Assembly: GCF_000372725.1 (NCBI RefSeq)
Contig: NW_005202428.1
Coordinates: 62,001-126,000, forward strand
From: Emiliania huxleyi CCMP1516
Taxonomy: Eukaryota
DNA: 64,000 nucleotides
Direction of reading: 5' to 3'
Part shown: in pieces, positions 1 through 64,000 of the stretch
How positions within the stretch are numbered: the first letter of the stretch is position 1
How the letters are laid out: each line of letters begins with the position of its first letter
Notes under the pieces: generated by a model
The model's database searches: none
Told to the model about the DNA's origin: nothing
The model's input: the letters and a program-made list of their open reading frames with translations, nothing else
Program-made: the position numbers and the translations under genes

Positions 1-1993
1 GGCGATGGCTGCCGGAGCGGTCGGCGACCAGGCCGGCAACAACGCGGCCGACGCGTATGATCTGACGTGGGGCCGCTGCGTCGGTTGGTGCGTCAGCCTC
101 GCCCTTTTCGGTTTCTTCGTCGCGATTCCGTTGCGTAAGAAGCTCGTGGTCGACTACCAGCTGCTCTTCCCCTCGGGAACCGCCGCGGCCCACCTCATCC
201 AGAACCTAAACGCGCCCGACGGTGCCGCGTCTGCGCTCGCGCAGTGGACGCGGCTGCGGAGGTACCTTGGCCTCTCCTTCACCTGGTCCGCCTTCAAGTG
301 GGCCTTCACCCTCGAGCGGTGGCCGCTGTTTGGCATGGCAGCCTTTGAGCGCTACGGCTGGGAGACGGGCTTTCACGCTGGGTACGTCGGCACCGGGCTC
401 ATCATGCCGCTCCAGGTGTCCCTCTCGATGCTCCTCGGCGCGGTGGTCAGCTGCGGCGTCATGGCTCCCTACCTGCAGAACCATCGTGCGGACTACACCT
501 GTCCGCTGGCCGGCGCGGGCAGTGGCGTCGATTGCGTCCTCAAGCAGGGCAAGTGGTACAACGGCCATCTCGATGCGGGCGGCTCCATACACGGTCAGTA
601 TGGGTACAAGGTCTTCACGGCCCTCTCCATCATTCTGGTGGACGCCGTCATGAACTTGGTCAAGGTTACCGCCAAGATCATTTGCGACCTCCGCGCCCCG
701 GCGGGCAATGCGTCGCTACCAAGCAAGGCGGCGCAAGCGCCAGACCAAGGCGGGAAGGGCGGCGGCGGCGGCGATTGCGGGCGGGCCAAGAATAGCAGCG
801 GCCATGACGCCGAGAAGGACCGCATCTTTTGCAGCGAGGCGGTGCCTGCGCGGCTGTGGCTCGGCGGACTCGCGGCGTGTGGCGCGCTGGCAATGGTGCT
901 GCTGCCGCGCCTCTTCGACGTGACCTGGTACATGGTCTTCATCGCGCTGCTTTGCGCGCCGCCCTTCTCGGTCGGCATCATCTACGGCACCGGCCTCACG
1001 GACCACAACCTCGCGAGCGCCGTCGGCAAGCTCGCGATGTTTGCGTTTGGCCCAGCGGGGAACGGCTCCATCACCCCCGCCCTCGTCATGTGCGGCCTTG
1101 TCATCTCGGTCTGCTCTCAGGCGACGGACCTGATGCAGGATTTCAAGGCGGGATATCTTGTCCGGGCGCGGCCCCGGGCAATGCTTGTCGCGCAGCTCGT
1201 CGGCGCGCTGTTCAGCTCCATCATGGCGCCGTCGCTCTTTGCGCTGTACATACGCGCATTCGAGATTCCGGGCCCAGTCTACAAGGCGCGAGCCGCGCTT
1301 GTCCGCTGCACCCGACGCGCTTCAATGTGCGGTCGCGTTCCCACTCCGCTCCCGCCCGGCGTTGCGTGCAGGCGCCCTTTGGCCGCGTTTACCGCGCAAT
1401 GGCCATCGTCGCCACCAGTGGCCTCGACGCACTCCCCGCGCACTGTTGCAGCCTCTGCGCCGCCTTTGCCGCCTTTTCCTTTGCCGTCGCTGCCGCCGCA
1501 GAGTCGCCTCGGTGCAGCGCGATCAAGCCGCTCCTCCCCTCCCCGCTGGCGATGGGGGTGGGCGTGCCTTCTCGGGACCCATTCAATCGGCTACCCATCT
1601 CTTCTCACCCAAGACATGTGCGCAGGTGGGAATGTACCTTGGGACGTCGCTTGCCGTGGACTCCACCGTCGGCGGGCTGATCGCCCACCACTGGAGGACC
1701 TCCGACCCAGCCGGGTGCGTGCGCGGAGCTCGCCATCACCAACAACCGTGAGGAGACGCCACTCGCAACGCTTGCCCTTAGGTATGCTGCCTTCTACCCC
1801 GTCGTCGGCAGCGGCCTCATCGCCGGAGAGGGGCTCTGGTCGCTGCCTCAGGTGTCATCCGCTCCACTCCCTCCTCCGCGCTGACGACAAGCCCGGGTCT
1901 CACCAGACACTGGTGTGCGTGGCATAGGTGCTGCTCGCAATCGCGCGGGTGAAGCCGCCCGTCGCAATCGGCTTCTCGAGCGGTGGAGCGTGA
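1..1993 (+). CDS. YSL/OPT-family oligopeptide or metal-chelate transporter (5'-partial, spliced 3' end)
   Basis: The ORF carries YSL motifs LFPSGTAAAHLI, YVGTGLI, SMLLGAVVS, YGTGLTDHNLASAVGKL, ATDLMQDFKAGYL and RAMLVAQLVG. It continues through short GC/GT-AG introns to a last exon VLLAIARVKPPVAIGFSSGGA* (TGA at 1991-1993). Confidence 0.85.
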
Positions 1994-2408
1994 GGCGGGG
2001 GCGCAGGGAGGAGGAAGGCTGCGTGCGTATCACGCAACAATGAGTATCGCCCAATGTTGCGGCAACTGTGCGCAGCCGTCCGTGGCATCCACGTACCACG
2101 ACGCAGCCGCACCAGCTGAGCCGCGTCGTCTCCGCTCGCTGCACTGGTCGCCATCATGCAGCCGCGCGGCCTTGCCCACCACGTCTCTCCCGGCTGAGGC
2201 GAGAGCGCGAGCAAGGGGCAAGGGCACAGCTCCACCCGCGAGGAGTTACGTGCGAGGATTTTTTCACATGAGCCTTACTTTCCCGGGGTATGGTATGGTA
2301 CCATCGGCGGCCCAAAGGCGTGGGTCCTGACCGCCCAAGACTAGCCCTACCATACTACCCCAAGGCCAAGCAGGTCTGCCAGAGGCGGGGGGATATGGTC
2401 TTGAGCTG

Positions 2409-2547
2409 GGATTGATGGATGGGAAGGCGAAACACAGTCCGACCAACGACTGGGACACCAACGCGGTACGGGTGGTAGGTAGGTAGGTAGAAAGGTGAAG
2501 AACAGCCAGGCTCGGACTGGACACCAACGCGGTATACGGGTGGACGC
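2409..2547 (-). mobile_element. Dispersed repeat family A (SINE-like); other copies at 13866-14005, 30695-30738 + 31678-31698, 34072-34203 and reverse-oriented 60540-60657
   Basis: Shared core GAAGAACAGYCAGGCTCGGACTGGACACCAACGCGGTATGGGTGGACGC, adjacent to (GTAG)n, (GTAT)n or (GTTAG)n microsatellites. Confidence 0.75.
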
Positions 2548-2773
2548 AAGACGTACCATACCACACCGGCAAGAGGCCCCAACCCTGTTGGCGCGAGGCG
2601 TTGGGCGGAGCGCAAGGCGGCGTTGGAGGATCGAGTGCGCCGCTCCGCCGCCGCCGCTCCGCCCCCCGCCCGCGACGCGCCCGTCCACCGTCGCTGCTCA
2701 CGCCGCGCGCCCTCTGCCGAGATTCAGCCGCGTGCGCCACCACGACGCCGCCGCGGCCGCTCGCTTAGCAGGC

Positions 2774-5700
2774 ATGAGTCTCGCGTTCGACGAGTATGGG
2801 CGCCCCTTCATCATCATCAAGGAGGGCGAGGCCAAGGGGCGGCTGAAGGGCCTCGAGGCGCAGAAGGCCAACATCCTCGCCGCCAAGGCCCGCCGCACTC
2901 TCCACGCCCGCCGCGGCGCCGTCACCTCTCGCCGCCTCTTGTTGCGCCACACGCCGATTCGCCGCCCTCTCCCCACCCCCCGCCGCCCGCGCAGGCCGTT
3001 TGCAACATCCTCAAGACGTCGCTCGGTCCCAAGGGCATGGACAAGATGCTGCAGTCGCCGGACGGCGACGTGACGATCACCAACGATGGCGCGGCGCCGT
3101 GAGGCGGGAGGCGTGCGGGGCGGGGCGGGGCTTGAGATGACCTCGTCGGGAGCGGTGCGCGTAGGCGCGACGATTCTCGAGCAGATGAAGGTCGAGCACC
3201 AGATCGGCAAGCTCCTCGTCGAGCTCTCCAAGTCGCAGGACGATGAGATCGGCGACGGTACCACCGGCGTGGTCGTGCTGGCGGGCGCGCTGCTGGAGAA
3301 GGCCGAGGCGCTGCTGGACCGCGGGATCCACCCGATGAGAGTGGCGGAGGGCTTCGACCGCGCATGCGCGATTGCGGTGGAGCACCTCGCCTCCATCTCG
3401 GACACCTTCTCGTACTCGCTCGACAACACCGAGGCGCTCGTCGAGGTCGCCATGACCACGCTCGGCGCTCCAAGACTGCCGCCCGCGCTGCGCTCGTCCA
3501 CGAAAGACACGCCCACGACACGCCCACGACGCGCCCCGTAGGTGCGCCGACTCCGCCCTCTCCGCGCTGCGCTCGTCCACGACACGCCCACGACACGCCC
3601 GCACGGCGTGCGCCGTAGGCTCCAAGATCGTCAACCGCGCGCACCGGAAGATGGGGCAGATCGCCGTCGACGCGGTGATGGCCGTCGCCGACTTCGAGCG
3701 CAAGGACGTGAACCTGGACCTGATCAAGATGGACGGCAAGGTGGGGGGCTCGCTCGAGGACACGACCCTCGTGCGCGGCATCGTCATTGACAAGGACATG
3801 GCGCACCCCCAGATGCCGAAGGACCTCAAGGACGTCAAGCTCTGCGTGCTCACCTGCCCGTTCAAGCCCCTAGAAGAAGAACACGGAGGCATGGACCCCA
3901 ACCAGCGCTCGAGAGGACACGTACTCAGCCGTATTCACCCGTATTGAATTCCGCTGTATGCACTGTCTTCGCAGCCCCTCGTACTCACGCGGTGCTCTGA
4001 AGACGCTGCACAGTACCGTCCTCCCGCCCCTCCTGTCGGCGTAATTCACGCATGTCGGCGTACTTCACGCAGGTTCGAGCCCCCGAAGCCAAAGACGAAG
4101 CACAAGCTCGAGCTCGAGTCGGTCGCCGCCTTCGAGGAGATGCAGGCCAAGGAGAAGGACTACTTCACGCAGATGATCCGGCAGGCGCGTGCACTCTCTG
4201 CTACTCACTCTCTGCTAGCCCTCGTGTGCTCACACCACCACACTGCCGTGCCCGAGCCTTGCGTGCATGCGTGCGGCGTCTGTGCGTGTGTGGGAGAGAC
4301 GCTGTTGTCGTCTGCGCGCGGGGCTTCCCGCGGGGGAGCCGAAGACGTATCCCCCCCCCCCCCCCCCTCTCCGGCAGGTGAAGGACGCCGGCGCCAACCT
4401 GGTCATCTGCCAGTGGGGCTTTGACGACGAGGCGAACCACTTGTTGATGCAGAACGAGCTGCCCGCCATCCGATGGGTATGCACGTAAGAGCTACAGACA
4501 CTGAGAGAGAGAGAAAGAGAGAGCTAAAAGTACGAAACCGGTACTACCCGGGGCGGCGTCAGCTTTGTTCGCAGGATCTGTCCACGACACGTCCACGACA
4601 CGTCCACGACACGTCCGCAGGTTGGCGGCGTGGAGCTCGAGCTGATCGCCATCGCGACGGATGCGCGCATCGTCCCTCGCTTCGCGGAGCTGACGGCGGA
4701 CAAGCTCGGTTTGGGAGAGAGGGGGGGAGATGGGGGGGAGAGAGATGGGGGAGAGATGGGGAGATGTGACGGCGGACAAGCTCGGTTTGGGACGGAGGGG
4801 GGGAGAGGGGGGGGGGGGGGATGGGGGGGGGAGATGGGGAGATGTGAGGCCACGCGCACGAGGAGGCGTGAACAGCGTCTGTTCACACCTCCTGCTGTGA
4901 ACAGGCTCGGCGGGCCACGTGCACGAGGAGGCGTTCGGGACGACAAAGGACCGGATGATCGTGATCGAGGGCTGCCCAAACTCGCGCGCCGTCACCGTCT
5001 TTTGCCGCGGAGGCAACCGGATGGTCCTCGACGAGGCGAAGCGCTCGCTGCACGACGCGATCTGCGTGGTGCGCGATCTCCCCATCTCCCCCCCCCATCT
5101 CTCCCCCCATCTCTTCCCCCATCTCTCCCCATCTCTCCCCACCCCTCCCCATCTCCCCCCATCTCCCCCCCATCTCTCCCCATCTCTCCCCCATCTCTCC
5201 CCACCTCTCCCCACCTCTCCCCACCTCTCGCTGCACGACGCGATATGCGCAACGCCCCTCGTGGCCTCTTCGCACCCCCTCATCACACCCTCTCTTCACA
5301 CCCTCTCATCACACCCTCTCCTCACACCCTCCCCCCCCCCTCTTCACACCCTCCGCCGCCGACAGGTGCGCAATCTGATCCGGGACAACCGGATCGTGTA
5401 CGGCGGCGGCGCGTCGGAGATTGCGTGCTCGCTCAAGGTGTGAACAGCGTCTCTTCACACCTCTTGCTGTGAATAGGCGCGTCGGAGATTGCGTGCTCGC
5501 TCAAGGTGTGAACAGCGTCTCTTCACACCTCCTGCTGTGAATAGGCGCGTCGGAGATTGCGTGCTCGCTCAAGGTGTCTGAGGCGGCGGACCAGGTCCGC
5601 ACCATCGAGTTGTCACCATTCTTCTGATTGGTAGGAGTAGCAGCAGCAGCAGCAGTTGTCCTGCTCATCTCATTATTGCCACTATTATTACTACTGCGAC

Positions 5701-6125
5701 TATTGTACTGCAGTATTGCCATTCCCATTACTGTTCTCAACGACCAGGTCGGCACCATCTCCCCATACCTCCCCCATATCTCCCCCATATCTCCCCCATA
5801 TCTCCCCAACAACCAGGTCGGCACCATCGAGCAGTACGCGATGCGAGCCTTTGCGGATGCGCTCGAGCAGACGCCGTGTGCGCTTGCCGAGAACTCGGGG
5901 CTGCAGCCGATCGAGACGGTGGCGTCCGTCAAGGCTGACCAGGTGTCGAGCGGGCGGTCGTACCTGGGCATCGACTGCAACCAGGCGGGCACCAACGACA
6001 TGAAGGAGCAGAAGGTGTTCGAGACGCTCATCGGCAAGCAGCAGCAGCTCATGCTCGCCACGCAGGTTGTGCGCATGATCCTCAAGATTGACGATGTCAT
6101 CGAGCCCGCCGCCTTCAACGGCTGA
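2774..6125 (+). CDS. CCT5: T-complex protein 1 subunit epsilon (CCT5), multi-exon
   Basis: Motifs [102 protein letters not shown] and [15 protein letters not shown] appear in order across the exons. Confidence 0.95.
3860..4072 (+). mobile_element. Introner-like intron, copy 1 (in CCT5)
   Basis: GT...AG intron whose removal restores TCP|FEPPKP. It is collinear with the intron at 38220-38427 (shared CCCTAGAAG start, identical CACGCGGTGCTCTGAAGACGCTGCACA, and a GGCGTACT...CACGYAG end). Confidence 0.7.
5409..5573 (+). repeat. 68-bp tandem unit = 29-bp exon copy + 39-bp hairpin element; a similar 67-bp x3 array lies at 50045-50245
   Basis: GCGCGTCGGAGATTGCGTGCTCGCTCAAG occurs three times, separated by GTGTGAACAGCGTCTCTTCACACCTCYTGCTGTGAATAG. 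Confidence 0.92.
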
Positions 6126-6496
6126 CGGCCTCCCCCTCCGCTCTACCCCCTTCTGACTCTCCCGCCGCCGCGACCGGGCGCAGGGTGGCGGGGGGGCGCC
6201 GCCCGCGCCGCGCGAGCGAGACGACGGGCAGCGCCGCGCACACGCCCCTGCGAGCGAGCGCGCGAGGTACGGTTCTCTGGAGAGAGACTCAAACAGCGCG
6301 GTGAGGCCCCGCGAACAGAGGTTGAGAGAGTCTATCAGTGTGCTCTATATCGGAGTATAGTATGACTACTGAGTACTGTAAGAGGGGCGGGCCTCCTAGA
6401 TATCGTCATACGAAGCTGCTGCTGGGAGCTCAGGAGCGCTGCTGCCGTGCTCGAGACCTCGAGTGCGACTGAGGCATGGCTGCACTGAGGTGGTGG

Positions 6497-6593
6497 TGCA
6501 CTTGGAGCACTTGTGCGTTGTGGAGTGCAGCCATCAACCTCACATCCAGGGCCGGGGAGCTAAGAAGCGCACCCAGCGGGCCCCTCGGATGAT
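6497..6593 (+). repeat. Dispersed repeat D, second copy at 53385-53469
   Basis: Shared TGCACTTGGAGCACTTG...CATCAACCTCACATCCAGGGCCGGGGAGCTAAGAAGCGCACCCAGCGGGCC. Confidence 0.88.
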
Positions 6594-7198
6594 CGTCGAG
6601 ATCCTATCGGGGTTGCGGGCAAGAGAGCCCTAGCCCCCCTGGGGGGGGTGCGCGTTCGCAGGGAAGGGGCCGTAAAGTAAACACGGGTCTCCGAGAGGGT
6701 CTTCACTTGGCTCCACATATACATGTCGAGTCTCTCGAGGTCTCGCGGATGGGCTACCATGGAGGCCTGCTGTGTGACGTGTCCATTAGCTCCGAGAGTA
6801 GGTAGGGTGGCGTTTTGCCGCAGTTACCCGGGACACGGAGCCCCGAGGCGCTCGAGCAGCTCGCGAGCAAGCGGATGGGCTACCGCGAGGTGCTCAAAGG
6901 CGTCCTAGAGGGCGTCAACATCCTCCAGCGGCAAGCACAAGCTCTCACTCAGTCTTATGTTGACGAACATTTATGAATGATCACTTGATTGAGCACATTA
7001 ACGGGGGCCCGACGACCCGACCCTGCGCGCCGCCGCCGCAGCACACACAACTCACAAGCGAACCGAGCGACGGGAGGAGTACGTGACGCAATGGGGCTCT
7101 ATCGTTCCCTCCGCCGGAGGGAGATTGGCCCTGACCCGTCTTTCTCCTTGCTGGACCTAGAACGGCCGCCAGCAAGGAGAAAGTTGTCCCGGTAGCGC

Positions 7199-8350
7199 CT
7201 AGTCACTCCCACCGAGCCTCTCGCCCGTCGCTTCGTTCACGTCTTGCTCTTGTCCCGCCTGCTCCACTTCCTCCGCCGCTGCCTCCTCCACCACCGCCAC
7301 CGGCACTCCCTGCACTGGCGGGAGGTTGCTGCTTCGCACCTGGGGCACGACTGGGGCTCTGACTCTGAACATAGGCACCGTGGCCTCGACGTCGTCTGTC
7401 TCTGAATCCACCTCCTCGTCCATCTCCGCCTCGCGTTGGTCCAGGGCCGCCGCCCGTGCGTCGAGGCGGGCGGCCATCGCCACTAGGTGCTCCAACCGTT
7501 GGTCCAGACTCGCGCTTTGCTGCTCTTGCAACAACTGTGTGGCGCTCTGCGCGGTGGCGGGCTGGGCGGTGGCGGGCTGGGCGGGGGTGGGCTGGGCGGC
7601 GGCGGGTTCTTGGCATCGCTCGAGAGCCTCCAGCCTCGCCTCGTGCTCCGCTTGCTGCTCGACAACAGAGTCGAGGCGGGACTCGAGACATTTACCAGAC
7701 ATTTCCACGTGCCTGTTTGGCGTCTGCTCTGAGGAAGGCAGGCGGGCAGTAAAAGCGGAGAAGGATAGCAGGACGGCAATGAAGGTGGTCAACGTCACGC
7801 AAAGCGCAAGGATTGCCCCAAATTGGCGACCCTCGTCAGGTGGGAGGGGCGCGCACAGTGTTTGGACGACGACGGTTGCGCCGCGGAGGATAATCTCGGG
7901 GAGAAGATTGCCGTGCTTCAGCGGCAATGCGAGATGCATGACGAGGGCCATGCTGAGGCAGAATGCCACCCATGCTTGACTAAACGGATCGTTGACGCTG
8001 AGCGCGAGGAGAACCTTGTTCGACTGCAGCTGCAACGCCCAGAGTGGTGCGGAGCCGGCCGTCAGGAGCTCTGTCCGACGACGCAGGTACCACTCTGGCT
8101 TATTTGTTGCTGCCATGCCCAGTGCGAGCACAGCCACCTGTCCCGCCCTGCTAAGGAGAATCTCGCCCATGCTGTGGAATGCAAGCCCGCCACGAAGCCG
8201 CGCGAAGACCAGGAGCTGCGCGGGGCCGAAGACAACCGTCGCGGCAGCAAACAGGGCGAGCATCGTCCGATCCGCCAGATGCGACGCGCGAGAGGGGTCG
8301 CGTGGCTTCGCGGAGGCATTAGACATGTGCCTGGCTGCCCAGGGCGCCAC
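7199..8350 (-). CDS. Hypothetical membrane protein with C-terminal coiled coil and acidic tail
   Basis: Intronless 383-aa ORF with several hydrophobic segments, then heptad-like LESRLDSVVEQQAEHEARLEALE and AQPAT repeats. No family recognised. Confidence 0.45.
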   Translation of the reverse strand: MAPWAARHMSNASAKPRDPSRASHLADRTMLALFAAATVVFGPAQLLVFARLRGGLAFHSMGEILLSRAGQVAVLALGMAATNKPEWYLRRRTELLTAGSAPLWALQLQSNKVLLALSVNDPFSQAWVAFCLSMALVMHLALPLKHGNLLPEIILRGATVVVQTLCAPLPPDEGRQFGAILALCVTLTTFIAVLLSFSAFTARLPSSEQTPNRHVEMSGKCLESRLDSVVEQQAEHEARLEALERCQEPAAAQPTPAQPATAQPATAQSATQLLQEQQSASLDQRLEHLVAMAARLDARAAALDQREAEMDEEVDSETDDVEATVPMFRVRAPVVPQVRSSNLPPVQGVPVAVVEEAAAEEVEQAGQEQDVNEATGERLGGSD

Positions 8351-8907
8351 TGGCGTAGGTACAGGGGAACGTCAGGGGCGAGGGTGTGCACGCCCTCAGC
8401 CCGGATTCACTATAGCCGTTTCCCGTTCTTCTCATTAGTTCGCTTCCCACAAACATCCCCTTTTTCCGATTTATCCGAGATCGGCGAAGGGTCGCATCTT
8501 CCAATAGGCCAAACCAAAAACGCGATGTGTTTCTGTGAGTAGTTTCACGGAATCTGTGTTTGCGCGAATGCACTGCGTGCGTGCGTGTGTGTGCGGGGCT
8601 CCACATCGTCTGCCATGGTCAGAACGGCGCTGCGACCCTGGTGCGTGACCACAAGGGCTCGAAGGCTAGAAAGATTGACGTCACAAGATGATGAGGGTTA
8701 CACAAGGACAGCCAGGCTACGGTCATCATGGGAGGATGTAGATGTAGGTTTGAGTTCACACTCTCCAACAGGGCGGCTTCTGTCGAGGTCTCGCGAAAGA
8801 AAGAGAGAAAGAAACGGAGAACCCAAGGGAGAGGTCTCGCGATCGGCTTGGCAAGGGTCTCGCGCGCTTTTATTTCTCTCGATAGCTGAGGCCCCTGAGG
8901 CCGCCGC

Positions 8908-10113
8908 GTGATCGTCGACGGCCTCTCCTCCAAGCCCGAGCTCAACGGCAGCCGTGGCATCGCGGTCGGCTTCGACGAGGACAAGGGCCGCTACACAGTC
9001 CGGCTCGATGCGGGTCCGACCATGGCGCTGAGGCCGAGCAATCTCACCGCGGACGGGTCGGCCGACGGCGGTGGCGGCGGCGGTGGTGGTGGCATGCCCG
9101 GCTTTGGAGGCGGCATGCCTGGCTTTGGAGGCGGTGGCATGCCGGCGGGCGCTGCCGCGCAGGCAGCGCAGGCGGCGATGGCACGGCTGCAGGCGATGCT
9201 GCCTCCGGGCGTCTCGCTAGCGCAGGCTGGCGTGGCGATGCTCCTCCTCCTCTACGTTGCGCCGCGCGTGCTCGGCCTCCCACTCCCGCTCGTCCTCTGT
9301 GGCGGCGGCGCAGCCGCGTTCGTGTACCAGTCCGCGCGCGGCGGCGGCGGCGCGAGAGGCGTGGCGGATGGGCTGCGGCGAGGCCTGTCGCGTGCGGCTG
9401 CGGCGGCCGAGGCGACGACCGGGCAGCGCGTGAGCGAGGCGCAGGCGGCCGCCCTCCTCCTCGCTGGCGGCTACATGCTCTGGCGCTTTGTGCTCCGCCC
9501 GAGCGGCGCCGGCGCCGGCAGAGGAGGAGGCGAGAGACACTCCCAAGACGCTGCCCTCGCCCCTCGCTGGCTTGCTGCGGCCGCTGCTTGCACATGCCCG
9601 CAGCTCAGCCTCCCAGTGCGCGCCCCAGTGCGCGCCCACTGACGCCTCCCCGGGGGTCAGGCGAGGGCGGCTTCGGCGACACAGAGTTCGCGGCGTACGA
9701 CAAAGGGTGGAACGATGCGCTCGAGAAGCGAAAGTACGCGCCCGTGCTCGACCCGGTGGCCGCGGAGCCGCGCGCGTCGTCGTCGCGGTGGGGCCTTGGC
9801 TCCCTGTTCCAGGAGAGTCCGCCGCCGCCGCTCGCCGCTCCCTCCGCCTCTGCCTCTCCCTCTGCCTCTCCCTCCGCCTCTCCCTCTGCCTCTGCCTCTC
9901 CCTCTCTCTCTCTCTCTCTCCCCACCCCGCACTCACGCACCCGCCCCCACCCGCGCAGCTCGCCATGGCGGGCACCCTGATCTACCAGATGGGTGCACGG
10001 GCGGGCAGCCGTGAGCGCCGCGAACGCCATCGCCGGCGCACGAAACATGAACCCGATGACGCTCGTCTTCCACCTGCTCAACATGCTGTACGGTTGGGGT
10101 GGCCGCTCACTAA
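8908..10113 (+). CDS. Protein with KOW-like 'GLxSKPELNG...GRYTVRL' domain and TM segments (5' end unclear, possible frameshifts)
   Basis: The domain IVDGLSSKPELNGSRGIAVGFDEDKGRYTVRL...LRPSNL is common in algal proteins and is followed by a Gly-rich linker and hydrophobic helices. The last exon needs frameshifts near 10012. Confidence 0.5.
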
Positions 10114-11299
10114 GCCGTACGTGGACGAATCGAATCTACTTTTTTCGTTATTACCCACACTAAGCGAGTATCCCTGTGCAGTCGGTCTTCGGATCAACGG
10201 CCAGCTTGGGAACCCCCAGACGAAGTGGGAAAAAAAGAGAAAAAAAAAACCTCTGATTGCCGAATCAGCATGTCACTCGTCGTCTCTCTGCTCCTCGCTC
10301 GGCCGGGCGGCGACTCGGGTGGTGCAGAGGCGCCGCCGCTGCGCGTGTGCGCGCACGAGGCGGCGCCAGAGCACGCCTGCTGTCGCCGCCACGGCCCGAC
10401 GCCCGGGGCCGTACGTCGAGTCGGACAAGCTTTTGGCGAGAGCAGACCGAGCATCTTCACCGAGCATCATCGGATCGACCCGCTCTCCTGCAACGAGCCG
10501 CGGGAGGGAGGCTCGTACGATCCGGCTGGAGCGGCGGCGCGTGGCGCGCACATGCCCTGCTCGCCCGCGGCCGCTGATAGCCCCGTGCAGCGGCGGTCCG
10601 GCAGGCTGCCCCCAAGGCCCCCTGGGCCGCTGCGGGTTTTGGAGTTATGCTTTGGCACAGCTTCGGCGATGGCGGCCCCTCTCTGGGGCTTGCATAGGCG
10701 GGGAGTCTCCCCCGCTGGTCTCCTCATTCCCTTTTTTCTTTTTCTTTTGAGAGCAGGACGCCGGGTTTGTCTTGTATGTGCATGTCGGGCCGGGGTGTGT
10801 GTGAGGGGCAGAGGGGCGGGAGCGTGCGGGGCAGAGGCCCAACGTCGGGCGGCTTGTCGGGGTCCGGAGCATTCGAGGGGGGAACGAGGAGGGGAGAATG
10901 GGCGGTCGGCGACGAGTAGAGCGGCAGGCGCGTACGGGGTAGCCGTCACTTTCCTGCCTCACAAGGGCGGGGCTGTCCCGGAAAGTGAGAGACGCCGGGC
11001 AGCGTGGCGCATTACTGAACCCTCCCATACGTGCTCGTGCTCCTCCTTCGCTGTCCCATCTCCCCACCTCTTTCCCGCCTGGGCGGGGCGGTGGGCGGGC
11101 GCGCGGTGCGGCGTGGCGTGTGCGTGTGTGCGACTGCAACGAAGGACCGCTCGCAGAGGACCATTGGGTTTGTACTATTAACAACGAAGGCGCTCTCAAA
11201 AAGAAAAATCCACCGTGAAAAAGAAAAAAACGGCGGCGGAAGGGTCGCATCCATGTGTTGCCGCATCCTTCTGTGCTGAACCTCGATCGATTGCCCAAG

Positions 11300-13701
11300 G
11301 ATGCCTCCACCGACCCTCAGTCGGCCAAGGACCGCCAAGGAGCTCAGAGCCGAAGCGGACGCGAGCGCAAAAACGGCGGGCAAAGCGAGGCAGGCACTCC
11401 GGCTCTACGAGGAGGTGAGCACGGACCTCGGCCGCCGCGCCGCACGATCCTGCTTCGTCCATCCCTGCTGCTGGCACCGTCCTTTTCAATCGCTCTCATA
11501 ATGCTTCACACCCATAGGCGAGCGCTCTCTGCCCGGCCGAGCCGCGCTACGCGTTGCAAACGGCGAAGGCGCAGGAGGAGGCGGCGGCGGCGCTTGCGAG
11601 AGCGGCGGCAGCGGAGAAGGCGGCGGCGGAGGCGGAGTTGGTGGCTGCGTTCAAGGCCAAGGCGGCGGAAAGAAAGGCGGCGGAAGAGAAGGCGGCGGCA
11701 GACGCTGCGGCGGCGGCGGTGGCTGCGGCGGCGGTGGCTGCGGCGGCGGCGGTGGCTGCGGCGGCGGCGGAGGAGGAGAGAGCTGCAGCAGTGGCGGCGA
11801 AGGCGGCGGGGGAGGCGGCGGCTGCAGAGGCGGCGAGGGTGGCGGAGGAGGCAGCAGCGGCGGCGGCACACGAGCAGGCGGCCTCCGGAGGCGCGGCCGG
11901 GCAACAAACGACCGAGCTGCCGGCCAGGCACGAGGCGGCTGCTGGAGAGTTCATCAAGGTGTGTATCGAGGCGGCGAGCCAGGACGCGAGTGCCGCATCA
12001 CGCGTCGAGCTTCAGGCGCGGCGGGCGGAGTCGGAGCTGCGAGCGCTGCTGGTGGAGGGTCCGGGCGACGCTGACGTGATCAAGTTGCTTGCGCAGTCGA
12101 CGGCCGCGTTGGAGGCATTGACAGCCGGGAGCGAGCCTGGCGCAGCCGAAGCTCGAGCGTCGGATGCTGCGGCCGGCGCTGTCCGGGGGACTGCCGAGGC
12201 AGAATCGGCTGAGGAGGAGGGGGAGGAGGAGGAGGGGGAGGAGGGGGCGGAGGAGGCGAGGGTGGCGGAGGAGGCGGAGGCGAGGGCGGCGGGGGCGGCG
12301 GGGGAGGAGGAGGCGGAGGAGGCGAGGGCGGCGGGGGCGGCGGAGGAGGAGGAGGCGGCGGCGGCGGCGGCGAGGGCGGCGGAGGCGGCGGAGGAGGAGG
12401 CGGAGGAGGTAGCGGAGGTGGCGGCGGCGGAGACTGCGGAGGCGGCAGAGGCGGAGGAGGCGGTGACGGAGACGCTGGCGCCAGCGACGGCGACGGCGCT
12501 GCCGGCGATGGTGGCGGAGGCGGCGGCTAGTGTGGCGGAGGAAAGGGCGACGGAGGCGGCGGCAGCGCCAGAGGCGGCGGCGGAGGAGGCGGCGGAGGAG
12601 GCGGCGGAGGCGGAGGCGGCGGCGGAGGAGGAGGTGGCGGATAAGGCGGCAGAGGCGGGGGCGGAGGAGGCGGCGGAGGAGGCGGAGGAGGCGGAGGCGG
12701 CGGATAAGGCGGCAGAGGCGGGGGCGGAGGCAGCGGCAGAGGCGGGGACGGCGGAGGAGGCGAGGGCGGCGGAGGCGGCGGATAAGGCGGCAGAGGCGGG
12801 GGCGGAGGCAGCGGCAGAGGCGGGGACGGCGGCGGCATGGCAGGTCGCCGCGACGCCGGAAGGCGTGACGTACTACTTCAACTCCTCCACGGGCGCGAGA
12901 TTGAGCGAGATCTGGCCGAGATTCGACCTTGGTTGCGCGAGATTGCCCGAGATTCTCCGAGAGGCGCGGTTCGGTGACCCCCCCCCCCCTCTCCAGCTAG
13001 ATCAAAGCCAACCACTTAACTGATCCACCAAGGGCTATATCTCGGCTACACCTCGGCCACACCTCGGCTACACCTCGGCTGTGTCTCGGCTGTATCTCGG
13101 CTAGATCTCGGCCAGATCACGCCTGGCTGCTCTTCAAGGCGTCTACTCGTTGGATCCGCCCACGCCCGTGGAGTGGGCGAGATATAGCCGAGATTCAGCC
13201 GAGTCGGAGCCGAGATGGAGCCCGGTCGAGCGTGCGAGATCACCCTAGATCGCCCGAGATCGCCCGAGATCGCCCGAGATTCCCCCGAGGTCGCCCCGAG
13301 AGCGCGCGACCGCCACAGCCTCCAGTCCACAGCTCCCTCCTTGTCGCCCCCCTCCCCCCTCCCCCCCTCCCCCCTCCACCCTCCCCCCCTCCACCCTCCC
13401 CCCCTCCCCCCTCCCCTCGCCAGGCGCGTGTCTGCCGCCTGCTCTCGCACAACGACGCCGCAGGGCAGCGGCAGCGGCCGCCGGCGGGCCTCTCGGCGCT
13501 GCCGGTAGCGCCGGGCCCCTTCGCTTGGCTCGTGCGCGCGCTCAAGCTCGACTGTTGCGGCCTGGGTGCGGCAGCCGCCGACGGCGCGGGCAGCGGCACG
13601 CTGCGCGACGCGCCGCACCGTCCCCTGCAGCGCGTCGCATCTTCAAAGGACCCGGCGCGCCCGCGGCCTCAGCACAATCAGGGCTTGGGCCGCCCGCCAT
13701 G
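11300..13701 (+). CDS. Ala/Glu-rich low-complexity protein with WW domain
   Basis: Exon ELRAEADA...ALRLYEE splices via 11415-11517 into a long EA-rich exon ending AWQVAATPEGVTYYFNSSTG, which matches the WW consensus W..x.G..YYFN..TG. Boundaries are approximate. Confidence 0.6.
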
Positions 13702-14035
13702 AGGCGTCGTCCACGCTGTCCCCTCGGGTCTTTGCAGCTCTCCGCTGGTCTGGTCGTACCGATCGGCTCCTGCGCTGATGCGTACTCCGTGTGTGTGTGT
13801 GCGGAAAGTCTGACGGTCGCAGCCCCTTCCCACTTGCGCCTCCGCCCTTCTCACTAGTACTGGCTATGTATGTATGTAAGGAAGGTGAAGAATACAGTCA
13901 GGCTGGGACTGGACACTCCAGCGCGGTATGGGTGGACGCGGGACAGATGATGACGACACGCTCGAGCGACACACATGACACAGACACAAACAAGCTCACA
14001 ACAAGACAAAGTACTGGCACTGTGAGTGAGTACCA

Positions 14036-14223
14036 TTCTTGATGCGAAACCACGAGACGACACACACCAGTCGACTCGCATCGGTTGCCTCTCTGAACGG
14101 CGGAGCTATTCTCGCGTCCACACCACACCTGGCTCTTACGTGGACACGCCCATAGCTCTTAGCTGGAGGGACACTACTAGGTCACGCATGGCATCAGAAG
14201 TTTTATCTCTGGGCGCCGAAAAG
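14036..14223 (+). repeat. Dispersed repeat C (~185 bp), second copy at 27622-27800
   Basis: Near-identical CGAAACCACGA...CCAGTCGACTCGCATCGGTTGCCTC...ACACTACTAGGTCACGCATGGCATCA...TTTTATCTCTGGG in both copies. Confidence 0.9.
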
Positions 14224-14397
14224 AGGACAACCCCCCAAGAGTTGTTCGCTTCGCGTTACCCCTTCGACGCCAGGTTAGCCAGCCCTCGAGCGCCACGCAG
14301 CGTTCGCGCCAGTCGCCAGTCGCTACGCTGCACGCTTCCAGCCGGCCATCGCTGCTGGCGCGCGGTCGTTTGCGTGCTACCCTTCCCCCACGCTGCG

Positions 14398-15300
14398 CTA
14401 CACTGCTCCCGCCTCATACACATCTTCCGCCCTCAGCACTCGCCCCTCTCCCGCGACCGGGAAGTTGCGCAGGTGTGGCATCACTTTTGGCAGGTCGCAC
14501 GGCGCGACCCCCATCCACTCCGCGATCGGCTGCCACATGCTCTCCCACGGCTCGGTCGGGATGATCGTGCCGCGGTCGTTGCGCGTGCGCTCGCCTTCGG
14601 GGCCGAGCCTCGACGGGTACTGCCCTAGGATCCGGCCGCCGTTGACCGCACCGCCGTATATCAGATGGTTCCCGCCCCACGCGTGCGTTGTCCCCCGCCC
14701 GTTACCGATGATCGTCCTTCCGAACTCGGAGAGGGTGATGACGGTCACCTTGTCCCACAGCCCCTGCGCCACCATCTCCTTCCGGAAGTCGTCGACCGAG
14801 TTGTCGATCATCGACATTATGCCGTCGCCCGGAGAGTCCATCGACGCGTGCGCGTCGACACCCCTCGTCCCCATCCAGAAGGCCGCGCGCTGCACGCCCG
14901 TCGCGCTGCGCGCCTTGATGACGCGCGCGACGGTGCGCAGCGCCATTGCAAATGTACAGCCGCAGCCCCCGCCAACATCGCAGCAGTCGTTGAAGGTCGT
15001 CGTCGTTGTTGCCGCGTCAATCGCATCGCCGAGTGTCTCCGCGTCCTGGATCGCCCGCCCCAGCACGCGCGAGTGCGTCTCGGCGAAGATCGAGCGCGAG
15101 GGCGCGGCCGTCAGGTTCTCGATGTGGCGCCAGAGCCGCTCGTACTCCGAAAGCCGGCGGATGTCGCCTCGCCTCGAGTCGATGGCGAGCGCGAGGCTGG
15201 GCCCTCCGGCAGCGCCGAGAAATCGGTCTCGTCGCCGAGGACACCGACCCACATGCTGCCTTGCAGGTAGGCCTCGGGATCGCTCCCCGTTTTGGCGACG
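14398..15300 (-). CDS. DUF1501-family C-terminal domain (probably a 5'-truncated fragment)
   Basis: GVDAH, LWDKVTVITLSEFGRT, GTTHAWGGNHLIYGGAVNGGRILGQYP, RGTIIPTEPWESMW and VMPHLRNF match the DUF1501 pattern as recalled. Confidence 0.75.
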   Translation of the reverse strand, partial: RRQNGERSRGLPARQHVGRCPRRRDRFLGAAGGPSLALAIDSRRGDIRRLSEYERLWRHIENLTAAPSRSIFAETHSRVLGRAIQDAETLGDAIDAATTTTTFNDCCDVGGGCGCTFAMALRTVARVIKARSATGVQRAAFWMGTRGVDAHASMDSPGDGIMSMIDNSVDDFRKEMVAQGLWDKVTVITLSEFGRTIIGNGRGTTHAWGGNHLIYGGAVNGGRILGQYPSRLGPEGERTRNDRGTIIPTEPWESMWQPIAEWMGVAPCDLPKVMPHLRNFPVAGEGRVLRAEDVYEAGAV

Positions 15301-15471
15301 AACCGTCGATCCCCTGCCTCGAGATAGACGAGGACGAGCGAGCGGTCCCGCCCGAAAAGGTAGACTCTCGTCGTCCGTATTGCAATGTCTAGCCTTGCTC
15401 TGCGGGGCAGCAGCGAGCAGGAGTCGGTCGGCCCGGCGCATGATTCTGCGTTTACTTGCACACTTTACGCG

Positions 15472-17182
15472 ATGAGTGCGGCTCCCGAGTACTCGTATCG
15501 CGATGATCACCGGCGGATTTTGCAGAGGTATGCACACATGCAGTCGGCGAGGGCGAACTTGCTTCTCCTCGCTGCCTGCTGGGCCTGCGCCTTGAGCTCG
15601 AGTGCCACGTTTCGTCCTTCTACTCCGGCCTCTTTGCTGCGGATCCCTCAGCTGCTGCATCATCTGCCGCCGTAGGCACCCTGCTCACCGCCGTGGGGCC
15701 GCTCGCCGCCACAGCAACTGGCTCGTCGATCGGCGCTGCCCCTCTGACTATCAGCACCTTTCTCGCAGGAGCAGCGCTCATATCGATCCCGTCGGCCGCG
15801 TTGTTCCGCCATTGCGGCCGCCTCAATGGATTTTTGATCGGCTGCGGGTTATGCGTTTGTTCTGGTGTTGCTGGTGCAATTGGGTTGATCTGCAATATTC
15901 CCTCGCTGATATTTATCTCCTCCTTCCTGGCTGGACTAGCCCAGGGCCTGTCTCACTTCTATAGATTCGCGGCATTGGAGGTTTGCTCGCCATCGCAGCG
16001 ACCATATGCGGTGACACTTGTCCTTTCCGGCGGCGTCATTGCAGCGGTCGCAGGGCCAAACCTGGCCCTCGCAACGAAAGAGCTTGGCCGAGTGTTTGGG
16101 GATTCGCGGCGCTACGAATTCCTCGGCGCGTTTGCCGGGATCAGCACCATCGGGGTCCTCAACGCGCTCTTCTCGGTCTGCGTCACGTTCCCAGCGTCTG
16201 CCGGCAAAACATCTGCGCCAGTCTCACAGAGCCTGCCTCGGCTGATGTGCGCGGATCCGCGATGCATCGCTGCTGTCGCCATCGCAGCACTCGCCCACAC
16301 CAGCATGGTCTCTCTCATGAGCCCTCTCGTGGTGGTCATGCACGACGGCTGCGAGGCCGACGCGTATCCCATCGGCAGTTGCTGGAGCGACACGTGCCAA
16401 GCGAGCCATCCTGCCGGTTGTTGGTTGTAGCTGCCAACAGCTGTCTCTGGCGTGAGAGTAGGTACTCGAGCCTCACGTTGCAACTCCACTTTCTGGCCAT
16501 GTTCGGCCCAGGGTTTGTCACGGGCCGCGTCATCTCGACGCTTGGCCCACAGCGGACCTCTTGTTGCGGCGCCTTCCTTCTGCTTATCGCAGCGGGCACG
16601 CTTGCGGCCGGAGGGGCGCTCGAAAATTTCATCGCTGGCATGACGCTGTGCGGGCTGGGTTGGAATCTGTGCTTCACTGCGGGCACATTGCTTCTCGCCT
16701 CGTGAGCTGCCCTCGACGGGTGTGCTGCTCACCACGAGCAGGGTTGAGCGGGGAGAGCACGTGTGTAGGTGCTACGAGGAGCGAGATGCTGCGCGAGTGC
16801 AGGCTCAGCCTAGCCAATGTGCCAACCCTACTTTGAAAGAAGGAGCGACCTCGGTCTCATTAGGGAGCCAACGATTTCATCATCTTCTTCTTTGCCGGCA
16901 TCGGCAGCACTGGGAGCGGCTACATCAATGGGATATACGGCTGGCGCTGCGTCGCTGTCGCCGTGGCGCATGAGCCTGCCCGAGCCCGGCCGCAGCACGG
17001 CCACTCATCTGAGCTCCCCCCCCTCGTAGGGCATCATCGTCCTGGCCTTGATTCTGGCCCTGGCTCTACTCATGTGCTTGCAGCCAGCAGGTCGGGCGGC
17101 TGGCGAGGTTAATCAGGTGGCGCCCGAACCGGCCCCCGTCACGCGCGCATTTAGCGGGAGCGGGAAGTTCGAGAGACAGTAG
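15472..17182 (+). CDS. MFS transporter (similar to bacterial RfnT-like MFS family), multi-exon
   Basis: TM exons contain HFYRFAALE, LVLSGGVIAAVAGPNLA, LQLHFLAMFGPGFVTGRVI, LCGLGWNLCFTAGT and ARVQ|GANDF. The last exon ends GKFERQ* at 17180-17182. Confidence 0.8.
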
Positions 17183-17628
17183 GGCGGTGACTGGGGGGGC
17201 TCGGGCCGGCTCACTTGTCTGATAGGCTTATGAAAAACTCAGACCGACTGTGACAGACGCGAGCCCACGAGCGACACACGAGTGGTGGGGCAAGGGGTGG
17301 CCGGGGGGCGGGGGCGCGGGGGCGGGGCGGGGGGTGCGCGGAGGGGCGAGGGAGGGTCGGGGGACAGACACGAACGGAGACCTGACGAGAAAGAAAGATA
17401 TATTCTGTGCGCCTGTCACTGTGCGATTCGGGGCCCGGGTTGTGCGTTTATGTGAAAGCGCACACCATCAATCAACAGGCTCACGCAGGGAGGCGCACGT
17501 GCGATTCAACCACGAATCCGCCTGGAAGACGTCAGCCCAACCGTGCCGTCAGAAGCTGTTCATTAGACCCCCTCCCCCCCCCCCATCCCGCGCGCGAACC
17601 TCTTCCCGCCGCCTCCTCTGCGGCCTCT

Positions 17629-20600
17629 TCATGCGGCGCGCGGGAGCGCCCCCTCCTCCTCGAAACGGCGCAGGTAGGTGCGGAGCAGCGCCGGCGTCAC
17701 CGTCGGGCAGGGGTGGCCACGCTCCGCCAGGTGGGCCATGTGTGCCTTGGAGCCCGTCGAGCCGAACGAGGGCGGAGCTGCCTTGAGAGCGCCGAGCAGC
17801 CCGCGCAGAGGGTTGGGGTGCGGCGCCGTCTCGGGCTCCGCCTCCAGCGCTGCCTGCAGCACGGACAGCCCCGGGCCCTCTCGGGCAATCTCGGGTCCTC
17901 TCGGGCAATCTCGGGCCGGTTCTCGGGCCGATCTCGGGCGATCTCGGGCCACTTCCTCCAGCGCGGCCTGCCGCTCGGCCAGCCTATATCTCCCCATATC
18001 TCCCCATATCTGCCTGCAGCTTGGCCAGCCACGCCTCGTAGCTCGGTGCGACGGGCACGTCGAGCTCCGTGAGAAGGTCTTCGTACGGAAGCGAGGCGCC
18101 GTTGTCGAGAGTGAAGCAGGGCGTCTCGCAGCGCTCGCGAGATGCCGCCCCGCCGGCCTCCTGAGTGGCGATGCCCCCGATGGCGCCCGCCACCCAGTCC
18201 ACCGGAGACATGTCCACCCGAACGCGCATGTCTGGCAGCGGCGGAGCGAGGCCGAGCAGTCGGAAGCCAACCAGGTACCGGTTGAGTGAGTCTCCAATGT
18301 TGCAGTCTCCCGTCACAGAGTGGCCGCTGATGGCGCCCGGTCGGAAGATTGAGTAGCGCGCCGGCGCGCCGGCGGAGCGGGCGGCGGCGTTGGCGTTCTC
18401 AATCAGCCGCTCGGCGACCCACTTGCCTTGCACGTACCCGTTGGCACCGTCCACCGCCGCCATCTCGATCCGTGGCGGCGCCTGCGCGTCGTGGCAGGCT
18501 CGCCGTCCGCAGACGCCGGCGGTGGAGACAAATGCGACGTGCACCGGCTTACGGTTGGCAGCCTCCAGGCCGTGCGCGAGCCGGATCGCACGAACAAGAG
18601 AGCCGACGTTCGCCTCCTTCAGGCCGGCGTACGCGGTGGCGTGGTTGACGGCGGCGGCGTTGTGGATCACCAGACGCACCGAGGCGAGGCTCGCCGCTAC
18701 CACCCCATCAGAGAGCCCGAACCCTGGCAGCGTCACGTCGCCGGCCAGGCAGCGCAGCTTCGGCGAGCGAGCGGCGTCGCTCCACACTCCCCGCGCGCGC
18801 AAGGCGGCAGAGACGCGCTCAGCGGCCGCGGCGTCGGAGGCGGCGCGGGCAACGCAGACGACCGCCGGGCCTTTGTCGGCGGCGAGGAGGGAGGCGAGCA
18901 GGTGTGTGCCGAGGAAGCCCGTGGCACCGGTGAGAAGGAGGGCGTCGGCCTCGCCAAGCGGCACCGCGGGCCCGAAAGGCACTCCTCCCATCCCGGCGGC
19001 CAACTCGGGCGGCACCGCCGCCTCCGCCTCCCAGTCGTACGCCGCCGCCGCCACTGCCTCGGTCGTCTGCACGAGGTTGAGGATGGCCGCCATGGTGACG
19101 CCGCGCAGCAGCGCCTTTGGCGGCACGCCGCACCCGAACCGCTTGTTCAGGCTGCCGGCGAGGCGCGCGGCGGTGAACGAGTCCAGCTGCAGCGGCTTCG
19201 CGCCGAGGCCAGACACGTCGACGCCAAGCAGCGACCCGACCGCCGCCTCCACGGCACACATGTCGGCGGCGTTACCGTCGCCGGCGTCCGTTGTGGCGGG
19301 CGGCGCGAGCCGCGTCAGCACGCCGTCCACAAAGCTGAAGGCGGCGCCGGCGTCGGCGGCGGAGAGCTTGGGCATGCCGAGCATGGCGGCGAGCTTGACG
19401 CGCTGCACCTTGCCCGTCGGCCCTTTCGGCACCTTGTCTGCGTACACGATCGCCTCGGGGAGCCACTGCATTGAGAGCTCGCCGGTGTCGAGCCCGAAGC
19501 GATTCAGCTGTGCAAGGCTGACCTCTGCGCCGGGGTCGAGGACCGCGATGGCGACCACCGACTCACCAAGCTCCTCGTGTGGCGAGCCGAAGGCGAAGAG
19601 GCTCGACACTCCGGGGCAGCGAAGCAGCACATTGTCGATGGCGACGGGCGCAATCTTTTCGCCGCCACGGTTGACCTGCTCCTTCTTGCGGCCGGTGAGG
19701 AAGAGGTAGCCCTCCTCGTCGAGATAGCCGAGGTCGCCCGTGCGGAAGAAGCCGGATGGCGTGAAGGACTCAGCGTTGGCGTCGGGCCGGTTGTGGTAGC
19801 CCTAAGAAGGAAAGGAGTGACGTGATTGTGCCTCTCGAAGCGGGCGGTCGCGAAGGTCTGCGCCTTGGTGACGTTGCGGCCGCGCACGCTCACCTCGCCC
19901 ACCTCACCGTTCGGCAGCGCCGCCTCGCCCTCCTCCGGGAGGATTGCAATCTCGACGTTGGTCCCCTTGCCCACCGAGCCCGCCTTGTGCGGCCCGCGGC
20001 TCGGCAGCGGGTTGGAGGAGATCTGGTGGGCCGCCTCTGTCATCGCATACGCCTCGAGCACCGGAGCGCCAAACTCCTTCTCGAGCGACTGCAGGACCGA
20101 AGGCGGGAGCGAGGCGGAGCAGGACCGGATGAAGCGCACCTGCGGCCGGCCCGCGGCCGCATAGCTGTCCAGCCCTTTGAGCAGAAGCTGCTGCATGGTC
20201 GGCACCGCCGTGTACCAGGTGGCGCCGCACGCCGCAATGTCGCGCCAAAAGATCTCGACGCGGAACCCGGCGCAGTTGGCCGGCAGGATGACCTCGCCGC
20301 CAGAATAGAGGGTCGAGAAGAGTGCCGACATGAGGCCGTGCACCTAAAAGAGAATCGTGCGAATCACAAGGGCGACAGCTAAGAAACACCGACATCGGCC
20401 CGGGCACATGAAAGAGCGGCATCACCAGGTAGCACTTGTCGGCGGCCGTGAGGTCGTAGGTCGCCGTGATGTTTGCCTACAGGAGAAGGGCGTGCGCCTC
20501 AAAAACGAAAGTGTCAACCGGCTGTCCGCCGCCGATGAGGTTGCCGTCGTCGCGAGCATGTTTGCGTGCGAGAGCGGCACCTTGTGAGGAATCACCCGAG

Positions 20601-21775
20601 ATCACCCGAGATCGCCCGAGATCACCCGAGATCACCCGAGATCGCCCGAAATTGCCCGAGACTGCCCGAGATTGCCCGAGATCGCCCGAGACTGCCCGAG
20701 AGCGCGTGGTGCGAGAGGGGCGCACCCCCTTCGGCTTGCCCGTCGTGCCGCTGGTGTGAAGAAACAGGGCCGTGTCTTCCGGCTGCGCCTCGGGGATCGT
20801 CACGCCGCCGTCGGCCACGGCGCATCGCGCGCGCGCAGCGACGCTCGTGCCGCTGGCCGACGTGGCGACGCCTATCCACGGCTCGAGGCGTGAGAAGAGA
20901 CTCGACACAGCTCGCATCGGCGGCCACATCTCGGCTGCATCTCGGCTGCACCTCGGCTGCACCTCGGCTGCACCTCGGCTGCACCTCGGCTGCACCTCGG
21001 CTGCCTCTCGGCTGCAACCCGGCTGCACCTCGGCTGCACCTCGGCTGCCTCTCGGCTGCACCTCGGCTGCCTCTCGGCTGCACCTCGGCAGCACCTCGGC
21101 CGCCTCTCGGCTGCCTCTCGGCTGCATCTCGGTTGTATCTCGGCTAGCCCTCTCCGAGCGTGGCGACGCCAACCTTGGCCGCAACCTCCTCGGCGAGAGC
21201 GTGGCCTTCGGTCGGCACGACCAGGAACTTGGACGAGATGTTGAGCATGTCGTACCTGCGTGGACACGTCAGGGAAATGTCCGCGACTGTTCCGGGAGGC
21301 GGCGCGGGCGGATTGGGGCGGTGTCGCACTCGAACTCGGCGGCAGCGTACGACGCGTTGAGCGGCGCGGCGGTGGCGCCGAGCCACGTGACGGCGAGGAA
21401 GGAGATCACCGACTCTATCTGAGGCGGGTGGAAGGCCGGGCCGAGGTGGTGTGGCGAGGCGACGGCGGCGGCGGTGGTGACAGTCTCTGGAGGAGCAGCG
21501 AGGCACAGCAATGGCCGCCGCGCTGTCCGCTTGCGTTGCCGCGGCAGCAGAGTGGCCGCCAGAGCTGTGACACGCACGCGGCGAGGGAGGCGGACCTGGT
21601 TCCGGAAGCAGAGCGAGACCACGTCACCTCGCAAGACTCCGGCTCGGGCTAGCGCGACGGACACGGCTTTGACGTCGGCGCGCAGCGCGCCGCGCGTAAA
21701 GACCGGGCCCTCCGGCGTCACGCGGATGGCGGGCGCGGCGTCGTCGCCGGCCAGCAGGCGTTCCAAAGTCGCCAT
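17629..21775 (-). CDS. NRPS-like A-T-R carboxylic acid reductase (oxalate-CoA-ligase-like adenylation domain + carrier protein + thioester reductase)
   Basis: A domain: ALFLHTSGTTGKPKGVPL, MPLFHVHGL, TWYTAVPTM, RFIRSCSASL, EAYAMTEAAHQ, FFRTGDLG, NRGGEKI, PKGPTGKVQR. T domain: LQLDSFTAARL. R domain: LLTGATGFLGTHLL, IHNAAAVNH, GYVQGKWVAE, RPGAISG. The end of A, T and most of R lie in one continuous reading frame (17984-19630). Confidence 0.88.
20929..21145. repeat. Intronic 10-11 bp tandem repeats (CTCGGCTGCAC family); relatives at 13039-13112, 20591-20700, 43128-43198, 57990-58075 and 58273-58415
   Basis: Directly visible degenerate arrays, located in or next to inferred introns. Confidence 0.9.
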
Positions 21776-22834
21776 GTGTACCCCGCGTCTGTGTCTGAGG
21801 TTCGCGGTCGAGGCGCAAGGTGCCTCTTTATATTACCCAAAAGCTAGGCTACACAACGCCCTCTATGTTGGGTCAAGGCGGGCGCCTAGAAGAAAGCGCC
21901 GCCCCCCGAGGGGGAATCCCACCCGTACCCCGAGCCCCCGTCGAAGAGCGCGTCGAAAGCGTCGTCGCCTTCGTCGTACTCCTCCGCGTCAAAGCACCGG
22001 ACCGGCTCCCCCCGGCCGTGCTCCCTTGCCCAGCGCATCTGCCGAACATGCGCACGCTGCTCCTCGCGCGCCCTCTCCTCCGCGGCGCGCGGCGTCCACC
22101 CGGTGGACGCCAACAGCGACTCGAGCGTCGCGCGATAAATCGCCTCGCCTTCCTCGCGTGATACCACCTCGCCCGCCTCCTTATCTCTTTTCCGCGCCCG
22201 CCCCCGCAAGGCGCGCGATACACGCAACACGACTAACTGACGGATCCGCTCCTGACAGTCGCACGCGCCGCAGTCTTTGTTTGAAGTTAAAAGTCGAATC
22301 AGAGCGCCGTCGGCGCTGTCCCTCGTTTTCCTCCCACGGACCGCCCGTCCGGGACCGCTCCGGGACGCACGCCGGCGAAGCACCATCAAGCTGCTGTACG
22401 GCCCCGGCATCGCCTTCCCAGGCTTAGCTAGACTGAGAGATATTGTGGACATGAAAGATTGGTTTCTACAATATTACACTGACACTTTACCTCCCAGAGC
22501 TCGTCCCGGTCCGTCACGGCCATCCTCGGCCTCCGGAGGGCCCCCGGCCGCGGCGCGGTGCGGCGGCGTCACAAATCCGACCACAGAGCACCGAGCCGCG
22601 CGCCCCAAACGACCCAGGCGGCGAGTAGTCGTCCTCGAACCTTCGTCATGTAGTCGCCCATAGTTAGCGCCCGTCCGTCCCCACCTCCGTCGCCGCGCAA
22701 ATGAAAAAGAAAAAGAAAAAGAAACGAAAAGAAAAACGAAAGCAAATCCATTGCGTAAACGGCGTCACAAAGCCCGCCGGTTTTGATCGACAATCGTGAG
22801 ATTGACCGCCGTCGACCAGAGATATCTCTCCACC

Positions 22835-23986
22835 ATGGGCTGCGCCGGGTCGACTCTGCGGTCGGGCGCGTCATTTGAGGACAGCCGCCTCGCGGCGATT
22901 GAGGATAGTCGCTTCCATGAGGTGGGCCATCACGCCCAGTTTGAGGACAGCCGCCTCGCGGCGATTGAGGATAGTCGCTTCCATGAGGTGGGCCATCACG
23001 CCCAGTTTGACGAAGGCGGTCGCTTCAAGCAGCTGCCGCCCGCCAATGATGATGCCAAGCTGCTCGTTGCCGATCACCCCTCACTGGGCGTGATACGGCT
23101 CGACTACGACTACCCGCCCGCCCTCGGTGACGTTGACCACCCGGGCTCCTTCTACTACGACGTGTTCTATCGTGTCGTGCCCGGCCTGACCTTTGAGTTA
23201 TGCCAGAGTGGCGAGTTGCCTGACGACGTCAAGCAGCGTTTCATTGACGCCATCACGTGGCTCGACGAGCAGGGTGTGGCGGGCATCACAGGCGACTGCG
23301 GCTTCTTCATGTACTTTCAGGCCCTCGCACGGTCCGTCACCAGCAAGCCCGTCTTCATGTCGTCGCTCTGCCAGCTGCCCGCCGTTGTATGTGCCTACGC
23401 CGCCGACGAGCAGATCGCGCTCTTCACCGCCAACGGCGAGTCGCTCAAGCCCATGCGTGAGATCATCAAGAAGGAGTGCGGCGTGGACCCGGACGACACG
23501 CGCTTCGTCATCGTCGGCTGCGAGGACGTGCCTGGCTTCGAGGCAGTCGCGAATGGTGACCGCGTCGATGTCGACTCCGTCGTGCCGCACCTCGTCCGCC
23601 TGGCAGAGGACACCGTTGCCAAACACGCGGGCACGGCCAAGCCGATCCGCGCCATCCTGTTTGAGTGCACGGAGCTTCCGCCCTACTCGGACGCCGTGCG
23701 CGCGGCGACCCGGCTGCCCGTCTTCGATAGCATCACGTGCTGCAACTCCATGCTCGCGTCGCTCATGGACAACCCGCGCTTCGGTGTCAACAACTGGCAC
23801 CTCTCCTGGGACGGCGCGCACACCGCTCACCGCTTTGGCGACAACGTGCCGCCGCATCTGAAGGGCAAACTCGTCAACAGGGAGCACCCCGAGAACATCG
23901 CAAGGTGGAACGCGAGTCTCGCGGAGCGGTCGTCGTTTTCTAGCGCTCAGCAAGAAAGCATCGGGCGAGGATCGCGCAAGCTGTGA
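22835..23986 (+). CDS. Alma2: Alma-family dimethylsulfoniopropionate (DMSP) lyase, Asp/Glu racemase superfamily, 383 aa, Alma2-like
   Basis: Intronless ORF starting at CACCATGG. It has the Alma signature motifs SLGVIRLDYDYPPALGDVDHPGSFYYDVFYRVVPGLTF, GITGDCGFF, KPVFMSSL, AILFECTELPPYSDAVRAATRLPVFD and DNPRFG, with both racemase-type catalytic Cys motifs. The MGCAGST N-terminus matches my recollection of E. huxleyi Alma2. Confidence 0.93.
   Translation: MGCAGSTLRSGASFEDSRLAAIEDSRFHEVGHHAQFEDSRLAAIEDSRFHEVGHHAQFDEGGRFKQLPPANDDAKLLVADHPSLGVIRLDYDYPPALGDVDHPGSFYYDVFYRVVPGLTFELCQSGELPDDVKQRFIDAITWLDEQGVAGITGDCGFFMYFQALARSVTSKPVFMSSLCQLPAVVCAYAADEQIALFTANGESLKPMREIIKKECGVDPDDTRFVIVGCEDVPGFEAVANGDRVDVDSVVPHLVRLAEDTVAKHAGTAKPIRAILFECTELPPYSDAVRAATRLPVFDSITCCNSMLASLMDNPRFGVNNWHLSWDGAHTAHRFGDNVPPHLKGKLVNREHPENIARWNASLAERSSFSSAQQESIGRGSRKL
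22874..23010 (+). repeat. Perfect in-frame 66-bp tandem duplication in the Alma 5' coding region
   Basis: 22874-22939 is identical to 22940-23005, encoding FEDSRLAAIEDSRFHEVGHHAQ twice. Confidence 0.95.
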
Positions 23987-24349
23987 CCCGTGTCACTCTG
24001 TCTATCTGTCTCGGGTCAGTCATTGTCTCTGGTGCTGGGGGGGTCGGGACCCCCCCCCTAGCAGCAGAGCTCTGGTGCTGGGCGGGGTGCTGGCAAGTGG
24101 CAGCTCTCGCTCTGTGTACGGAGTTACCGACAGCTCTGGAGCGATTGTTTTTCGCCGGCTTGCGCCGCCCAAACGCCAAAGTCGTCGGCAAGGTGCTGCA
24201 TATACATGAAATGGCTCGAGGGCGAGCTGCATGGCTTCCACCACGTCACTGCCCGCCATTGCGGCGACGCGTCGCGGCGCGCCCGGCGGACCTGACGGTT
24301 TTGCCGGCGGGGCGACGGGCGGCGGCGGCGTGCGCGCGCGCCCGTGCGC

Positions 24350-24930
24350 GTTTTCGAAAAAGAACTCTTAAAACACAAGCCTCTCTCACAGCACACACTG
24401 GCACGACACAAGGGCGCAGACTGGCGCGGACTGGCACACACACCGGCTCACCACCGGAGCCGCCTAAGCGACTCCGTTAAGAACGGCAATGCACTCCGCA
24501 CCATGCACAATGCCGCTCTCCCCGCACGCTAGCTCGTTCACCGTCTGCCACGCCACAGCGGTGTGGAGGACGACAGACAGACGCTGCATCTGCAGGCCGT
24601 CGCTCGTTGGCGCCTCGCCGCCGCCCCCCCTCTCGCCGCCGCTCCGCTCGTGGCCGCCCCATCCCCTGTCAATCCCGCCGCCTCCCCTGTCAATCCCCCG
24701 CACCACCGCCGCCACCGCCTCGCGCGTTTAGCGGGGGGTCAAAACTCAAAAGGAGGACAGCCTATAAAGAAAAGAATTTAAACAAAACAACTCTAAAGAA
24801 AAGAATTTAAACAAAACAACTCTCTCTCACAGGACACAGGCTCGACACAGGTGCGAACTGGCGCGTGCTAGTACTATCACCGGCACACCACCGGAGCCGC
24901 CTAAGCGACTCCGTTAAGAACGGCAATGCA
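24350..24930 (+). repeat. Local direct duplication between Alma and the methyltransferase gene
   Basis: CACCACCGGAGCCGCCTAAGCGACTCCGTTAAGAACGGCAATGCA occurs at ~24449 and ~24886. TAAAGAAAAGAATTTAAACAAAACAACTC occurs in tandem at ~24765-24822. Confidence 0.85.
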
Positions 24931-25012
24931 ATTAAAAAGGCTGTGTGCTGCGCGGGGCCCGGCGAGCGACTAGCGAGCCAGCCTGCTAGTGTATGTGAAA
25001 TTCTCCTAGCCA

Positions 25013-26104
25013 ATGCACGATGGAGAGACGATGGAGAGTGACGGCGAGGCATGGTGGGAGCTCGACATGGACGAGGTGGGCCTCGGCACCGACGGCGTGC
25101 CGCTCCAGAGCCTCGAGGCGGCTGTGGTGCCGCCGCCGCGCTGGCCATTCAACCAGGCGAGTGGCTACGGCGCGCCGCTCGACTGCGCCGCGCGCTGCCG
25201 CGGTGGCGACCACGCGAGCGTGTGCGCGCTGCTCGCGCACTCGCCACGCCTGCTGGTGGCGCTCGGGCCGTGTGGACTGCTCAGCCTCGCGTCACGGCTG
25301 CTGCGGCAGTTGGTGGTGTACGATGTTCCCGGCATGCCGCTCGTGCGCGTCGGCGCCGCGCCGCGCCGAGTCGAGCGTGGTTCCGCGACGCGCTACTTTG
25401 GCGACGGCGGGTACGTGATGGTATCGCCGCGCGGCTGCGACGTGTGCTACTCGTACGGCGTCTCGCAGGAGGTGAGCTTCGACGCCGAGCTGGTGACGCA
25501 GCATGGGTTGAGGCTGGTGCGCCAATTCGATATGACGCTCGGCGGTGCCTACACGCCGCCGCTGCCGCAGTTTACCTTCTACGACGAGGGCCTCGGTGCG
25601 TCGCGCGACGCCGCGGCGCGCCTCGACACGCTCGAGAGCCACGTGCGCCGCTTCGGCGAGCTCGACGTGCGAAAGGTCCTGCAGTGCGACGTGGAGGGCG
25701 CAGAGTGGGAGGCGCTGTGGGCGTGCCCGGGCGCCGTGCTCGATTCATTCGATCACCTGGTCATCGAGTTTCACGGGCTGGATGAGCTGGCCTCCATGGG
25801 CTTCCACGCGGCGCTGCTCGAGAAGCTCAATGTTCACTTCGTCGTCGTGCACGTCCACGTCAACAACCACGGGCTCGACGTTGATGCTGACGCCGCCGCG
25901 CAAAAGTTCACCGAAGTGCTCGGCACGCTCGTGCCACGCACGCTCGAGGTGAGCTACCTCAGTCGCCGCCTCGTCCCCGATGCCGCGCGCGTTGCGAGGG
26001 CGGCCAAGGCGTTCCCGACGCCGCTTGACTATCCAAATGTGCACGCGCCGGACGTCATGCTCAACGTGTGGCCGTGGGCCCTCCCGGCCGCCGCCCAAAC
26101 GTGA
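25013..26104 (+). CDS. FkbM/Methyltransf_22-family SAM-dependent methyltransferase, intronless
   Basis: Motifs GDGGYVM, CYSYGVSQEVSFD, LQCDVEGAEWEAL, HLVIEFH, VHVHVNN, LEVSYL and PTPLDYPN. Confidence 0.82.
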   Translation: MHDGETMESDGEAWWELDMDEVGLGTDGVPLQSLEAAVVPPPRWPFNQASGYGAPLDCAARCRGGDHASVCALLAHSPRLLVALGPCGLLSLASRLLRQLVVYDVPGMPLVRVGAAPRRVERGSATRYFGDGGYVMVSPRGCDVCYSYGVSQEVSFDAELVTQHGLRLVRQFDMTLGGAYTPPLPQFTFYDEGLGASRDAAARLDTLESHVRRFGELDVRKVLQCDVEGAEWEALWACPGAVLDSFDHLVIEFHGLDELASMGFHAALLEKLNVHFVVVHVHVNNHGLDVDADAAAQKFTEVLGTLVPRTLEVSYLSRRLVPDAARVARAAKAFPTPLDYPNVHAPDVMLNVWPWALPAAAQT

Positions 26105-26349
26105 AAAGCGCACCACTAAACGCCCAAAGGCATTTCACGACTTGTCTGTGGTCTAGTGCCAGGTACGGCTCTAACCTAAAAGCACGCTACACACAATCAC
26201 ATCCGTGCTCTGTACGGCTTTTAGCCGGTAGACTCTACACATACAGTATACATCCGACCAATATCTAGACGTACGATTCAACACGCAAACGTGCCAAACA
26301 AAACGCGTGCACCTGCACGCCCTTTCGCTCACGCCCTTTCGCAAACGCG

Positions 26350-26380
<31 letters not shown>

Positions 26381-26383
<3 letters not shown>

Positions 26384-26518
26384 GCTCACCCACGCGCACC
26401 GGGCCTTGCACTTTGAATGCCGTGGGGCTCCTGTCGTCAGACGTGGAGACGCGAGGGTTGCCCCCCCTTGCCCCACCACCTCGTGTGTGTGGAGAAGTTT
26501 ACCTTACCTTACCTTACC
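26381..26518 (+). mobile_element. Dispersed repeat family B (SINE-like, (CCTTA)n tail); other copies at 36793-36927 and reverse-oriented 42655-42811
   Basis: Shared CCGCTCACCCACGCGCACYGGGCCWTGCACTTT...ATGCCGTG...CCTGTCGTC...ACGTGGAG...CGCGAGGG...TTGCCCC...CCACCT, followed in the 26381 and 36793 copies by TTACCTTACC. Confidence 0.8.
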
Positions 26519-26586
26519 AAACGGGGGGGGGGGCCAAACACGCACAAGGCATGTAACCTGTTTTGTGTACTAAGCATGCTTGCTGT

Positions 26587-27400
26587 TCAGCTCGTGCTCG
26601 GGTCGCTCGTCAGCTGGACGTCGCCAGCTGGAGTGCGCTTCGCCTCGCCGCCTTTGTCTGCGTAGTTGTTCAGGTATTGGTCCAGGAACTGGGCCTGCGA
26701 GGCCGTCATCCATGCAAAATAGGCCAGCCCAGATATTGTAGAGAGGACTGTGAACACGAGAACGACGTAAAGCTCCCTGTGGCCGAACAGGATGAACATG
26801 TACAGTGGAAACAACGCGAGCAAGAGGACCAGCGCGACGACGGTGAGGACCGCCGGGATGCCCTCGGCGGCGCCCACTGCGGCGGCCGGTCTCGATCTGG
26901 TGAGCTCTGGGTTTAAACGGGAAAGTGGGCTGGACGTCTGGGGGGGGGGGGGGGGTGCTTGCGAGCGGCAGCAGCGCACTCTTGTAAAGCAGATCGTCTA
27001 CGTACTGCATGGGGATGAGCGTGAGCGACGTCAAGTTCAAGATGAGGAGGACGGTGGCCACGAGGAGGGCCACCGAGGAGAGGGTCGCTGCGAGGAAGAA
27101 GATCGACCGAATGGTCTTTTCGCGCTGAAGTCACGGTCCGTCTCATCGAGATCAATCTCGGTAAAGACGCACCCAATCGAGATGCTCGCGATGAAGGCTG
27201 ACAGCACTGCTGTGTTTTGCCACTGGGACTCGAGGCGCCCATGGAGCTGTTCGTTGTCAACAGCAGCAAAGAGCTTGTGGATCGGCGAGATACGGGCGAG
27301 ATATCGCGCGAAGCGGGATTTTTTTGAGAGCGCCTTCGTTGTGAGCCGATGGGTGAAAGGGAAGACCCGCCCGAGGTCTGATGCTCACCCATTGAGGAAG
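26587..27400 (-). CDS. Small multi-pass membrane protein, spliced
   Basis: Exons encode LESQWQNTAVLSAFIASISIGCVF, VALLVATVLLILNLTSLTLIP and VLTVVALVLLLALFPLYMFILFG...VVLVFTVLSTISGLAYFAWM (about four TM helices). Confidence 0.55.
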
Positions 27401-30400
27401 TGAGTGAGGAACTGCTCGGCCCACCCCTGATCCTGCTGAACAAGCTCCTCTTGTAGCTCGATCGGTCACACCGCCATCACCGTCGGGGAGAGTGGGGACG
27501 ACACTGCTTCTGCAGCGTGCACCTCGATCCTGTACCGTGTTTGTTATGACCCCCCCCCAATGAACACACCAGTGAGGGAGGGCGAGACGATCGAGGGGTC
27601 CCGCCCGTAGAGAGAGAGAGAATTCTTGATACGAAACCACGACGACACACACCAGTCGACTCGCATCGGTTGCCTCCATGAACGGCGGAGCTATTCTCGC
27701 GCCCACACCACACCTGGCTCCAACGTGGACACGCCCATAGCTGGGGACACTACTAGGTCACGCATGGCATCACAGAAGTTTTATCTCTGGGCCCCGAAAG
27801 GCATCTCTAGCAGTGTCGTTACACATGCTCCCTCCCCTCCTGGGCGCATGTGCCTCACGTCTCGCCAGAGCATAAGCCCTTGGCGTGTGGCGAGACGAGT
27901 TTTTCGCCATCGCAGTGAGCAGCAAGCCGCCCGCCGCAAACAGCCGGAGGCATCGCCACGGCACTGGCTGCGCCGCGCTCCCGCACCCGTCGACGAAGCT
28001 CCCCCCGCGGAAGACCGCGCGTAGCGACGCCTTGACGATCGAGATGAGCGCGCTCGAGGCTCGCCCACCTACTGCCCCTGAGAGTTGGTTATGAGTGGGC
28101 TCGGCTCCCCCCCTTGGGATCGAAGCTTCCACGACCTCACACCCAACACCACAGGTGGGATCAGAGAGAGACTCCGCACCGGACACCGCCCGGGCACAGA
28201 CTCCCTACCCATCGGATCGCACAGGGCCCCCTCGGAGCAGCCCACACACAATCACGCATCGGCAGAATTAGTGCCTGAATCAGGCAGACAGCACAGACAA
28301 GGAGAGGAGAGAGAGGAGAGAGAGAGAGAGGAGAGGGGAGAGGGTGAGGGTGTGTGCACACGTGTGGAGAGGGAGGGTGTCTGTGGTGGGCTGTAGTCGT
28401 ACTACGTGGTTAAAACCACGCGCCCCTCAGGAGCTTAAGGTAGAGTGGAGCGTCCCAGACGCCTCGGTGCCTCCCACCGGGTGAGACCATCCGGATCTGC
28501 CTGCCGCGTCCTCCGTACGCAGCAGTCCCCGCGATGGCCCACGGTCCTCCGTCGCCAGGTCGAACCCCCTGCCTCCCGGTTGACCCCCCGGTCCCCGTAC
28601 TCCACCATGAAATAAACTCAAAGTCCACCACAGCCACCAGCCTCCACCTCCACCGTCGAGCCGCGATCGCTGCCGCCCGCGACGCCGCCCGCCGCGTCAG
28701 ATCGCCGCAACGCGCGCACCGAGTCGAGTCGGAGAGCCGCACCGCACCAGCAGCAGCATCTGCACCACCAGCAGCAGCAGCAGCAGCAGCACCACCACCA
28801 AAGAGAGAGGCGCACCTGCCCGACGCCGCCCGCCTCGTCAGATGCTTGCGACGCGCGCGTCGAGCCCAGTCTCAGAGCCGCGCCGCGCCAGCAGCAGCAT
28901 ATGCACAGCAGCAGCATCATCACCACCACCAGCAGCAACAGGGAGAGGCAGTGCAGGCGCAGAAGCGCTCGCAAAGCCGCGCGCAGCGCCGCGCACGCCA
29001 CGCTGCGGACTGTCGGACGAGCGCAGCGCATGTCGGCGGCGAGCCGCGTCGCCAGCCGTCTCGCGAGAGAGCCGCGCCGCCGCGTGCGCGCAGCAGCCGC
29101 CGCGGCAGAGGCGAGCCGCGGCGACGTCCGCACTAACGGATAACGGCCATTGGCGGTTTTGGGGAGGGTACCCATTCGTTGCTGGTAGCGAGTCGACGCT
29201 GCTTGACCTGCCAGCGTCGACTCGCCCTGTTCGCAGATCTCCTCTGCTGGCGCCATGTGCCTGTCGCCGGCGCTGCAGAGCGGCGAGGACATCGTCAGCC
29301 ACCAGCTCGAGCTGCAGTCGATCTTGCACGGTGTGCACCAGCGCTACGCCGGCCGCCAAGGGCGGTACAACAAGCACGACACGGCGCGGCTCCGCTACAT
29401 CAAAAACACCGCCTTCCCGGGCCTGCGCTTCGGCAAGATGGTGCCGGAGCGAGACATGGCGATGCTCAGCCCTCTCCCACCGTCGCGGATCGCCCGTCAC
29501 CTCGCCTCTCCGCAGGGTCATCTCTCGCGCCGTCTGCATCTCTCTGCCGGTCGCCAGCACCCGCCACCGACTGGCTGCACCGCCACTCGCGACGCGCCAC
29601 CCTCGCTCACCAGCCTGCATACGCGCTACTCCCGCCGTGCCTTTGCTGCCACATGGATCGCATGTCACTGCAAACGCGCCCGCAGCCGCGCCGTAAAGGT
29701 CTGCCTTGCTGGCTGACGATCTCACTCTCCCGCTCCTATTGCATCTGCCTCCCGCCTCCCAGCTCACATTTGACACTGCAGTAGGTGCTCCTGTCGACGC
29801 TGCCGCCGCTGCCACCGCTACTGTCACCGCTCGTTTGATAATCGACGCCACGCTTAGCGGCAGCGAGATCCGAGGTTGAGTCAACTTGCCTGGTGCGCTC
29901 TTGCGCGTGCCTTCAAGATCCACAAGTCAATTTGTACCAGAAATCCAAAGGTGGTGCAAAATGGATATCTCAAGATTGGCCTTTATTTCGCGCACCTGCT
30001 CTCCGCCGCCGCCGCTTACCTGCTGGCACGCCACCGCCCCGCGTCGCTAACTCAAGCCTCCCTGCTGCATCTTGCCACCCCTGCCACATGACTCGACCGC
30101 CGTCGCTGCTACCGCCCTCCCCGCCGCCCTCGAAGGCGCCACCAGCATTACGGCCGCCTTCATATCTCATTGATGCTGCCACCAACGCCACTTCCTCGAT
30201 TCTGTGCCGCTGCAGCGGCGAGGCGCCGTCGCCACGATCGCCGCCAGCGCTGCTGATAGCCTCGGAGCGTCGCCGTGGCCGCGTTCTGGTCTGCCCACGC
30301 TTCCCTAAAACGTCTAGGACGAGCTCAGAGGCTAAGGGCGCATCATGTGGGACCATCTAGCTCTACTGGGTCCGCGACGGTGGTCGGCGCACCCCCGTCT

Positions 30401-30628
30401 CGAACGTGTGTGCTCTCTGTCTGTCTGTCTGTTGTTTCGGCTAAGTCGTTTTGTACCGGATTTCAATGTTAGTGGCAAAACCGCGGAGCCGAAAATGGCG
30501 TTTAATTTCGCGCACCTGCTGTCCGCCGCCTGCGGCGGCGCTCCGCGCCGCTTGGGGCGCCTGCGGCGCCCCTGGGCGCGCTGCGCGCGCCTGTTTTGGG
30601 GGGGCTACCAGCACCGAAAAAGTGCCGG

Positions 30629-30664
<36 letters not shown>

Positions 30665-31734
30665 GCCCGTACCACGCGGATTCGACCCTATCCAGTTAGG
30701 TTAGGTAGAAAGGTGAAGAACAGCCAGGCTCGGACTGGAACGCCCACGAGTGCTCGGCAGAGGGGGCAACGGAAGCGGGCTCTGGCCAAGGCGGAGCAGC
30801 AATGGCGCTTCAGAGATCACGTGCGTCAGCAATTTGGCGTCATCTCCCACCTCGAGATATCTGGCTACCCTCTGTACCGCGATCATGACCCCATGTATGC
30901 CCACCGGCCCACCGGCCCCCGTGGGTTCTACCGGAGGTCCTCGCATTACGATCGCGCGCGTCTCAAGGCCCTAGGCCTAGACCGCCAATACACTTACGCC
31001 CCCCGCTTCCCCTCTGGCCTGCTCGAGTCTTTGCGCGCGAACCGCTCCTCTACCAAGGACGCGCCACCCACCGACGGCTCCCCCGAGGACACCTCCTCGG
31101 GTGATGACTCTTCCGACGACCCTCCGTCTGACGGGGACGACCATCTCGCAACTGCTCTTGCAGAGGAAGCCGCCAACCGTGCCCTCGAGCAGTCCCTCGA
31201 CAAACTCGCGTCTCAGCCCCGCCGGCCACAGCCGCGCCGCGAGCGGCCTGCTCGAGGGGACCCTGGCCACTGGGAGGGGATCATTGCCCACACGCTCTCG
31301 CATTTCCGCCAACGCCATCGCCCTGTCTCAGAGGCCACCGCCTCCGAGCTCCCCGCCGGCCCTTCTCTCGCGCGGCTGCCACCGCCACCGCGCGAGGCGA
31401 ATGCCTCCCAGCTCCTACCGGCCGCAACCGGCCCGCCCTCCCGCCGCCGCCGCACCCAGATGCTGAAGCCTCTCGGGTGGCCCAGGAGGCCCGCACCGCC
31501 TCGCGCTCCCCTGCAGCGCCCCGACCCCTCCCTGACCGCCCCCGAAAGCGAAGCCCGCGCCCTGCGCGGCCACCCAACCGATTCTGACTCCGACCCCAGG
31601 GCCTAGGCGGCCCGCCATGAAATCTAGCCGTGTGTGCTGGCGTCCGGGTCCCAGCGGGTTTTCACGTAACAAGTACACACACCAACGCGGTATGGGTGTC
31701 AAGCTAATAGATCATAAAAGCGTGTCGTGGCCGT

Positions 31735-32829
31735 TTGCCCCTCATCGCCATCTCGACGCCTACTCGAGTACACCGGGGGCCTGCTGGCGAAACTCGGCTC
31801 TCGGGGCAGAGCCGTGCAATGTCAGCGTCTACCTGCACTTCGCTGTCAGCAGCAGGCAGCAAGTGCGCGGCGAGCGGCGGCTACCGCCTCTCACCCACCA
31901 GCGGCACCCAGGGCGGCAGCTTCATCGACTGCTACACCGACTGCGCCGCCGCGGCGGCGTGCGAGGGCTTCAGCTACGGCGAGAGTGTGGGCAGCACGTC
32001 GTTCTGCGTCACATGCAACAGCAACGACGCAAGCGCTCTGGACGTGGACGCCAGGGTGACACACTACGCCATGTGCGACCCGCCGCCCGCGCCGCCGCCA
32101 CTGCCGCTGCCTCCACCGCCTGACGCAGAGGGCCGCATCATGCCTGCCTCGGTGCGCCAAGACCCTCATATTCACTTTGCGCACGGGGGGAAGGCTGATT
32201 TTCGGGGCCGCAACGGCGTCTTGTACAACTTCTTCTCCGCCCCATGGTTGGCCGTAAATGTCAAGACTGAGGATGCAACATTTCTGCTGCATGGTGGCAA
32301 GCTCACTGTCCACGGTAGTTTCATAACCGAAGCGCATATTGTCGTCCGCGCTAGATCCCCGACGAATGCCTCAATGTGGGCAACCGAGCTAAATGACGAC
32401 AACTGGGGATGGAAGGTCATCAACGGGTCGTGCAAGCGCCGTCACTTCCAATTTGGAAGGTGGGGGACCAAACAATGTGGCGAACTCAGGATTGAGATGA
32501 CGTTTTCCACCGCCACTTTCACTCTCGGGAACTGGTCTATCGTAGTGCAAGGTAACCGTGTCTATGACAGGATCTCGGGCCCAAAACACCGCCTGGATGT
32601 CAGTTTTAGTGGTAGGGGCGATGCCGCCGCGCGATCACTTCCGCATGGGATCATTGGGCAGTCATTCTCTTCTTTGACGCCACGGTATGGCCTCCTGGAC
32701 AAGTATCCCGACGCAGGCAATTTTACAACCGTGGCCATGGCTGAGGGTGCAATCGAGGGGGAGGCTGCTTTGTACGAGATGAGGTCCCCATATTCTACCC
32801 ACTTTGCCTTCTCACGCTTCGACGAGTAG
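31735..32829 (+). CDS. Cys-rich (PAN/apple-like) segment + Pro linker + 'DPH..AHGGKADFRG' vWD-like C-terminal domain
   Basis: DCYTDCAAAAACEGFSY...CVTC is followed by poly-Pro, then QDPHIHFAHGGKADFRGRNGVLYNFFS...HGSFITEAH...PHGIIGQSF...AMAEGAIEG. This architecture resembles an expanded haptophyte extracellular family. The start is uncertain. Confidence 0.65.
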   Translation: MPLIAISTPTRVHRGPAGETRLSGQSRAMSASTCTSLSAAGSKCAASGGYRLSPTSGTQGGSFIDCYTDCAAAAACEGFSYGESVGSTSFCVTCNSNDASALDVDARVTHYAMCDPPPAPPPLPLPPPPDAEGRIMPASVRQDPHIHFAHGGKADFRGRNGVLYNFFSAPWLAVNVKTEDATFLLHGGKLTVHGSFITEAHIVVRARSPTNASMWATELNDDNWGWKVINGSCKRRHFQFGRWGTKQCGELRIEMTFSTATFTLGNWSIVVQGNRVYDRISGPKHRLDVSFSGRGDAAARSLPHGIIGQSFSSLTPRYGLLDKYPDAGNFTTVAMAEGAIEGEAALYEMRSPYSTHFAFSRFDE

Positions 32830-33373
32830 GACGCTGCTACGCATTTGGCTTCTGCATCTGCCTTGCACGAGGGTCCACTGCAAGTGTCCTGGACCTAGCA
32901 TCGGCCTAGCACGTCTACCGGCACGCCGACGGCAGCAGGTGACAGGCTCCTTTACTCATATTGCCGGCGTCGGCGAGGGAGTCGCGTGGATGGCAGACAT
33001 GCGCGCAGCTTGCAGGCGACGGGAAGGCGGGCGCGCTCTCCGGTCCCAGCGTCCGCGTTCGCACGGCTCACTCACTCACTCAACATTCCCCTCGCTCCAC
33101 CGTGGCTGGCCTCGTGTCCGCGTCCGGGGCACCTTCGTGGGCGAGCTACTTTCTACTTCTTTTTTGGCTCCCGTGGTGCACCTGTGTATGCTGTGTTAGT
33201 GCCAGTGCGCGCCAGAGAGAGAGATTGTTAGCAATACCAAACACTTCGTGTCAGAGTTTTTGTTTTTTACTTTTGTCGCGCCGATCCCGTGCCTGTGGTG
33301 CGGTGAGACGGCGCCCGAAAATTCTTTTCCAGTGTACCTGTGTTAGTGCCAGTGCGCGCCAGTCCCGTGCCCA

Positions 33374-33737
33374 GACCCCGACTCGGACGACGGTGACGGC
33401 AAGCCCGACTACTTCGACCCCGACTCGGACAGCGACGGCAAGCCCGACTACCTCGACCCCGACTCGGACGGCGACGGCCTGCCTGACGCGCTGGATCCCG
33501 ACTCGGACGGCGACATCCCCAACTCGGTGGAGGGCTCCGTGGACGGCGTTTGCATCCCCGGCTACCTCGATCGACCCCGACTCGGACAGCGACGGCAAGC
33601 CCGACGCCGAGGAGGGCGCGGCCGACAGCGACAGCGACGGCATTCCCGACGCCAAGGAGTCCAACACCGCCGACACGGACGGCGACGGCCTGCCTGACGC
33701 GCTGGATCCCGACTCGGACGGAGACGGCATCCCCGGC
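33374..33737 (+). pseudogene. Fragment of a thrombospondin-type-3-like (DxDxDG) calcium-binding repeat protein
   Basis: About eight DPDSDxDGxPD repeats with a frameshift near 33570 (CTCGATCGACCCC). No evident start or upstream exon. Confidence 0.6.
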
Positions 33738-33814
33738 TGTGTTAGTGAGTACGCCACATGAAGGACTCCATACCCGAAAAAAAAGCGAGAAATCCGAGCA
33801 TCTGGCCCGCTGGG

Positions 33815-33927
33815 TGGCGGCAAATGATCGCAGTGGGCGTCAGAAGACTCGTCCTTGCGCGAGGAGAGCTCGATAGACTCGAGGGGCCAAGATATGCTGC
33901 GAGGAGGGCGGAGCTGCGCCGAAAGGC
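33815..33927 (+). repeat. Dispersed repeat E, second copy at 61190-61308
   Basis: Shared TGGCGGCAAATGATCGCAGTGGG...CGTCAGAAGA...GCGCGAGGAGAGCTCGATA...CTCGAGGGGCCAA...GCGCCGAAAGGC. Confidence 0.88.
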
Positions 33928-35331
33928 AAAAGAATCTAGGGTACCATACTTCCGGGCCGGTGTGCGGGGAGCGAATCTTAACGACCGCCCCAGAAGCTTT
34001 CTGAGCGCACCAATCGGGCCAGGATCATCAGCATATGTCCCCTCCACAACATCGTGGGCGTTTGAGCGTGAGTATGTATGTATGTAGAAAGATGAACAAC
34101 AGTCAGGCTCGGACTGGACACCAACGCGGTATGGGTGGACGCGGGACAGATGATGGCGACACGCACGAACGACACACAGACACAAACAAGCTCACAAGAC
34201 ACACAGCCAGCTGATCAGCTGGCTGCCACACACCCTGAGTTGGCGTACACATAACTCAAGGCCGCGCACCCCCCCTGTCGTCTCCCCCAGCCAAGTCGCC
34301 GAAGGAACAAACAAGGGCACAACAACACAACAGACGACAGGGGCGAGCGCGTGAGGCTGGAGCAGTCTTGCTCGTCCTCTAGCAATCTCCGCCGACCGCG
34401 AGGCCGGACTAGACCGTGTGTGGGGTCATGTGAGGTGTCTCTGGTCACTCTCCTCAGGGGCTAGCCGCCAGCCGCTAGCCCTATCTCGCACTCACTGGCG
34501 GTGACAATTCTATGGGTGAGCGTATGCGAGTAGAGGCGCGTGAGCCGATTCTTGATCGCATGCCATTGGCATATAACTTGGCTTGGCGTGCGACCTCAGC
34601 GCGCCCGCCGTCAGCTCGACGGGGCGCGCATGTCAGCGAGAGGTTTGCCGGTAGAGCGATCCCGGTCTTGTCGAACGCGAGCCCCACGCCACGGTTGCCA
34701 GCCGTGCCTTCGCGAGAGTCGCCCTCGAGCCGCGTCCCGTCGGCACTACCCTCGAGTGCGTGTCGCTTTGGTTGGCGACACCCACTCGTCGAGGACAGTC
34801 CGGCCGACGGGAGCCTGTCGCGCGCCGGCGACGAATGCGGCGTGCGTGTGTGCCTTCGAAGCGACGATGGCACGACCACCGCCCTGCTTCCTGACCGGGC
34901 AAGGAGGGGCCTACTCCCGTTCCGCGAGGAACAGGAGGTCTCCCCCCCTCCCCCGGCCTGACGCCTGAGCAGCGACGGGTGGACGGCAGCCCCTTCGAGG
35001 TTGGCAGGCGAGCCAGTTCAGTCTCAGCCACACGCCCCCCGCGCCTGTACTCCACCAAGTCAAGGTGAAAAGATCTTATCAGCCAGCTGGGCAGGGCAGG
35101 CGGGCAGGCGGGCGGGGTCAGGGAAGACTATTCCAAGACTCGCGAGAGATGCCACACGCCCCTCGCGCGAGGCAGTTCGCAGAGCACCTCCTACCCACGC
35201 GAGGTTAGCATCCACCCCTCGCAAGACTATGTATGTATGTAGGTAGGTATGGGGGCGGCGTGAGTTGACCACACCATACCCCGCAAAAAGTCCGAACGCA
35301 GGGCTGGCTTGGCTGACCTCTCTCTCGACAG

Positions 35332-38300
35332 ATGAACGGCACGAATTGCCCGCCTGCGGCCGGCAAACTGCTCGTGGACGGACAGGACGCGCGGACGAAG
35401 CAGGAGATCCTCCAGATGATCGTCCAGTACCTGCACGACGAGGGCTACACTGCGGCGGTGAGCCTGCGCGCCTCTCCCGCCCCAAGCCTCCGAGGCTTGC
35501 AATTCCTGAGGCTGTCCCACGCCTCGACCGCTGCTCCGCTCGCCGCCACGCCGGTGCCACGCCACGAGCACGCCCACGACGCGTCCACGACGCGTCCTTT
35601 GCCAAACCGCGGTAGGTCGCGACGGTGCAGGACGAGGCCAACGTGCGCTCGCTCGATGCGCAGCGCGCGCGGACGGCGGTGCGGCGGCTCCGGCGCGCGG
35701 TGCTCGACGGCGATTGGCCCGAGATGGAGAAGCTCGTGCCCCGTGCCATCGCCGGCACGTGCGAGCAGAAGGCCTGCCTAGACGCCGTGCACCGGCTGCA
35801 GCTCCCAGTTGGTTCCTGACAGAATGGCGGTGCATGGAAGGTGTTCCTGTACGCCGCGTACCGGCTGCAGTTTCTCGAGCTGCTGGACGGAGGCGAGCAG
35901 CACAAGGCGTTCACGCAGCTGACGAAGCGGCTCAAGCCACTCGAGAGCTGCGCGCCGTCGCCCGCAGAGTTCCGGGACCTCTGCTACCTCCTCACCTGCT
36001 CTGTGAACGGCGTCTATTCACACCTCCAGCTGTGAACAGGTTCCGCGACCTCTGCTACCTCCTCACCTGCCGCTCCGTGCACGAGGTGTGGGCAGACGCC
36101 GGGCGCGGCGTGCGCGGGATGTCGCGAGTCCTGACTGCTGACTGAGAAACCAGGTGGTGCGGGACTGGGAGGGGGCGGCGGCGGCGCGCGAGTCACTGCT
36201 GCAGCAGCACGAGGTGTTTCACACACTCCTTCACACACTCCTTCACACACTCCTCCACACACTCCTTCACACACTCCTTCACACACTCCTTCACACACTC
36301 CTTCACACACTCCTTCACACACTCCTCCACACACTCCTTCACACACTCCTCCACACACTCCTTCACACACTCCTTCACACACTCCTTCACACACTCCTTC
36401 ACACACTCCTCCACACACTCCTTCACACACTCCTTCACACACTCCTTCACACACTCCTTCACACACTCCTTCACACACTCCTTCACACACTCCTTCACAC
36501 ACTCCTCCACACACTCCTTCACTCCTTCACACACTCCTTCACACACTCCTCCACACACTCCTTCACACACTCCTTCACACACTCCTTCACACACTCCTTC
36601 ACACACTCCTTCACACACTCCTTCACACACTCCTTCACACACTCCTCCACACACTCCTTCACACACTCCTTCACACACTCCTTCACACACTCCTCCACAC
36701 ACTCCTCCACACACTCCTCCACACACTCCTTCACACACTCCTCCACACACTCCTTCACACACTCCTTCACACACTCCTTCACACACTCCCACACCGCTCA
36801 CCCACGCGCACTGGGCCATGCACTTTTCATGCCGTGCGGCTCCTGTCGTCCAAACGTGGAGTCGCGAGGGACAGCCCGGCCCTTGCCCCACCACCTCGTG
36901 CGTTTACCTTACCTTACCCCACCTTAGGTGCTTCTGGAGCTGCAGCAACCTGAGGCAGCCGAAGAGGTGTGTGTGTGTGTCGCGCCGTGCGCGCGGCGGC
37001 GGCGGGGGGGGGGGGGGGGGGGGGGGGGCTCTTCCCGAGGGCCCCCCTCTTGGAGCCCCCCCCCCCCCCCCCAAAAAGCTGCAAACAACCCCGGGGAAAG
37101 ACGGTTATACCGCCCCCCCCCTTCCCCCATGCGTTAGAGGGCAGGCGGGAGGCGGACTCCCATCACCTCGGTACCTGGCCCGTGGACGGTGGAGGGAATC
37201 TTACCAAAAGTGCNNNNNNNNNNNNNNNNNNNNNNNNNNNNNNNNNNNNNNNNNNNNNNNNNNNNNNNNNNNNNNNNNNNNNNNNNNNNNNNNNNNNNNN
37301 NNNNNNNNNNNNNNNNNNNNNNNNNNNNNNNNNNNNNNNNNNNNNNNNNNNNNNNNNNNNNNNNNNNNNNNNNNNNNNNNNNNNNNNNNNNNNNNNNNNN
37401 NNNNNNNNNNNNNNNNNNNNNNNNNNNNNNNNNNNNNNNNNNNNNNNNNNNNNNNNNNNNNNNNNNNNNNNNNNNNNNNNNNNNNNNNNNNNNNNNNNNN
37501 NNNNNNNNNNNNNNNNNNNNNNNNNNNNNNNNNNNNNNNNNNNNNNNNNNNNNNNNNNNNNNNNNNNNNNNNNNNNNNNNNNNNNNNNNNNNNNNNNNNN
37601 NNNNNNNNNNNNNNNNNNNNNNNNNNNNNNNNNNNNNNNNNNNNNNNNNNNNNNNNCTCGGCTAGCTCCTCTGCGACTACTCGCTGCCGCTGCTGCCGAA
37701 CCGCGCCCGCCTCTGCCTCCGAGGCCACAGGGGCGGAGTCAAGAGCGTCGCGTGGCTGCAGGTCGGCGGCGGCGGCGGCGCCGAGACTACTGGTGTCTTA
37801 TAGGCTTGAATCCTTCAGATGGGTATGCTACATATCTGTGCATGCATTATGCAGGCGAGCTGCTCGTGTCGGGCTCGAACGCCCCCACCGTACGGCTGTG
37901 GGAGGCTGGCCCGCTTGCGGTGTTTGTGCGGTGGGGGGGTGGGGGGGGGGGTGAGGATGAGCTTGCCAATGCCACTCTAGTGAAGCTCTCGCAATAGGTT
38001 GGGCCGCCTGCGGTCGCCGCGGGTGGCAGCGACGCGCGCGAGTCTGCGGGCGGCAGCGAGTCTGCGGGCGTGTCTGCGGGCGGGTGCGGCTGGGCCGGGT
38101 CGGTGTGCGTGCTGCAGCACCCGTCTCGCGTGTGGGCGGTCGCCACGCGGGGCGGGGGGGGAGGTGGCGTGCCGCTGCTCGCTTCGGCGTGCGCGGACGG
38201 CCGGGTGCGGCTGTGGGACGCGCGCGACCCTAGAAGCGGAACACGTGCTCTTGCACTCCGACTAGCGCTCCAGAGGACATGTACATGTACATGTTGTGCA

Positions 38301-39576
38301 TGCACAACATGTATTCGGCCGTATTCAGCTGTAGTCACTGTATTCCGATCCGTTGTGTTCACGCGGTGCTCTGAAGACGCTGCACAAGACCGTCTCCCCG
38401 CCCTCAGTTGGCGTACTCAGCACGTAGGCGCGCGACGCGGTCGCGAGCTACGCCGCCGGCGGCGTAGCGGGCAGTGCGGGCGTCGGCGCGGGGCTGCGGC
38501 TAGGTTCGCACGAGGGTCAGGGTTAGGGTTAGGGTTAGGGTTAGGGTTAGGGTTAGGGTTAGCGGCGCGGGGCTGCGGCTAGGCTCGCACGAGGGTTGGG
38601 GTTAGGGTTAGGGTTAGGGTTAGGGTTAGGGTTAGGGTTAGGGTTAGCGGCGCGGGGCTCAGGCTAGGTACGCACGAGGGCGACGGCTACACGGCCGGTC
38701 ATGGTTGATGAGTGAATTCATTCCTTGACAGGCTCGCACGAGGGCGACGCGTACACGGTCGGGCTTCACCCGAGCGAGGCCGAGTTGCGAGGAGGTGCGG
38801 GGTACGGTGCCTCAGGCGTTGGGTTGAGTCGTTGGCGAGCTCGCTCCTAGGCGGTCGGGATGAGCGGCGGGTACGACGCCGCGGTGCGGCTGTACGATCT
38901 GACGACGGGCGCGCTGCTGCGATCGCTGGTGGGGCACGAGCGCAGCGTCTCGAGCGCCGTGTTCAACTCGGCGGGCAACCTGATCGTGTCTGGCGGCAAG
39001 GACGCGACGGTCCGCTTCTGGGACGCGCGATCCGGTCTCTGCCTCAAGTGCTTCGAGAGCCCGCTGGGGGAGGTGGGCTCGGCCGTGGCCTCGCGCCCAG
39101 CGGCGTCTCTTCACACCTCTGAGCCCTGCCACTGCTGTGAACAGGTGACCTCGGTCGACCTCGCGCCCAACGGCGTGCACCTTGTCTCGTCGTCTAAAGA
39201 CAACGCGCTGCGGCTGTGGGACGTGCGCACCGCCAAGCCGCTCCTCGTGCTCAAGGGGCACCAGAACACCGCGCGCAACTTTGTGCGCGCGCGCTTCGCC
39301 AAGGGCGGCACCCTCGTCGCCTCCGGCTCAGACGACGGCGGCGCGTTCCTCTGGCACGCGAGCTCGGGCGAGCTCGCCGCTCGGCTCGGCGGGCACACGG
39401 ATGTGGTGTACGACACGGCGTGGAGCGAGCCGCTCGACCTCATCGCCACCGCGTCGCACGACGGCCTGATCAAGCTGTGGGGGTGGGACGCCGCCGCGCC
39501 GGGTAGCGTCGCGGGCAGCGCGGCGGCGGGGTGGGACGGGCCGTGGAGGAATCGGCCCGCCGGCGGCGCCGTGTAG
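35332..39576 (+). CDS. LisH-CTLH + WD40 repeat protein, multi-exon, spans a gap
   Basis: LisH segment EILQMIVQYLHDEGY and CTLH segment LRRAVLDGDW...FLYAAYRLQFLELL. WD repeats include SGGYDAAVRLYD, GHERSVSS...SGGKDATVRFWD, SSSKDNALRLWD and GHTDVVYD...ASHDGLIKLW. Confidence 0.85.
36217..36793 (+). repeat. 12-bp tandem array (CTTCACACACTC)n inside intron 36214-36927
   Basis: Directly visible array of about 48 units with occasional T>C variants. Confidence 0.95.
37214..37656. other. Assembly gap (others at 43781-44599, 45729-46329 and 62616-63082)
   Basis: Runs of N. The flanking sequence is homopolymer-rich and looks low quality. Confidence 1.
38220..38427 (+). mobile_element. Introner-like intron, copy 2 (in the WD40 gene)
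   Basis: GC...AG intron whose removal restores LWD|ARD. It is homologous to 3860-4072, and GCGCGCGAC is duplicated at the intron start and the next exon start. Confidence 0.7.
38523..38647 (+). repeat. Interstitial (TTAGGG)n tracts inside an intron
   Basis: Two tracts of about 6-7 TTAGGG units at 38523-38562 and 38602-38647, within intron 38504-38731. Confidence 0.92.
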
Positions 39577-40632
39577 CATGAGTGGAATTACGTCGTCTCA
39601 TTTGTAGAGGAGCATGGAGAGGAGTACGAGCAAAGCCGGTCTATCTTTTTCTCGGTCTCGCGCGATCCCCCCCCCGCGGCGCGCGCTCTCAAGGTCAAGC
39701 CGCCGGCGCGCCGCTCTCCCGGAACTCCCGCGCGCGGGGGGCCCGGGGGGCCGTCACTCCCTCTCAGTTCCTCTCGCACAAAAATACTGGGCACCTGCTG
39801 CGGCGTGCGGGCTACCCAACGCGGCCAAAGGATATCCACCTCGAGAACCTCGAGAACGACTCTTGTGCATCGGCGATGGAGTGGAGGAGGAGCTGAGGCG
39901 CATCATGATCGGCTAACCTCGGAATGTGGAGGCAGTATGACTGTGCTCGCTCCTACACAGCCATCTTACCTAAGGATGGCTGAGCTAGCTGCAGTGCAGC
40001 CATAGCCTTCATCCCGATGGCTGCAATACACACAGGGCAGCCATCCTTGGTAGACATGGCTGGAGACGCACTACCGCAGCCATACCGCCTGTGCCTCGGT
40101 GAGCCCTCTTGGCTGAGCTGGCAATATTGGGTAAGATGGCTGTGAGGTCGAGGGCGAGGTAGCTGAGGTGATGGAGGCCGCATCGCGCTACGCGTATGGA
40201 GGCGGGGGGGCAGAGGAGAGGTGTGGCGGGACATGAAGACCCGTGGTTGGTGGCATACGGCTTTAAGTGAGTCGAGAGAGAGAGAGCAAAGCATTCCGCT
40301 TTGGGCGTGTCCACTTACTCCGCCTCCTCGGCCGTCGCAGTTGTGCAACTGCGACGGTTTTTGTCGAGTTCGCTCTGGCAGGCGGTAGCGACATGCCGCC
40401 GTCGGAAAATTCGACTGTACAAAAAATGAGCTACCACGACACCTGACCGTGTGAGCGCGTGCGACAAAATCTGGCAGAGAAAATGCGTGCATTTCATGTG
40501 ATGACAAAAACGATGCGTGTTGCGCGCCTTGTGCGGTGCGCTGTTACCGTTTGCGTGGGCGGCGCGCCGGGCGGCGGCGGCGCTCTCGTCCAATGCGCAC
40601 TAGCCTCGATGGCGGTCGTCTCCGAAGCCCGA

Positions 40633-41312
40633 TTAACCCTCATCTGCCGGGCGAGCGCGACTCCTGCGCTCGAGCTTGCGCGCAACTATATCCCCGACGT
40701 ACTCCTCGAGCAGCTCCACGAGGCGGGTGCCGAAGAGCTCGCGAGGCGAGTTTGAGGTGCCGCCCTTCGACCTGAACCGAGAGCGAGTCGCTGCTCGCGT
40801 CACGCGGTGGCCGAACCGCGCCGCTGTTCCCGGCGCTCGGCTTTCCTCGGCAGCCGTTGGCGTCCAGTCGGGCGGGAAGAAGCGTTCCTTGTGCTTCTGG
40901 ACCAAGTCGTAAATTTCCCTCATGTGCGGCAAATCCTTCTGGCGGATAATCAGCGAGTACAGCCCGAGGGCGGGGACGACGAGCAACTCCTTGTCGCTCT
41001 CGATGGTGAACTGGCCCTCAAACACAAAGAACGAGAGCGACTCGAGGGGGAAGGGGCGGAGGAGTCCACCCGTGCCCTGCATCACGTACGAGTTTGCCGA
41101 GCCAGAGCCGCATAACTTGGACAGCATCTCGACGCGGCAAAACCCGCGCTTGCAGTAGTCCTCCAGGTCCATCGTGCAGCCGTGGTCGTGGTGCACCGCA
41201 GTCGGCGCCACAGCTACAAAGACATCGCAGTAAGCCGCATACATCGGCAGCGAGGCGATCGCTAGCCTCTGGAGCTTTGGGTGCTTCTGGCTGATGCTGG
41301 TGTAGTCGCACC
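40633..41312 (-). CDS. HET/TIR-like domain exon (DYxSIxQ...AIxSLPxY...YxxRGxCRxE family), probably a 5'-truncated fragment
   Basis: CDYTSISQ...AIASLPMYAAYCDVFVAVAP...YCKRGFCRVEMLS...VFEGQFT...DKELLV. It starts at a CAG acceptor and no upstream exon was recognised. Confidence 0.6.
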
Positions 41313-42340
41313 TGTGGGCACGGATTGGGTTCAACCACTAGTCATAGTCGGGGGAGGCGCTGAACTGCGCCTCACCACTGACCGGGAAGGCCGCCAAGTG
41401 GGCCAGCACAGGTCGCACATTGTGGCAGCAGTCAGCAGTGCATGTCTGATAGCTAGAGCAGCAGCGTCAGGGTCGCAGGGTCGGATCGTGTCAAGCCTCT
41501 CGCCCGGCCGGCCGCGTGCAGACGTCGGCCTGTCTGCTGTCTGGAGTGATCTGTCGGCGGTCAGTACGACCAATCAGGTCGGAGTTTTCTGATGGTTGGA
41601 GGGTCTATCTGTATGTACTCCTCGAGATCTCTCCAAATCGGCCCTCTAATCAACCGTAATCATTCGGGAAGTCGGTGCTCTGAGCGAGTATGAGCGCCGG
41701 AGCCCCGTTTCCGCACTGCGGCGCGGCGCACGGTGCCTCCGGGGGCCCCCGCCTCCCCCCAGAGTCCTGACCAGCCCAGGCCCAGCCTCTCCTCTAACTA
41801 TTGACGTATATATTGATATTGATCGCATCTCTAACTATTGGAGCAATATATTCAATATTTTGCGGGTGCCTTAGCCGTTGCGTACGGTACCGTACAGCGT
41901 AAGCCGTACGTACTTCGAGGGCGAGCAAGGTGCAGGGAGTTAGCCGACGGCGGGGTGGAGCACTGCGAGGGCGAGTGAGGCACGGAGTAGAAGGAGGAAC
42001 GGGGAACTCTTCTGCCGGTCTGCGGTCTGGTGCGGTGACTGGTCGCGTGGACGTGGAGGCACACACTTCGTGGTTCGTGTGTTGGTGTTTGTTTCATCTG
42101 GGGGACGCCTAGTATCAAAATCATTACCATTAGAGGAAAATCCCGCCCGGTCATGTAAAAACAGTGTACAAAATCCTGAGCTCTCCTGCATTGGGGGGGA
42201 CGCCCTCGTCGGGCCCTCTGCGCCGGCAATTGCCGACAGACCGCCCACCAATGTTGTGCGAGACCATCCGCCCGCACTGTACCAACATCCTCTCTGTCTG
42301 TCCACAGCGACGCACGCTCCCCCGCGCACCCCGCGCGCGC

Positions 42341-42884
42341 TCAGAGCGCGGCCGCCTGGAAGCGGTCGGGGGGGGCGCGGGCCCGCTTGGTCGCGCCACG
42401 CCCGTCGGCCGCCGGCGACGAAGGGGCGGAGGATCCCGAGGGAGCGCCTCGCTTCGGCGGCGGCAGCGGCCGCTTCTTTGGGGGAAGTGGCTGCGGCTGC
42501 GGCTGCTGCGGCTGCTGCTGCTGCTGCTGCGGCTGCCGCCGCGCGAGCTCCTTTGCGCGGAAGCGGTGCACCTGCGCTCCACCCTCCCCGCCCACGCGCA
42601 CCTTGACCCAGCCGCGGGACAACTCGACCACCTCGCCTGCCTGGGAAGTGGGGTGAGGGAAGGTCAACTTCAGGCACACAAGGTCAGCTTCACGCACACA
42701 AGGTGTGGCGGGGCAAAGCCCAAGGCGACCCTCGCGTCTCCACGTCTAGACGACAGGGGCCCCACGGCATGAAAAGTGCAAGGCCCAGTGCGCGTGGGTG
42801 AGCGGAGTGGGAGCGCCCGCCTGGGAGTGCAGCGGACCCGCGCGCAGCACTGCCACGCCGTCGCCCGCCGCCAGCGTCGCAGCA

Positions 42885-42915
<31 letters not shown>

Positions 42916-45900
42916 TGTTGGCGCTGTTGGCGCTGTTGCCGCCGCCGCCGCTGTTGCCGCCGCCGCCGCTGTTGCCGCCGCCGCCGCTGTTGCCGCCGCC
43001 GCTGTCCCAAACGCTGCTGCCGTGGCCAGCTCGTTCCGCTTGTCGCCCCGAGAATCCCTGGGAAGAGGAGAGGGAGGATGGGGTGGTGGGGAGGGGGGCG
43101 GGTCACACGGGCGCAGCGGGGCCTGTACCTCGGCTACATCTCGGCTACATCTCGGCTACACTCGGCTACACTCGGCTACATCTCGGCTACATCTCGGCGG
43201 ATCTCGCCTCGGGGAGAAGCAGCCGCGTCCCGTCCTTGAGGGCAGAGGTGGGGCGCAGCGCCGGGTACCTGAAGGGGGTCCAGCCCGCCGCCGAACCGCT
43301 AAGGAAGGGGGCGGGTGAGGGGCGGAGGCGGGGGCGCACCGTCCCCCGCCCTTCCCTCACTGGGCACCGGAGTGGAACTTCTCTAACACAGCCGAAAGAG
43401 ACTGTGGAGGCGGGGGCGGAGGAGGTGCGGTGGTGTGCACCGAGACACGTTGAGCGCCGCCAGCCGCGCAGGGGCGATGCCGAGCGCCTGAGGACAACGC
43501 CGCTGCACGTCACCAGCGGCAGGCCCGTTCTCAGCCGCGAGTGCGCGAGGGGGAGGCGCCGCTGCGATCGCGTCGACCTTCTCGCCCTCGCGAGCGATGT
43601 ACTCGTCGTCGTCGTCCTCCTCCTCCCCCTCCCCCTCCCCCTCCCCCTCCCCCTCCTCCGCCTCCGCCTCCACCCTCTCCTTCTCCTTCTCCGCCGCCGC
43701 GCCGCGCTTGACCGGCCTCGCACCCCTCTTCGCCTGCTGCGACCCTCGCCTTGCGGCGCCGCCGCTCGCCGCCGGCCGTTNNNNNNNNNNNNNNNNNNNN
43801 NNNNNNNNNNNNNNNNNNNNNNNNNNNNNNNNNNNNNNNNNNNNNNNNNNNNNNNNNNNNNNNNNNNNNNNNNNNNNNNNNNNNNNNNNNNNNNNNNNNN
43901 NNNNNNNNNNNNNNNNNNNNNNNNNNNNNNNNNNNNNNNNNNNNNNNNNNNNNNNNNNNNNNNNNNNNNNNNNNNNNNNNNNNNNNNNNNNNNNNNNNNN
44001 NNNNNNNNNNNNNNNNNNNNNNNNNNNNNNNNNNNNNNNNNNNNNNNNNNNNNNNNNNNNNNNNNNNNNNNNNNNNNNNNNNNNNNNNNNNNNNNNNNNN
44101 NNNNNNNNNNNNNNNNNNNNNNNNNNNNNNNNNNNNNNNNNNNNNNNNNNNNNNNNNNNNNNNNNNNNNNNNNNNNNNNNNNNNNNNNNNNNNNNNNNNN
44201 NNNNNNNNNNNNNNNNNNNNNNNNNNNNNNNNNNNNNNNNNNNNNNNNNNNNNNNNNNNNNNNNNNNNNNNNNNNNNNNNNNNNNNNNNNNNNNNNNNNN
44301 NNNNNNNNNNNNNNNNNNNNNNNNNNNNNNNNNNNNNNNNNNNNNNNNNNNNNNNNNNNNNNNNNNNNNNNNNNNNNNNNNNNNNNNNNNNNNNNNNNNN
44401 NNNNNNNNNNNNNNNNNNNNNNNNNNNNNNNNNNNNNNNNNNNNNNNNNNNNNNNNNNNNNNNNNNNNNNNNNNNNNNNNNNNNNNNNNNNNNNNNNNNN
44501 NNNNNNNNNNNNNNNNNNNNNNNNNNNNNNNNNNNNNNNNNNNNNNNNNNNNNNNNNNNNNNNNNNNNNNNNNNNNNNNNNNNNNNNNNNNNNNNNNNNT
44601 ATTCTCCGAGGAAGCCTACGTGCCGGAGTGCGCCACCCTCGGGTGTGTGGGGGGGGAGGGGAGGAGGTCTGTCTCGGGCAAGAGTATGCAGAGTACCGTG
44701 TGAGCACAAGGGGTGGGAACACAGCGAATGCAGCGGGAGGCAGTCGTCCTCTCTAGCGCTTGGATATTAGACAAGACTACGTGTGTCCGCTTCTAGGCGA
44801 AGCAAGCCTCCAGTGAAGTCGCGCGCCCGAGCGCCAAGACGGTGCAGAGAGACCCCTCCTCCTCCGCCTCCGCCGCCGCCCCCCTCCACGGCTGCGGCGG
44901 CGTACGAGCCGTCGCTGTCGCGCAACACAACCTCGTTTGCCCAAAACGCGAGCGGCTTGATCCTACAGGAAGCCTCTAGGAAAGGTCTAGGAAAGGTCCA
45001 GGAAAAGTCTAGGGAGACGCGAGCGGCTTGAGCCTCACGCGGCCGCCGCTCGAGCGCCGCGCCGGCGCGCCCGCCCGCGCCTAGTACCGCACCTCCAGAA
45101 GTCTCGAACCCAGCGTGGGTTCGGTCCCGTGGTCGGTGTGGTAGCGGCGGACCGCCTCCGCCACAAGCGGTGCAGCGCGCTGCCGCACCGCCGCCGCCGC
45201 ACCGACGCCGCTCGCCGCGCCGGCGCCGGCCGAGGAGGCGGAGGCGGGGCCGGTAGCAGCGGGGGAGGCAGCGGGGGCGGGAGCGGGGGCAGGAGTGGCG
45301 GCAGAAGAGGCGGCAGAAGAGTCGGCGGGCTTGGAGGCGGCCTTGGAAGCAGGCTTGGAAGCAGGCGTGGCAGCGGAAGACGCGGCGGGCTTGGCGGCTG
45401 GCTTGGTGCGCCCCTTGCGCAGTGGCTGCTGCCGCCCGGCGCCTGCCCGCGCCGCGCCCGCACCGACTCGCTTGCCGGGCGGCCTCTGCGGCTGTTGCTG
45501 CGGCGGCCGCGGCTCCTCCAGCTCGGGCTCGTCGTCCTTGTCCTCGTCTTCGTCCTCGTCTTGCCGCCGCCGTTGCTGCTGCTGCCGCTGCTGCCGCTGC
45601 AGCCGCTGCTGCCGCTGCTGCCGCTGCTCGTCGCCTTGCTCGTGCTCGCGATGGCGCCCCTCCGCCTCCTCCGCCTCTTCCGCCTCCTCCGCCTCCGCCG
45701 CCTTCGGCACTCCCTCCTCCTCCTCCTTNNNNNNNNNNNNNNNNNNNNNNNNNNNNNNNNNNNNNNNNNNNNNNNNNNNNNNNNNNNNNNNNNNNNNNNN
45801 NNNNNNNNNNNNNNNNNNNNNNNNNNNNNNNNNNNNNNNNNNNNNNNNNNNNNNNNNNNNNNNNNNNNNNNNNNNNNNNNNNNNNNNNNNNNNNNNNNNN

Positions 45901-47909
45901 NNNNNNNNNNNNNNNNNNNNNNNNNNNNNNNNNNNNNNNNNNNNNNNNNNNNNNNNNNNNNNNNNNNNNNNNNNNNNNNNNNNNNNNNNNNNNNNNNNNN
46001 NNNNNNNNNNNNNNNNNNNNNNNNNNNNNNNNNNNNNNNNNNNNNNNNNNNNNNNNNNNNNNNNNNNNNNNNNNNNNNNNNNNNNNNNNNNNNNNNNNNN
46101 NNNNNNNNNNNNNNNNNNNNNNNNNNNNNNNNNNNNNNNNNNNNNNNNNNNNNNNNNNNNNNNNNNNNNNNNNNNNNNNNNNNNNNNNNNNNNNNNNNNN
46201 NNNNNNNNNNNNNNNNNNNNNNNNNNNNNNNNNNNNNNNNNNNNNNNNNNNNNNNNNNNNNNNNNNNNNNNNNNNNNNNNNNNNNNNNNNNNNNNNNNNN
46301 NNNNNNNNNNNNNNNNNNNNNNNNNNNNNTCAGGGGGGGGGAGCCTAGAGAATTTTGTTTTTGCCACCACCATGTCCCTTTGCGGGTGAGTATGGATAAG
46401 GGCTTTTCTTATGAAATTTCCGGCGGTTTCCCCCCCCATATTTCTCACAGCAAATGCTGAATGAGCACGCTCCGTCTACCAGCTCGACGGGCCGATGGTC
46501 CAGCGGGGAGCCTGCGCGGTCGCGGGCGAGAAGCCGGCGCCGCATGCTCCGTGCTGGTCCATCGGCCCGTCGAGCTGGTAGACGGAGCCTGCTCATTCAG
46601 CACTTGCGTGCGTGAGTGCAGAGTGGGGGAGCCGTCGGGCTGGCAGAGACGGAGAGCCTGTTCACTCATCAGCCAGCCATGAGCGAACTCTGAGTGGCCA
46701 GACCAGAGCGTCCGGGCAGGCAGACGGAGCCTGACGCGGTGCGCAATGTGCGGCCGTCGACCCTTGTGGCGATGGCCGTGGAGTGCCACGGCTTGCGGCC
46801 CCGCGGCTGCCCCTTGCGCCAGCCCTCGACGGCGAGCGAGACGGCGCCGTCAGTGGAGGCGCCCAGCCGCTTCAGGTACCAGCCAGTCAGCACGACGGGG
46901 GGCTTGCTCGAGCCTCCTCCTCCGCCGCGCGCGCTGCCCGTGCCGACTGCTGCTGCCGGCGCCGCCTCCGCACCCGCCCTCGGCTGCGGCTGCTGCGGCT
47001 GCGGCTGCTGCTGCTGCGGCGGCTGCGGCTGCTGCTGCGGCTCGCGGCGCAGGAAAGCGAGCAGCTCTGCCTCGCTGCCCTTGTTCCGACCACCGCCCGC
47101 CCCCGTCGCCGCGGCGCCGCTGGCGTTGGCGGCGGCGTTGGCGGCAGCGGCGGCGGTGGCGACGGGCGGTGGCGGTAGCGGCGGCGGCGGCGGCAGGCGC
47201 TGGCGCGGCGTGGCGCCTGCGCCGTCGGTGGAGAGCGAGTCGTTCGAGAAGGGCCCGCCTGCTCGCAGGTGCAGACACCGGCCGTTGGGGAGGGCCCGAC
47301 CCAGGGCCCAACCCGCCCTTCTCCCCTCGCCCCCCTCCCCCCCTCGCCCCCCCCGTGCCATCTCAGGCCGTCGCTACCTCCCGCTCTTGCGAACCCACAC
47401 CCCGCGGGTTCTAGCATATGGTTGGGTGGGGGGCCAATTGCCTCCCAGTTTTACCCCCCCCCCCCCCCCCACCCACCCACCCACCCACACACCCGCACAC
47501 ACCCTCTCCCCCTCCCTCTCCTTCCCCCTCTCTCTCCTCTCTCTCTGCCACGCGCGCCCGAAAACGGCTCGGTCGGCGGAAGACCACCCGGAGGCGTGCA
47601 GCTACCGAAGGGAGTGGTCGCGAGGCCCCCGCGGGCGTCGGGTGAGGGCGCGCGGCCGTGCGGCGGACGGCGCGACGCCAGCGGCGACGCCCCCGCCGCG
47701 CCGAAGGCCGGTGGCCCGAGCGGTGGGCCTGACCCGCCGGAGGAGGAAGCGGCGCGGAAGGCGGGCGGCGGCGGCGGAGGGGGCGGCATCGCCGCGCCAG
47801 GCCGGAACAGCGTCGCCTTGGGCATCGGCGAGAGCGATGGCAGCGACGCGGCGCCGAGCGGAGCCGCAGCCGACGCTCCGCCGCCGAGCGAGGGCGCGAG
47901 CCCCGCCAT
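42341..47909 (-). CDS. KNL2: KNL2/Mis18BP1-like centromere protein (SANTA domain + CENP-C-like motif), multi-exon, spans two gaps; 3' extent uncertain
   Basis: SANTA domain: VVLTGWYLKR...LAVEGW...PWHSTAIATRVDGRTLRTAS|GSVYQLDGPMD...AGFS (~46900-46510). The CENP-C motif RRSSGGRVR|IKPLAFWANEVV is formed by removing GC-AG intron 44963-45033. Confidence 0.72.
46455..46602. repeat. Inverted repeat with ~50-bp arms
   Basis: TGCTGAATGAGCACGCTCCGTCTACCAGCTCGACGGGCCGATGGTCCAGC pairs with the segment ending at 46602 with 2 mismatches. Confidence 0.9.
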
Positions 47910-48365
47910 GGTGGCCTTTGCGAGCGGCGAGCGGAGGCGGCTGTAGTCGGAGACCTGGTGGATGGCGCTGCTCCGGAGAGGGTCCGGCGCGCGCGGCAGC
48001 GAGCGGCGGCTCATGGGGAAAACGGCGAGTGTACAGCGGCGGTGTGTGTGTGTATACCGCGGGAGACGAGAAGAAACAACTGCTGCGGTATTCTCGACGG
48101 GGGGGGGGGGAGAATTTTACAACGCTCCCTTTGCTGCACACCATAAAATCTTTGCTTGTGCGCGCCGCGACTCGCAGCTGTGGAGAGAATCCACGCGGCA
48201 GCTCGACCGAATTCAGGCGGGCAGACACGGTGAGAAAGAAAAGGGTTTATTTTTTCGCCTGGGATTGCTTAGAATTTTTTGCGCAGCGGCAGTCCGGCTC
48301 GCACGCCGACCTCGAGGCGCCAGCTTGCTGCGTGTTTCCCTGAGCACGACTGGGCGCGTCCCGCC

Positions 48366-50780
48366 ATGCGTCGACATGTGCGGCGGCAAGGCTCTCGCCT
48401 CGCCCTCGCCGGCGTCGGTGGCGCGGTCGGCCTCTCGGGCGTGGCAGCGTGGCAGGCGCCCTCACCCCTCGCCTCCCTAGCCAGCTGCGAGGGTGGATGC
48501 AGGGTGGATCCGGGAGACGGAGCGGGCGGTGATGGGAGGCGGGAGCGACGGGGGCAGCTGCCCGAGCCGCGCGCCACAGCCCCACCCGCGCCCCTTCCCT
48601 CTCTCTCCTGCAGCGGCTCGCGAGCCGCCGCTTCCGCTCCGTTCCACCGCCCGCGGGCCTGCGCCTGCCCACCACCCCCGCCGGCCCGGGTCGCAGGCGA
48701 AGCAGCTCGAGTACGAGTACAAGCGCAACGGCCCGCTCCCGTCCGCGCGCGGGCCGGTCGGCGCTGCCGCGCGCTGGCTGCCTCGGCCGGGACATGTCCG
48801 AGACACGTCCGGGACAATGCCCCGTAGGTCGGCGGTGTCGCGCGCTGGCTGCCTCGGCCGGCGGCGCACTCTGCGGCAGAGGTCGCCGACGGCGCTCCCT
48901 CTGCAGCCGTCGCCGCCAAGGCGGCCGCCGGCGCCGTCGCCGCTGCGGCAGCGCGGGTGGAAGCTGCGGCCTCGGCCGCGAGGGCAGAGGCGGCTGCGGT
49001 GAGGGCAGAGGCGGCGTCGGCGGCGTCGGCGCAGGTAGAGAATGCAACGGCGAAGGCGGGGGCGGCGAGGGAGAATGCGAAGGCCAAGGCGGAGGCGGCC
49101 AAGCAGCGCATCACCGCCGCAGCAGTCGGCGTCGCCACGCCGATTGCACGGCGCGCCGCCGCCTCCTCGCTCTCCTCGCTGCCGCCTCCTCGCTCTCCTC
49201 GCTGCCGCCTCTCTCCCCGCTGCCGCCTCTCTCCCCGCTGCCGCCTCTCTCCTCCCTGCCTCTCTCCTCCCTGCCGCCTCTCTCCTCGCTGCCTCTCTCC
49301 TCCCTGCCGCCTCTCTCCTCGCTGCCACCCTCCCCTCCCTGCCTCTCTTGTCGCTGCCTCTCTTCTCCCTGCCGCCTCCCTCCTAGCCTCCGAGACGCTT
49401 CCCCGTCAAAGCACCCCTTCCTCCGCAGGCGCGCCAGCAGCGGCGGCGGCGCTTCCGAGTGTGCTTCCGAGTGCGGCGGCTGCTCGTCCTTCGGCGGAGG
49501 CGGAGGAGGCGGAGGAGGCGGAGGAGGCGGAGGAGGCGGCGGAGGCGGAGGGGGAGGAGGCGGAGGCGGAGGCGGAGGGGGAGGAGGCGGAGGCGGAGGC
49601 GGAGGAAGAGGCGGAGGGGGAGGCGGAGGGGGAGGCGGAGGAGGCGGAGGAGGTGCGTTGCTCACGGCGGCGGCGGCGGAGGGTGCGGGGGTGCGAGGAG
49701 GCGGAGCAGAGGGCGGCGGCTGCAGTGCCGTCGCGGGCGGGCGCGAGGGCGGCGGAGGCGGAGGCGGAGGCGGAGGCGGAGGCGGAGGGTGCTGCGTTGC
49801 TCGGCGGAGGCACGTGATCTTCGTGGGCGACTCGCTGGTGACGGGCGTGGGCTGCTCGCAGGAAGTTTGCACCGGGCCGGCGCTGCCTCGCGCGTTCGCT
49901 GATTTTCTGTGCCGCGCGCTGAGGGCGGATGTGCATTGGGCGGCCCTCGGCTCGCCCGGCTCTAGGACGTGTCTAGGACGTGTCGAGGAGGTGTCGAGGA
50001 CGTGTCTAGGCGGCGATCGGCTCGACCGGATCAGACGTCCGCAGGCTGCGAACAGAGCTGGTGCCGCGCGAGGTGTGAGCGGCGTCTCTTCACACCTCCA
50101 GCTGTGAACAGGCTGCGAACAGAGCTGGTGCCGCGCGAGGTGTGAGCGGCGTCTCTTCACACCTCCAGCTGTGAACAGGCTGCGGACAGAGCTGGTGCCG
50201 CGCGAGGTGTGAGCGGCGTCTCTTCACACCTCCAGCTGTGAACAGGCTGCGGACAGAGCTGGTGCCGCGGCTGGCGGCGCAGGTCGAGTCGGTGCGGCAG
50301 GCGGGCGGGCGGGTGGACATGGTGGTTCTGCTGTGCGGCCTGAACGACGTGAAGAGGGCGTCGCCATGGCGGACGCCGATTGGGTTTCGTCACGACCTGG
50401 CGGAGCTCGTCGGCGAGATTCAGGGCAGCTGCGGCGCCGAGACGACGGTCGTGCTGCCGGCGCTGCCGCTGCACTTGGCGCCCGTCTTCAGCGGTCAGTG
50501 GCCGCTGCTGCCGCTGCTCTCGTCGTTTGCGGGGCTGTGGGACGAGCAGAAGAAGCGGCTCTCCGAAAGAGAGCCGCCCCGCATCTGCTTCGTGCGGTCC
50601 GTCGAGGCAGACAGCGATTTGGCGGCGCAAAACGTGGAGGCTGCGTATTGGGCGGACGACGGCATTCACCCAAACGACGCGGGCTACAAGCTCTGGGGCG
50701 AGCACATCGGGCGGGGAGTGATGCGCCACCTCGAGGAGCGGCAGGGGGGGCTCCCCTCGAGACCTCGCGAGGTGGCGTGA
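48366..50780 (+). CDS. SGNH/GDSL hydrolase, multi-exon
   Basis: Block I VIFVGDSLVTGVG, block III VVLLCGLND and block V DDGIHPNDAGY are present. An N-terminal hydrophobic stretch and an Ala/Gly-rich insert precede them. Confidence 0.82.
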
Positions 50781-53700
50781 CGCGCGGGGCTGCTGCGACG
50801 CTGGACGCGGATCGGGGTTGGGGGCGTGGCGGGGGGGGGGGGGGGGAGGCTCCAGCAGTGACCTCCGGACCCTAACGGTAATTGTTGGCCTGTGGGGGTG
50901 GGAAAAAAGGGGGGGGGGGAGGGGGGGGACCCCCAATCCCATCCAGCGAGCTTGCGCCCCGGGGAACCCCCGAAGCTTTGCGTGGGGTGGTTCTCGCCCT
51001 TTGAGGAGGCGGTGACCGGGGTGTCCGCCCATGCCCCCCATGTTTTTTTCTTTGACGTTTCCGGGGGGGGCCCTAACTCCATAAACGCTCCCTCTTTCCC
51101 AGCTCCCTGGCTTAACCTGGGGGCGACCTGAAAGGGGGGGACACCCCCGTCCTTCCCTTTTTTACGGTTACCCCCTCCCCCCCAAAAGAAAGGGGGGGGC
51201 CGTTGTTATTTATTTATTTATTTAGGCCCCTAACGATAGCATTTCTTCTTTCTTCATGCGCACTGACAAACTCCCCCCCCTTCCCCCCCCCCCCCCCCTC
51301 CCCCAATTCCCAATGAATCAAACGAAACTGAGGCGAAACGAAGTGATGACATCACAGCCCGCGCGATCTCGCAACGGACGGACACTGCCCCCTGTGTGTA
51401 TGGCTGCCGCGCGCAGAAGAGAGAGCTGGCTCGAGATCGGCGGGGAGTGCTGCTCGGCGCCGTACAGCGCTGGGCCCAAGACGCTGCACCGCTCACCTGC
51501 CCTCACCAAGCTCATCACTGACGGCAAATTCCCATCACCGCCGGCCACCCCCGCTCCGCTGGCTGCTGGCAGCCTCTATAATCGCCGGCGAAATCCATCG
51601 CCTCGATCGTCCGCAAGGCATGGAGCCCTCACCCCCCCTTCACTGTCCCGCCAACGTCTGACGCTCCCTCGTCTCCAGGAGCCTGCTAGGGAGTGACGCC
51701 GGCGCGGGACCAGAGGAACGGCCCAAATTCCGGGGCGTGGTCATCCGGGTGCATCTTCCCCTCGTGCACGGCGCGTTGACGCGGCCGTTTGGAATCCAGC
51801 ACCGAGAGGATGGGTGGGTTGTCAAGCGCACGCTGATGGGGTCGCCGGTGACTTGGGGGCCGTTCCGCAAGGAGGAGGAGGCGCGCAAGTAGCCGGAAGC
51901 AGTGAGATCAGTACTCGATCACGTCAATTGCGACCTGAAGCAAAAAGTACTGGCTGCTAGGCGCTTGAGTGGGCACGCGAGGTCGACGTCGCTCTCGGCG
52001 ACCCAAGCGTTGGCGGCCTCAAGTGCGCGTCAGGACGTGCCCCCTTCTGTCCTGCCGCCCCCTCACGCGTCGATCGCCTCCTCCATAAACTCGAGCAGCT
52101 CGGGTGGATACCAAACGGTTCTAAACGCCAAACACACACTTGTTTCTGTCTAGGCACCGAGACCACCTGCATGGCTTGCTCGAGACGCACGCAAAGCGCG
52201 TAGGGATGACAACGTACCCCTTCACGATCCAGGCCAAGGCGCAGGCGCTGCAAAGCCAGGCGAAAAATAAGTCTTAGGTCGTAGGCAAGATGAGGCAGAG
52301 TCTAAGCCTAATGCTGCCCCGACCCTCAACAGGGACACACGTGTCACGCATGCGGCATCAAGCTCACATGGGGAGTGCTCGAGTTCTTTGGTGGTGGCGC
52401 TGATGGCGGAGCCCCTGGCCAACTCCGCGACAACAGCAGCTGCGAGGTGACCCCCTACCCCACGCGCCGGCCCCGCCGCGCCCACCTCTCAGGCAACCGC
52501 GGTACTAGGCGCTCTGCCGCCACTGCCACTGCCGCAAGGCCGGCGCCGCCCGATCTCGAAAGGTGGGCAAGGAAAAGAGCTGGGATGCGGAGGGTTGCTG
52601 GTGCTCGTGGTGAAGCGCCCAAATGCATAACAGATGCATAACTAAGAGATGGGTGATTAAAGGAGCAGGTCCCCGCCCATGTTGTTCGTGCAGGGTCTTC
52701 TGGGGTGGTTGGTGTAGCCGGGGGCCATCCTCCCTACTAGCACTAGCACTAGCCGCCGTCCACGTCGTCCCCCTCGGGGGTCCCTGCTGCTTCTGATAAA
52801 TAAATAAATAAATAAATAAAAACTGACACCTCTCTACTGTGAGATGGGTACAAAGGAACAGGTCCCCGCCCTTGCGATCTTTGTGCAGGGTTCTTTGTGG
52901 GTGTGGTCGGCGACTAGCCGGGGTCGTCCTCCCGATGGGGGACTAGCACTAGCCGTCTTCCACATGGTCCCTCGGGTCCCTGCTGCTCCTAATCTCGTCG
53001 TACATCCTCCTACTGATCTCCGCAAAGTCCTGCTCCCTCCCTCGTCTCGCCCTGCGCGTTTGCTCCGCCTCCCCGTCGTCTGCCCTGCGTCGTCTGGCGA
53101 CGGGTCCTCCATAGTCGGTCGAGGTCGCCGCCCTCCTCGTGCCTCTTCCCAGCGTTCCCTCGGCGGCCGATGCCGTCTGCTCCGGCTCCCCAGTCCCCGG
53201 TTCTGCCCTGCTCTCGTCTGCGCTAGTTTCTGCTTCGTCATCACTGGCGCCTCTCCTCTTTTTTCTCCTCCTGCTTCTGATAATACGAAGTCGTAAACTG
53301 ATTTTTTACGCCTTGTTTGTCGAATTGTCGCGTGAATCGTGCTGTGCGACCGCCTCTGGTTGTAAAGTTCTTTTCATCGTGCTGTGCACTTGGAGCACTT
53401 GGAGTGCAGTCATCAACCTCACATCCAGGGCCGGGGAGCTAAGAAGCGCACCCAGCGGGCCGGATGATCGGCATCGGGTGCGACCGCCTTTTGTTGTTAA
53501 TTTTTACAGCGTTCCATAAGCCGTCAATCTGTTTTCGCGTGTGCAGTCCTCCAGCCCCCCCCCCCCCCCTCCCCCGGGCGCGACCGTGGGTTTGAATCCG
53601 ATCGACGAATAGGTGACCACCCACCACACACCGCCAACGTGACACACACAGCGCCCAATTCCCTGCTCGCTCGTGCGTGGGGACCGGGGCGCTGTTCGAG

Positions 53701-53888
53701 TGGGTGTAAAAAGAAAAGAATGCATTTTACTTTCAGGCGGCGGCTACAAGCCCGAAAGGCGACTCGCCGTTGGCCGCTTTCATATATTTCGCCCAAAAGA
53801 AGCGTTGGTTTCGGCGCGCCGGCTATTCGGCGCGCGCAACACGTCCGTCCACGGCGCAGCTGACGCCAGGCTGAAAGGGGAAGAGGCG

Positions 53889-56486
53889 ATGAAAATCTGC
53901 CCGAACGGCGGCGATCCCGACTTCTCTGTGGATGCAGTGGGAGATGGCGACATGGACCCCGGCTTCGACAAGGATGCATCCCGCGGCTGCATCTGCTGCC
54001 CCGGCTGCAAATACGAGGACATCCCATCACCAATCCCAAAGATGTGTATCCCCAAGTTCTGCCTGACGCCAAAGGACCCAGTACCGGATCCCACAGTCGA
54101 CTATATCAACGACACAGTCGACGACATCGGGACATACATTCGAGGAGAAGCGCACCAGATGTCGATGAGATCTGTGCGTCGGGACGCTGCCGACAGTCCC
54201 GCTGCGCGTCTCGCATTCAGCTCAGTGCTGCCCCTCCCTAGGCCGTCAACGACTACGTGGCCTCCACGGGCGGTGTCGCGGGCACTCGCACGTACAGTGG
54301 GCGCGACATCGACCCCGACTTCGAGGTTGACACGGCGATTCCCGACGATGCCAAGTGCATGTGCCCGTGGCCATGTGGCTGCGAATACGGGGTGCGCTCG
54401 CTGCGCCCAATCTGGCGCAGCCGTTCACGCCCAGCCTGCCACGTCAGCCTGCGGTCTTCCCCGTTGCCATGCTCTCCGGATCCGCCCGGGGGAGGAGGGG
54501 GAAGGGGCATGCGGCACGCATCACGCACGCTCTTTCACCCTCTCAAAGCCCTTCCCCTTTCATCCGTCAGGATACGCCGGAGCCGTGGCGGAGCTTTGTG
54601 CCGAAGTTCTGCTGGAAGTACGATAAGCCGGAGCCAAAGGTGCCGCGCCGCCAATCCTCCACTCCCTCCCGCTCGGGTCGCACACTTGCCCCCCCACTCG
54701 GCTCTGCGCTGTCACTTGTGGGTCGAGCGCATCGCACCGGAGCCCTCCTCCAATATCCTCCAGCCGCTGCCCGCTGCTCCGAGCCCCTTCCCAGCCCCTT
54801 CCCAGCCCCCCACGCAGCACACTCCACGGCGCCGACCTCCACGCAGGGCCGCGGTGAGGATGAGCAGCCCTACCCGGACGACGCCAAGTGCCTTTGCCCC
54901 TGCGGCTGCACCTACGGGGCAACTCTCACTCTCCAGCAGCCGCCCACCCAGCATACCACACCAACATTCCCCTGCAACCTCCCGTGCAGAACACGCCCGA
55001 GCCGTGGCGAACCATTGCGGCCTCCCTCAGCTGCTACCAGGGGGAGAAGACTGAATCCCGTGACATCGACCCGGAGCCTTTGCCAGAGCCTTTGCCAGAG
55101 GACGACTGGAGCAGTGCGCAGAGTATCAGCTCGATATCCCCGTCTCACCTTCCGCGCCCGCGTTCCTCATCCGCTGCTCTGCTCACCGCCGCAGACTCTG
55201 GCTGCATTTGCTGCCCCGCCTTTTGCAAATATGAGGTGGCCTCCGAGACCAGTCCGAGAACACTCCGAGATCCTTCCACTACCAATATGCCCTTGCGCCA
55301 CACCCGCGCGCCCGGCGGGGGCGAGAGAGTTGCTAGGCGCCCGGCTGATCTCGTGGGTGCCAACCGACGCCCTTGGCTCCCCTAGCTGCAAGCGTGACTC
55401 CAGCGCCGGCTCGCGCGCTTGTCAGGACGTTCCCGACCCAGTGAAGCCGTGCGTTAAGTGCTTCATGACACCGCCTGAGAAACAACCGCGGGACTGGAAG
55501 CGCGACATCCCAGAGTTGCCGTGCGTGTCTCCCCTCTCCGACCCACCTACCCACGCTCCTCCCTCGCCGCACTGGCCCGCCCACCGTCCACCGGCGCAGG
55601 GCGCCGACCAAGGCCGACAAAATGGTCAAGTCGATGATGGCCTCAATCAACCTGCGCGCGGCCATGATCGATACGGCGGTCAGTGCTCATAGACGGGCCG
55701 GACCCTACCGTGATCAACTTGAGCCACCACATTCTTGACCACCCCCCCCCCCCCTCACCCCCTTTCTGCACTGACGCGCATCGCCGAGTACCGTGCTCGA
55801 ATTGTATTCGCACTTTGCCACGCTCCTTCACGCATTAGGCTAGCGATGCCCTCAGCGCGAAGAAGGAGGCGGATTTGGCTGCGGGCAAGACGAAGGGCGC
55901 GCTCGGCCCGACGCGCAGGCGATAGAACTGCTATGATCGGCGCATCTTCACGCCGTTGGCTGAGAGTAGGTTCGCTTGATGCCAAGGCGATTAAAATCTT
56001 ACAGAGGGTGCGACTCTCCCGAGAGACGGCCGAGAGTAGATGTTGCTGCAGGGGCCACGCTAATCTGCGACTTCCGACCCATCCCCTCGGTATCGCCGCT
56101 CTCCTCTCACGGCGTGCGCTTTGCCCGCGCAGGTGGACCAGATGCTCAACACCGTGTTGGACGGCCCGCTCATTTCCAACAGCGCCCCGCCGCCGACGGG
56201 GTGGACACCGGGCGGAAATGAGGGGGTGGAGACGCTGCCTGCGAAGGCGCCTTGCGTGTGGTACAACCCATGCACGTATTGCAACTCGTGCAAGCCCTTC
56301 CCGGACACCGAGGTGAGCGGGCCCTCCAAAGATCCAAAGATGGTGCCGGACGGGGCGCCGCAGATGAAATGCTTTTACAAGTGCTGCTGCGGCCCCAACC
56401 GCTGCCCTTGCTCGCCCGCGGCCTGCAACGCCCCCCTTGAGCCCTACAAGGCCCCGAAAATGACCCCGCCAAAGATGATGATCTGA
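53889..56486 (+). CDS. Unrecognised Cys/Pro/Asp-rich repeat protein, multi-exon
   Basis: Spliced exons give four repeats (GCICCPGCKYEDIPSP; KCMCPWPCGCEYG|DTPEPWR; KCLCPCGCTYG|NTPEPWR; GCICCPAFCKYE|DVPDP) and a final exon with CVWYNPCTYCNSC and KCFYKCCCGPNRCPC. Confidence 0.7.
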
Positions 56487-56899
56487 CTCGCCTCTGACTT
56501 GGTTCTGACCCCACGTTGCAGCGCACGCCCAGGGCATCAGACGACTTAGCGAGAGCAACCCTCGGCAAGTGCCAAGTGTCCAACAGAACACGGCGGCAAA
56601 TTAATACAAGGCACACGATCTTCTACTAGCCCTCGCGGCGGGTTAATATAAATTGAGTATTCGCCGACCCGGAAAGCGCTTAAAGCTAATTTACACGTGC
56701 GCACACAACGCAGCTACACACTGGCCTTTGGGACCTAATTCTGGTGCATCTGGGACACTTGAGCACCATCTCACAGACGAGGACGACACTCGCAACGAAC
56801 ACACTCTTGGTTGACACTCTTCAGTCTCTTCACCACCCTGTTCAGCTACGCGCGCTGCGGGCGCTGCACCTCTGCCGACCTCAACCGTTCGTCGGGATA

Positions 56900-60170
<3,271 letters not shown>

Positions 60171-60661
60171 GGGCGCGCCGCGGCCGCGCGCAACCTTCGT
60201 TACAATGCCAACCGCGCGCGGCCGTCGACCGGCAAGCACACGCCTCGACTCGGACACACTGTTCCGAGGGCAAGGGAGAGGGGCTGGCCCCTAGCCCTAG
60301 AGGAGAGCTTCCGAGACCCACTCCAAGACCACGCACGCATCATCCCGCGGCCTCGCGGTCGGCGGGATTGCAACCAGTCTTCGCGTGCCGCCTGTCGTTC
60401 GAGTCGGGCGCCTTCGGCGTCGGGGTGGCGAGCAGGGGACGCGGCTCTGAGCGCCCAGCGACGCGTGCCGGATGGAGTCCGGCCGCGGGTGACTAGGGAA
60501 GTTCGCTCAGGATGTGTGGCAGTCAGTTTGGCTGAGTGTCTTGTCTTGTGGTTCTGTGTGTCGCTCCTGTGTGACCGTCATCGCCCGTCTAGCGTCCACC
60601 CATACCGCGTTGGTGTCCCAGTCGTTGGTCGGACTGTGTTTCGCCTTCCCATCAATCAATC

Positions 60662-61125
60662 GGTGGCAGGAGAACGACGAGAGTGGGACGGCCGCGAGGT
60701 GGCATGAAGGTTGCAGCGAGAAGCGGCGAGAGACTGCGAAAAGAGAGATACGAAGAGGCAGACTCCCCAGGGTGGGCGACGGCTAGCGCATCACACTCTC
60801 CTCTCCTTAAAGCAATCCCTGTGTGGTGGCGGCGTGCCGTTCTCCCATCCCTCCCTTGGGTTGTGTGTTTTCTTTCTTTCTTTAGCCGGTGGCAGGGGAA
60901 GAGACAGCAGGAGAGAGAACGACGAGAGTGGGAAGAACGCGAGGTGGCATGAAGGTCGCTGCGAGAAGGTGAGAAACTGCGGAGAGAGATAGGAAGTGGT
61001 AGACGCCCGAGGGTGGGCGACGGCTAGCACCACACTCCTGCTCTCCTTAAAATCCCTGTGTGGTGGCGGCGTGCCGTCCTCCCATCCCTCCCTTGTCTCT
61101 TTTCTTTCTTTCTTTCTTAGCCGGC
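60662..61125 (+). repeat. Degenerate tandem duplication (~230-bp unit); a similar local duplication lies at 52659-52990
   Basis: GAGAACGACGAGAGTGGGA...CGCGAGGTGGCATGAAGGT...AGGGTGGGCGACGGCTAGC...TCTCCTTAAA...ATCCCTGTGTGGTGGCGGCGTGCCGT occurs twice. Confidence 0.85.
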
Positions 61126-61984
61126 GCCAGCATCATCTGTGGAGGTACAAGTGTTCGAAGAGAGAGTGGAACTGAGCAACGACATGACTTGGCGGCAAAT
61201 GATCGCAGTGGGGGCGTCAGAAGAGTCGTCCTCGCGCGAGGAGAGCTCGATAAACTCGAGGGGCCAAAATATGCCGCGTCCGAGGAGGGCAGAGTTGCGC
61301 CGAAAGGCGGGAGAAGCTGCGAGAGCAAGGGAGCGGCAGGCGGCGGCGCCGTCGCAGAACGAGGCAGAGGAGAGCGACGCGACAGAGGATGAAGCGACAG
61401 GAGAGAGAACGACGAGAGTGGGACGACCGCGATCCTTAGCGCTGCGTTTCCGTCTGAGGACTGAGTTACAAGCACGATCCACGCTGAGGCGGGACGTGTG
61501 TGCTTTCATGGTAGCGAGCGGCGCGCCGATCCTGCGAGCAGATCGTCGCAACTAAAGCTGGCGGCGCTCACGAGTGAGGCCGCGCCAGCGTGCGTCGCTC
61601 CGGGCCGAGAACCTGAGGGTTGACTTGGCAGCGGCTGCGGCCAGCGGACACGGGAAGCTGCTTCGAGGGGAGCCCCTTGCGGAGCTCGAGAAGACGCGGC
61701 CACTCTCTCAAGAGAAGTTCGACGAGCAGTACCCGGCGAACCTGCTCGACGAGCTCAAGGGTTTCGATCTCGTCAAGTATAGGGCTGAGCGGGAGAAGGT
61801 CCTGCGGGAGAGCCACATCAAGGCCATCGCCTTCAACGAGGTGCTCGAGCGCTACTCGTCCGAGGCAGTGCTCGCCGTCACCGCGGCCCTCAAGGATTGC
61901 CCGGGTATGCTCGACCGTCTCCGCGAGAACTGCCCGCTCATGCGGCCCACCGACCGCTCGTCGCCATCCTCGCCCGAGCACCCC

Positions 61985-62403
61985 GACCCCCGCCGCCCTT
62001 GAGCGTGCCGGCGCGGATCACCGTCCACTCGACGCCCGCGGCGCCGCTCATCCTCGCGACCTCCGCCTCCATCGCCTTATAGCTCGCCACCGCTTGTGCT
62101 TTGGGGGCCCAGTCTTTTCTACGGCCCAGTCGTCTTGGTATGATATTGGCGGCAGAGGCGAAGAAGCCCATGCCCTCGCCGTTCAGGTAGCGGCTCATCA
62201 CGGCGACGCGCTTCAGCGCGCTGGCTGCTCGGCTGCAGGAACGTCTCGAGCACCGTCTTCCCAAAGGCGCCCTCGTTGTCGATCGCGGCGTTGAAGCTGG
62301 CGCGCGGGTCGCAGGCCTGCTCGCCGCGCGTAGCACTCGGGGGAGGCGCTCGAGCCTCGAGCGGCGCAGCTGTCGGTCAACCCCGCGGCGACCGCCGCCA
62401 CCA
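61985..62403 (-). pseudogene. Frameshifted fragment of an atypical-SDR/NAD(P)-binding protein
   Basis: LKRVAVMSRYLNGEGMGFF...YKAMEAEV...WTVIRAGTLKGGG is preceded by out-of-frame IDNEGAFGKTVLETFL and breaks off abruptly. Confidence 0.45.
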
Positions 62404-63276
62404 TTTTCCCCGTGTTTTCTTTTTGCCGCTAGCGTCTAGGCCTCGGCTACACATCTCTAGCCCACATCGCAAGGAGGAAGGAGTGCACATGGCATCGCTG
62501 CGTACATGTCGATGGGGGTGAGACTGAGAGATGGGGGGCCGCGACTATCGCAATCGCAGGTACCTTATGGACACTTTCTTCCGATGCGCGACGCCGAGGG
62601 TGGGTGTGGGTGTGGNNNNNNNNNNNNNNNNNNNNNNNNNNNNNNNNNNNNNNNNNNNNNNNNNNNNNNNNNNNNNNNNNNNNNNNNNNNNNNNNNNNNN
62701 NNNNNNNNNNNNNNNNNNNNNNNNNNNNNNNNNNNNNNNNNNNNNNNNNNNNNNNNNNNNNNNNNNNNNNNNNNNNNNNNNNNNNNNNNNNNNNNNNNNN
62801 NNNNNNNNNNNNNNNNNNNNNNNNNNNNNNNNNNNNNNNNNNNNNNNNNNNNNNNNNNNNNNNNNNNNNNNNNNNNNNNNNNNNNNNNNNNNNNNNNNNN
62901 NNNNNNNNNNNNNNNNNNNNNNNNNNNNNNNNNNNNNNNNNNNNNNNNNNNNNNNNNNNNNNNNNNNNNNNNNNNNNNNNNNNNNNNNNNNNNNNNNNNN
63001 NNNNNNNNNNNNNNNNNNNNNNNNNNNNNNNNNNNNNNNNNNNNNNNNNNNNNNNNNNNNNNNNNNNNNNNNNNNNNNNNNNTGCTCCTTGGGTTCTTGA
63101 TCTTGTTTTCGTTTTGCTAGGGGGGGAACCCGGGCGCACGCCGAACTATCCCTCGGAGAGACCCCATTAGGCCCGTAGGAACGCCGAGTCCCCGGGGCAC
63201 ACTGTCTTTATATCCGACACACGAACGCGGGGGGCTTTCTGTGCTCAGCCGGTGCCGGAGCGGAGCCGGCAGCCAC

Positions 63277-64000
63277 TCACCAATCATCGTCACTCATCTC
63301 TTCGTCGTCGTCGTCGTCCGCGGACCCGCTGTCCTCCTGTGCGCCGCCTCCGCCTCCGCCGCCGCCCGCCGCATACACGCTCACGCCGTCGCCATAGTGG
63401 ATGGTGACGCCAGCCCCTCCTTCGTCGAGGTCCTCGTTGAGGCAACGCATCTCACGCCGCAGCTTCGCCCAGCCAAACTTGCGCCCGTTCTCGGAGAGGT
63501 TGAGCACGCGCAGCGAGTCCAGGCAGCACGCCATCTGCGTGAGCATCTCCTCCGCGTCGTACTCCCCCTCGACGCACGCGTAAAAGGCCTCGTGGTGACC
63601 CGAGAGGTCGATCTGCACCAGATTGCTCAAGCCGCGGGCCATCTCGACCAGCGCGTCGCAATTCTCGGTCGCCACCTGCTCACCGTGCATGTAGTAGTTG
63701 CCCAGACAGCCGGCGAGATCGAGCACGCGGAGCTGCTCGAGGCAGCCAAGCTCACCGACCAGCGAGGGCTCGACGTCCTCACCGCTGCACACGTGCAGCG
63801 CCTTGAGAGCCGGCAGCTTCGCAAGGCACTCGTGTACATCCTCCTCGCTCAGAATCGGGCAGCGCACGCGCAAGTCGGCGAGCCGCGTGCACTGCAGGAG
63901 CTGCGCGCGCGGCAGCGTCGCGCCCGTGGGCTCGCCGACGTCGAGACGGTTGGCGAGGCGGCAGGTCGCCTCGCCCGCGTGCGCGTCGAGGATGAAGCCG
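63277..64000 (-). CDS. Leucine-rich repeat (RNI/F-box-type) protein with acidic tail, 5'-partial
   Basis: LRR units LPALKALHV, LEQLRVLDLAGC, LSNLVQIDLSG and LDSLRVLNLSEN. Confidence 0.75.
   Translation of the reverse strand, partial: GFILDAHAGEATCRLANRLDVGEPTGATLPRAQLLQCTRLADLRVRCPILSEEDVHECLAKLPALKALHVCSGEDVEPSLVGELGCLEQLRVLDLAGCLGNYYMHGEQVATENCDALVEMARGLSNLVQIDLSGHHEAFYACVEGEYDAEEMLTQMACCLDSLRVLNLSENGRKFGWAKLRREMRCLNEDLDEGGAGVTIHYGDGVSVYAAGGGGGGGGAQEDSGSADDDDDEEMSDDDW

What the first reader, a model, noticed from the sequence alone, without database searches (positions are those of the whole stretch)
3860..38427. The same ~210-bp intron occurs in two unrelated genes (introner-like element)
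Seen: CCT5 intron 3860-4072 and WD40 intron 38220-38427 align end to end (CCCTAGAAG..GAACACG, AGCGCTC.AGAGGACA.GTAC, a 27-bp identical block, GGCGTACT..CACGYAG). In both, the first 9-11 nt copy the start of the next exon (GTTCAAGCCCC vs GTTCGAGCCCC; GCGCGCGAC vs GCGCGCGAC). Established: in known introners a target-site duplication supplies one splice site and the element supplies the other. Inference: this is a mobile intron family where the duplication gives the GT/GC donor and the element gives the AG.
Basis: partly seen in the sequence, partly recalled or inferred. Interest (0 to 1): 0.76.

Follow-up and report, generated by a model that had tools for sequence, protein, structure and literature searches.

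The report
Intron-making transposon family in a coccolithophore
A roughly 180-base DNA element sits as a removable intron in dozens of unrelated genes of the bloom-forming alga Emiliania huxleyi, flanked by a short duplication of the gene's own sequence, and is likely the remnant of a cut-and-paste transposon that created new introns where it landed.

Summary
Confirmed and extended. Introns 3860-4072 (CCT5) and 38220-38427 (WD40) are 71% identical (E 2e-17), and a third copy lies at 44807-44616 (-). The host is Emiliania huxleyi or a very close relative. RNA contigs of two studies skip exactly 3860-4072; transcript-type proteins support the WD40 junction. A metagenome scan gave 33 loci, and 30 unique sites with both ends were curated. 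The element (~181 bp) starts CCTAG, ends YAG-G, has 13/17 terminal inverted repeats and supplies the acceptor. The duplication is G+8 nt, not 9-11. It is best read as an 8-bp target duplication with an nTnnnnAn bias (hAT-like), with the donor (GC 24, GT 4, GA 2) taken from host sequence. Copies are old (median 77% identical); present-day mobility and absence in relatives are not shown, and no transposase was found. Introners, this geometry (Polarella class 1) and 37-70-nt E. huxleyi families are in print; I found no entry for this ~190-nt family. The scan noted a different haptophyte family of this kind before. Verdict: new member of a known kind, probably thousands of copies, and a possible contributor to this alga's GC-donor majority.

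The parts
3860..4072 (+). Copy A: intron 4 of CCT5 (TCP-1 epsilon), phase 2, GT..AG, 213 nt
   Evidence: RNA contigs of X9 and X12 skip exactly this stretch; Cpn60_TCP1 profile positions 141-208 before and 210-246 after
3860..3868 (+). Intron-side copy of the duplicated host sequence (G + 8 nt; 8 of 9 match to 4073-4081); supplies the GT donor
3869..4073 (+). Element body of copy A including the inferred terminal G (4073), which becomes the first exon base; carries a 20-nt duplication near its 3' end that another allele lacks
   Evidence: HMM hit E 1e-46; X6 contig lacks 20 nt at 4043; L031
3985..4012 (+). 28-nt block identical in copies A and B (27 nt of it used as the search pattern)
4073..4081 (+). 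Exon-side copy of the duplication (G + 8 nt)
38220..38427 (+). Copy B: intron in a WD40-repeat gene, phase 0, GC..AG, 208 nt
   Evidence: junction RLWD|ARDAV in P0156 and P0025; WD40 hit upstream
38220..38228 (+). Intron-side duplication (9 of 9 match to 38428-38436); supplies the GC donor
38229..38428 (+). Element body of copy B including terminal G; imperfect inverted repeats at about 38229-38245 and 38412-38428
   Evidence: HMM hit E 4e-51; terminal-repeat comparison on the family consensus
44616..44807 (-). Copy C: older copy (75% to consensus), predicted GC..AG intron of 192 nt; element 44797-44615; duplication 8 of 9 with one extra base
   Evidence: HMM hit E 1e-15, 6e-27 with the wider model; sequence; splicing not shown; a SANTA-domain ORF lies upstream on the same strand

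Best explanation
The two introns are copies of one ~181-bp element that ends in the splice acceptor and is flanked by a G+8-nt duplication of host sequence, most likely a non-autonomous cut-and-paste DNA transposon (introner; hAT-like targeting inferred) that spread in the past and is probably inactive now. Inferred mechanism: a transposase supplied in trans bound the imperfect 17-bp inverted ends (CCTA...TAGG) and inserted the element with an 8-bp staggered cut. An insertion is spliced out without changing the mRNA only when it is in one orientation, the base before the duplication is G and the first duplicated base is C, T or A. Then that G plus the first duplicated base is the donor, the element's second- and third-last bases are the AG, and its last G replaces the exon G lost to the intron. 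Other exonic insertions would have been purged. Shown: family membership, boundaries, duplication, splicing of copy A. Inferred: 8 versus 9 bp, transposase type, selection, age.
For: Family: 33 metagenome loci hold the exact 27-mer; 6 are alleles of another locus, leaving 27 loci; 30 unique sites with both ends were curated. Duplication: G-to-element spacing is 9 at 23, 10 at 6 and 8 at 1 of 30 sites; positions 3-9 match at 160 of 210 against 68.7 +/- 7.0 (max 98) in 10,000 permutations. At protein level, 4 of the 5 clusters whose read-through showed both element ends repeat the same 3 residues on both sides. Ends: the first 17 nt match the reverse complement of the last 17 at 13 positions only when the terminal G is counted; next best internal match 11. 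Target bias: T at position 3 (15 of 30, expected 6.1, p 2e-4) and A at position 8 (12 of 30, expected 3.8, p 1e-4) under a codon-phase-aware null. These are mirror positions only in the 8-bp register, the nTnnnnAn pattern of Hermes and hobo (PMC10368747; PMC3276498). The base after the G is never G (0 of 30, expected 10.8). Splicing: for A; for B. In ACC, profile positions 306-371 and 382-438 leave room for exactly the 32-nt exon between two copies. Four of 6 neighbouring pairs leave only 32-49 nt between copies (p 3e-4 under a rough uniform null).
Against: No transposase among 62 of the window's 396 long ORFs scanned, and no match in viral contigs. The terminal CC is not the YA start I recall for hAT ends. 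A position-weight palindromy test preferred 8 bp (r 0.44) over 9 bp (-0.43), but another register scored 0.74, so it is not decisive. Seven of 30 sites are spaced 8 or 10; L012a shows only 4 of 10 matches; L019, L029 and L013 show no clear duplication and were left out, as were 3 truncated loci. All sites have the G on both sides, so 8+G and 9 cannot be separated directly. Eight of 12 other introns in the same two genes also carry boundary duplications without this element, so the genome has other ways to make such footprints. Only sense frames were scanned with Pfam; there was no antisense control. No empty allele was seen.
Confidence: 0.8

Rival explanations
1. Same introner, but mobilised with a 9-bp duplication that starts with G (Mutator-like), the element ending in AG and carrying one unpaired C at its left end.
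For: The simplest reading of the sequence is a 9-nt repeat at 23 of 30 sites; every site has G on both sides.
Against: The inverted repeat is in register only with the terminal G. The T/A target bias is symmetric only for 8 bp. No C bias opposite the invariant G (C at 11 of 30, expected 10.1). Ends are short and begin with C, unlike Mutator ends as recalled.
Confidence: 0.12
2. Not a transposon: introns arise by break repair or RNA reverse-splicing with a short duplication, and the shared filler is copied from existing introns or homogenised by gene conversion.
For: Eight of 12 other introns in CCT5 and WD40 carry boundary duplications; element ends are often re-duplicated around 10-11-nt tandem arrays; strict sense orientation and clustering of copies fit RNA-based or local copying.
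Against: Duplication length is nearly fixed and the element start is invariant; inverted ends and a palindromic target bias are not expected; copied introns would carry their own donor, whereas here the donor differs by site and matches the downstream exon.
Confidence: 0.06
3. An ordinary short repeat inserted secondarily into pre-existing, ancient introns.
For: Some copies lie in complex introns (L029, L019, L013). Orthologous intron positions were not tested.
Against: At 30 sites the element ends exactly at the acceptor and starts 8-10 nt after the donor, and those nt copy the next exon; nothing of a host intron is left over.
Confidence: 0.02

Closest known systems
Polarella glacialis introner-like elements, class 1 (TAGG end) and classes 6/8/10 (bioRxiv 10.1101/2020.10.14.339549; passages read)
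   Same: Class 1 in its minor orientation takes the donor from the base before the duplication plus the first duplicated base, and the acceptor from the element's second- and third-last bases: the geometry inferred here. Classes 6/8/10 have 8-nt duplications with G[ACT] donors.
   Different: Dinoflagellate host; those classes form introns in both orientations, whereas only one is seen here; sequence relationship not tested.
Symbiodinium and Aureococcus introners (PMC9860276, section 7 read; Huff et al. 2016 not held, recalled)
   Same: [quoted passage not shown]
   Different: Symbiodinium duplication is 4 bp; the Aureococcus example adds 12 nt to the mRNA, whereas this element leaves the mRNA unchanged.
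Catalogued E. huxleyi CCMP1516 introner families (PMC9860276 supplement sd01; PMC12130899 supplements sd02, sd07)
   Same: Same species. Family fam24 is listed as 'co-opt 5', carry 3'' with '10bp terminal direct repeats'.
   Different: Listed families average 37-70 nt with 5-45 seed members (653 elements in all in 2022), classed unknown or LTR, with duplication and inverted-repeat fields '?' or 'N'. This family is about 190 nt with mostly GC donors.
hAT transposons Hermes and hobo (PMC10368747; PMC3276498; passages read)
   Same: Imperfect 17-bp inverted ends, 8-bp target with nTnnnnAn bias, short repeated internal motif (a hexamer at 7 places in the consensus, mostly 10 nt apart).
   Different: No transposase, only 181 bp, ends begin CC, and it acts as an intron.

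Membership tests
Introner | Similar introns in at least four non-paralogous genes | tested here: met
   CCT5, WD40, ACC, AAA ATPase, mitochondrial carrier, DEAD-box helicase, DNA polymerase subunit B and others
Introner | Similarity reaches the intron boundaries but not the exons | tested here: met
   HMM spans from 8-10 nt after the donor to the acceptor; masked flanks match only between alleles
Introner | Precisely spliced out | tested here: met
   RNA joint for copy A in two studies; transcript-type proteins for copy B; other sites by reading frame only
Introner | Gained recently: absent at the orthologous site in relatives or alleles | not testable with these tools
   No outgroup genomes held; no empty allele in 2 DNA runs; read-through protein P0172 shows a diverged copy at the same CCT5 site
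hAT DNA transposon (non-autonomous) | 8-bp target-site duplication | tested here: inconclusive
   G+8 at 23 of 30 sites; 8+G favoured by end symmetry and target bias but not separable from 9
hAT DNA transposon (non-autonomous) | Short terminal inverted repeats | tested here: met
   13 of 17, first 4 nt perfect
hAT DNA transposon (non-autonomous) | nTnnnnAn target preference (Hermes/hobo type) | tested here: met
   T 15 of 30 (p 2e-4) and A 12 of 30 (p 1e-4), phase-aware null, 36 cells examined
hAT DNA transposon (non-autonomous) | Termini YA..TR (recalled, not from a call) | tested here: not met
   Termini are CC..GG; so it works like a hAT but is not filed as one
hAT DNA transposon (non-autonomous) | Autonomous partner with the same ends and a hAT transposase | not testable with these tools
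   No genome held; none among 62 window ORFs scanned
Mutator/MULE | 9-11-bp duplication and long inverted ends starting with G (recalled) | tested here: not met
   9 bp is possible, but the ends are 17 bp and start with C
Novosib / Zisupton (8-bp duplication, recalled) | Terminal match to a Repbase member such as Novosib-1_EmiHux | not testable with these tools
   No Repbase sequences held; the name appears only as a hit for a different, ~66-nt family
Helitron | No target duplication (PMC12130899 passage) | tested here: not met
   A duplication is present
SINE / non-LTR retroelement | Variable-length duplication, 3' A or repeat tail, RNA-gene head (recalled) | tested here: not met
   Near-fixed length and no tail; no Rfam match at E<=1 over 3800-4130

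The most novel reading that the evidence does not exclude
Most introns of E. huxleyi are fossil introners: this uncatalogued, roughly nucleosome-sized, hAT-like family alone made thousands of introns, and because such elements take their donor from GC-rich exon sequence they, and not genome GC content alone, explain why GC donors outnumber GT in this alga.
Probability: 0.3. Interest if true: 0.8.

Novelty: new member of a known kind. Interest (0 to 1): 0.56.

Why it matters
E. huxleyi is known for a majority of GC donors (56-65%) and some GA donors, put down to high GC content (PMC4028052, passages read). This family's donors are 24 GC, 4 GT and 2 GA and are borrowed from exon sequence, and 8 of 12 neighbouring introns also show boundary duplications, so introner insertion becomes a testable explanation. 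At 3 copies in 61.7 kb (10-142 per Mb) the family may be far larger than the 653 elements catalogued for this genome. It may have been missed because gene models misplace GC donors: the public WD40 model P0154 drops VRLWD by using an upstream GT. A profile of the element would correct gene models, and its fixed ends give a handle to find the transposase.

Tried and rejected
No whole genome is held, so there is no census and no orthologous-site test. Viral contigs: 0 matches. Rfam: 0. Four short motifs of the element are absent from the 2022 supplement sd01, which was cut when stored and may hold no sequences; its SI PDF was unreadable, and files 13-14 of the 2025 supplement were not searched. 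Huff et al. 2016 is not held. The exhaustive protein-representative search was still queued at the end. Rejected: an 11-nt duplication with a TAG start (intron-side base 10 is C regardless of exon); Helitron; SINE. The idea that a 189-nt, stop-free copy is selected to tolerate retention in phase 2 is unsupported: only 3 of 30 sites are both in frame and stop-free. Summed contig depth over the core (X6 23,013 vs 24-50; X5 2,572 vs 6.8) shows a high-copy repeat but is not a copy number. One search had an off-by-one error and one search stopped early; replace them.
Full report
Observation. Window 3860-4072 and 38220-38427 align end to end at 71% identity, E 2e-17; the score of 83 compares with at most 25 for 267 random window 200-mers. 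The exact shared block is 28 nt. A profile built from 18 copies finds a third copy at 44797-44615 (-) and nothing else in the window.

Host and genes. A CCT5 exon is 99% identical to an Emiliania huxleyi CCMP1516 model. Named CCMP1516 models for both genes are ten accession numbers apart, each listed with a longest contig of 3,018,814 bases. The window is therefore E. huxleyi or a very close relative. No whole genome was held.

Splicing. RNA contigs from runs X9 and X12 (two studies) skip exactly 3860-4072, GT..AG; the DNA runs X5 and X6 carry the element at this site and show no such joint. For copy B, P0156 (an MMETSP transcript) and P0025 read RLWD|ARDAV, which requires the GC donor at 38220; the public model P0154 instead lacks VRLWD, having used a GT 15 nt upstream. 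Those transcripts come from close relatives, so they show the mature junction, not excision in this strain.

Family. An exact 27-mer finds 33 loci in marine metagenome contigs and none in viral contigs. Six loci are alleles of another locus or of A or B. I curated 30 unique sites with both ends (3 in the window, 27 in loci). Left out: L019, L029 and L013 (no clear duplication or scrambled ends) and L007, L018 and L033 (cut by the contig end). All 56 profile hits at E<1e-3 lie on the strand of the primary copy; only the secondary copies are informative for this. Removing the intron gives a plausible sense frame through each junction, chosen by eye among three phases. Ten sites have Pfam support at E<1e-3 among 45 flank pieces scanned, in sense frames only. 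A protein search with one open frame of the element returned 19 read-through clusters; 5 matched known loci by their upstream flank, and 4 of the 5 clusters with both ends visible repeat three residues across the element. Median intron length is 190 nt.

Anatomy. The element starts CCTAG and ends YAG followed by G at all curated sites. The spacing from donor G to element is 9 (23 sites), 10 (6) or 8 (1). Positions 3-9 match the next exon at 160 of 210 against 68.7 +/- 7.0 by permutation. The element's first base is C at 26 of 30 sites regardless of the exon, so the duplication ends at nine. With the following G counted as element, the ends form a 13-of-17 inverted repeat, CCTA..TAGG. Donors are GC 24, GT 4, GA 2, and the second base is never G. 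T at position 3 and A at position 8 are enriched under a codon-phase-aware null (15 vs 6.1, p 2e-4; 12 vs 3.8, p 1e-4; 36 cells examined). They are mirror images only if positions 2-9 are the target, which gives nTnnnnAn as for Hermes and hobo. A correlation test of palindromy favoured 8 over 9 bp but ranked another register higher, so the 8-bp reading is favoured, not proven. A hexamer recurs seven times inside the consensus and once inverted in the left end; a role as transposase-binding repeats is inference.

Mechanism (inferred unless marked). Host X-G-N8-Y becomes X-G-N8-[element ending AG-G]-N8-Y. Splicing from the host G to the element's AG (shown for A) restores X-G-N8-Y, using the element's last G. 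Only one orientation and only G[CTA] sites give a clean intron, which explains the one-sided G without a mirrored C. A spliceosome that accepts GC and GA donors (PMC4028052) widens the usable sites. Four of six neighbouring pairs leave 32-49 nt between copies, which fits local hopping or insertion into nucleosome linkers. Linker bias is reported for introners and linker-periodic methylation for this alga (PMC9246332); neither was tested here.

Age and number. Non-allelic copies are 77% identical at the median and 91% at most (20 copies), whereas allelic loci are 96-99.9% identical. Read-through protein P0172 shows a diverged copy at the CCT5 site. No empty allele was seen in two DNA runs. The burst is therefore probably old. 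Three copies in 61,670 nt give 49 per Mb (95% range 10-142), about 1,700-24,000 for a 167.7-Mb assembly (size), extrapolated from one window.

Against. No transposase among 62 of 396 long ORFs scanned. CC ends differ from hAT ends as recalled. Eight of 12 other introns in CCT5 and WD40 also have boundary duplications: five with at least 7 of 9 at the 5' end, two with at least 8 of 9 at the 3' end, and one 9 of 9 offset by 2 nt. Either several introner families or another duplication process act in this genome. Intron positions in outgroups could not be examined.

Comparison with print. PMC9860276 (section 7, passages and supplement sd01) and PMC12130899 (passages and supplements 1-12) list E. 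huxleyi introners of 37-70 nt, one with 10-bp terminal direct repeats and the same co-opt-5', carry-3' label. None is about 190 nt, and none of the 35 RefSeq gene rows has a number close to the protein accessions of these two genes (mRNA and protein numbers compared, a rough check). Their pipeline starts from annotated introns, which misplaced GC donors could defeat. The bioRxiv paper 10.1101/2020.10.14.339549 (passages) describes the same donor and acceptor geometry for Polarella class 1. Searches that showed no paper on this family: (listings only). PMC11282704 and PMC4455052 were read as passages. Unseen supplements and Repbase may hold the element. The scan's own notes hold no look-alike sequence and one different haptophyte family of this kind.

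Verdict. It works like a hAT-type non-autonomous transposon but is not filed as hAT. New member of a known kind; interest 0.56, higher if introners prove to explain the GC-donor majority of this alga.

Noticed in passing
window 3089-3164, 3465-3618, 4185-4377, 5069-5365, 5438-5573, 5595-5816, 38504-38731, 39073-39144: Eight of 12 other introns in CCT5 and WD40 begin with a near-copy of the next exon or end with a copy of the previous exon, without this element.
   Followed up: partly
window 5438-5573, 4865-4904, 39100-39144: A ~37-nt intron unit recurs here and in several loci, at 5438 in tandem with a 29-nt exon duplication; possibly one of the catalogued 37-nt families (not tested).
   Followed up: no
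L005, L008, L011, L019, L020, L028, L029: 10-11-nt tandem arrays sit inside copies of the element, with the element's own first ~15 or last ~35 nt duplicated around the array.
   Followed up: partly
window 38504-38731: WD40 intron holds telomere-like TTAGGG arrays alternating with repeated copies of the exon-exon junction.
   Followed up: no
L017 / L022 and L030: Two alleles of one site have GT and GC donors; at L030 the intron copy reads GT where the exon copy reads GA, suggesting donor conversion after insertion.
   Followed up: no
L025 and L012: Copies interrupt conserved motifs: the Walker B of an FtsH-like AAA ATPase (predicted GA donor) and the DEAH motif of a helicase.
   Followed up: partly
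L005, L006, L012, L032: Pairs of copies create micro-exons of 32, 35, 49 and 33 nt.
   Followed up: partly
window 17987-21832 (-): NRPS-like gene with AMP-binding, carrier and terminal reductase domains.
   Followed up: no
window 46672-47373 (-): SANTA-domain ORF upstream of copy C on the same strand; possibly its host gene, broken by assembly gaps.
   Followed up: no

What the first reader, a model, noticed from the sequence alone, without database searches (positions are those of the whole stretch)
17629..21775. Unusual carboxylic acid reductase with an oxalate-CoA-ligase-type A domain
Seen: the A-domain motifs (LHTSGTTGKPKGVPL, PLFHVHGL, WYTAVPTM, RFIRSCSASL, EAYAMTEAAHQ.SSNPLP) match the AAE3/Pcs60 short-chain acid CoA ligases, but are fused in frame to a carrier domain (LDSF) and a terminal thioester reductase. 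Established: A-T-R enzymes reduce acids to aldehydes, and fungal ATRR reduces glycine betaine, a structural analogue of DMSP. Inference: the substrate is a very small acid, for example oxalate to glyoxylate, acrylate to acrolein (a potent deterrent) or DMSP to its aldehyde.
Basis: partly seen in the sequence, partly recalled or inferred. Interest (0 to 1): 0.78.

Follow-up and report, generated by a model that had tools for sequence, protein, structure and literature searches.

The report
Algal one-chain oxalate-reducing enzyme
A marine alga splices one gene that joins an enzyme of the oxalate-activating family to a carrier arm and a reductase, so it likely turns oxalate into glyoxylate in a single protein, a job known so far from two separate enzymes; the sulfur-compound (DMSP) role first proposed looks unlikely, and no activity has been measured.

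Summary
A nine-exon minus-strand gene (21775-17629) encodes a 1037-aa adenylation-carrier-reductase (A-T-R) protein. All eight introns are seen spliced in public contigs, and one exon alone carries the end of A, T and most of R. RefSeq holds only a 398-aa 'acyl-CoA synthetase, partial' of Emiliania huxleyi. The A domain nests among eukaryotic oxalate-CoA ligases (AAE3/Pcs60) and keeps all 8 oxalate-pocket residues of Arabidopsis AAE3. T folds like a carrier protein with an invariant serine; R keeps its Thr/Tyr/Lys. Six more full-length relatives (46-68% identical) form one clade with it; none was found in prokaryotic genomes. Among bacterial relatives, 58 of 65 stand-alone ligases lie beside a PanE-like reductase (inferred oxalyl-CoA reductase type), against 0 of 14 fused ones. 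Best reading: a CoA-free oxalate reductase making glyoxylate, possibly glycolate (about 0.66). The gene lies head-to-head with an Alma DMSP-lyase gene, but the pocket is unchanged and unsuited to DMSP; acrylate or DMSP as substrate is about 0.08. Verdict: new variant of a known enzyme type, with a predicted reaction not found in my literature searches; untested.

The parts
21596..21775 (-). exon 1 (start codon, A domain N-terminus, aa 1-60)
21330..21418 (-). exon 2 (after GT-AG intron 1, 177 nt)
   Evidence: joints in 8 of 8 runs
21155..21255 (-). exon 3 (after GT-AG intron 2, 74 nt; followed by a GA-AG intron of 283 nt that holds an 11-bp tandem array)
20726..20871 (-). exon 4 (P-loop of the A domain)
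20545..20580 (-). exon 5 (36 nt; after GT-AG intron 4 that holds a 10-bp tandem array)
20408..20476 (-). exon 6 (after GC-AG intron 5)
19864..20343 (-). exon 7: core of the oxalate-type pocket (V208, H209, C282, S283, A307, M308, H313)
18014..19801 (-). exon 8: A C-subdomain (K498), linker, carrier domain and most of the reductase in one open frame
19058..19267 (-). carrier (T) domain, about aa 546-615; predicted phosphopantetheine serine S575 at 19178-19180
17647..18943 (-). terminal thioester reductase (R) domain, about aa 654-1031, interrupted by GC-AG intron 8; nucleotide-binding motif at 658-663, T794, Y823, K827
17629..17853 (-). exon 9 (end of R, stop codon; no SKL-type peroxisomal signal)
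17522..17599 (-). 78-nt GT-AG intron in the 3' untranslated region
   Evidence: joint in 2 of 4 runs
22835..23986 (+). divergent neighbour: intronless Alma-family DMSP lyase gene (383 aa; 5 residues from 'DMSP lyase 6'; probably Alma3, inferred); start codons 1060 nt apart; a functional link is not shown

Best explanation
The gene encodes one spliced 1037-aa A-T-R protein whose A domain belongs to the oxalate-CoA ligase clade, and it likely works as a CoA-free oxalate reductase: A would make oxalyl-AMP from oxalate and ATP, would hand the oxalyl group to a predicted phosphopantetheine arm on Ser575, and R would likely reduce that thioester with NAD(P)H to release glyoxylate. Shown: gene structure, splicing, domain order, clade, pocket and catalytic residues, carrier fold of the model. 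Inferred: substrate (about 0.8), use of the arm and reduction (about 0.85), stop at glyoxylate rather than glycolate (about 0.65 of those cases), cytosolic location, and a role in salvaging oxalate carbon or keeping oxalate away from calcium (speculative).
For: (1) Best solved relatives of A by sequence and fold are AAE3 (430 bits; TM 0.93, 44% identity), grass pea OCS and yeast Pcs60; the next family, malonyl-CoA ligase, scores 210 bits. (2) The eight pocket residues listed for AtAAE3, of which S289 and H319 are said to be kept only in oxalyl-CoA synthetases (PMC8905533, passages), map to V208, H209, C282, S283, A307, M308, H313, K498: 8 of 8 identical; 6 of 7 full-length family members keep all eight, P0002 has Ser for the Cys. 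(3) In a 62-row A-domain tree the ten rows I labelled as family, plus one unlabelled partial sequence, form one branch (SH-aLRT 100) among eukaryotic oxalate-ligase-like proteins, far from NRPS, Lys2 and mycobacterial CAR A domains. (4) The carrier serine column is Ser in all 13 of 14 aligned rows that reach it, and several relatives have two carrier domains, each with the serine; the isolated domain's model matches only carrier proteins in all listed rows. (5) R keeps T/S, Y and K in all 7 full-length members. (6) Gene neighbours: of 79 prokaryote-type loci, 58 of 65 stand-alone ligases have a PanE-like gene within 1.5 kb, 0 of 14 tail-fused ones do; 20 such genes pass NF005089 independently; relatives of that gene lie by oxlT and gcl, or by gcl, frc and a TPP enzyme, in 2 of 3 annotated regions read; panE2 is described as oxalyl-CoA reductase giving glyoxylate (PMC12686821, PMC8411744, passages). 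The fusion thus supplies in one chain the step that stand-alone relatives seem to get from a neighbour. (7) The same ligase clade is also fused to TPP enzymes (P0202, P0216, P0225), as expected for oxalyl-CoA decarboxylation (inference).
Against: No activity is measured. The PanE-like neighbours were not aligned to PanE2 itself, so that label is inferred; the 65 loci are not independent and 8 of them seeded the profile (50 of 57 without them). One of three annotated regions showed no oxalate gene. The closest solved R domain is MxaA (110 bits, against 82 for a CAR), recalled as a four-electron reductase, so the product may be glycolate. Grass pea OCS also activates glyoxylate at 1/61 of the oxalate efficiency, so the expected product could re-enter the enzyme. 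I found no report of an oxalate pool in haptophytes (20 of 487 hits listed). The tree is the quick one without bootstrap, and the deeper forks around the family are open. No neighbour in this window points to oxalate.
Confidence: 0.66

Rival explanations
1. It is an A-T-R reductase for another small planar acid (glyoxylate, oxamate, pyruvate or similar), or it makes an oxalyl-derived building block for an unknown metabolite instead of feeding central metabolism.
For: AAE3-type pockets accept glyoxylate and, weakly, malonate. Many bacterial multi-domain NRPS-like proteins begin with this A type plus a carrier, so it is used in assembly lines. The family branch is long (0.79 changes per column), leaving room for a shift.
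Against: First-shell residues are unchanged across a family only 46-68% identical; there is no condensation domain and no biosynthetic neighbour among the frames scanned.
Confidence: 0.15
2. It handles the products of the neighbouring Alma lyase: acrylate is activated and reduced to acrolein (a deterrent), or DMSP or MMPA is reduced to its aldehyde.
For: The gene lies head-to-head with an Alma-family gene, start codons 1060 nt apart; both annotated copies carry neighbouring accession numbers (XP_005786165 by Alma6 XP_005786164; XP_005793891 near Alma3 XP_005793893); contigs cover both genes in 7 of 8 runs laid. Acrylate is small and planar, and was not among the substrates tested in the grass pea paper.
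Against: The two copies encode an identical 398-aa annotated protein and are probably one locus in two haplotypes, so they are one observation. The pocket has no change from plant oxalate ligases. It lacks the aromatic cage and glutamate that ATRR uses for onium groups, and ATRR itself rejects DMSP. Conserved linkage to Alma in other species could not be tested.
Confidence: 0.08
3. A still uses CoA, making oxalyl-CoA; R reduces free oxalyl-CoA (as fatty acyl-CoA reductases of the same Pfam family do) or is idle, and the carrier domain is only a spacer.
For: The carrier is degenerate: below Pfam's cut-off in this protein, not reported for P0127 or P0167 at E 0.001, Foldseek E-values 0.03 or weaker.
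Against: The serine motif is kept throughout the family and in duplicated carriers; it sits at the start of helix II in both models; P0004 and P0168 pass Pfam's PP-binding cut-off.
Confidence: 0.08

Closest known systems
AAE3 / Pcs60 (FAT2) oxalate-CoA ligases (Arabidopsis PDB 5IE0, 5IE3; grass pea 6QJZ; yeast 8AFF)
   Same: A domain 44% identical to AtAAE3, TM 0.93; all eight oxalate-pocket residues identical; same clade.
   Different: They are stand-alone proteins of about 510 aa that transfer oxalate to CoA; this one is fused to a carrier and a reductase and has no SKL-type tail (27 of the first 40 stand-alone relatives end in SKL or AKL, 0 of 9 fused ones).
Oxalyl-CoA synthetase plus oxalyl-CoA reductase PanE2 (Methylobacterium extorquens; rebuilt in yeast as FAT2 + panE2)
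   Same: Same predicted net reaction, oxalate to glyoxylate through an oxalyl thioester; bacterial relatives of this A domain mostly sit beside a PanE-like gene.
   Different: Two proteins, CoA as carrier, a ketopantoate-reductase-family reductase; here one chain, a tethered arm and an NRPS-type short-chain reductase.
Carboxylic acid reductases and NRPS-like A-T-R enzymes (mycobacterial CAR PDB 5MSC; Lys2; MxaA reductase domain PDB 4U7W)
   Same: A-T-R order, no condensation domain, R with the same nucleotide-binding and catalytic residues.
   Different: A comes from the CoA-ligase clade for oxalate, not from CAR, Lys2 or NRPS A domains; R is about 35% or less identical to prokaryotic R domains found.
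ATRR glycine betaine reductase (fungi) and PtNRPS1 (diatom, tryptophan to tryptophanol)
   Same: Eukaryotic single-module NRPS-like reductases of small metabolites (passages; abstract start).
   Different: Both are A-T-R1-R2 and make alcohols; ATRR binds a cation in an aromatic cage and rejects DMSP; this protein has one R and an anion pocket.

Membership tests
NRPS-like A-T-R reductases (CAR type, broad sense) | A, T and R in one polypeptide, no condensation domain | tested here: met
NRPS-like A-T-R reductases (CAR type, broad sense) | Carrier domain: four-helix fold with a conserved serine at the start of helix II | tested here: met
   models; all listed fold matches are carrier proteins though each has E 0.03 or weaker; serine kept in 13 of 13 rows that cover it; Pfam score 20.6 against cut-off 20.8
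NRPS-like A-T-R reductases (CAR type, broad sense) | Serine carries phosphopantetheine | not testable with these tools
   needs mass spectrometry
NRPS-like A-T-R reductases (CAR type, broad sense) | R domain with nucleotide-binding glycine motif and Thr/Ser-Tyr-Lys catalytic set | tested here: met
   motif at 658-663, T794, Y823, K827; TIGR01746 205 bits, under its cut-off of 213; two relatives pass it
NRPS-like A-T-R reductases (CAR type, broad sense) | ATP- and NAD(P)H-dependent reduction that stops at the aldehyde | not testable with these tools
   closest solved R is MxaA, recalled as a four-electron reductase
Bacterial carboxylic acid reductases (Nocardia/Mycobacterium family, narrow sense) | A domain of the CAR clade | tested here: not met
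   A groups with oxalate ligases; the mycobacterial CAR row aligned over only 148 residues and fell outside; the CAR match covers R only
AAE3/Pcs60 oxalate-CoA ligases | A domain inside the clade | tested here: met
AAE3/Pcs60 oxalate-CoA ligases | Oxalate pocket V215, H216, C288, S289, A313, M314, H319, K500 (AtAAE3 numbering) | tested here: met
   8 of 8 identical
AAE3/Pcs60 oxalate-CoA ligases | Stand-alone ligase of about 510 aa | tested here: not met
   fused to T and R
AAE3/Pcs60 oxalate-CoA ligases | Forms oxalyl-CoA | not testable with these tools
   needs assay
ATRR glycine betaine reductases | A-T-R1-R2 with a second, aldehyde-reducing domain | tested here: not met
   one R, protein ends at 1037
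ATRR glycine betaine reductases | Aromatic cage plus glutamate for an onium head group | tested here: not met
   the eight pocket positions hold no aromatic cage or acidic residue; ATRR itself was not aligned

The most novel reading that the evidence does not exclude
A eukaryote-only family of single-chain, CoA-independent oxalate reductases, made by fusing a peroxisomal-type oxalate ligase to a carrier-reductase unit, gives a bloom-forming calcifying alga and other microbial eukaryotes a way to assimilate oxalate back into glyoxylate, a route so far described for bacteria with two other enzymes.
Probability: 0.5. Interest if true: 0.75.

Novelty: new variant of a known kind. Interest (0 to 1): 0.58.

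Why it matters
If right, it is a native oxalate reductase in one polypeptide, and a reductive oxalate-salvage route in eukaryotes, where oxalate ligases are described as feeding decarboxylation or oxalyl transfer (PMC8905533). It sits unannotated in a model alga because the reference gene model stops after A. It is easy to test, and would be a one-gene replacement for the ligase-plus-PanE2 pair used in engineered glycolate routes (PMC12686821) and a candidate oxalate-removing enzyme. It also shows a CoA ligase recruited onto a carrier domain with its pocket unchanged. If the DMSP link were true after all, it would tie acrylate fate to the lyase gene next door.

Tried and rejected
First gene model with a GC donor for intron 3: two residues too long, corrected by the contigs. 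No whole genome is held, so a stand-alone AAE3, a phosphopantetheinyl transferase and downstream glyoxylate enzymes in this organism were not looked for. No holder is on record as RNA; depth cannot rank genes and was not used. The 'Bacteroidota' label of P0166 (4-kb contig) is doubtful: no GTDB genome encodes a close relative, and a scan with R-domain patterns gave 20 generic R domains of 27-36% identity, 0 of 20 with oxalate-type A motifs; both scans are pattern-limited. No R-domain match in 79 prokaryote-type metagenome loci. No Alma-like sequence in 103 loci held, uninformative because nearly all are prokaryotic. Looking for oxc in the records behind the metagenome loci was not possible. 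ESM Atlas gave only generic A-T-R clusters. Pfam scans of 82 open frames of the window (9 + 73, chosen from those of about 180 aa or more) found no oxalate or glyoxylate gene. Earlier scan notes: nothing by sequence, place or words; one search returned Alma-related notes from other genomes that do not bear on this gene. Literature: 0 papers for 'oxalyl-CoA reductase + glyoxylate + oxalate + carboxylic acid reductase', 0 for the six accession numbers, 6 for oxalate reductase / oxalyl-carrier terms, none about such an enzyme by title and abstract start. The wide structural search of the carrier domain never ran. No complex prediction was run.
Full report
Observation. The region is a eukaryotic, GC-rich gene on the minus strand. 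Contigs of eight public runs from five studies were laid on it. Six introns are skipped in 8 of 8 runs, intron 3 in 6 of 8 and intron 8 in 5 of 8. Four introns are GT-AG, three GC-AG and one GA-AG; the last corrected my model to 1037 aa. One 2908-nt contig runs from exon 1 to exon 8, and a 3187-nt one covers at least exons 7-9. Exon 8 by itself holds the end of A, the carrier and most of R. A database protein of the same length, P0127, differs at 22 positions and was used for further work. Its cluster includes XP_005786165/XP_005793891, a 398-aa 'acyl-CoA synthetase, partial' of Emiliania huxleyi CCMP1516: the reference annotation misses T and R.

The A domain. Its best solved relatives are Arabidopsis AAE3 (430 bits), grass pea OCS (415) and yeast Pcs60 (352); malonyl-CoA ligase follows at 210. 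The AlphaFold model (mean pLDDT 92) matches AAE3 at TM 0.93. PMC8905533 (passages and section 8 read) lists eight residues that shape the oxalate pocket of AAE3 and says that S289 and H319 are kept only in oxalyl-CoA synthetases; all eight are identical here. That paper's enzyme prefers oxalate, takes glyoxylate 61-fold worse and malonate about four orders worse, and not glycolate, lactate or succinate; acrylate was not tested. The closest stand-alone proteins are eukaryotic, about 50% identical, several named oxalate-CoA ligase; 118 of 119 keep the three pocket motifs I scored.

The T and R domains. The carrier is degenerate in sequence (20.6 bits against a Pfam cut-off of 20.8), but both models give four helices with S575 at the start of helix II, and all listed fold matches are acyl or peptidyl carrier proteins, each weak alone. 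R is an NRPS-type thioester reductase (PF07993 163 bits; TIGR01746 205, under its cut-off) with T794, Y823 and K827; its closest solved relative is MxaA, then a PKS R domain and a CAR.

The family. Searches found six more full-length A-T-R or A-T-T-R proteins, 46-68% identical, and several partial ones; among the best 150 representatives of 1.84 billion, three have both the pocket and an R domain. In a quick A-domain tree of 62 rows that I chose from these hits, the ten rows labelled as family (one, P0061, is a partial without T or R and was labelled by similarity) and one unlabelled partial form a single branch, SH-aLRT 100, among eukaryotic oxalate-ligase-like proteins; deeper forks are open and there is no bootstrap. 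The hosts are mostly unnamed; intron read-throughs in several partials suggest eukaryotes (inference). One member is labelled Bacteroidota, on a 4-kb contig, but two scans of GTDB genomes found no close relative. None of nine fused members ends in SKL or AKL, against 27 of 40 stand-alone relatives, which suggests a move out of the peroxisome (inference).

Gene neighbours of relatives. A metagenome scan with A-domain patterns kept the best 80 of 548 loci; one is this gene, 79 are prokaryote-type. Of these, 65 are stand-alone ligases and 58 have a PanE-like reductase gene within 1.5 kb (52 of 56 with enough downstream DNA); 14 carry a C-terminal extension and none has one. Eight loci seeded the profile; without them 50 of 57. 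NCBIfam put 20 of 42 hand-picked neighbours in NF005089; one locus has an oxalate/formate antiporter and one a malate synthase next to the ligase. Of three annotated plasmid regions around relatives of that reductase, one has oxlT and gcl, one gcl, frc and a TPP enzyme, and one no oxalate gene. PanE2 is described as the oxalyl-CoA reductase that gives glyoxylate (PMC12686821, PMC8411744; passages); the primary paper was not available, and I did not align to PanE2. So the usual bacterial partner of this ligase appears to reduce the oxalyl thioester, and the algal fusion adds a different reductase for what is likely the same step.

The neighbour. A 383-aa intronless Alma-family gene starts 1060 nt upstream on the other strand; it is five residues from 'DMSP lyase 6'. 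PMC11347835 (passages) gives Alma3 as XP_005793893 and Alma6 as XP_005786164, next to the two accessions of the partial ligase; the window's copy is probably Alma3 (inference). This is the only support for a DMSP link. Against it, the pocket shows no change, ATRR has another architecture and pocket and rejects DMSP (bioRxiv 10.1101/559534, passages), and the two copies are probably haplotypes. The spacer holds repeated sequence, and linkage in other species could not be tested.

Mechanism. Most likely oxalate + ATP gives oxalyl-AMP, then oxalyl-S-pantetheinyl-T, then glyoxylate + AMP + PPi + NAD(P)+ (0.66 for oxalate reduction, with glycolate a possible end product). Rivals: another small planar acid or a biosynthetic use (0.15); acrylate or DMSP (0.08); a CoA-dependent enzyme with an idle carrier (0.08). 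The physiological role, salvage of oxalate carbon or protection of calcium handling, is speculation; sources of oxalate in this alga were not found in the 20 of 487 papers listed.

Novelty. A-T-R reductases, oxalate ligases and the oxalate-to-glyoxylate reaction are each known. Their combination in one chain was not found in searches (20 of 48 listed), 66 and 92, which cover only openly licensed papers and preprints. PMC7073580 (passages) counts eight A-plus-carrier genes in E. huxleyi without assigning substrates. bioRxiv 10.1101/161257 (passages) was used only for Alma as an Asp/Glu racemase-family lyase. The diatom PtNRPS1 paper was seen as an abstract start only. I read no supplements; transcriptome or proteome tables of the Alma papers might list this gene. 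Recalled, from no call: MxaA as a four-electron reductase, SKL/AKL as a peroxisomal signal, gcl/frc/TPP enzyme as oxalate-glyoxylate pathway genes. Verdict: real, expressed, mis-annotated; a new variant of a known enzyme type with a specific, testable predicted reaction; interest 0.58.

Noticed in passing
window 22835-23986 +: Alma-family DMSP lyase gene with a 66-bp tandem duplication near its 5' end (22874-23010, 2.1 copies); covered by contigs in 7 of 8 runs laid.
   Followed up: partly
window 21154-20872 -: A GA-AG intron, supported by joints in 6 of 8 runs; three other introns use GC donors; three introns hold 10-11-bp tandem arrays whose contigs reach very high depth, so they are probably genome-wide repeats.
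   Followed up: partly
proteins P0202 (Chlorokybus), P0216, P0225: Oxalate-type ligase fused to a thiamine-diphosphate enzyme, a likely ligase-decarboxylase fusion for oxalate breakdown.
   Followed up: no
proteins P0194, P0197, P0199, P0200 and many A-T and A-T-TE hits; loci L008, L017, L072, L076, L079, L080: Bacterial NRPS-like proteins that begin with an oxalate-type A domain plus carrier; P0194 has four such A domains in tandem before a C-A-T-TE module. They suggest uncharacterised oxalyl-primed assembly lines.
   Followed up: no
metagenome loci L002-L080: Tight linkage of bacterial oxalate-type ligases with NF005089 'ketopantoate reductase' genes suggests that this family is widely misnamed and is mostly oxalyl-CoA reductase.
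   Followed up: partly
window 15507 to about 17100 +: MFS transporter gene convergent with the A-T-R gene (PF07690); little contig cover; substrate unknown.
   Followed up: no
window 14398-15684 -: DUF1501 gene, covered by a contig in one of four runs.
   Followed up: no
window 25010-26104 +: 364-aa open frame without a Pfam match, covered by contigs in 4 of 4 runs; by eye it resembles FkbM-type methyltransferases (recalled, untested).
   Followed up: no
protein P0166 (MEO1478201.1): Labelled Bacteroidota but 68% identical to the algal protein, on a 4-kb contig, with no GTDB relative: probably a eukaryotic contig in a bacterial bin.
   Followed up: partly

Follow-up and report, generated by a model that had tools for sequence, protein, structure and literature searches.

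Alma3 of Emiliania huxleyi: an intact, transcribed gene for a likely DMSP lyase with a predicted N-terminal acylation site

Introduction

The reaction proposed for Alma1, a DMSP lyase of Emiliania huxleyi, begins with abstraction of a proton next to the carboxylate and proceeds by beta-elimination to DMS and acrylate (PMC5395565), and cysteines C108 and C265 of this enzyme are called critical (PMC10349084). Sym-Alma cleaves DMSP and, less well, DMSOP in vitro (PMC10686828). Alma7 is described as not experimentally proven. Shemi et al. provide ten motifs that set Alma homologues apart from bacterial racemases, treat the bacterial homologues as an outgroup, and list the site of DMSP cleavage in the cell among the unknowns of cellular function (PMC10349084).

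Here we describe an Alma gene of E. huxleyi CCMP1516. Alma3 has been catalogued since 2015, so the discovery of the gene is not news. What is added is a modest lead, a predicted MGxxxS start that recurs family-wide and for which we found no record in print.

Identity of the gene

The window, meaning the whole 64-kb stretch of DNA that was analysed, contains no second Alma copy detectable by tblastn. The product of the one present (Table 1) is virtually certain to be E. huxleyi Alma3 (Swiss-Prot R1G6M4, 'DMSP lyase 3'), already named and catalogued. Compared by eye with Alma3 as printed in supplement 3 of PMC10349084, the protein agrees letter for letter over its whole sequence, including five sites that differ in Alma6. 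The exact protein is also present in NCBI and UniRef, in a 12-member cluster with one named member, 'Dimethylsulfoniopropionate lyase 6' (R1F493, EMIHUDRAFT_111561). This is Alma6, to which the computed identity is 378 of 383 residues. The enzyme name of Alma3 appears to be homology-based, because our literature search found no assay of Alma3 or Alma6.

Alma6 has the same N-terminus and repeat, and differs from Alma3 by Q193H, I210L, V250L, I355V and K382E. In the sequencing runs described below, Q193H occurs without I210L (run X12), K382E occurs alone (X6), and I210L, I355V and K382E occur without Q193H (X8 and X13); the UniRef cluster members mix the differing sites likewise. Such reassortment fits allelism. 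Shemi et al. 2023 considered Alma3 and Alma6 most likely to be one gene (PMC10349084), and Alma6 is most likely an allele of Alma3.

Table 1. Features of the Alma3 locus, in window coordinates.
Feature	Position	Strand	Remarks
Alma3 (Alma3/6) coding sequence	22835..23986	+	One exon, 383 aa; unspliced in transcript-type contigs
Start context CCACCATGG	22830..22838	+	First ATG past the in-frame TGA at 22784 upstream
MGCAGS, predicted N-myristoylation site (G2, S6) with possible S-acylation at C3	22835..22852	+	Sequence, family enrichment
Exact 66-nt tandem repeat, 2.1 copies	22874..23010	+	22-aa unit from residue 14
Asp/Glu/hydantoin racemase-fold catalytic domain	23072..23773	+	Residues 80-313; predicted model, PRK07475 E=1.9e-48
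Cys155 (GDCGF)	23297..23299	+	Corresponds to Alma1 C108 and Sym-Alma C111; alignment to L002, numbers by eye
Cys278 (ECTELP)	23666..23668	+	Corresponds to Alma1 C265; alignment to L002, number by eye

Catalytic domain and DMSP lyase activity

The first-pass annotation had assigned the protein to the Alma family and to a racemase fold, and the motifs, the UniRef cluster, Foldseek and VIA-align bear this out. The motifs that it named are present: LGVIRLDYDYPPALGD from residue 84, GDCGF from residue 153 (C155) and ECTELP from residue 277 (C278). Scored as identity to the consensus strings rather than with the authors' matrices, the ten motifs of Shemi et al. occur in order over residues 85-300; eight score higher than any of 300 shuffles, and the other two (identities of 5/9 and 5/7) do not. 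The protein has the features by which Shemi et al. 2023 recognise a DMSP lyase homologue (DLH), namely the racemase domain, the two cysteines, the ten motifs and a grouping with eukaryotic DLHs apart from bacterial PRK07475. Of 185 homologous domains, 176 retain C155 and 163 retain C278, and both are present in the two Alma1/2-type loci. The two cysteines occur throughout the superfamily and do not identify the substrate.

An AlphaFold2 model built from 44 sequences (mean pLDDT 76, pTM 0.64) has a confident core and low-confidence arms. Foldseek matched it to arylmalonate decarboxylase and to glutamate, aspartate and hydantoin racemases. The top 15 rows from VIA-align (Z 11.8-16.2, residues ~80-313) are racemase-superfamily or like-fold chains with 7-16% identity (best rmsd 3.0 over 203), and Z falls to 7.9 at row 16. 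Profile-search matches consisting of summed polyubiquitin repeats and one ribosomal protein were discarded as artefacts. Sharing the racemase fold does not give the substrate.

We favour, with a probability of roughly two in three, an intact and transcribed Alma3 gene whose product is likely a DMSP lyase and is likely tethered to the cytosolic side of a membrane by a fatty acid at its N-terminus. Residues 80-313 are predicted to form a two-lobed racemase fold. By analogy with Alma1 and Sym-Alma, the cleft that separates the lobes would hold a cysteine that takes a proton from the DMSP carbon beside the carboxylate, and beta-elimination would then release DMS and acrylate. G2 would be myristoylated, possibly with palmitoylation of C3, and the arm of 60-80 residues, which carries the 22-residue unit once or twice, could act as the tether. 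DMSP lyase activity, taken by itself, is probable by analogy with the characterised enzymes; the similarity of Alma3 is 66.9% to the active Sym-Alma versus 45.7% to Alma1 (PMC10349084).

The main alternative is an Alma-family enzyme with a principal substrate other than DMSP and little or no DMS release. DMSOP, a different onium compound or a carboxylate might be the substrate, or the reaction might be of the isomerase type. Synthetic paralogues from E. huxleyi, Phaeocystis antarctica, Acropora and Symbiodinium have been assayed, and most showed no activity, the active ones according to a review being Alma2 and one Symbiodinium protein only (PMC5395565). The homologues from P. antarctica are reported to lie nearest to Alma7, the sister of Alma3, so that negatives are on record for the Alma3/6/7 side of the family as well. 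Alma1 and Sym-Alma cleave DMSOP as well (PMC10686828), five divergent Alma genes are kept in E. huxleyi (PMC10349084), and proteins with this fold include racemases, a decarboxylase and an isomerase. Against this, the motifs round both cysteines of Alma3 are, in PMC10349084 and by eye, nearer to those of active Sym-Alma than Alma1's are, and purified Alma is more efficient on DMSP than on DMSOP (PMC10686828). We regard a different main substrate as unlikely and retain DMSP lyase as the preferred function. The question reaches beyond E. huxleyi: surveys count environmental Alma homologues as DMSP lyases, and most of these homologues resemble the Alma3/6/7 side, for which that assumption rests on one assayed protein, Sym-Alma.

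Phylogeny and homologues

A search for homologues returned 648 proteins, of which 120 were listed. A quick IQ-TREE phylogeny with SH-aLRT support only was built from 83 of 185 domains; a 66% identity filter had dropped the other 102, and 24 short domains had been removed earlier. Sym-Alma, Alma4, Alma5 and true racemases are not among its sequences, and Sym-Alma and Alma4 were compared by eye or through the published table. The Alma1/2 branch is 3.7 changes per site long, and Alma3/6 is sister to P0042 (support 99), which by eye has two differences from Alma7.

That the protein is a true amino-acid racemase, or a bacterial PRK07475-group member rather than an Alma, is very improbable. Its fold matches are racemases and its only Pfam and NCBIfam matches are to Asp_Glu_race (PF01177; 18.3 bits, E=0.002, cut-off 31) and PRK07475 (165 bits, cut-off 231), but both scores are under their cut-offs, identity to solved chains is 7-20%, and phmmer found no match in the PDB at E<=1. 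Identity to three PRK07475-type bacterial proteins is 28-32%, and these branch apart on their own (97), whereas Alma3 appears to nest among 78 Alma-type rows (fork 80) and has the Alma-discriminating motifs.

Scanning prokaryote genomes with the single protein confirmed 0 of 106 candidates, and scanning with an alignment confirmed 8 of 29. Alma-type proteins are encoded on four bacterial MAG contigs (Alphaproteobacteria or Pseudomonadota; L003:1008-1838, L004:2932-3804, L005:2989-3810 and L006:2998-3843). They have 43-48% identity to Alma3 and form one clade (100) among eukaryotic sequences, not with PRK07475; the neighbouring ORFs of the first three look bacterial by eye. They are candidate bacterial Alma lyases, or candidates for a transfer. 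Among the matches listed, many close homologues (P0013-P0131) have two tandem racemase domains, and P0086 and P0127 are EF-hand fusions, hinting at calcium control in some lineages.

Gene structure, neighbours and transcription

The first-pass description of an intronless 383-codon ORF holds in the ORF listing and translation and in the contigs, none of the 8 runs examined showing a splice joint inside it. GC content by codon position is 0.65 at the first, 0.44 at the second and 0.82 at the third. The surroundings had been called otherwise intron-dense, which is true upstream only, because run X8 reads through 25200-26138 with no splice joint, so that the downstream ORF at 25013-26104 is apparently intron-free too. 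This ORF (+, 363 aa) has a weak FkbM-family methyltransferase match (E=7e-4).

The upstream neighbour is divergent (-), extends from 21775 to ~17900, and begins ~1.06 kb from Alma3. It is an intron-rich adenylation/carrier/thioester-reductase (A-T-R) gene with an A domain nearest to FadD7/PRK05852-type CoA ligases, followed by PP-binding and NAD_binding_4 domains, and two of its introns are confirmed by joints. Its introns are filled with 10-11-nt tandem repeats (20591-20705, 20930-21145 and 17872-18011). The product looks like a carboxylic-acid-reductase-type enzyme; its position next to Alma3 is the sole basis for guessing that it might act on acrylate or a related acid and be linked to DMSP. 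The flanks of Alma3 (21840-22822 and 24030-24930) are patchworks of genome repeats with many loose contig ends, and within them 24358-24493 and 24799-24930 are 82% alike. Elsewhere the window has sharp low-GC islands (25-55% versus ~65%) at 37001-38000, 44001-47000 and 62001-63000.

Among the runs listed, 18 of 22, from 7 studies, contained at least half of the sampled words; only one run is recorded as RNA. Eight were placed on the window, as assembled contigs, so neither strand nor level can be read from them. The Alma3 ORF is covered in all eight. Single contigs span ~22981-24035 or more in X2, X6, X8, X13 and X15, one contig covers 22981-23835 in X12, and X1 and X7 cover the ORF in pieces. 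Of the four runs placed over the upstream neighbour, three (X2, X6 and X8) have its two introns spliced, which indicates that these contigs derive from mRNA. A transcript of Alma3/6 from strain PLYM219 (361 aa, one repeat copy) is listed as expressed (PMC10349084). A ~380-fold rise in high light in 'Isochrysis sp. C' was set aside, as it comes from one replicate with an ambiguous label mapping; the listed 3/6/7-like protein has an N-terminus unlike that of Alma3.

Strain variants within residues 81-320 comprise 7 silent and 3 missense changes, compared with 2 silent and 7 missense outside, although the numbers are small. The lack of an intron, the repeated DNA on both flanks and the 81% identity to Alma7 might suggest a silent retrocopy or a decaying Alma7 duplicate, but this is extremely improbable: the frame is open in every allele seen, in cluster members and runs alike, coverage was found in all the runs examined, and the PLYM219 transcript is on record as expressed.

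N-terminal region

The N-myristoylation consensus pairs Gly2 with Ser or Thr at position 6. Alma3 has both residues at its start, and its hydropathy (19-residue windows peak at 1.45, and at 0.07 over the first 30) indicates no signal peptide or membrane helix, so the sequence has the features of N-myristoylated proteins. Alma3 is likely N-myristoylated, as predicted from these features.

The first-pass annotation had taken the MGC start as a myristoylation and palmitoylation signal, and family-wide enrichment of the motif supports that suggestion. We surveyed the predicted starts of 119 listed homologues outside the cluster, 78 of which appear complete; the remaining 41 were set aside. Among these listed matches, 22 of the 78 complete N-termini start with MG, and Ser or Thr occupies position 6 in 18 of the 22 versus 7 of the 56 other starts (Fisher p=1e-8). 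The corresponding residue at internal MG sites is Ser or Thr in 6 of 61 cases, and about one MGxxx[S/T] start is expected from composition. The 18 proteins, again among the matches listed, represent 14 unlike N-terminal families, and nine have Cys at positions 3-5. By sequence reading, Alma1, Alma2 and Alma4 also have an MGxxxS start, and Alma7 and Sym-Alma do not. Because these two proteins and 60 of the 78 complete N-termini among the listed homologues lack it, the anchor is not required for activity.

A literature search, with most subscription journals outside its coverage, found no report of myristoylation for an Alma protein or DMSP lyase; its sole match concerned viral sphingolipids.

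N-acylated proteins face the cytosol. The earlier proposal that the anchor could keep enzyme and substrate apart is unwarranted, since an anchor facing the cytosol need not on its own hold the enzyme away from DMSP. If real, the family-wide motif offers a simple handle, through G2 and C3, on the cellular site of DMSP cleavage. A wider proposal is tentative and on balance doubtful: N-terminal myristoylation, often with an adjacent palmitoylated Cys, would be an unreported signal in much of the Alma family (Alma1, Alma2, Alma3/6, Alma4 and about a quarter of close homologues), and Alma3/6 would be an active, membrane-tethered second source of DMS in E. huxleyi. Its anchor would then determine the place and time of DMSP cleavage, with cleavage at the cell surface on grazing or lysis as one example.

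A 66-nt tandem duplication, which had gone unmentioned in the first pass, encodes two 22-residue units within the low-confidence N-terminal arm (pLDDT ~40-54). One copy of the unit is present in P0007 and in the PLYM219 Alma3/6 record, so copy number is one or two among strains.

Comparison with known Alma proteins and racemases

A motif scan of metagenome contigs gave an Alma2-type locus (L001, its exons read as Alma2) and an Alma1-type locus (L002), both labelled by eye against the printed Alma sequences. Alma3 has 31.0% identity (80/258) to the former and 29.1% (76/261) to the latter; a separate alignment with the Alma2 type gave 32% over 171. Alma1 and Alma2 share both catalytic cysteines and the MGxxxS start (MGNCTS and MGSASS) with Alma3, but have an intron in the domain and ECTEAGG where Alma3 has no intron and ECTELPP. 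The 79-nt intron of L001 has GC..AG ends, and the matching 73-nt intron of L002 has GT..AG ends. Alma3 falls outside the Alma1/Alma2 subgroup (29-31% identity, ECTELPP, separate branches), and there is practically no chance that it is Alma2, an allele of it or a close paralogue, as first annotated: GDCGF, ECTE and the MG start are held in common, but identity is 31% over 258 columns, the Alma1/2 branch is distant and long, loci of that type carry the domain intron, the sequence matches Alma3 by eye, and Alma7 is its sister. The misnaming matters because activity is reported, in the literature as available, for Alma1, Alma2 and Sym-Alma only.

Alma7 (R1CW23) is the nearest neighbour, with 81% identity over 309 aa and a sister branch with SH-aLRT support of 99 (as P0042). 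Its N-terminus is short, with neither MGxxxS nor the repeat, and it has SDCG where Alma3 has GDCG. The Asp/Glu/hydantoin racemases and bacterial PRK07475 proteins have the fold and the two-cysteine layout in common with Alma3, but identity to solved members of the superfamily is 7-20%, and Alma3 adds the N-terminal arm and a C-terminal DNPRFG extension. Sym-Alma of Symbiodinium clade A1 (P0DN22), biochemically shown to be an active DMSP and DMSOP lyase, has by eye the same motif set as Alma3 round both cysteines and differs in having no MGxxxS start.
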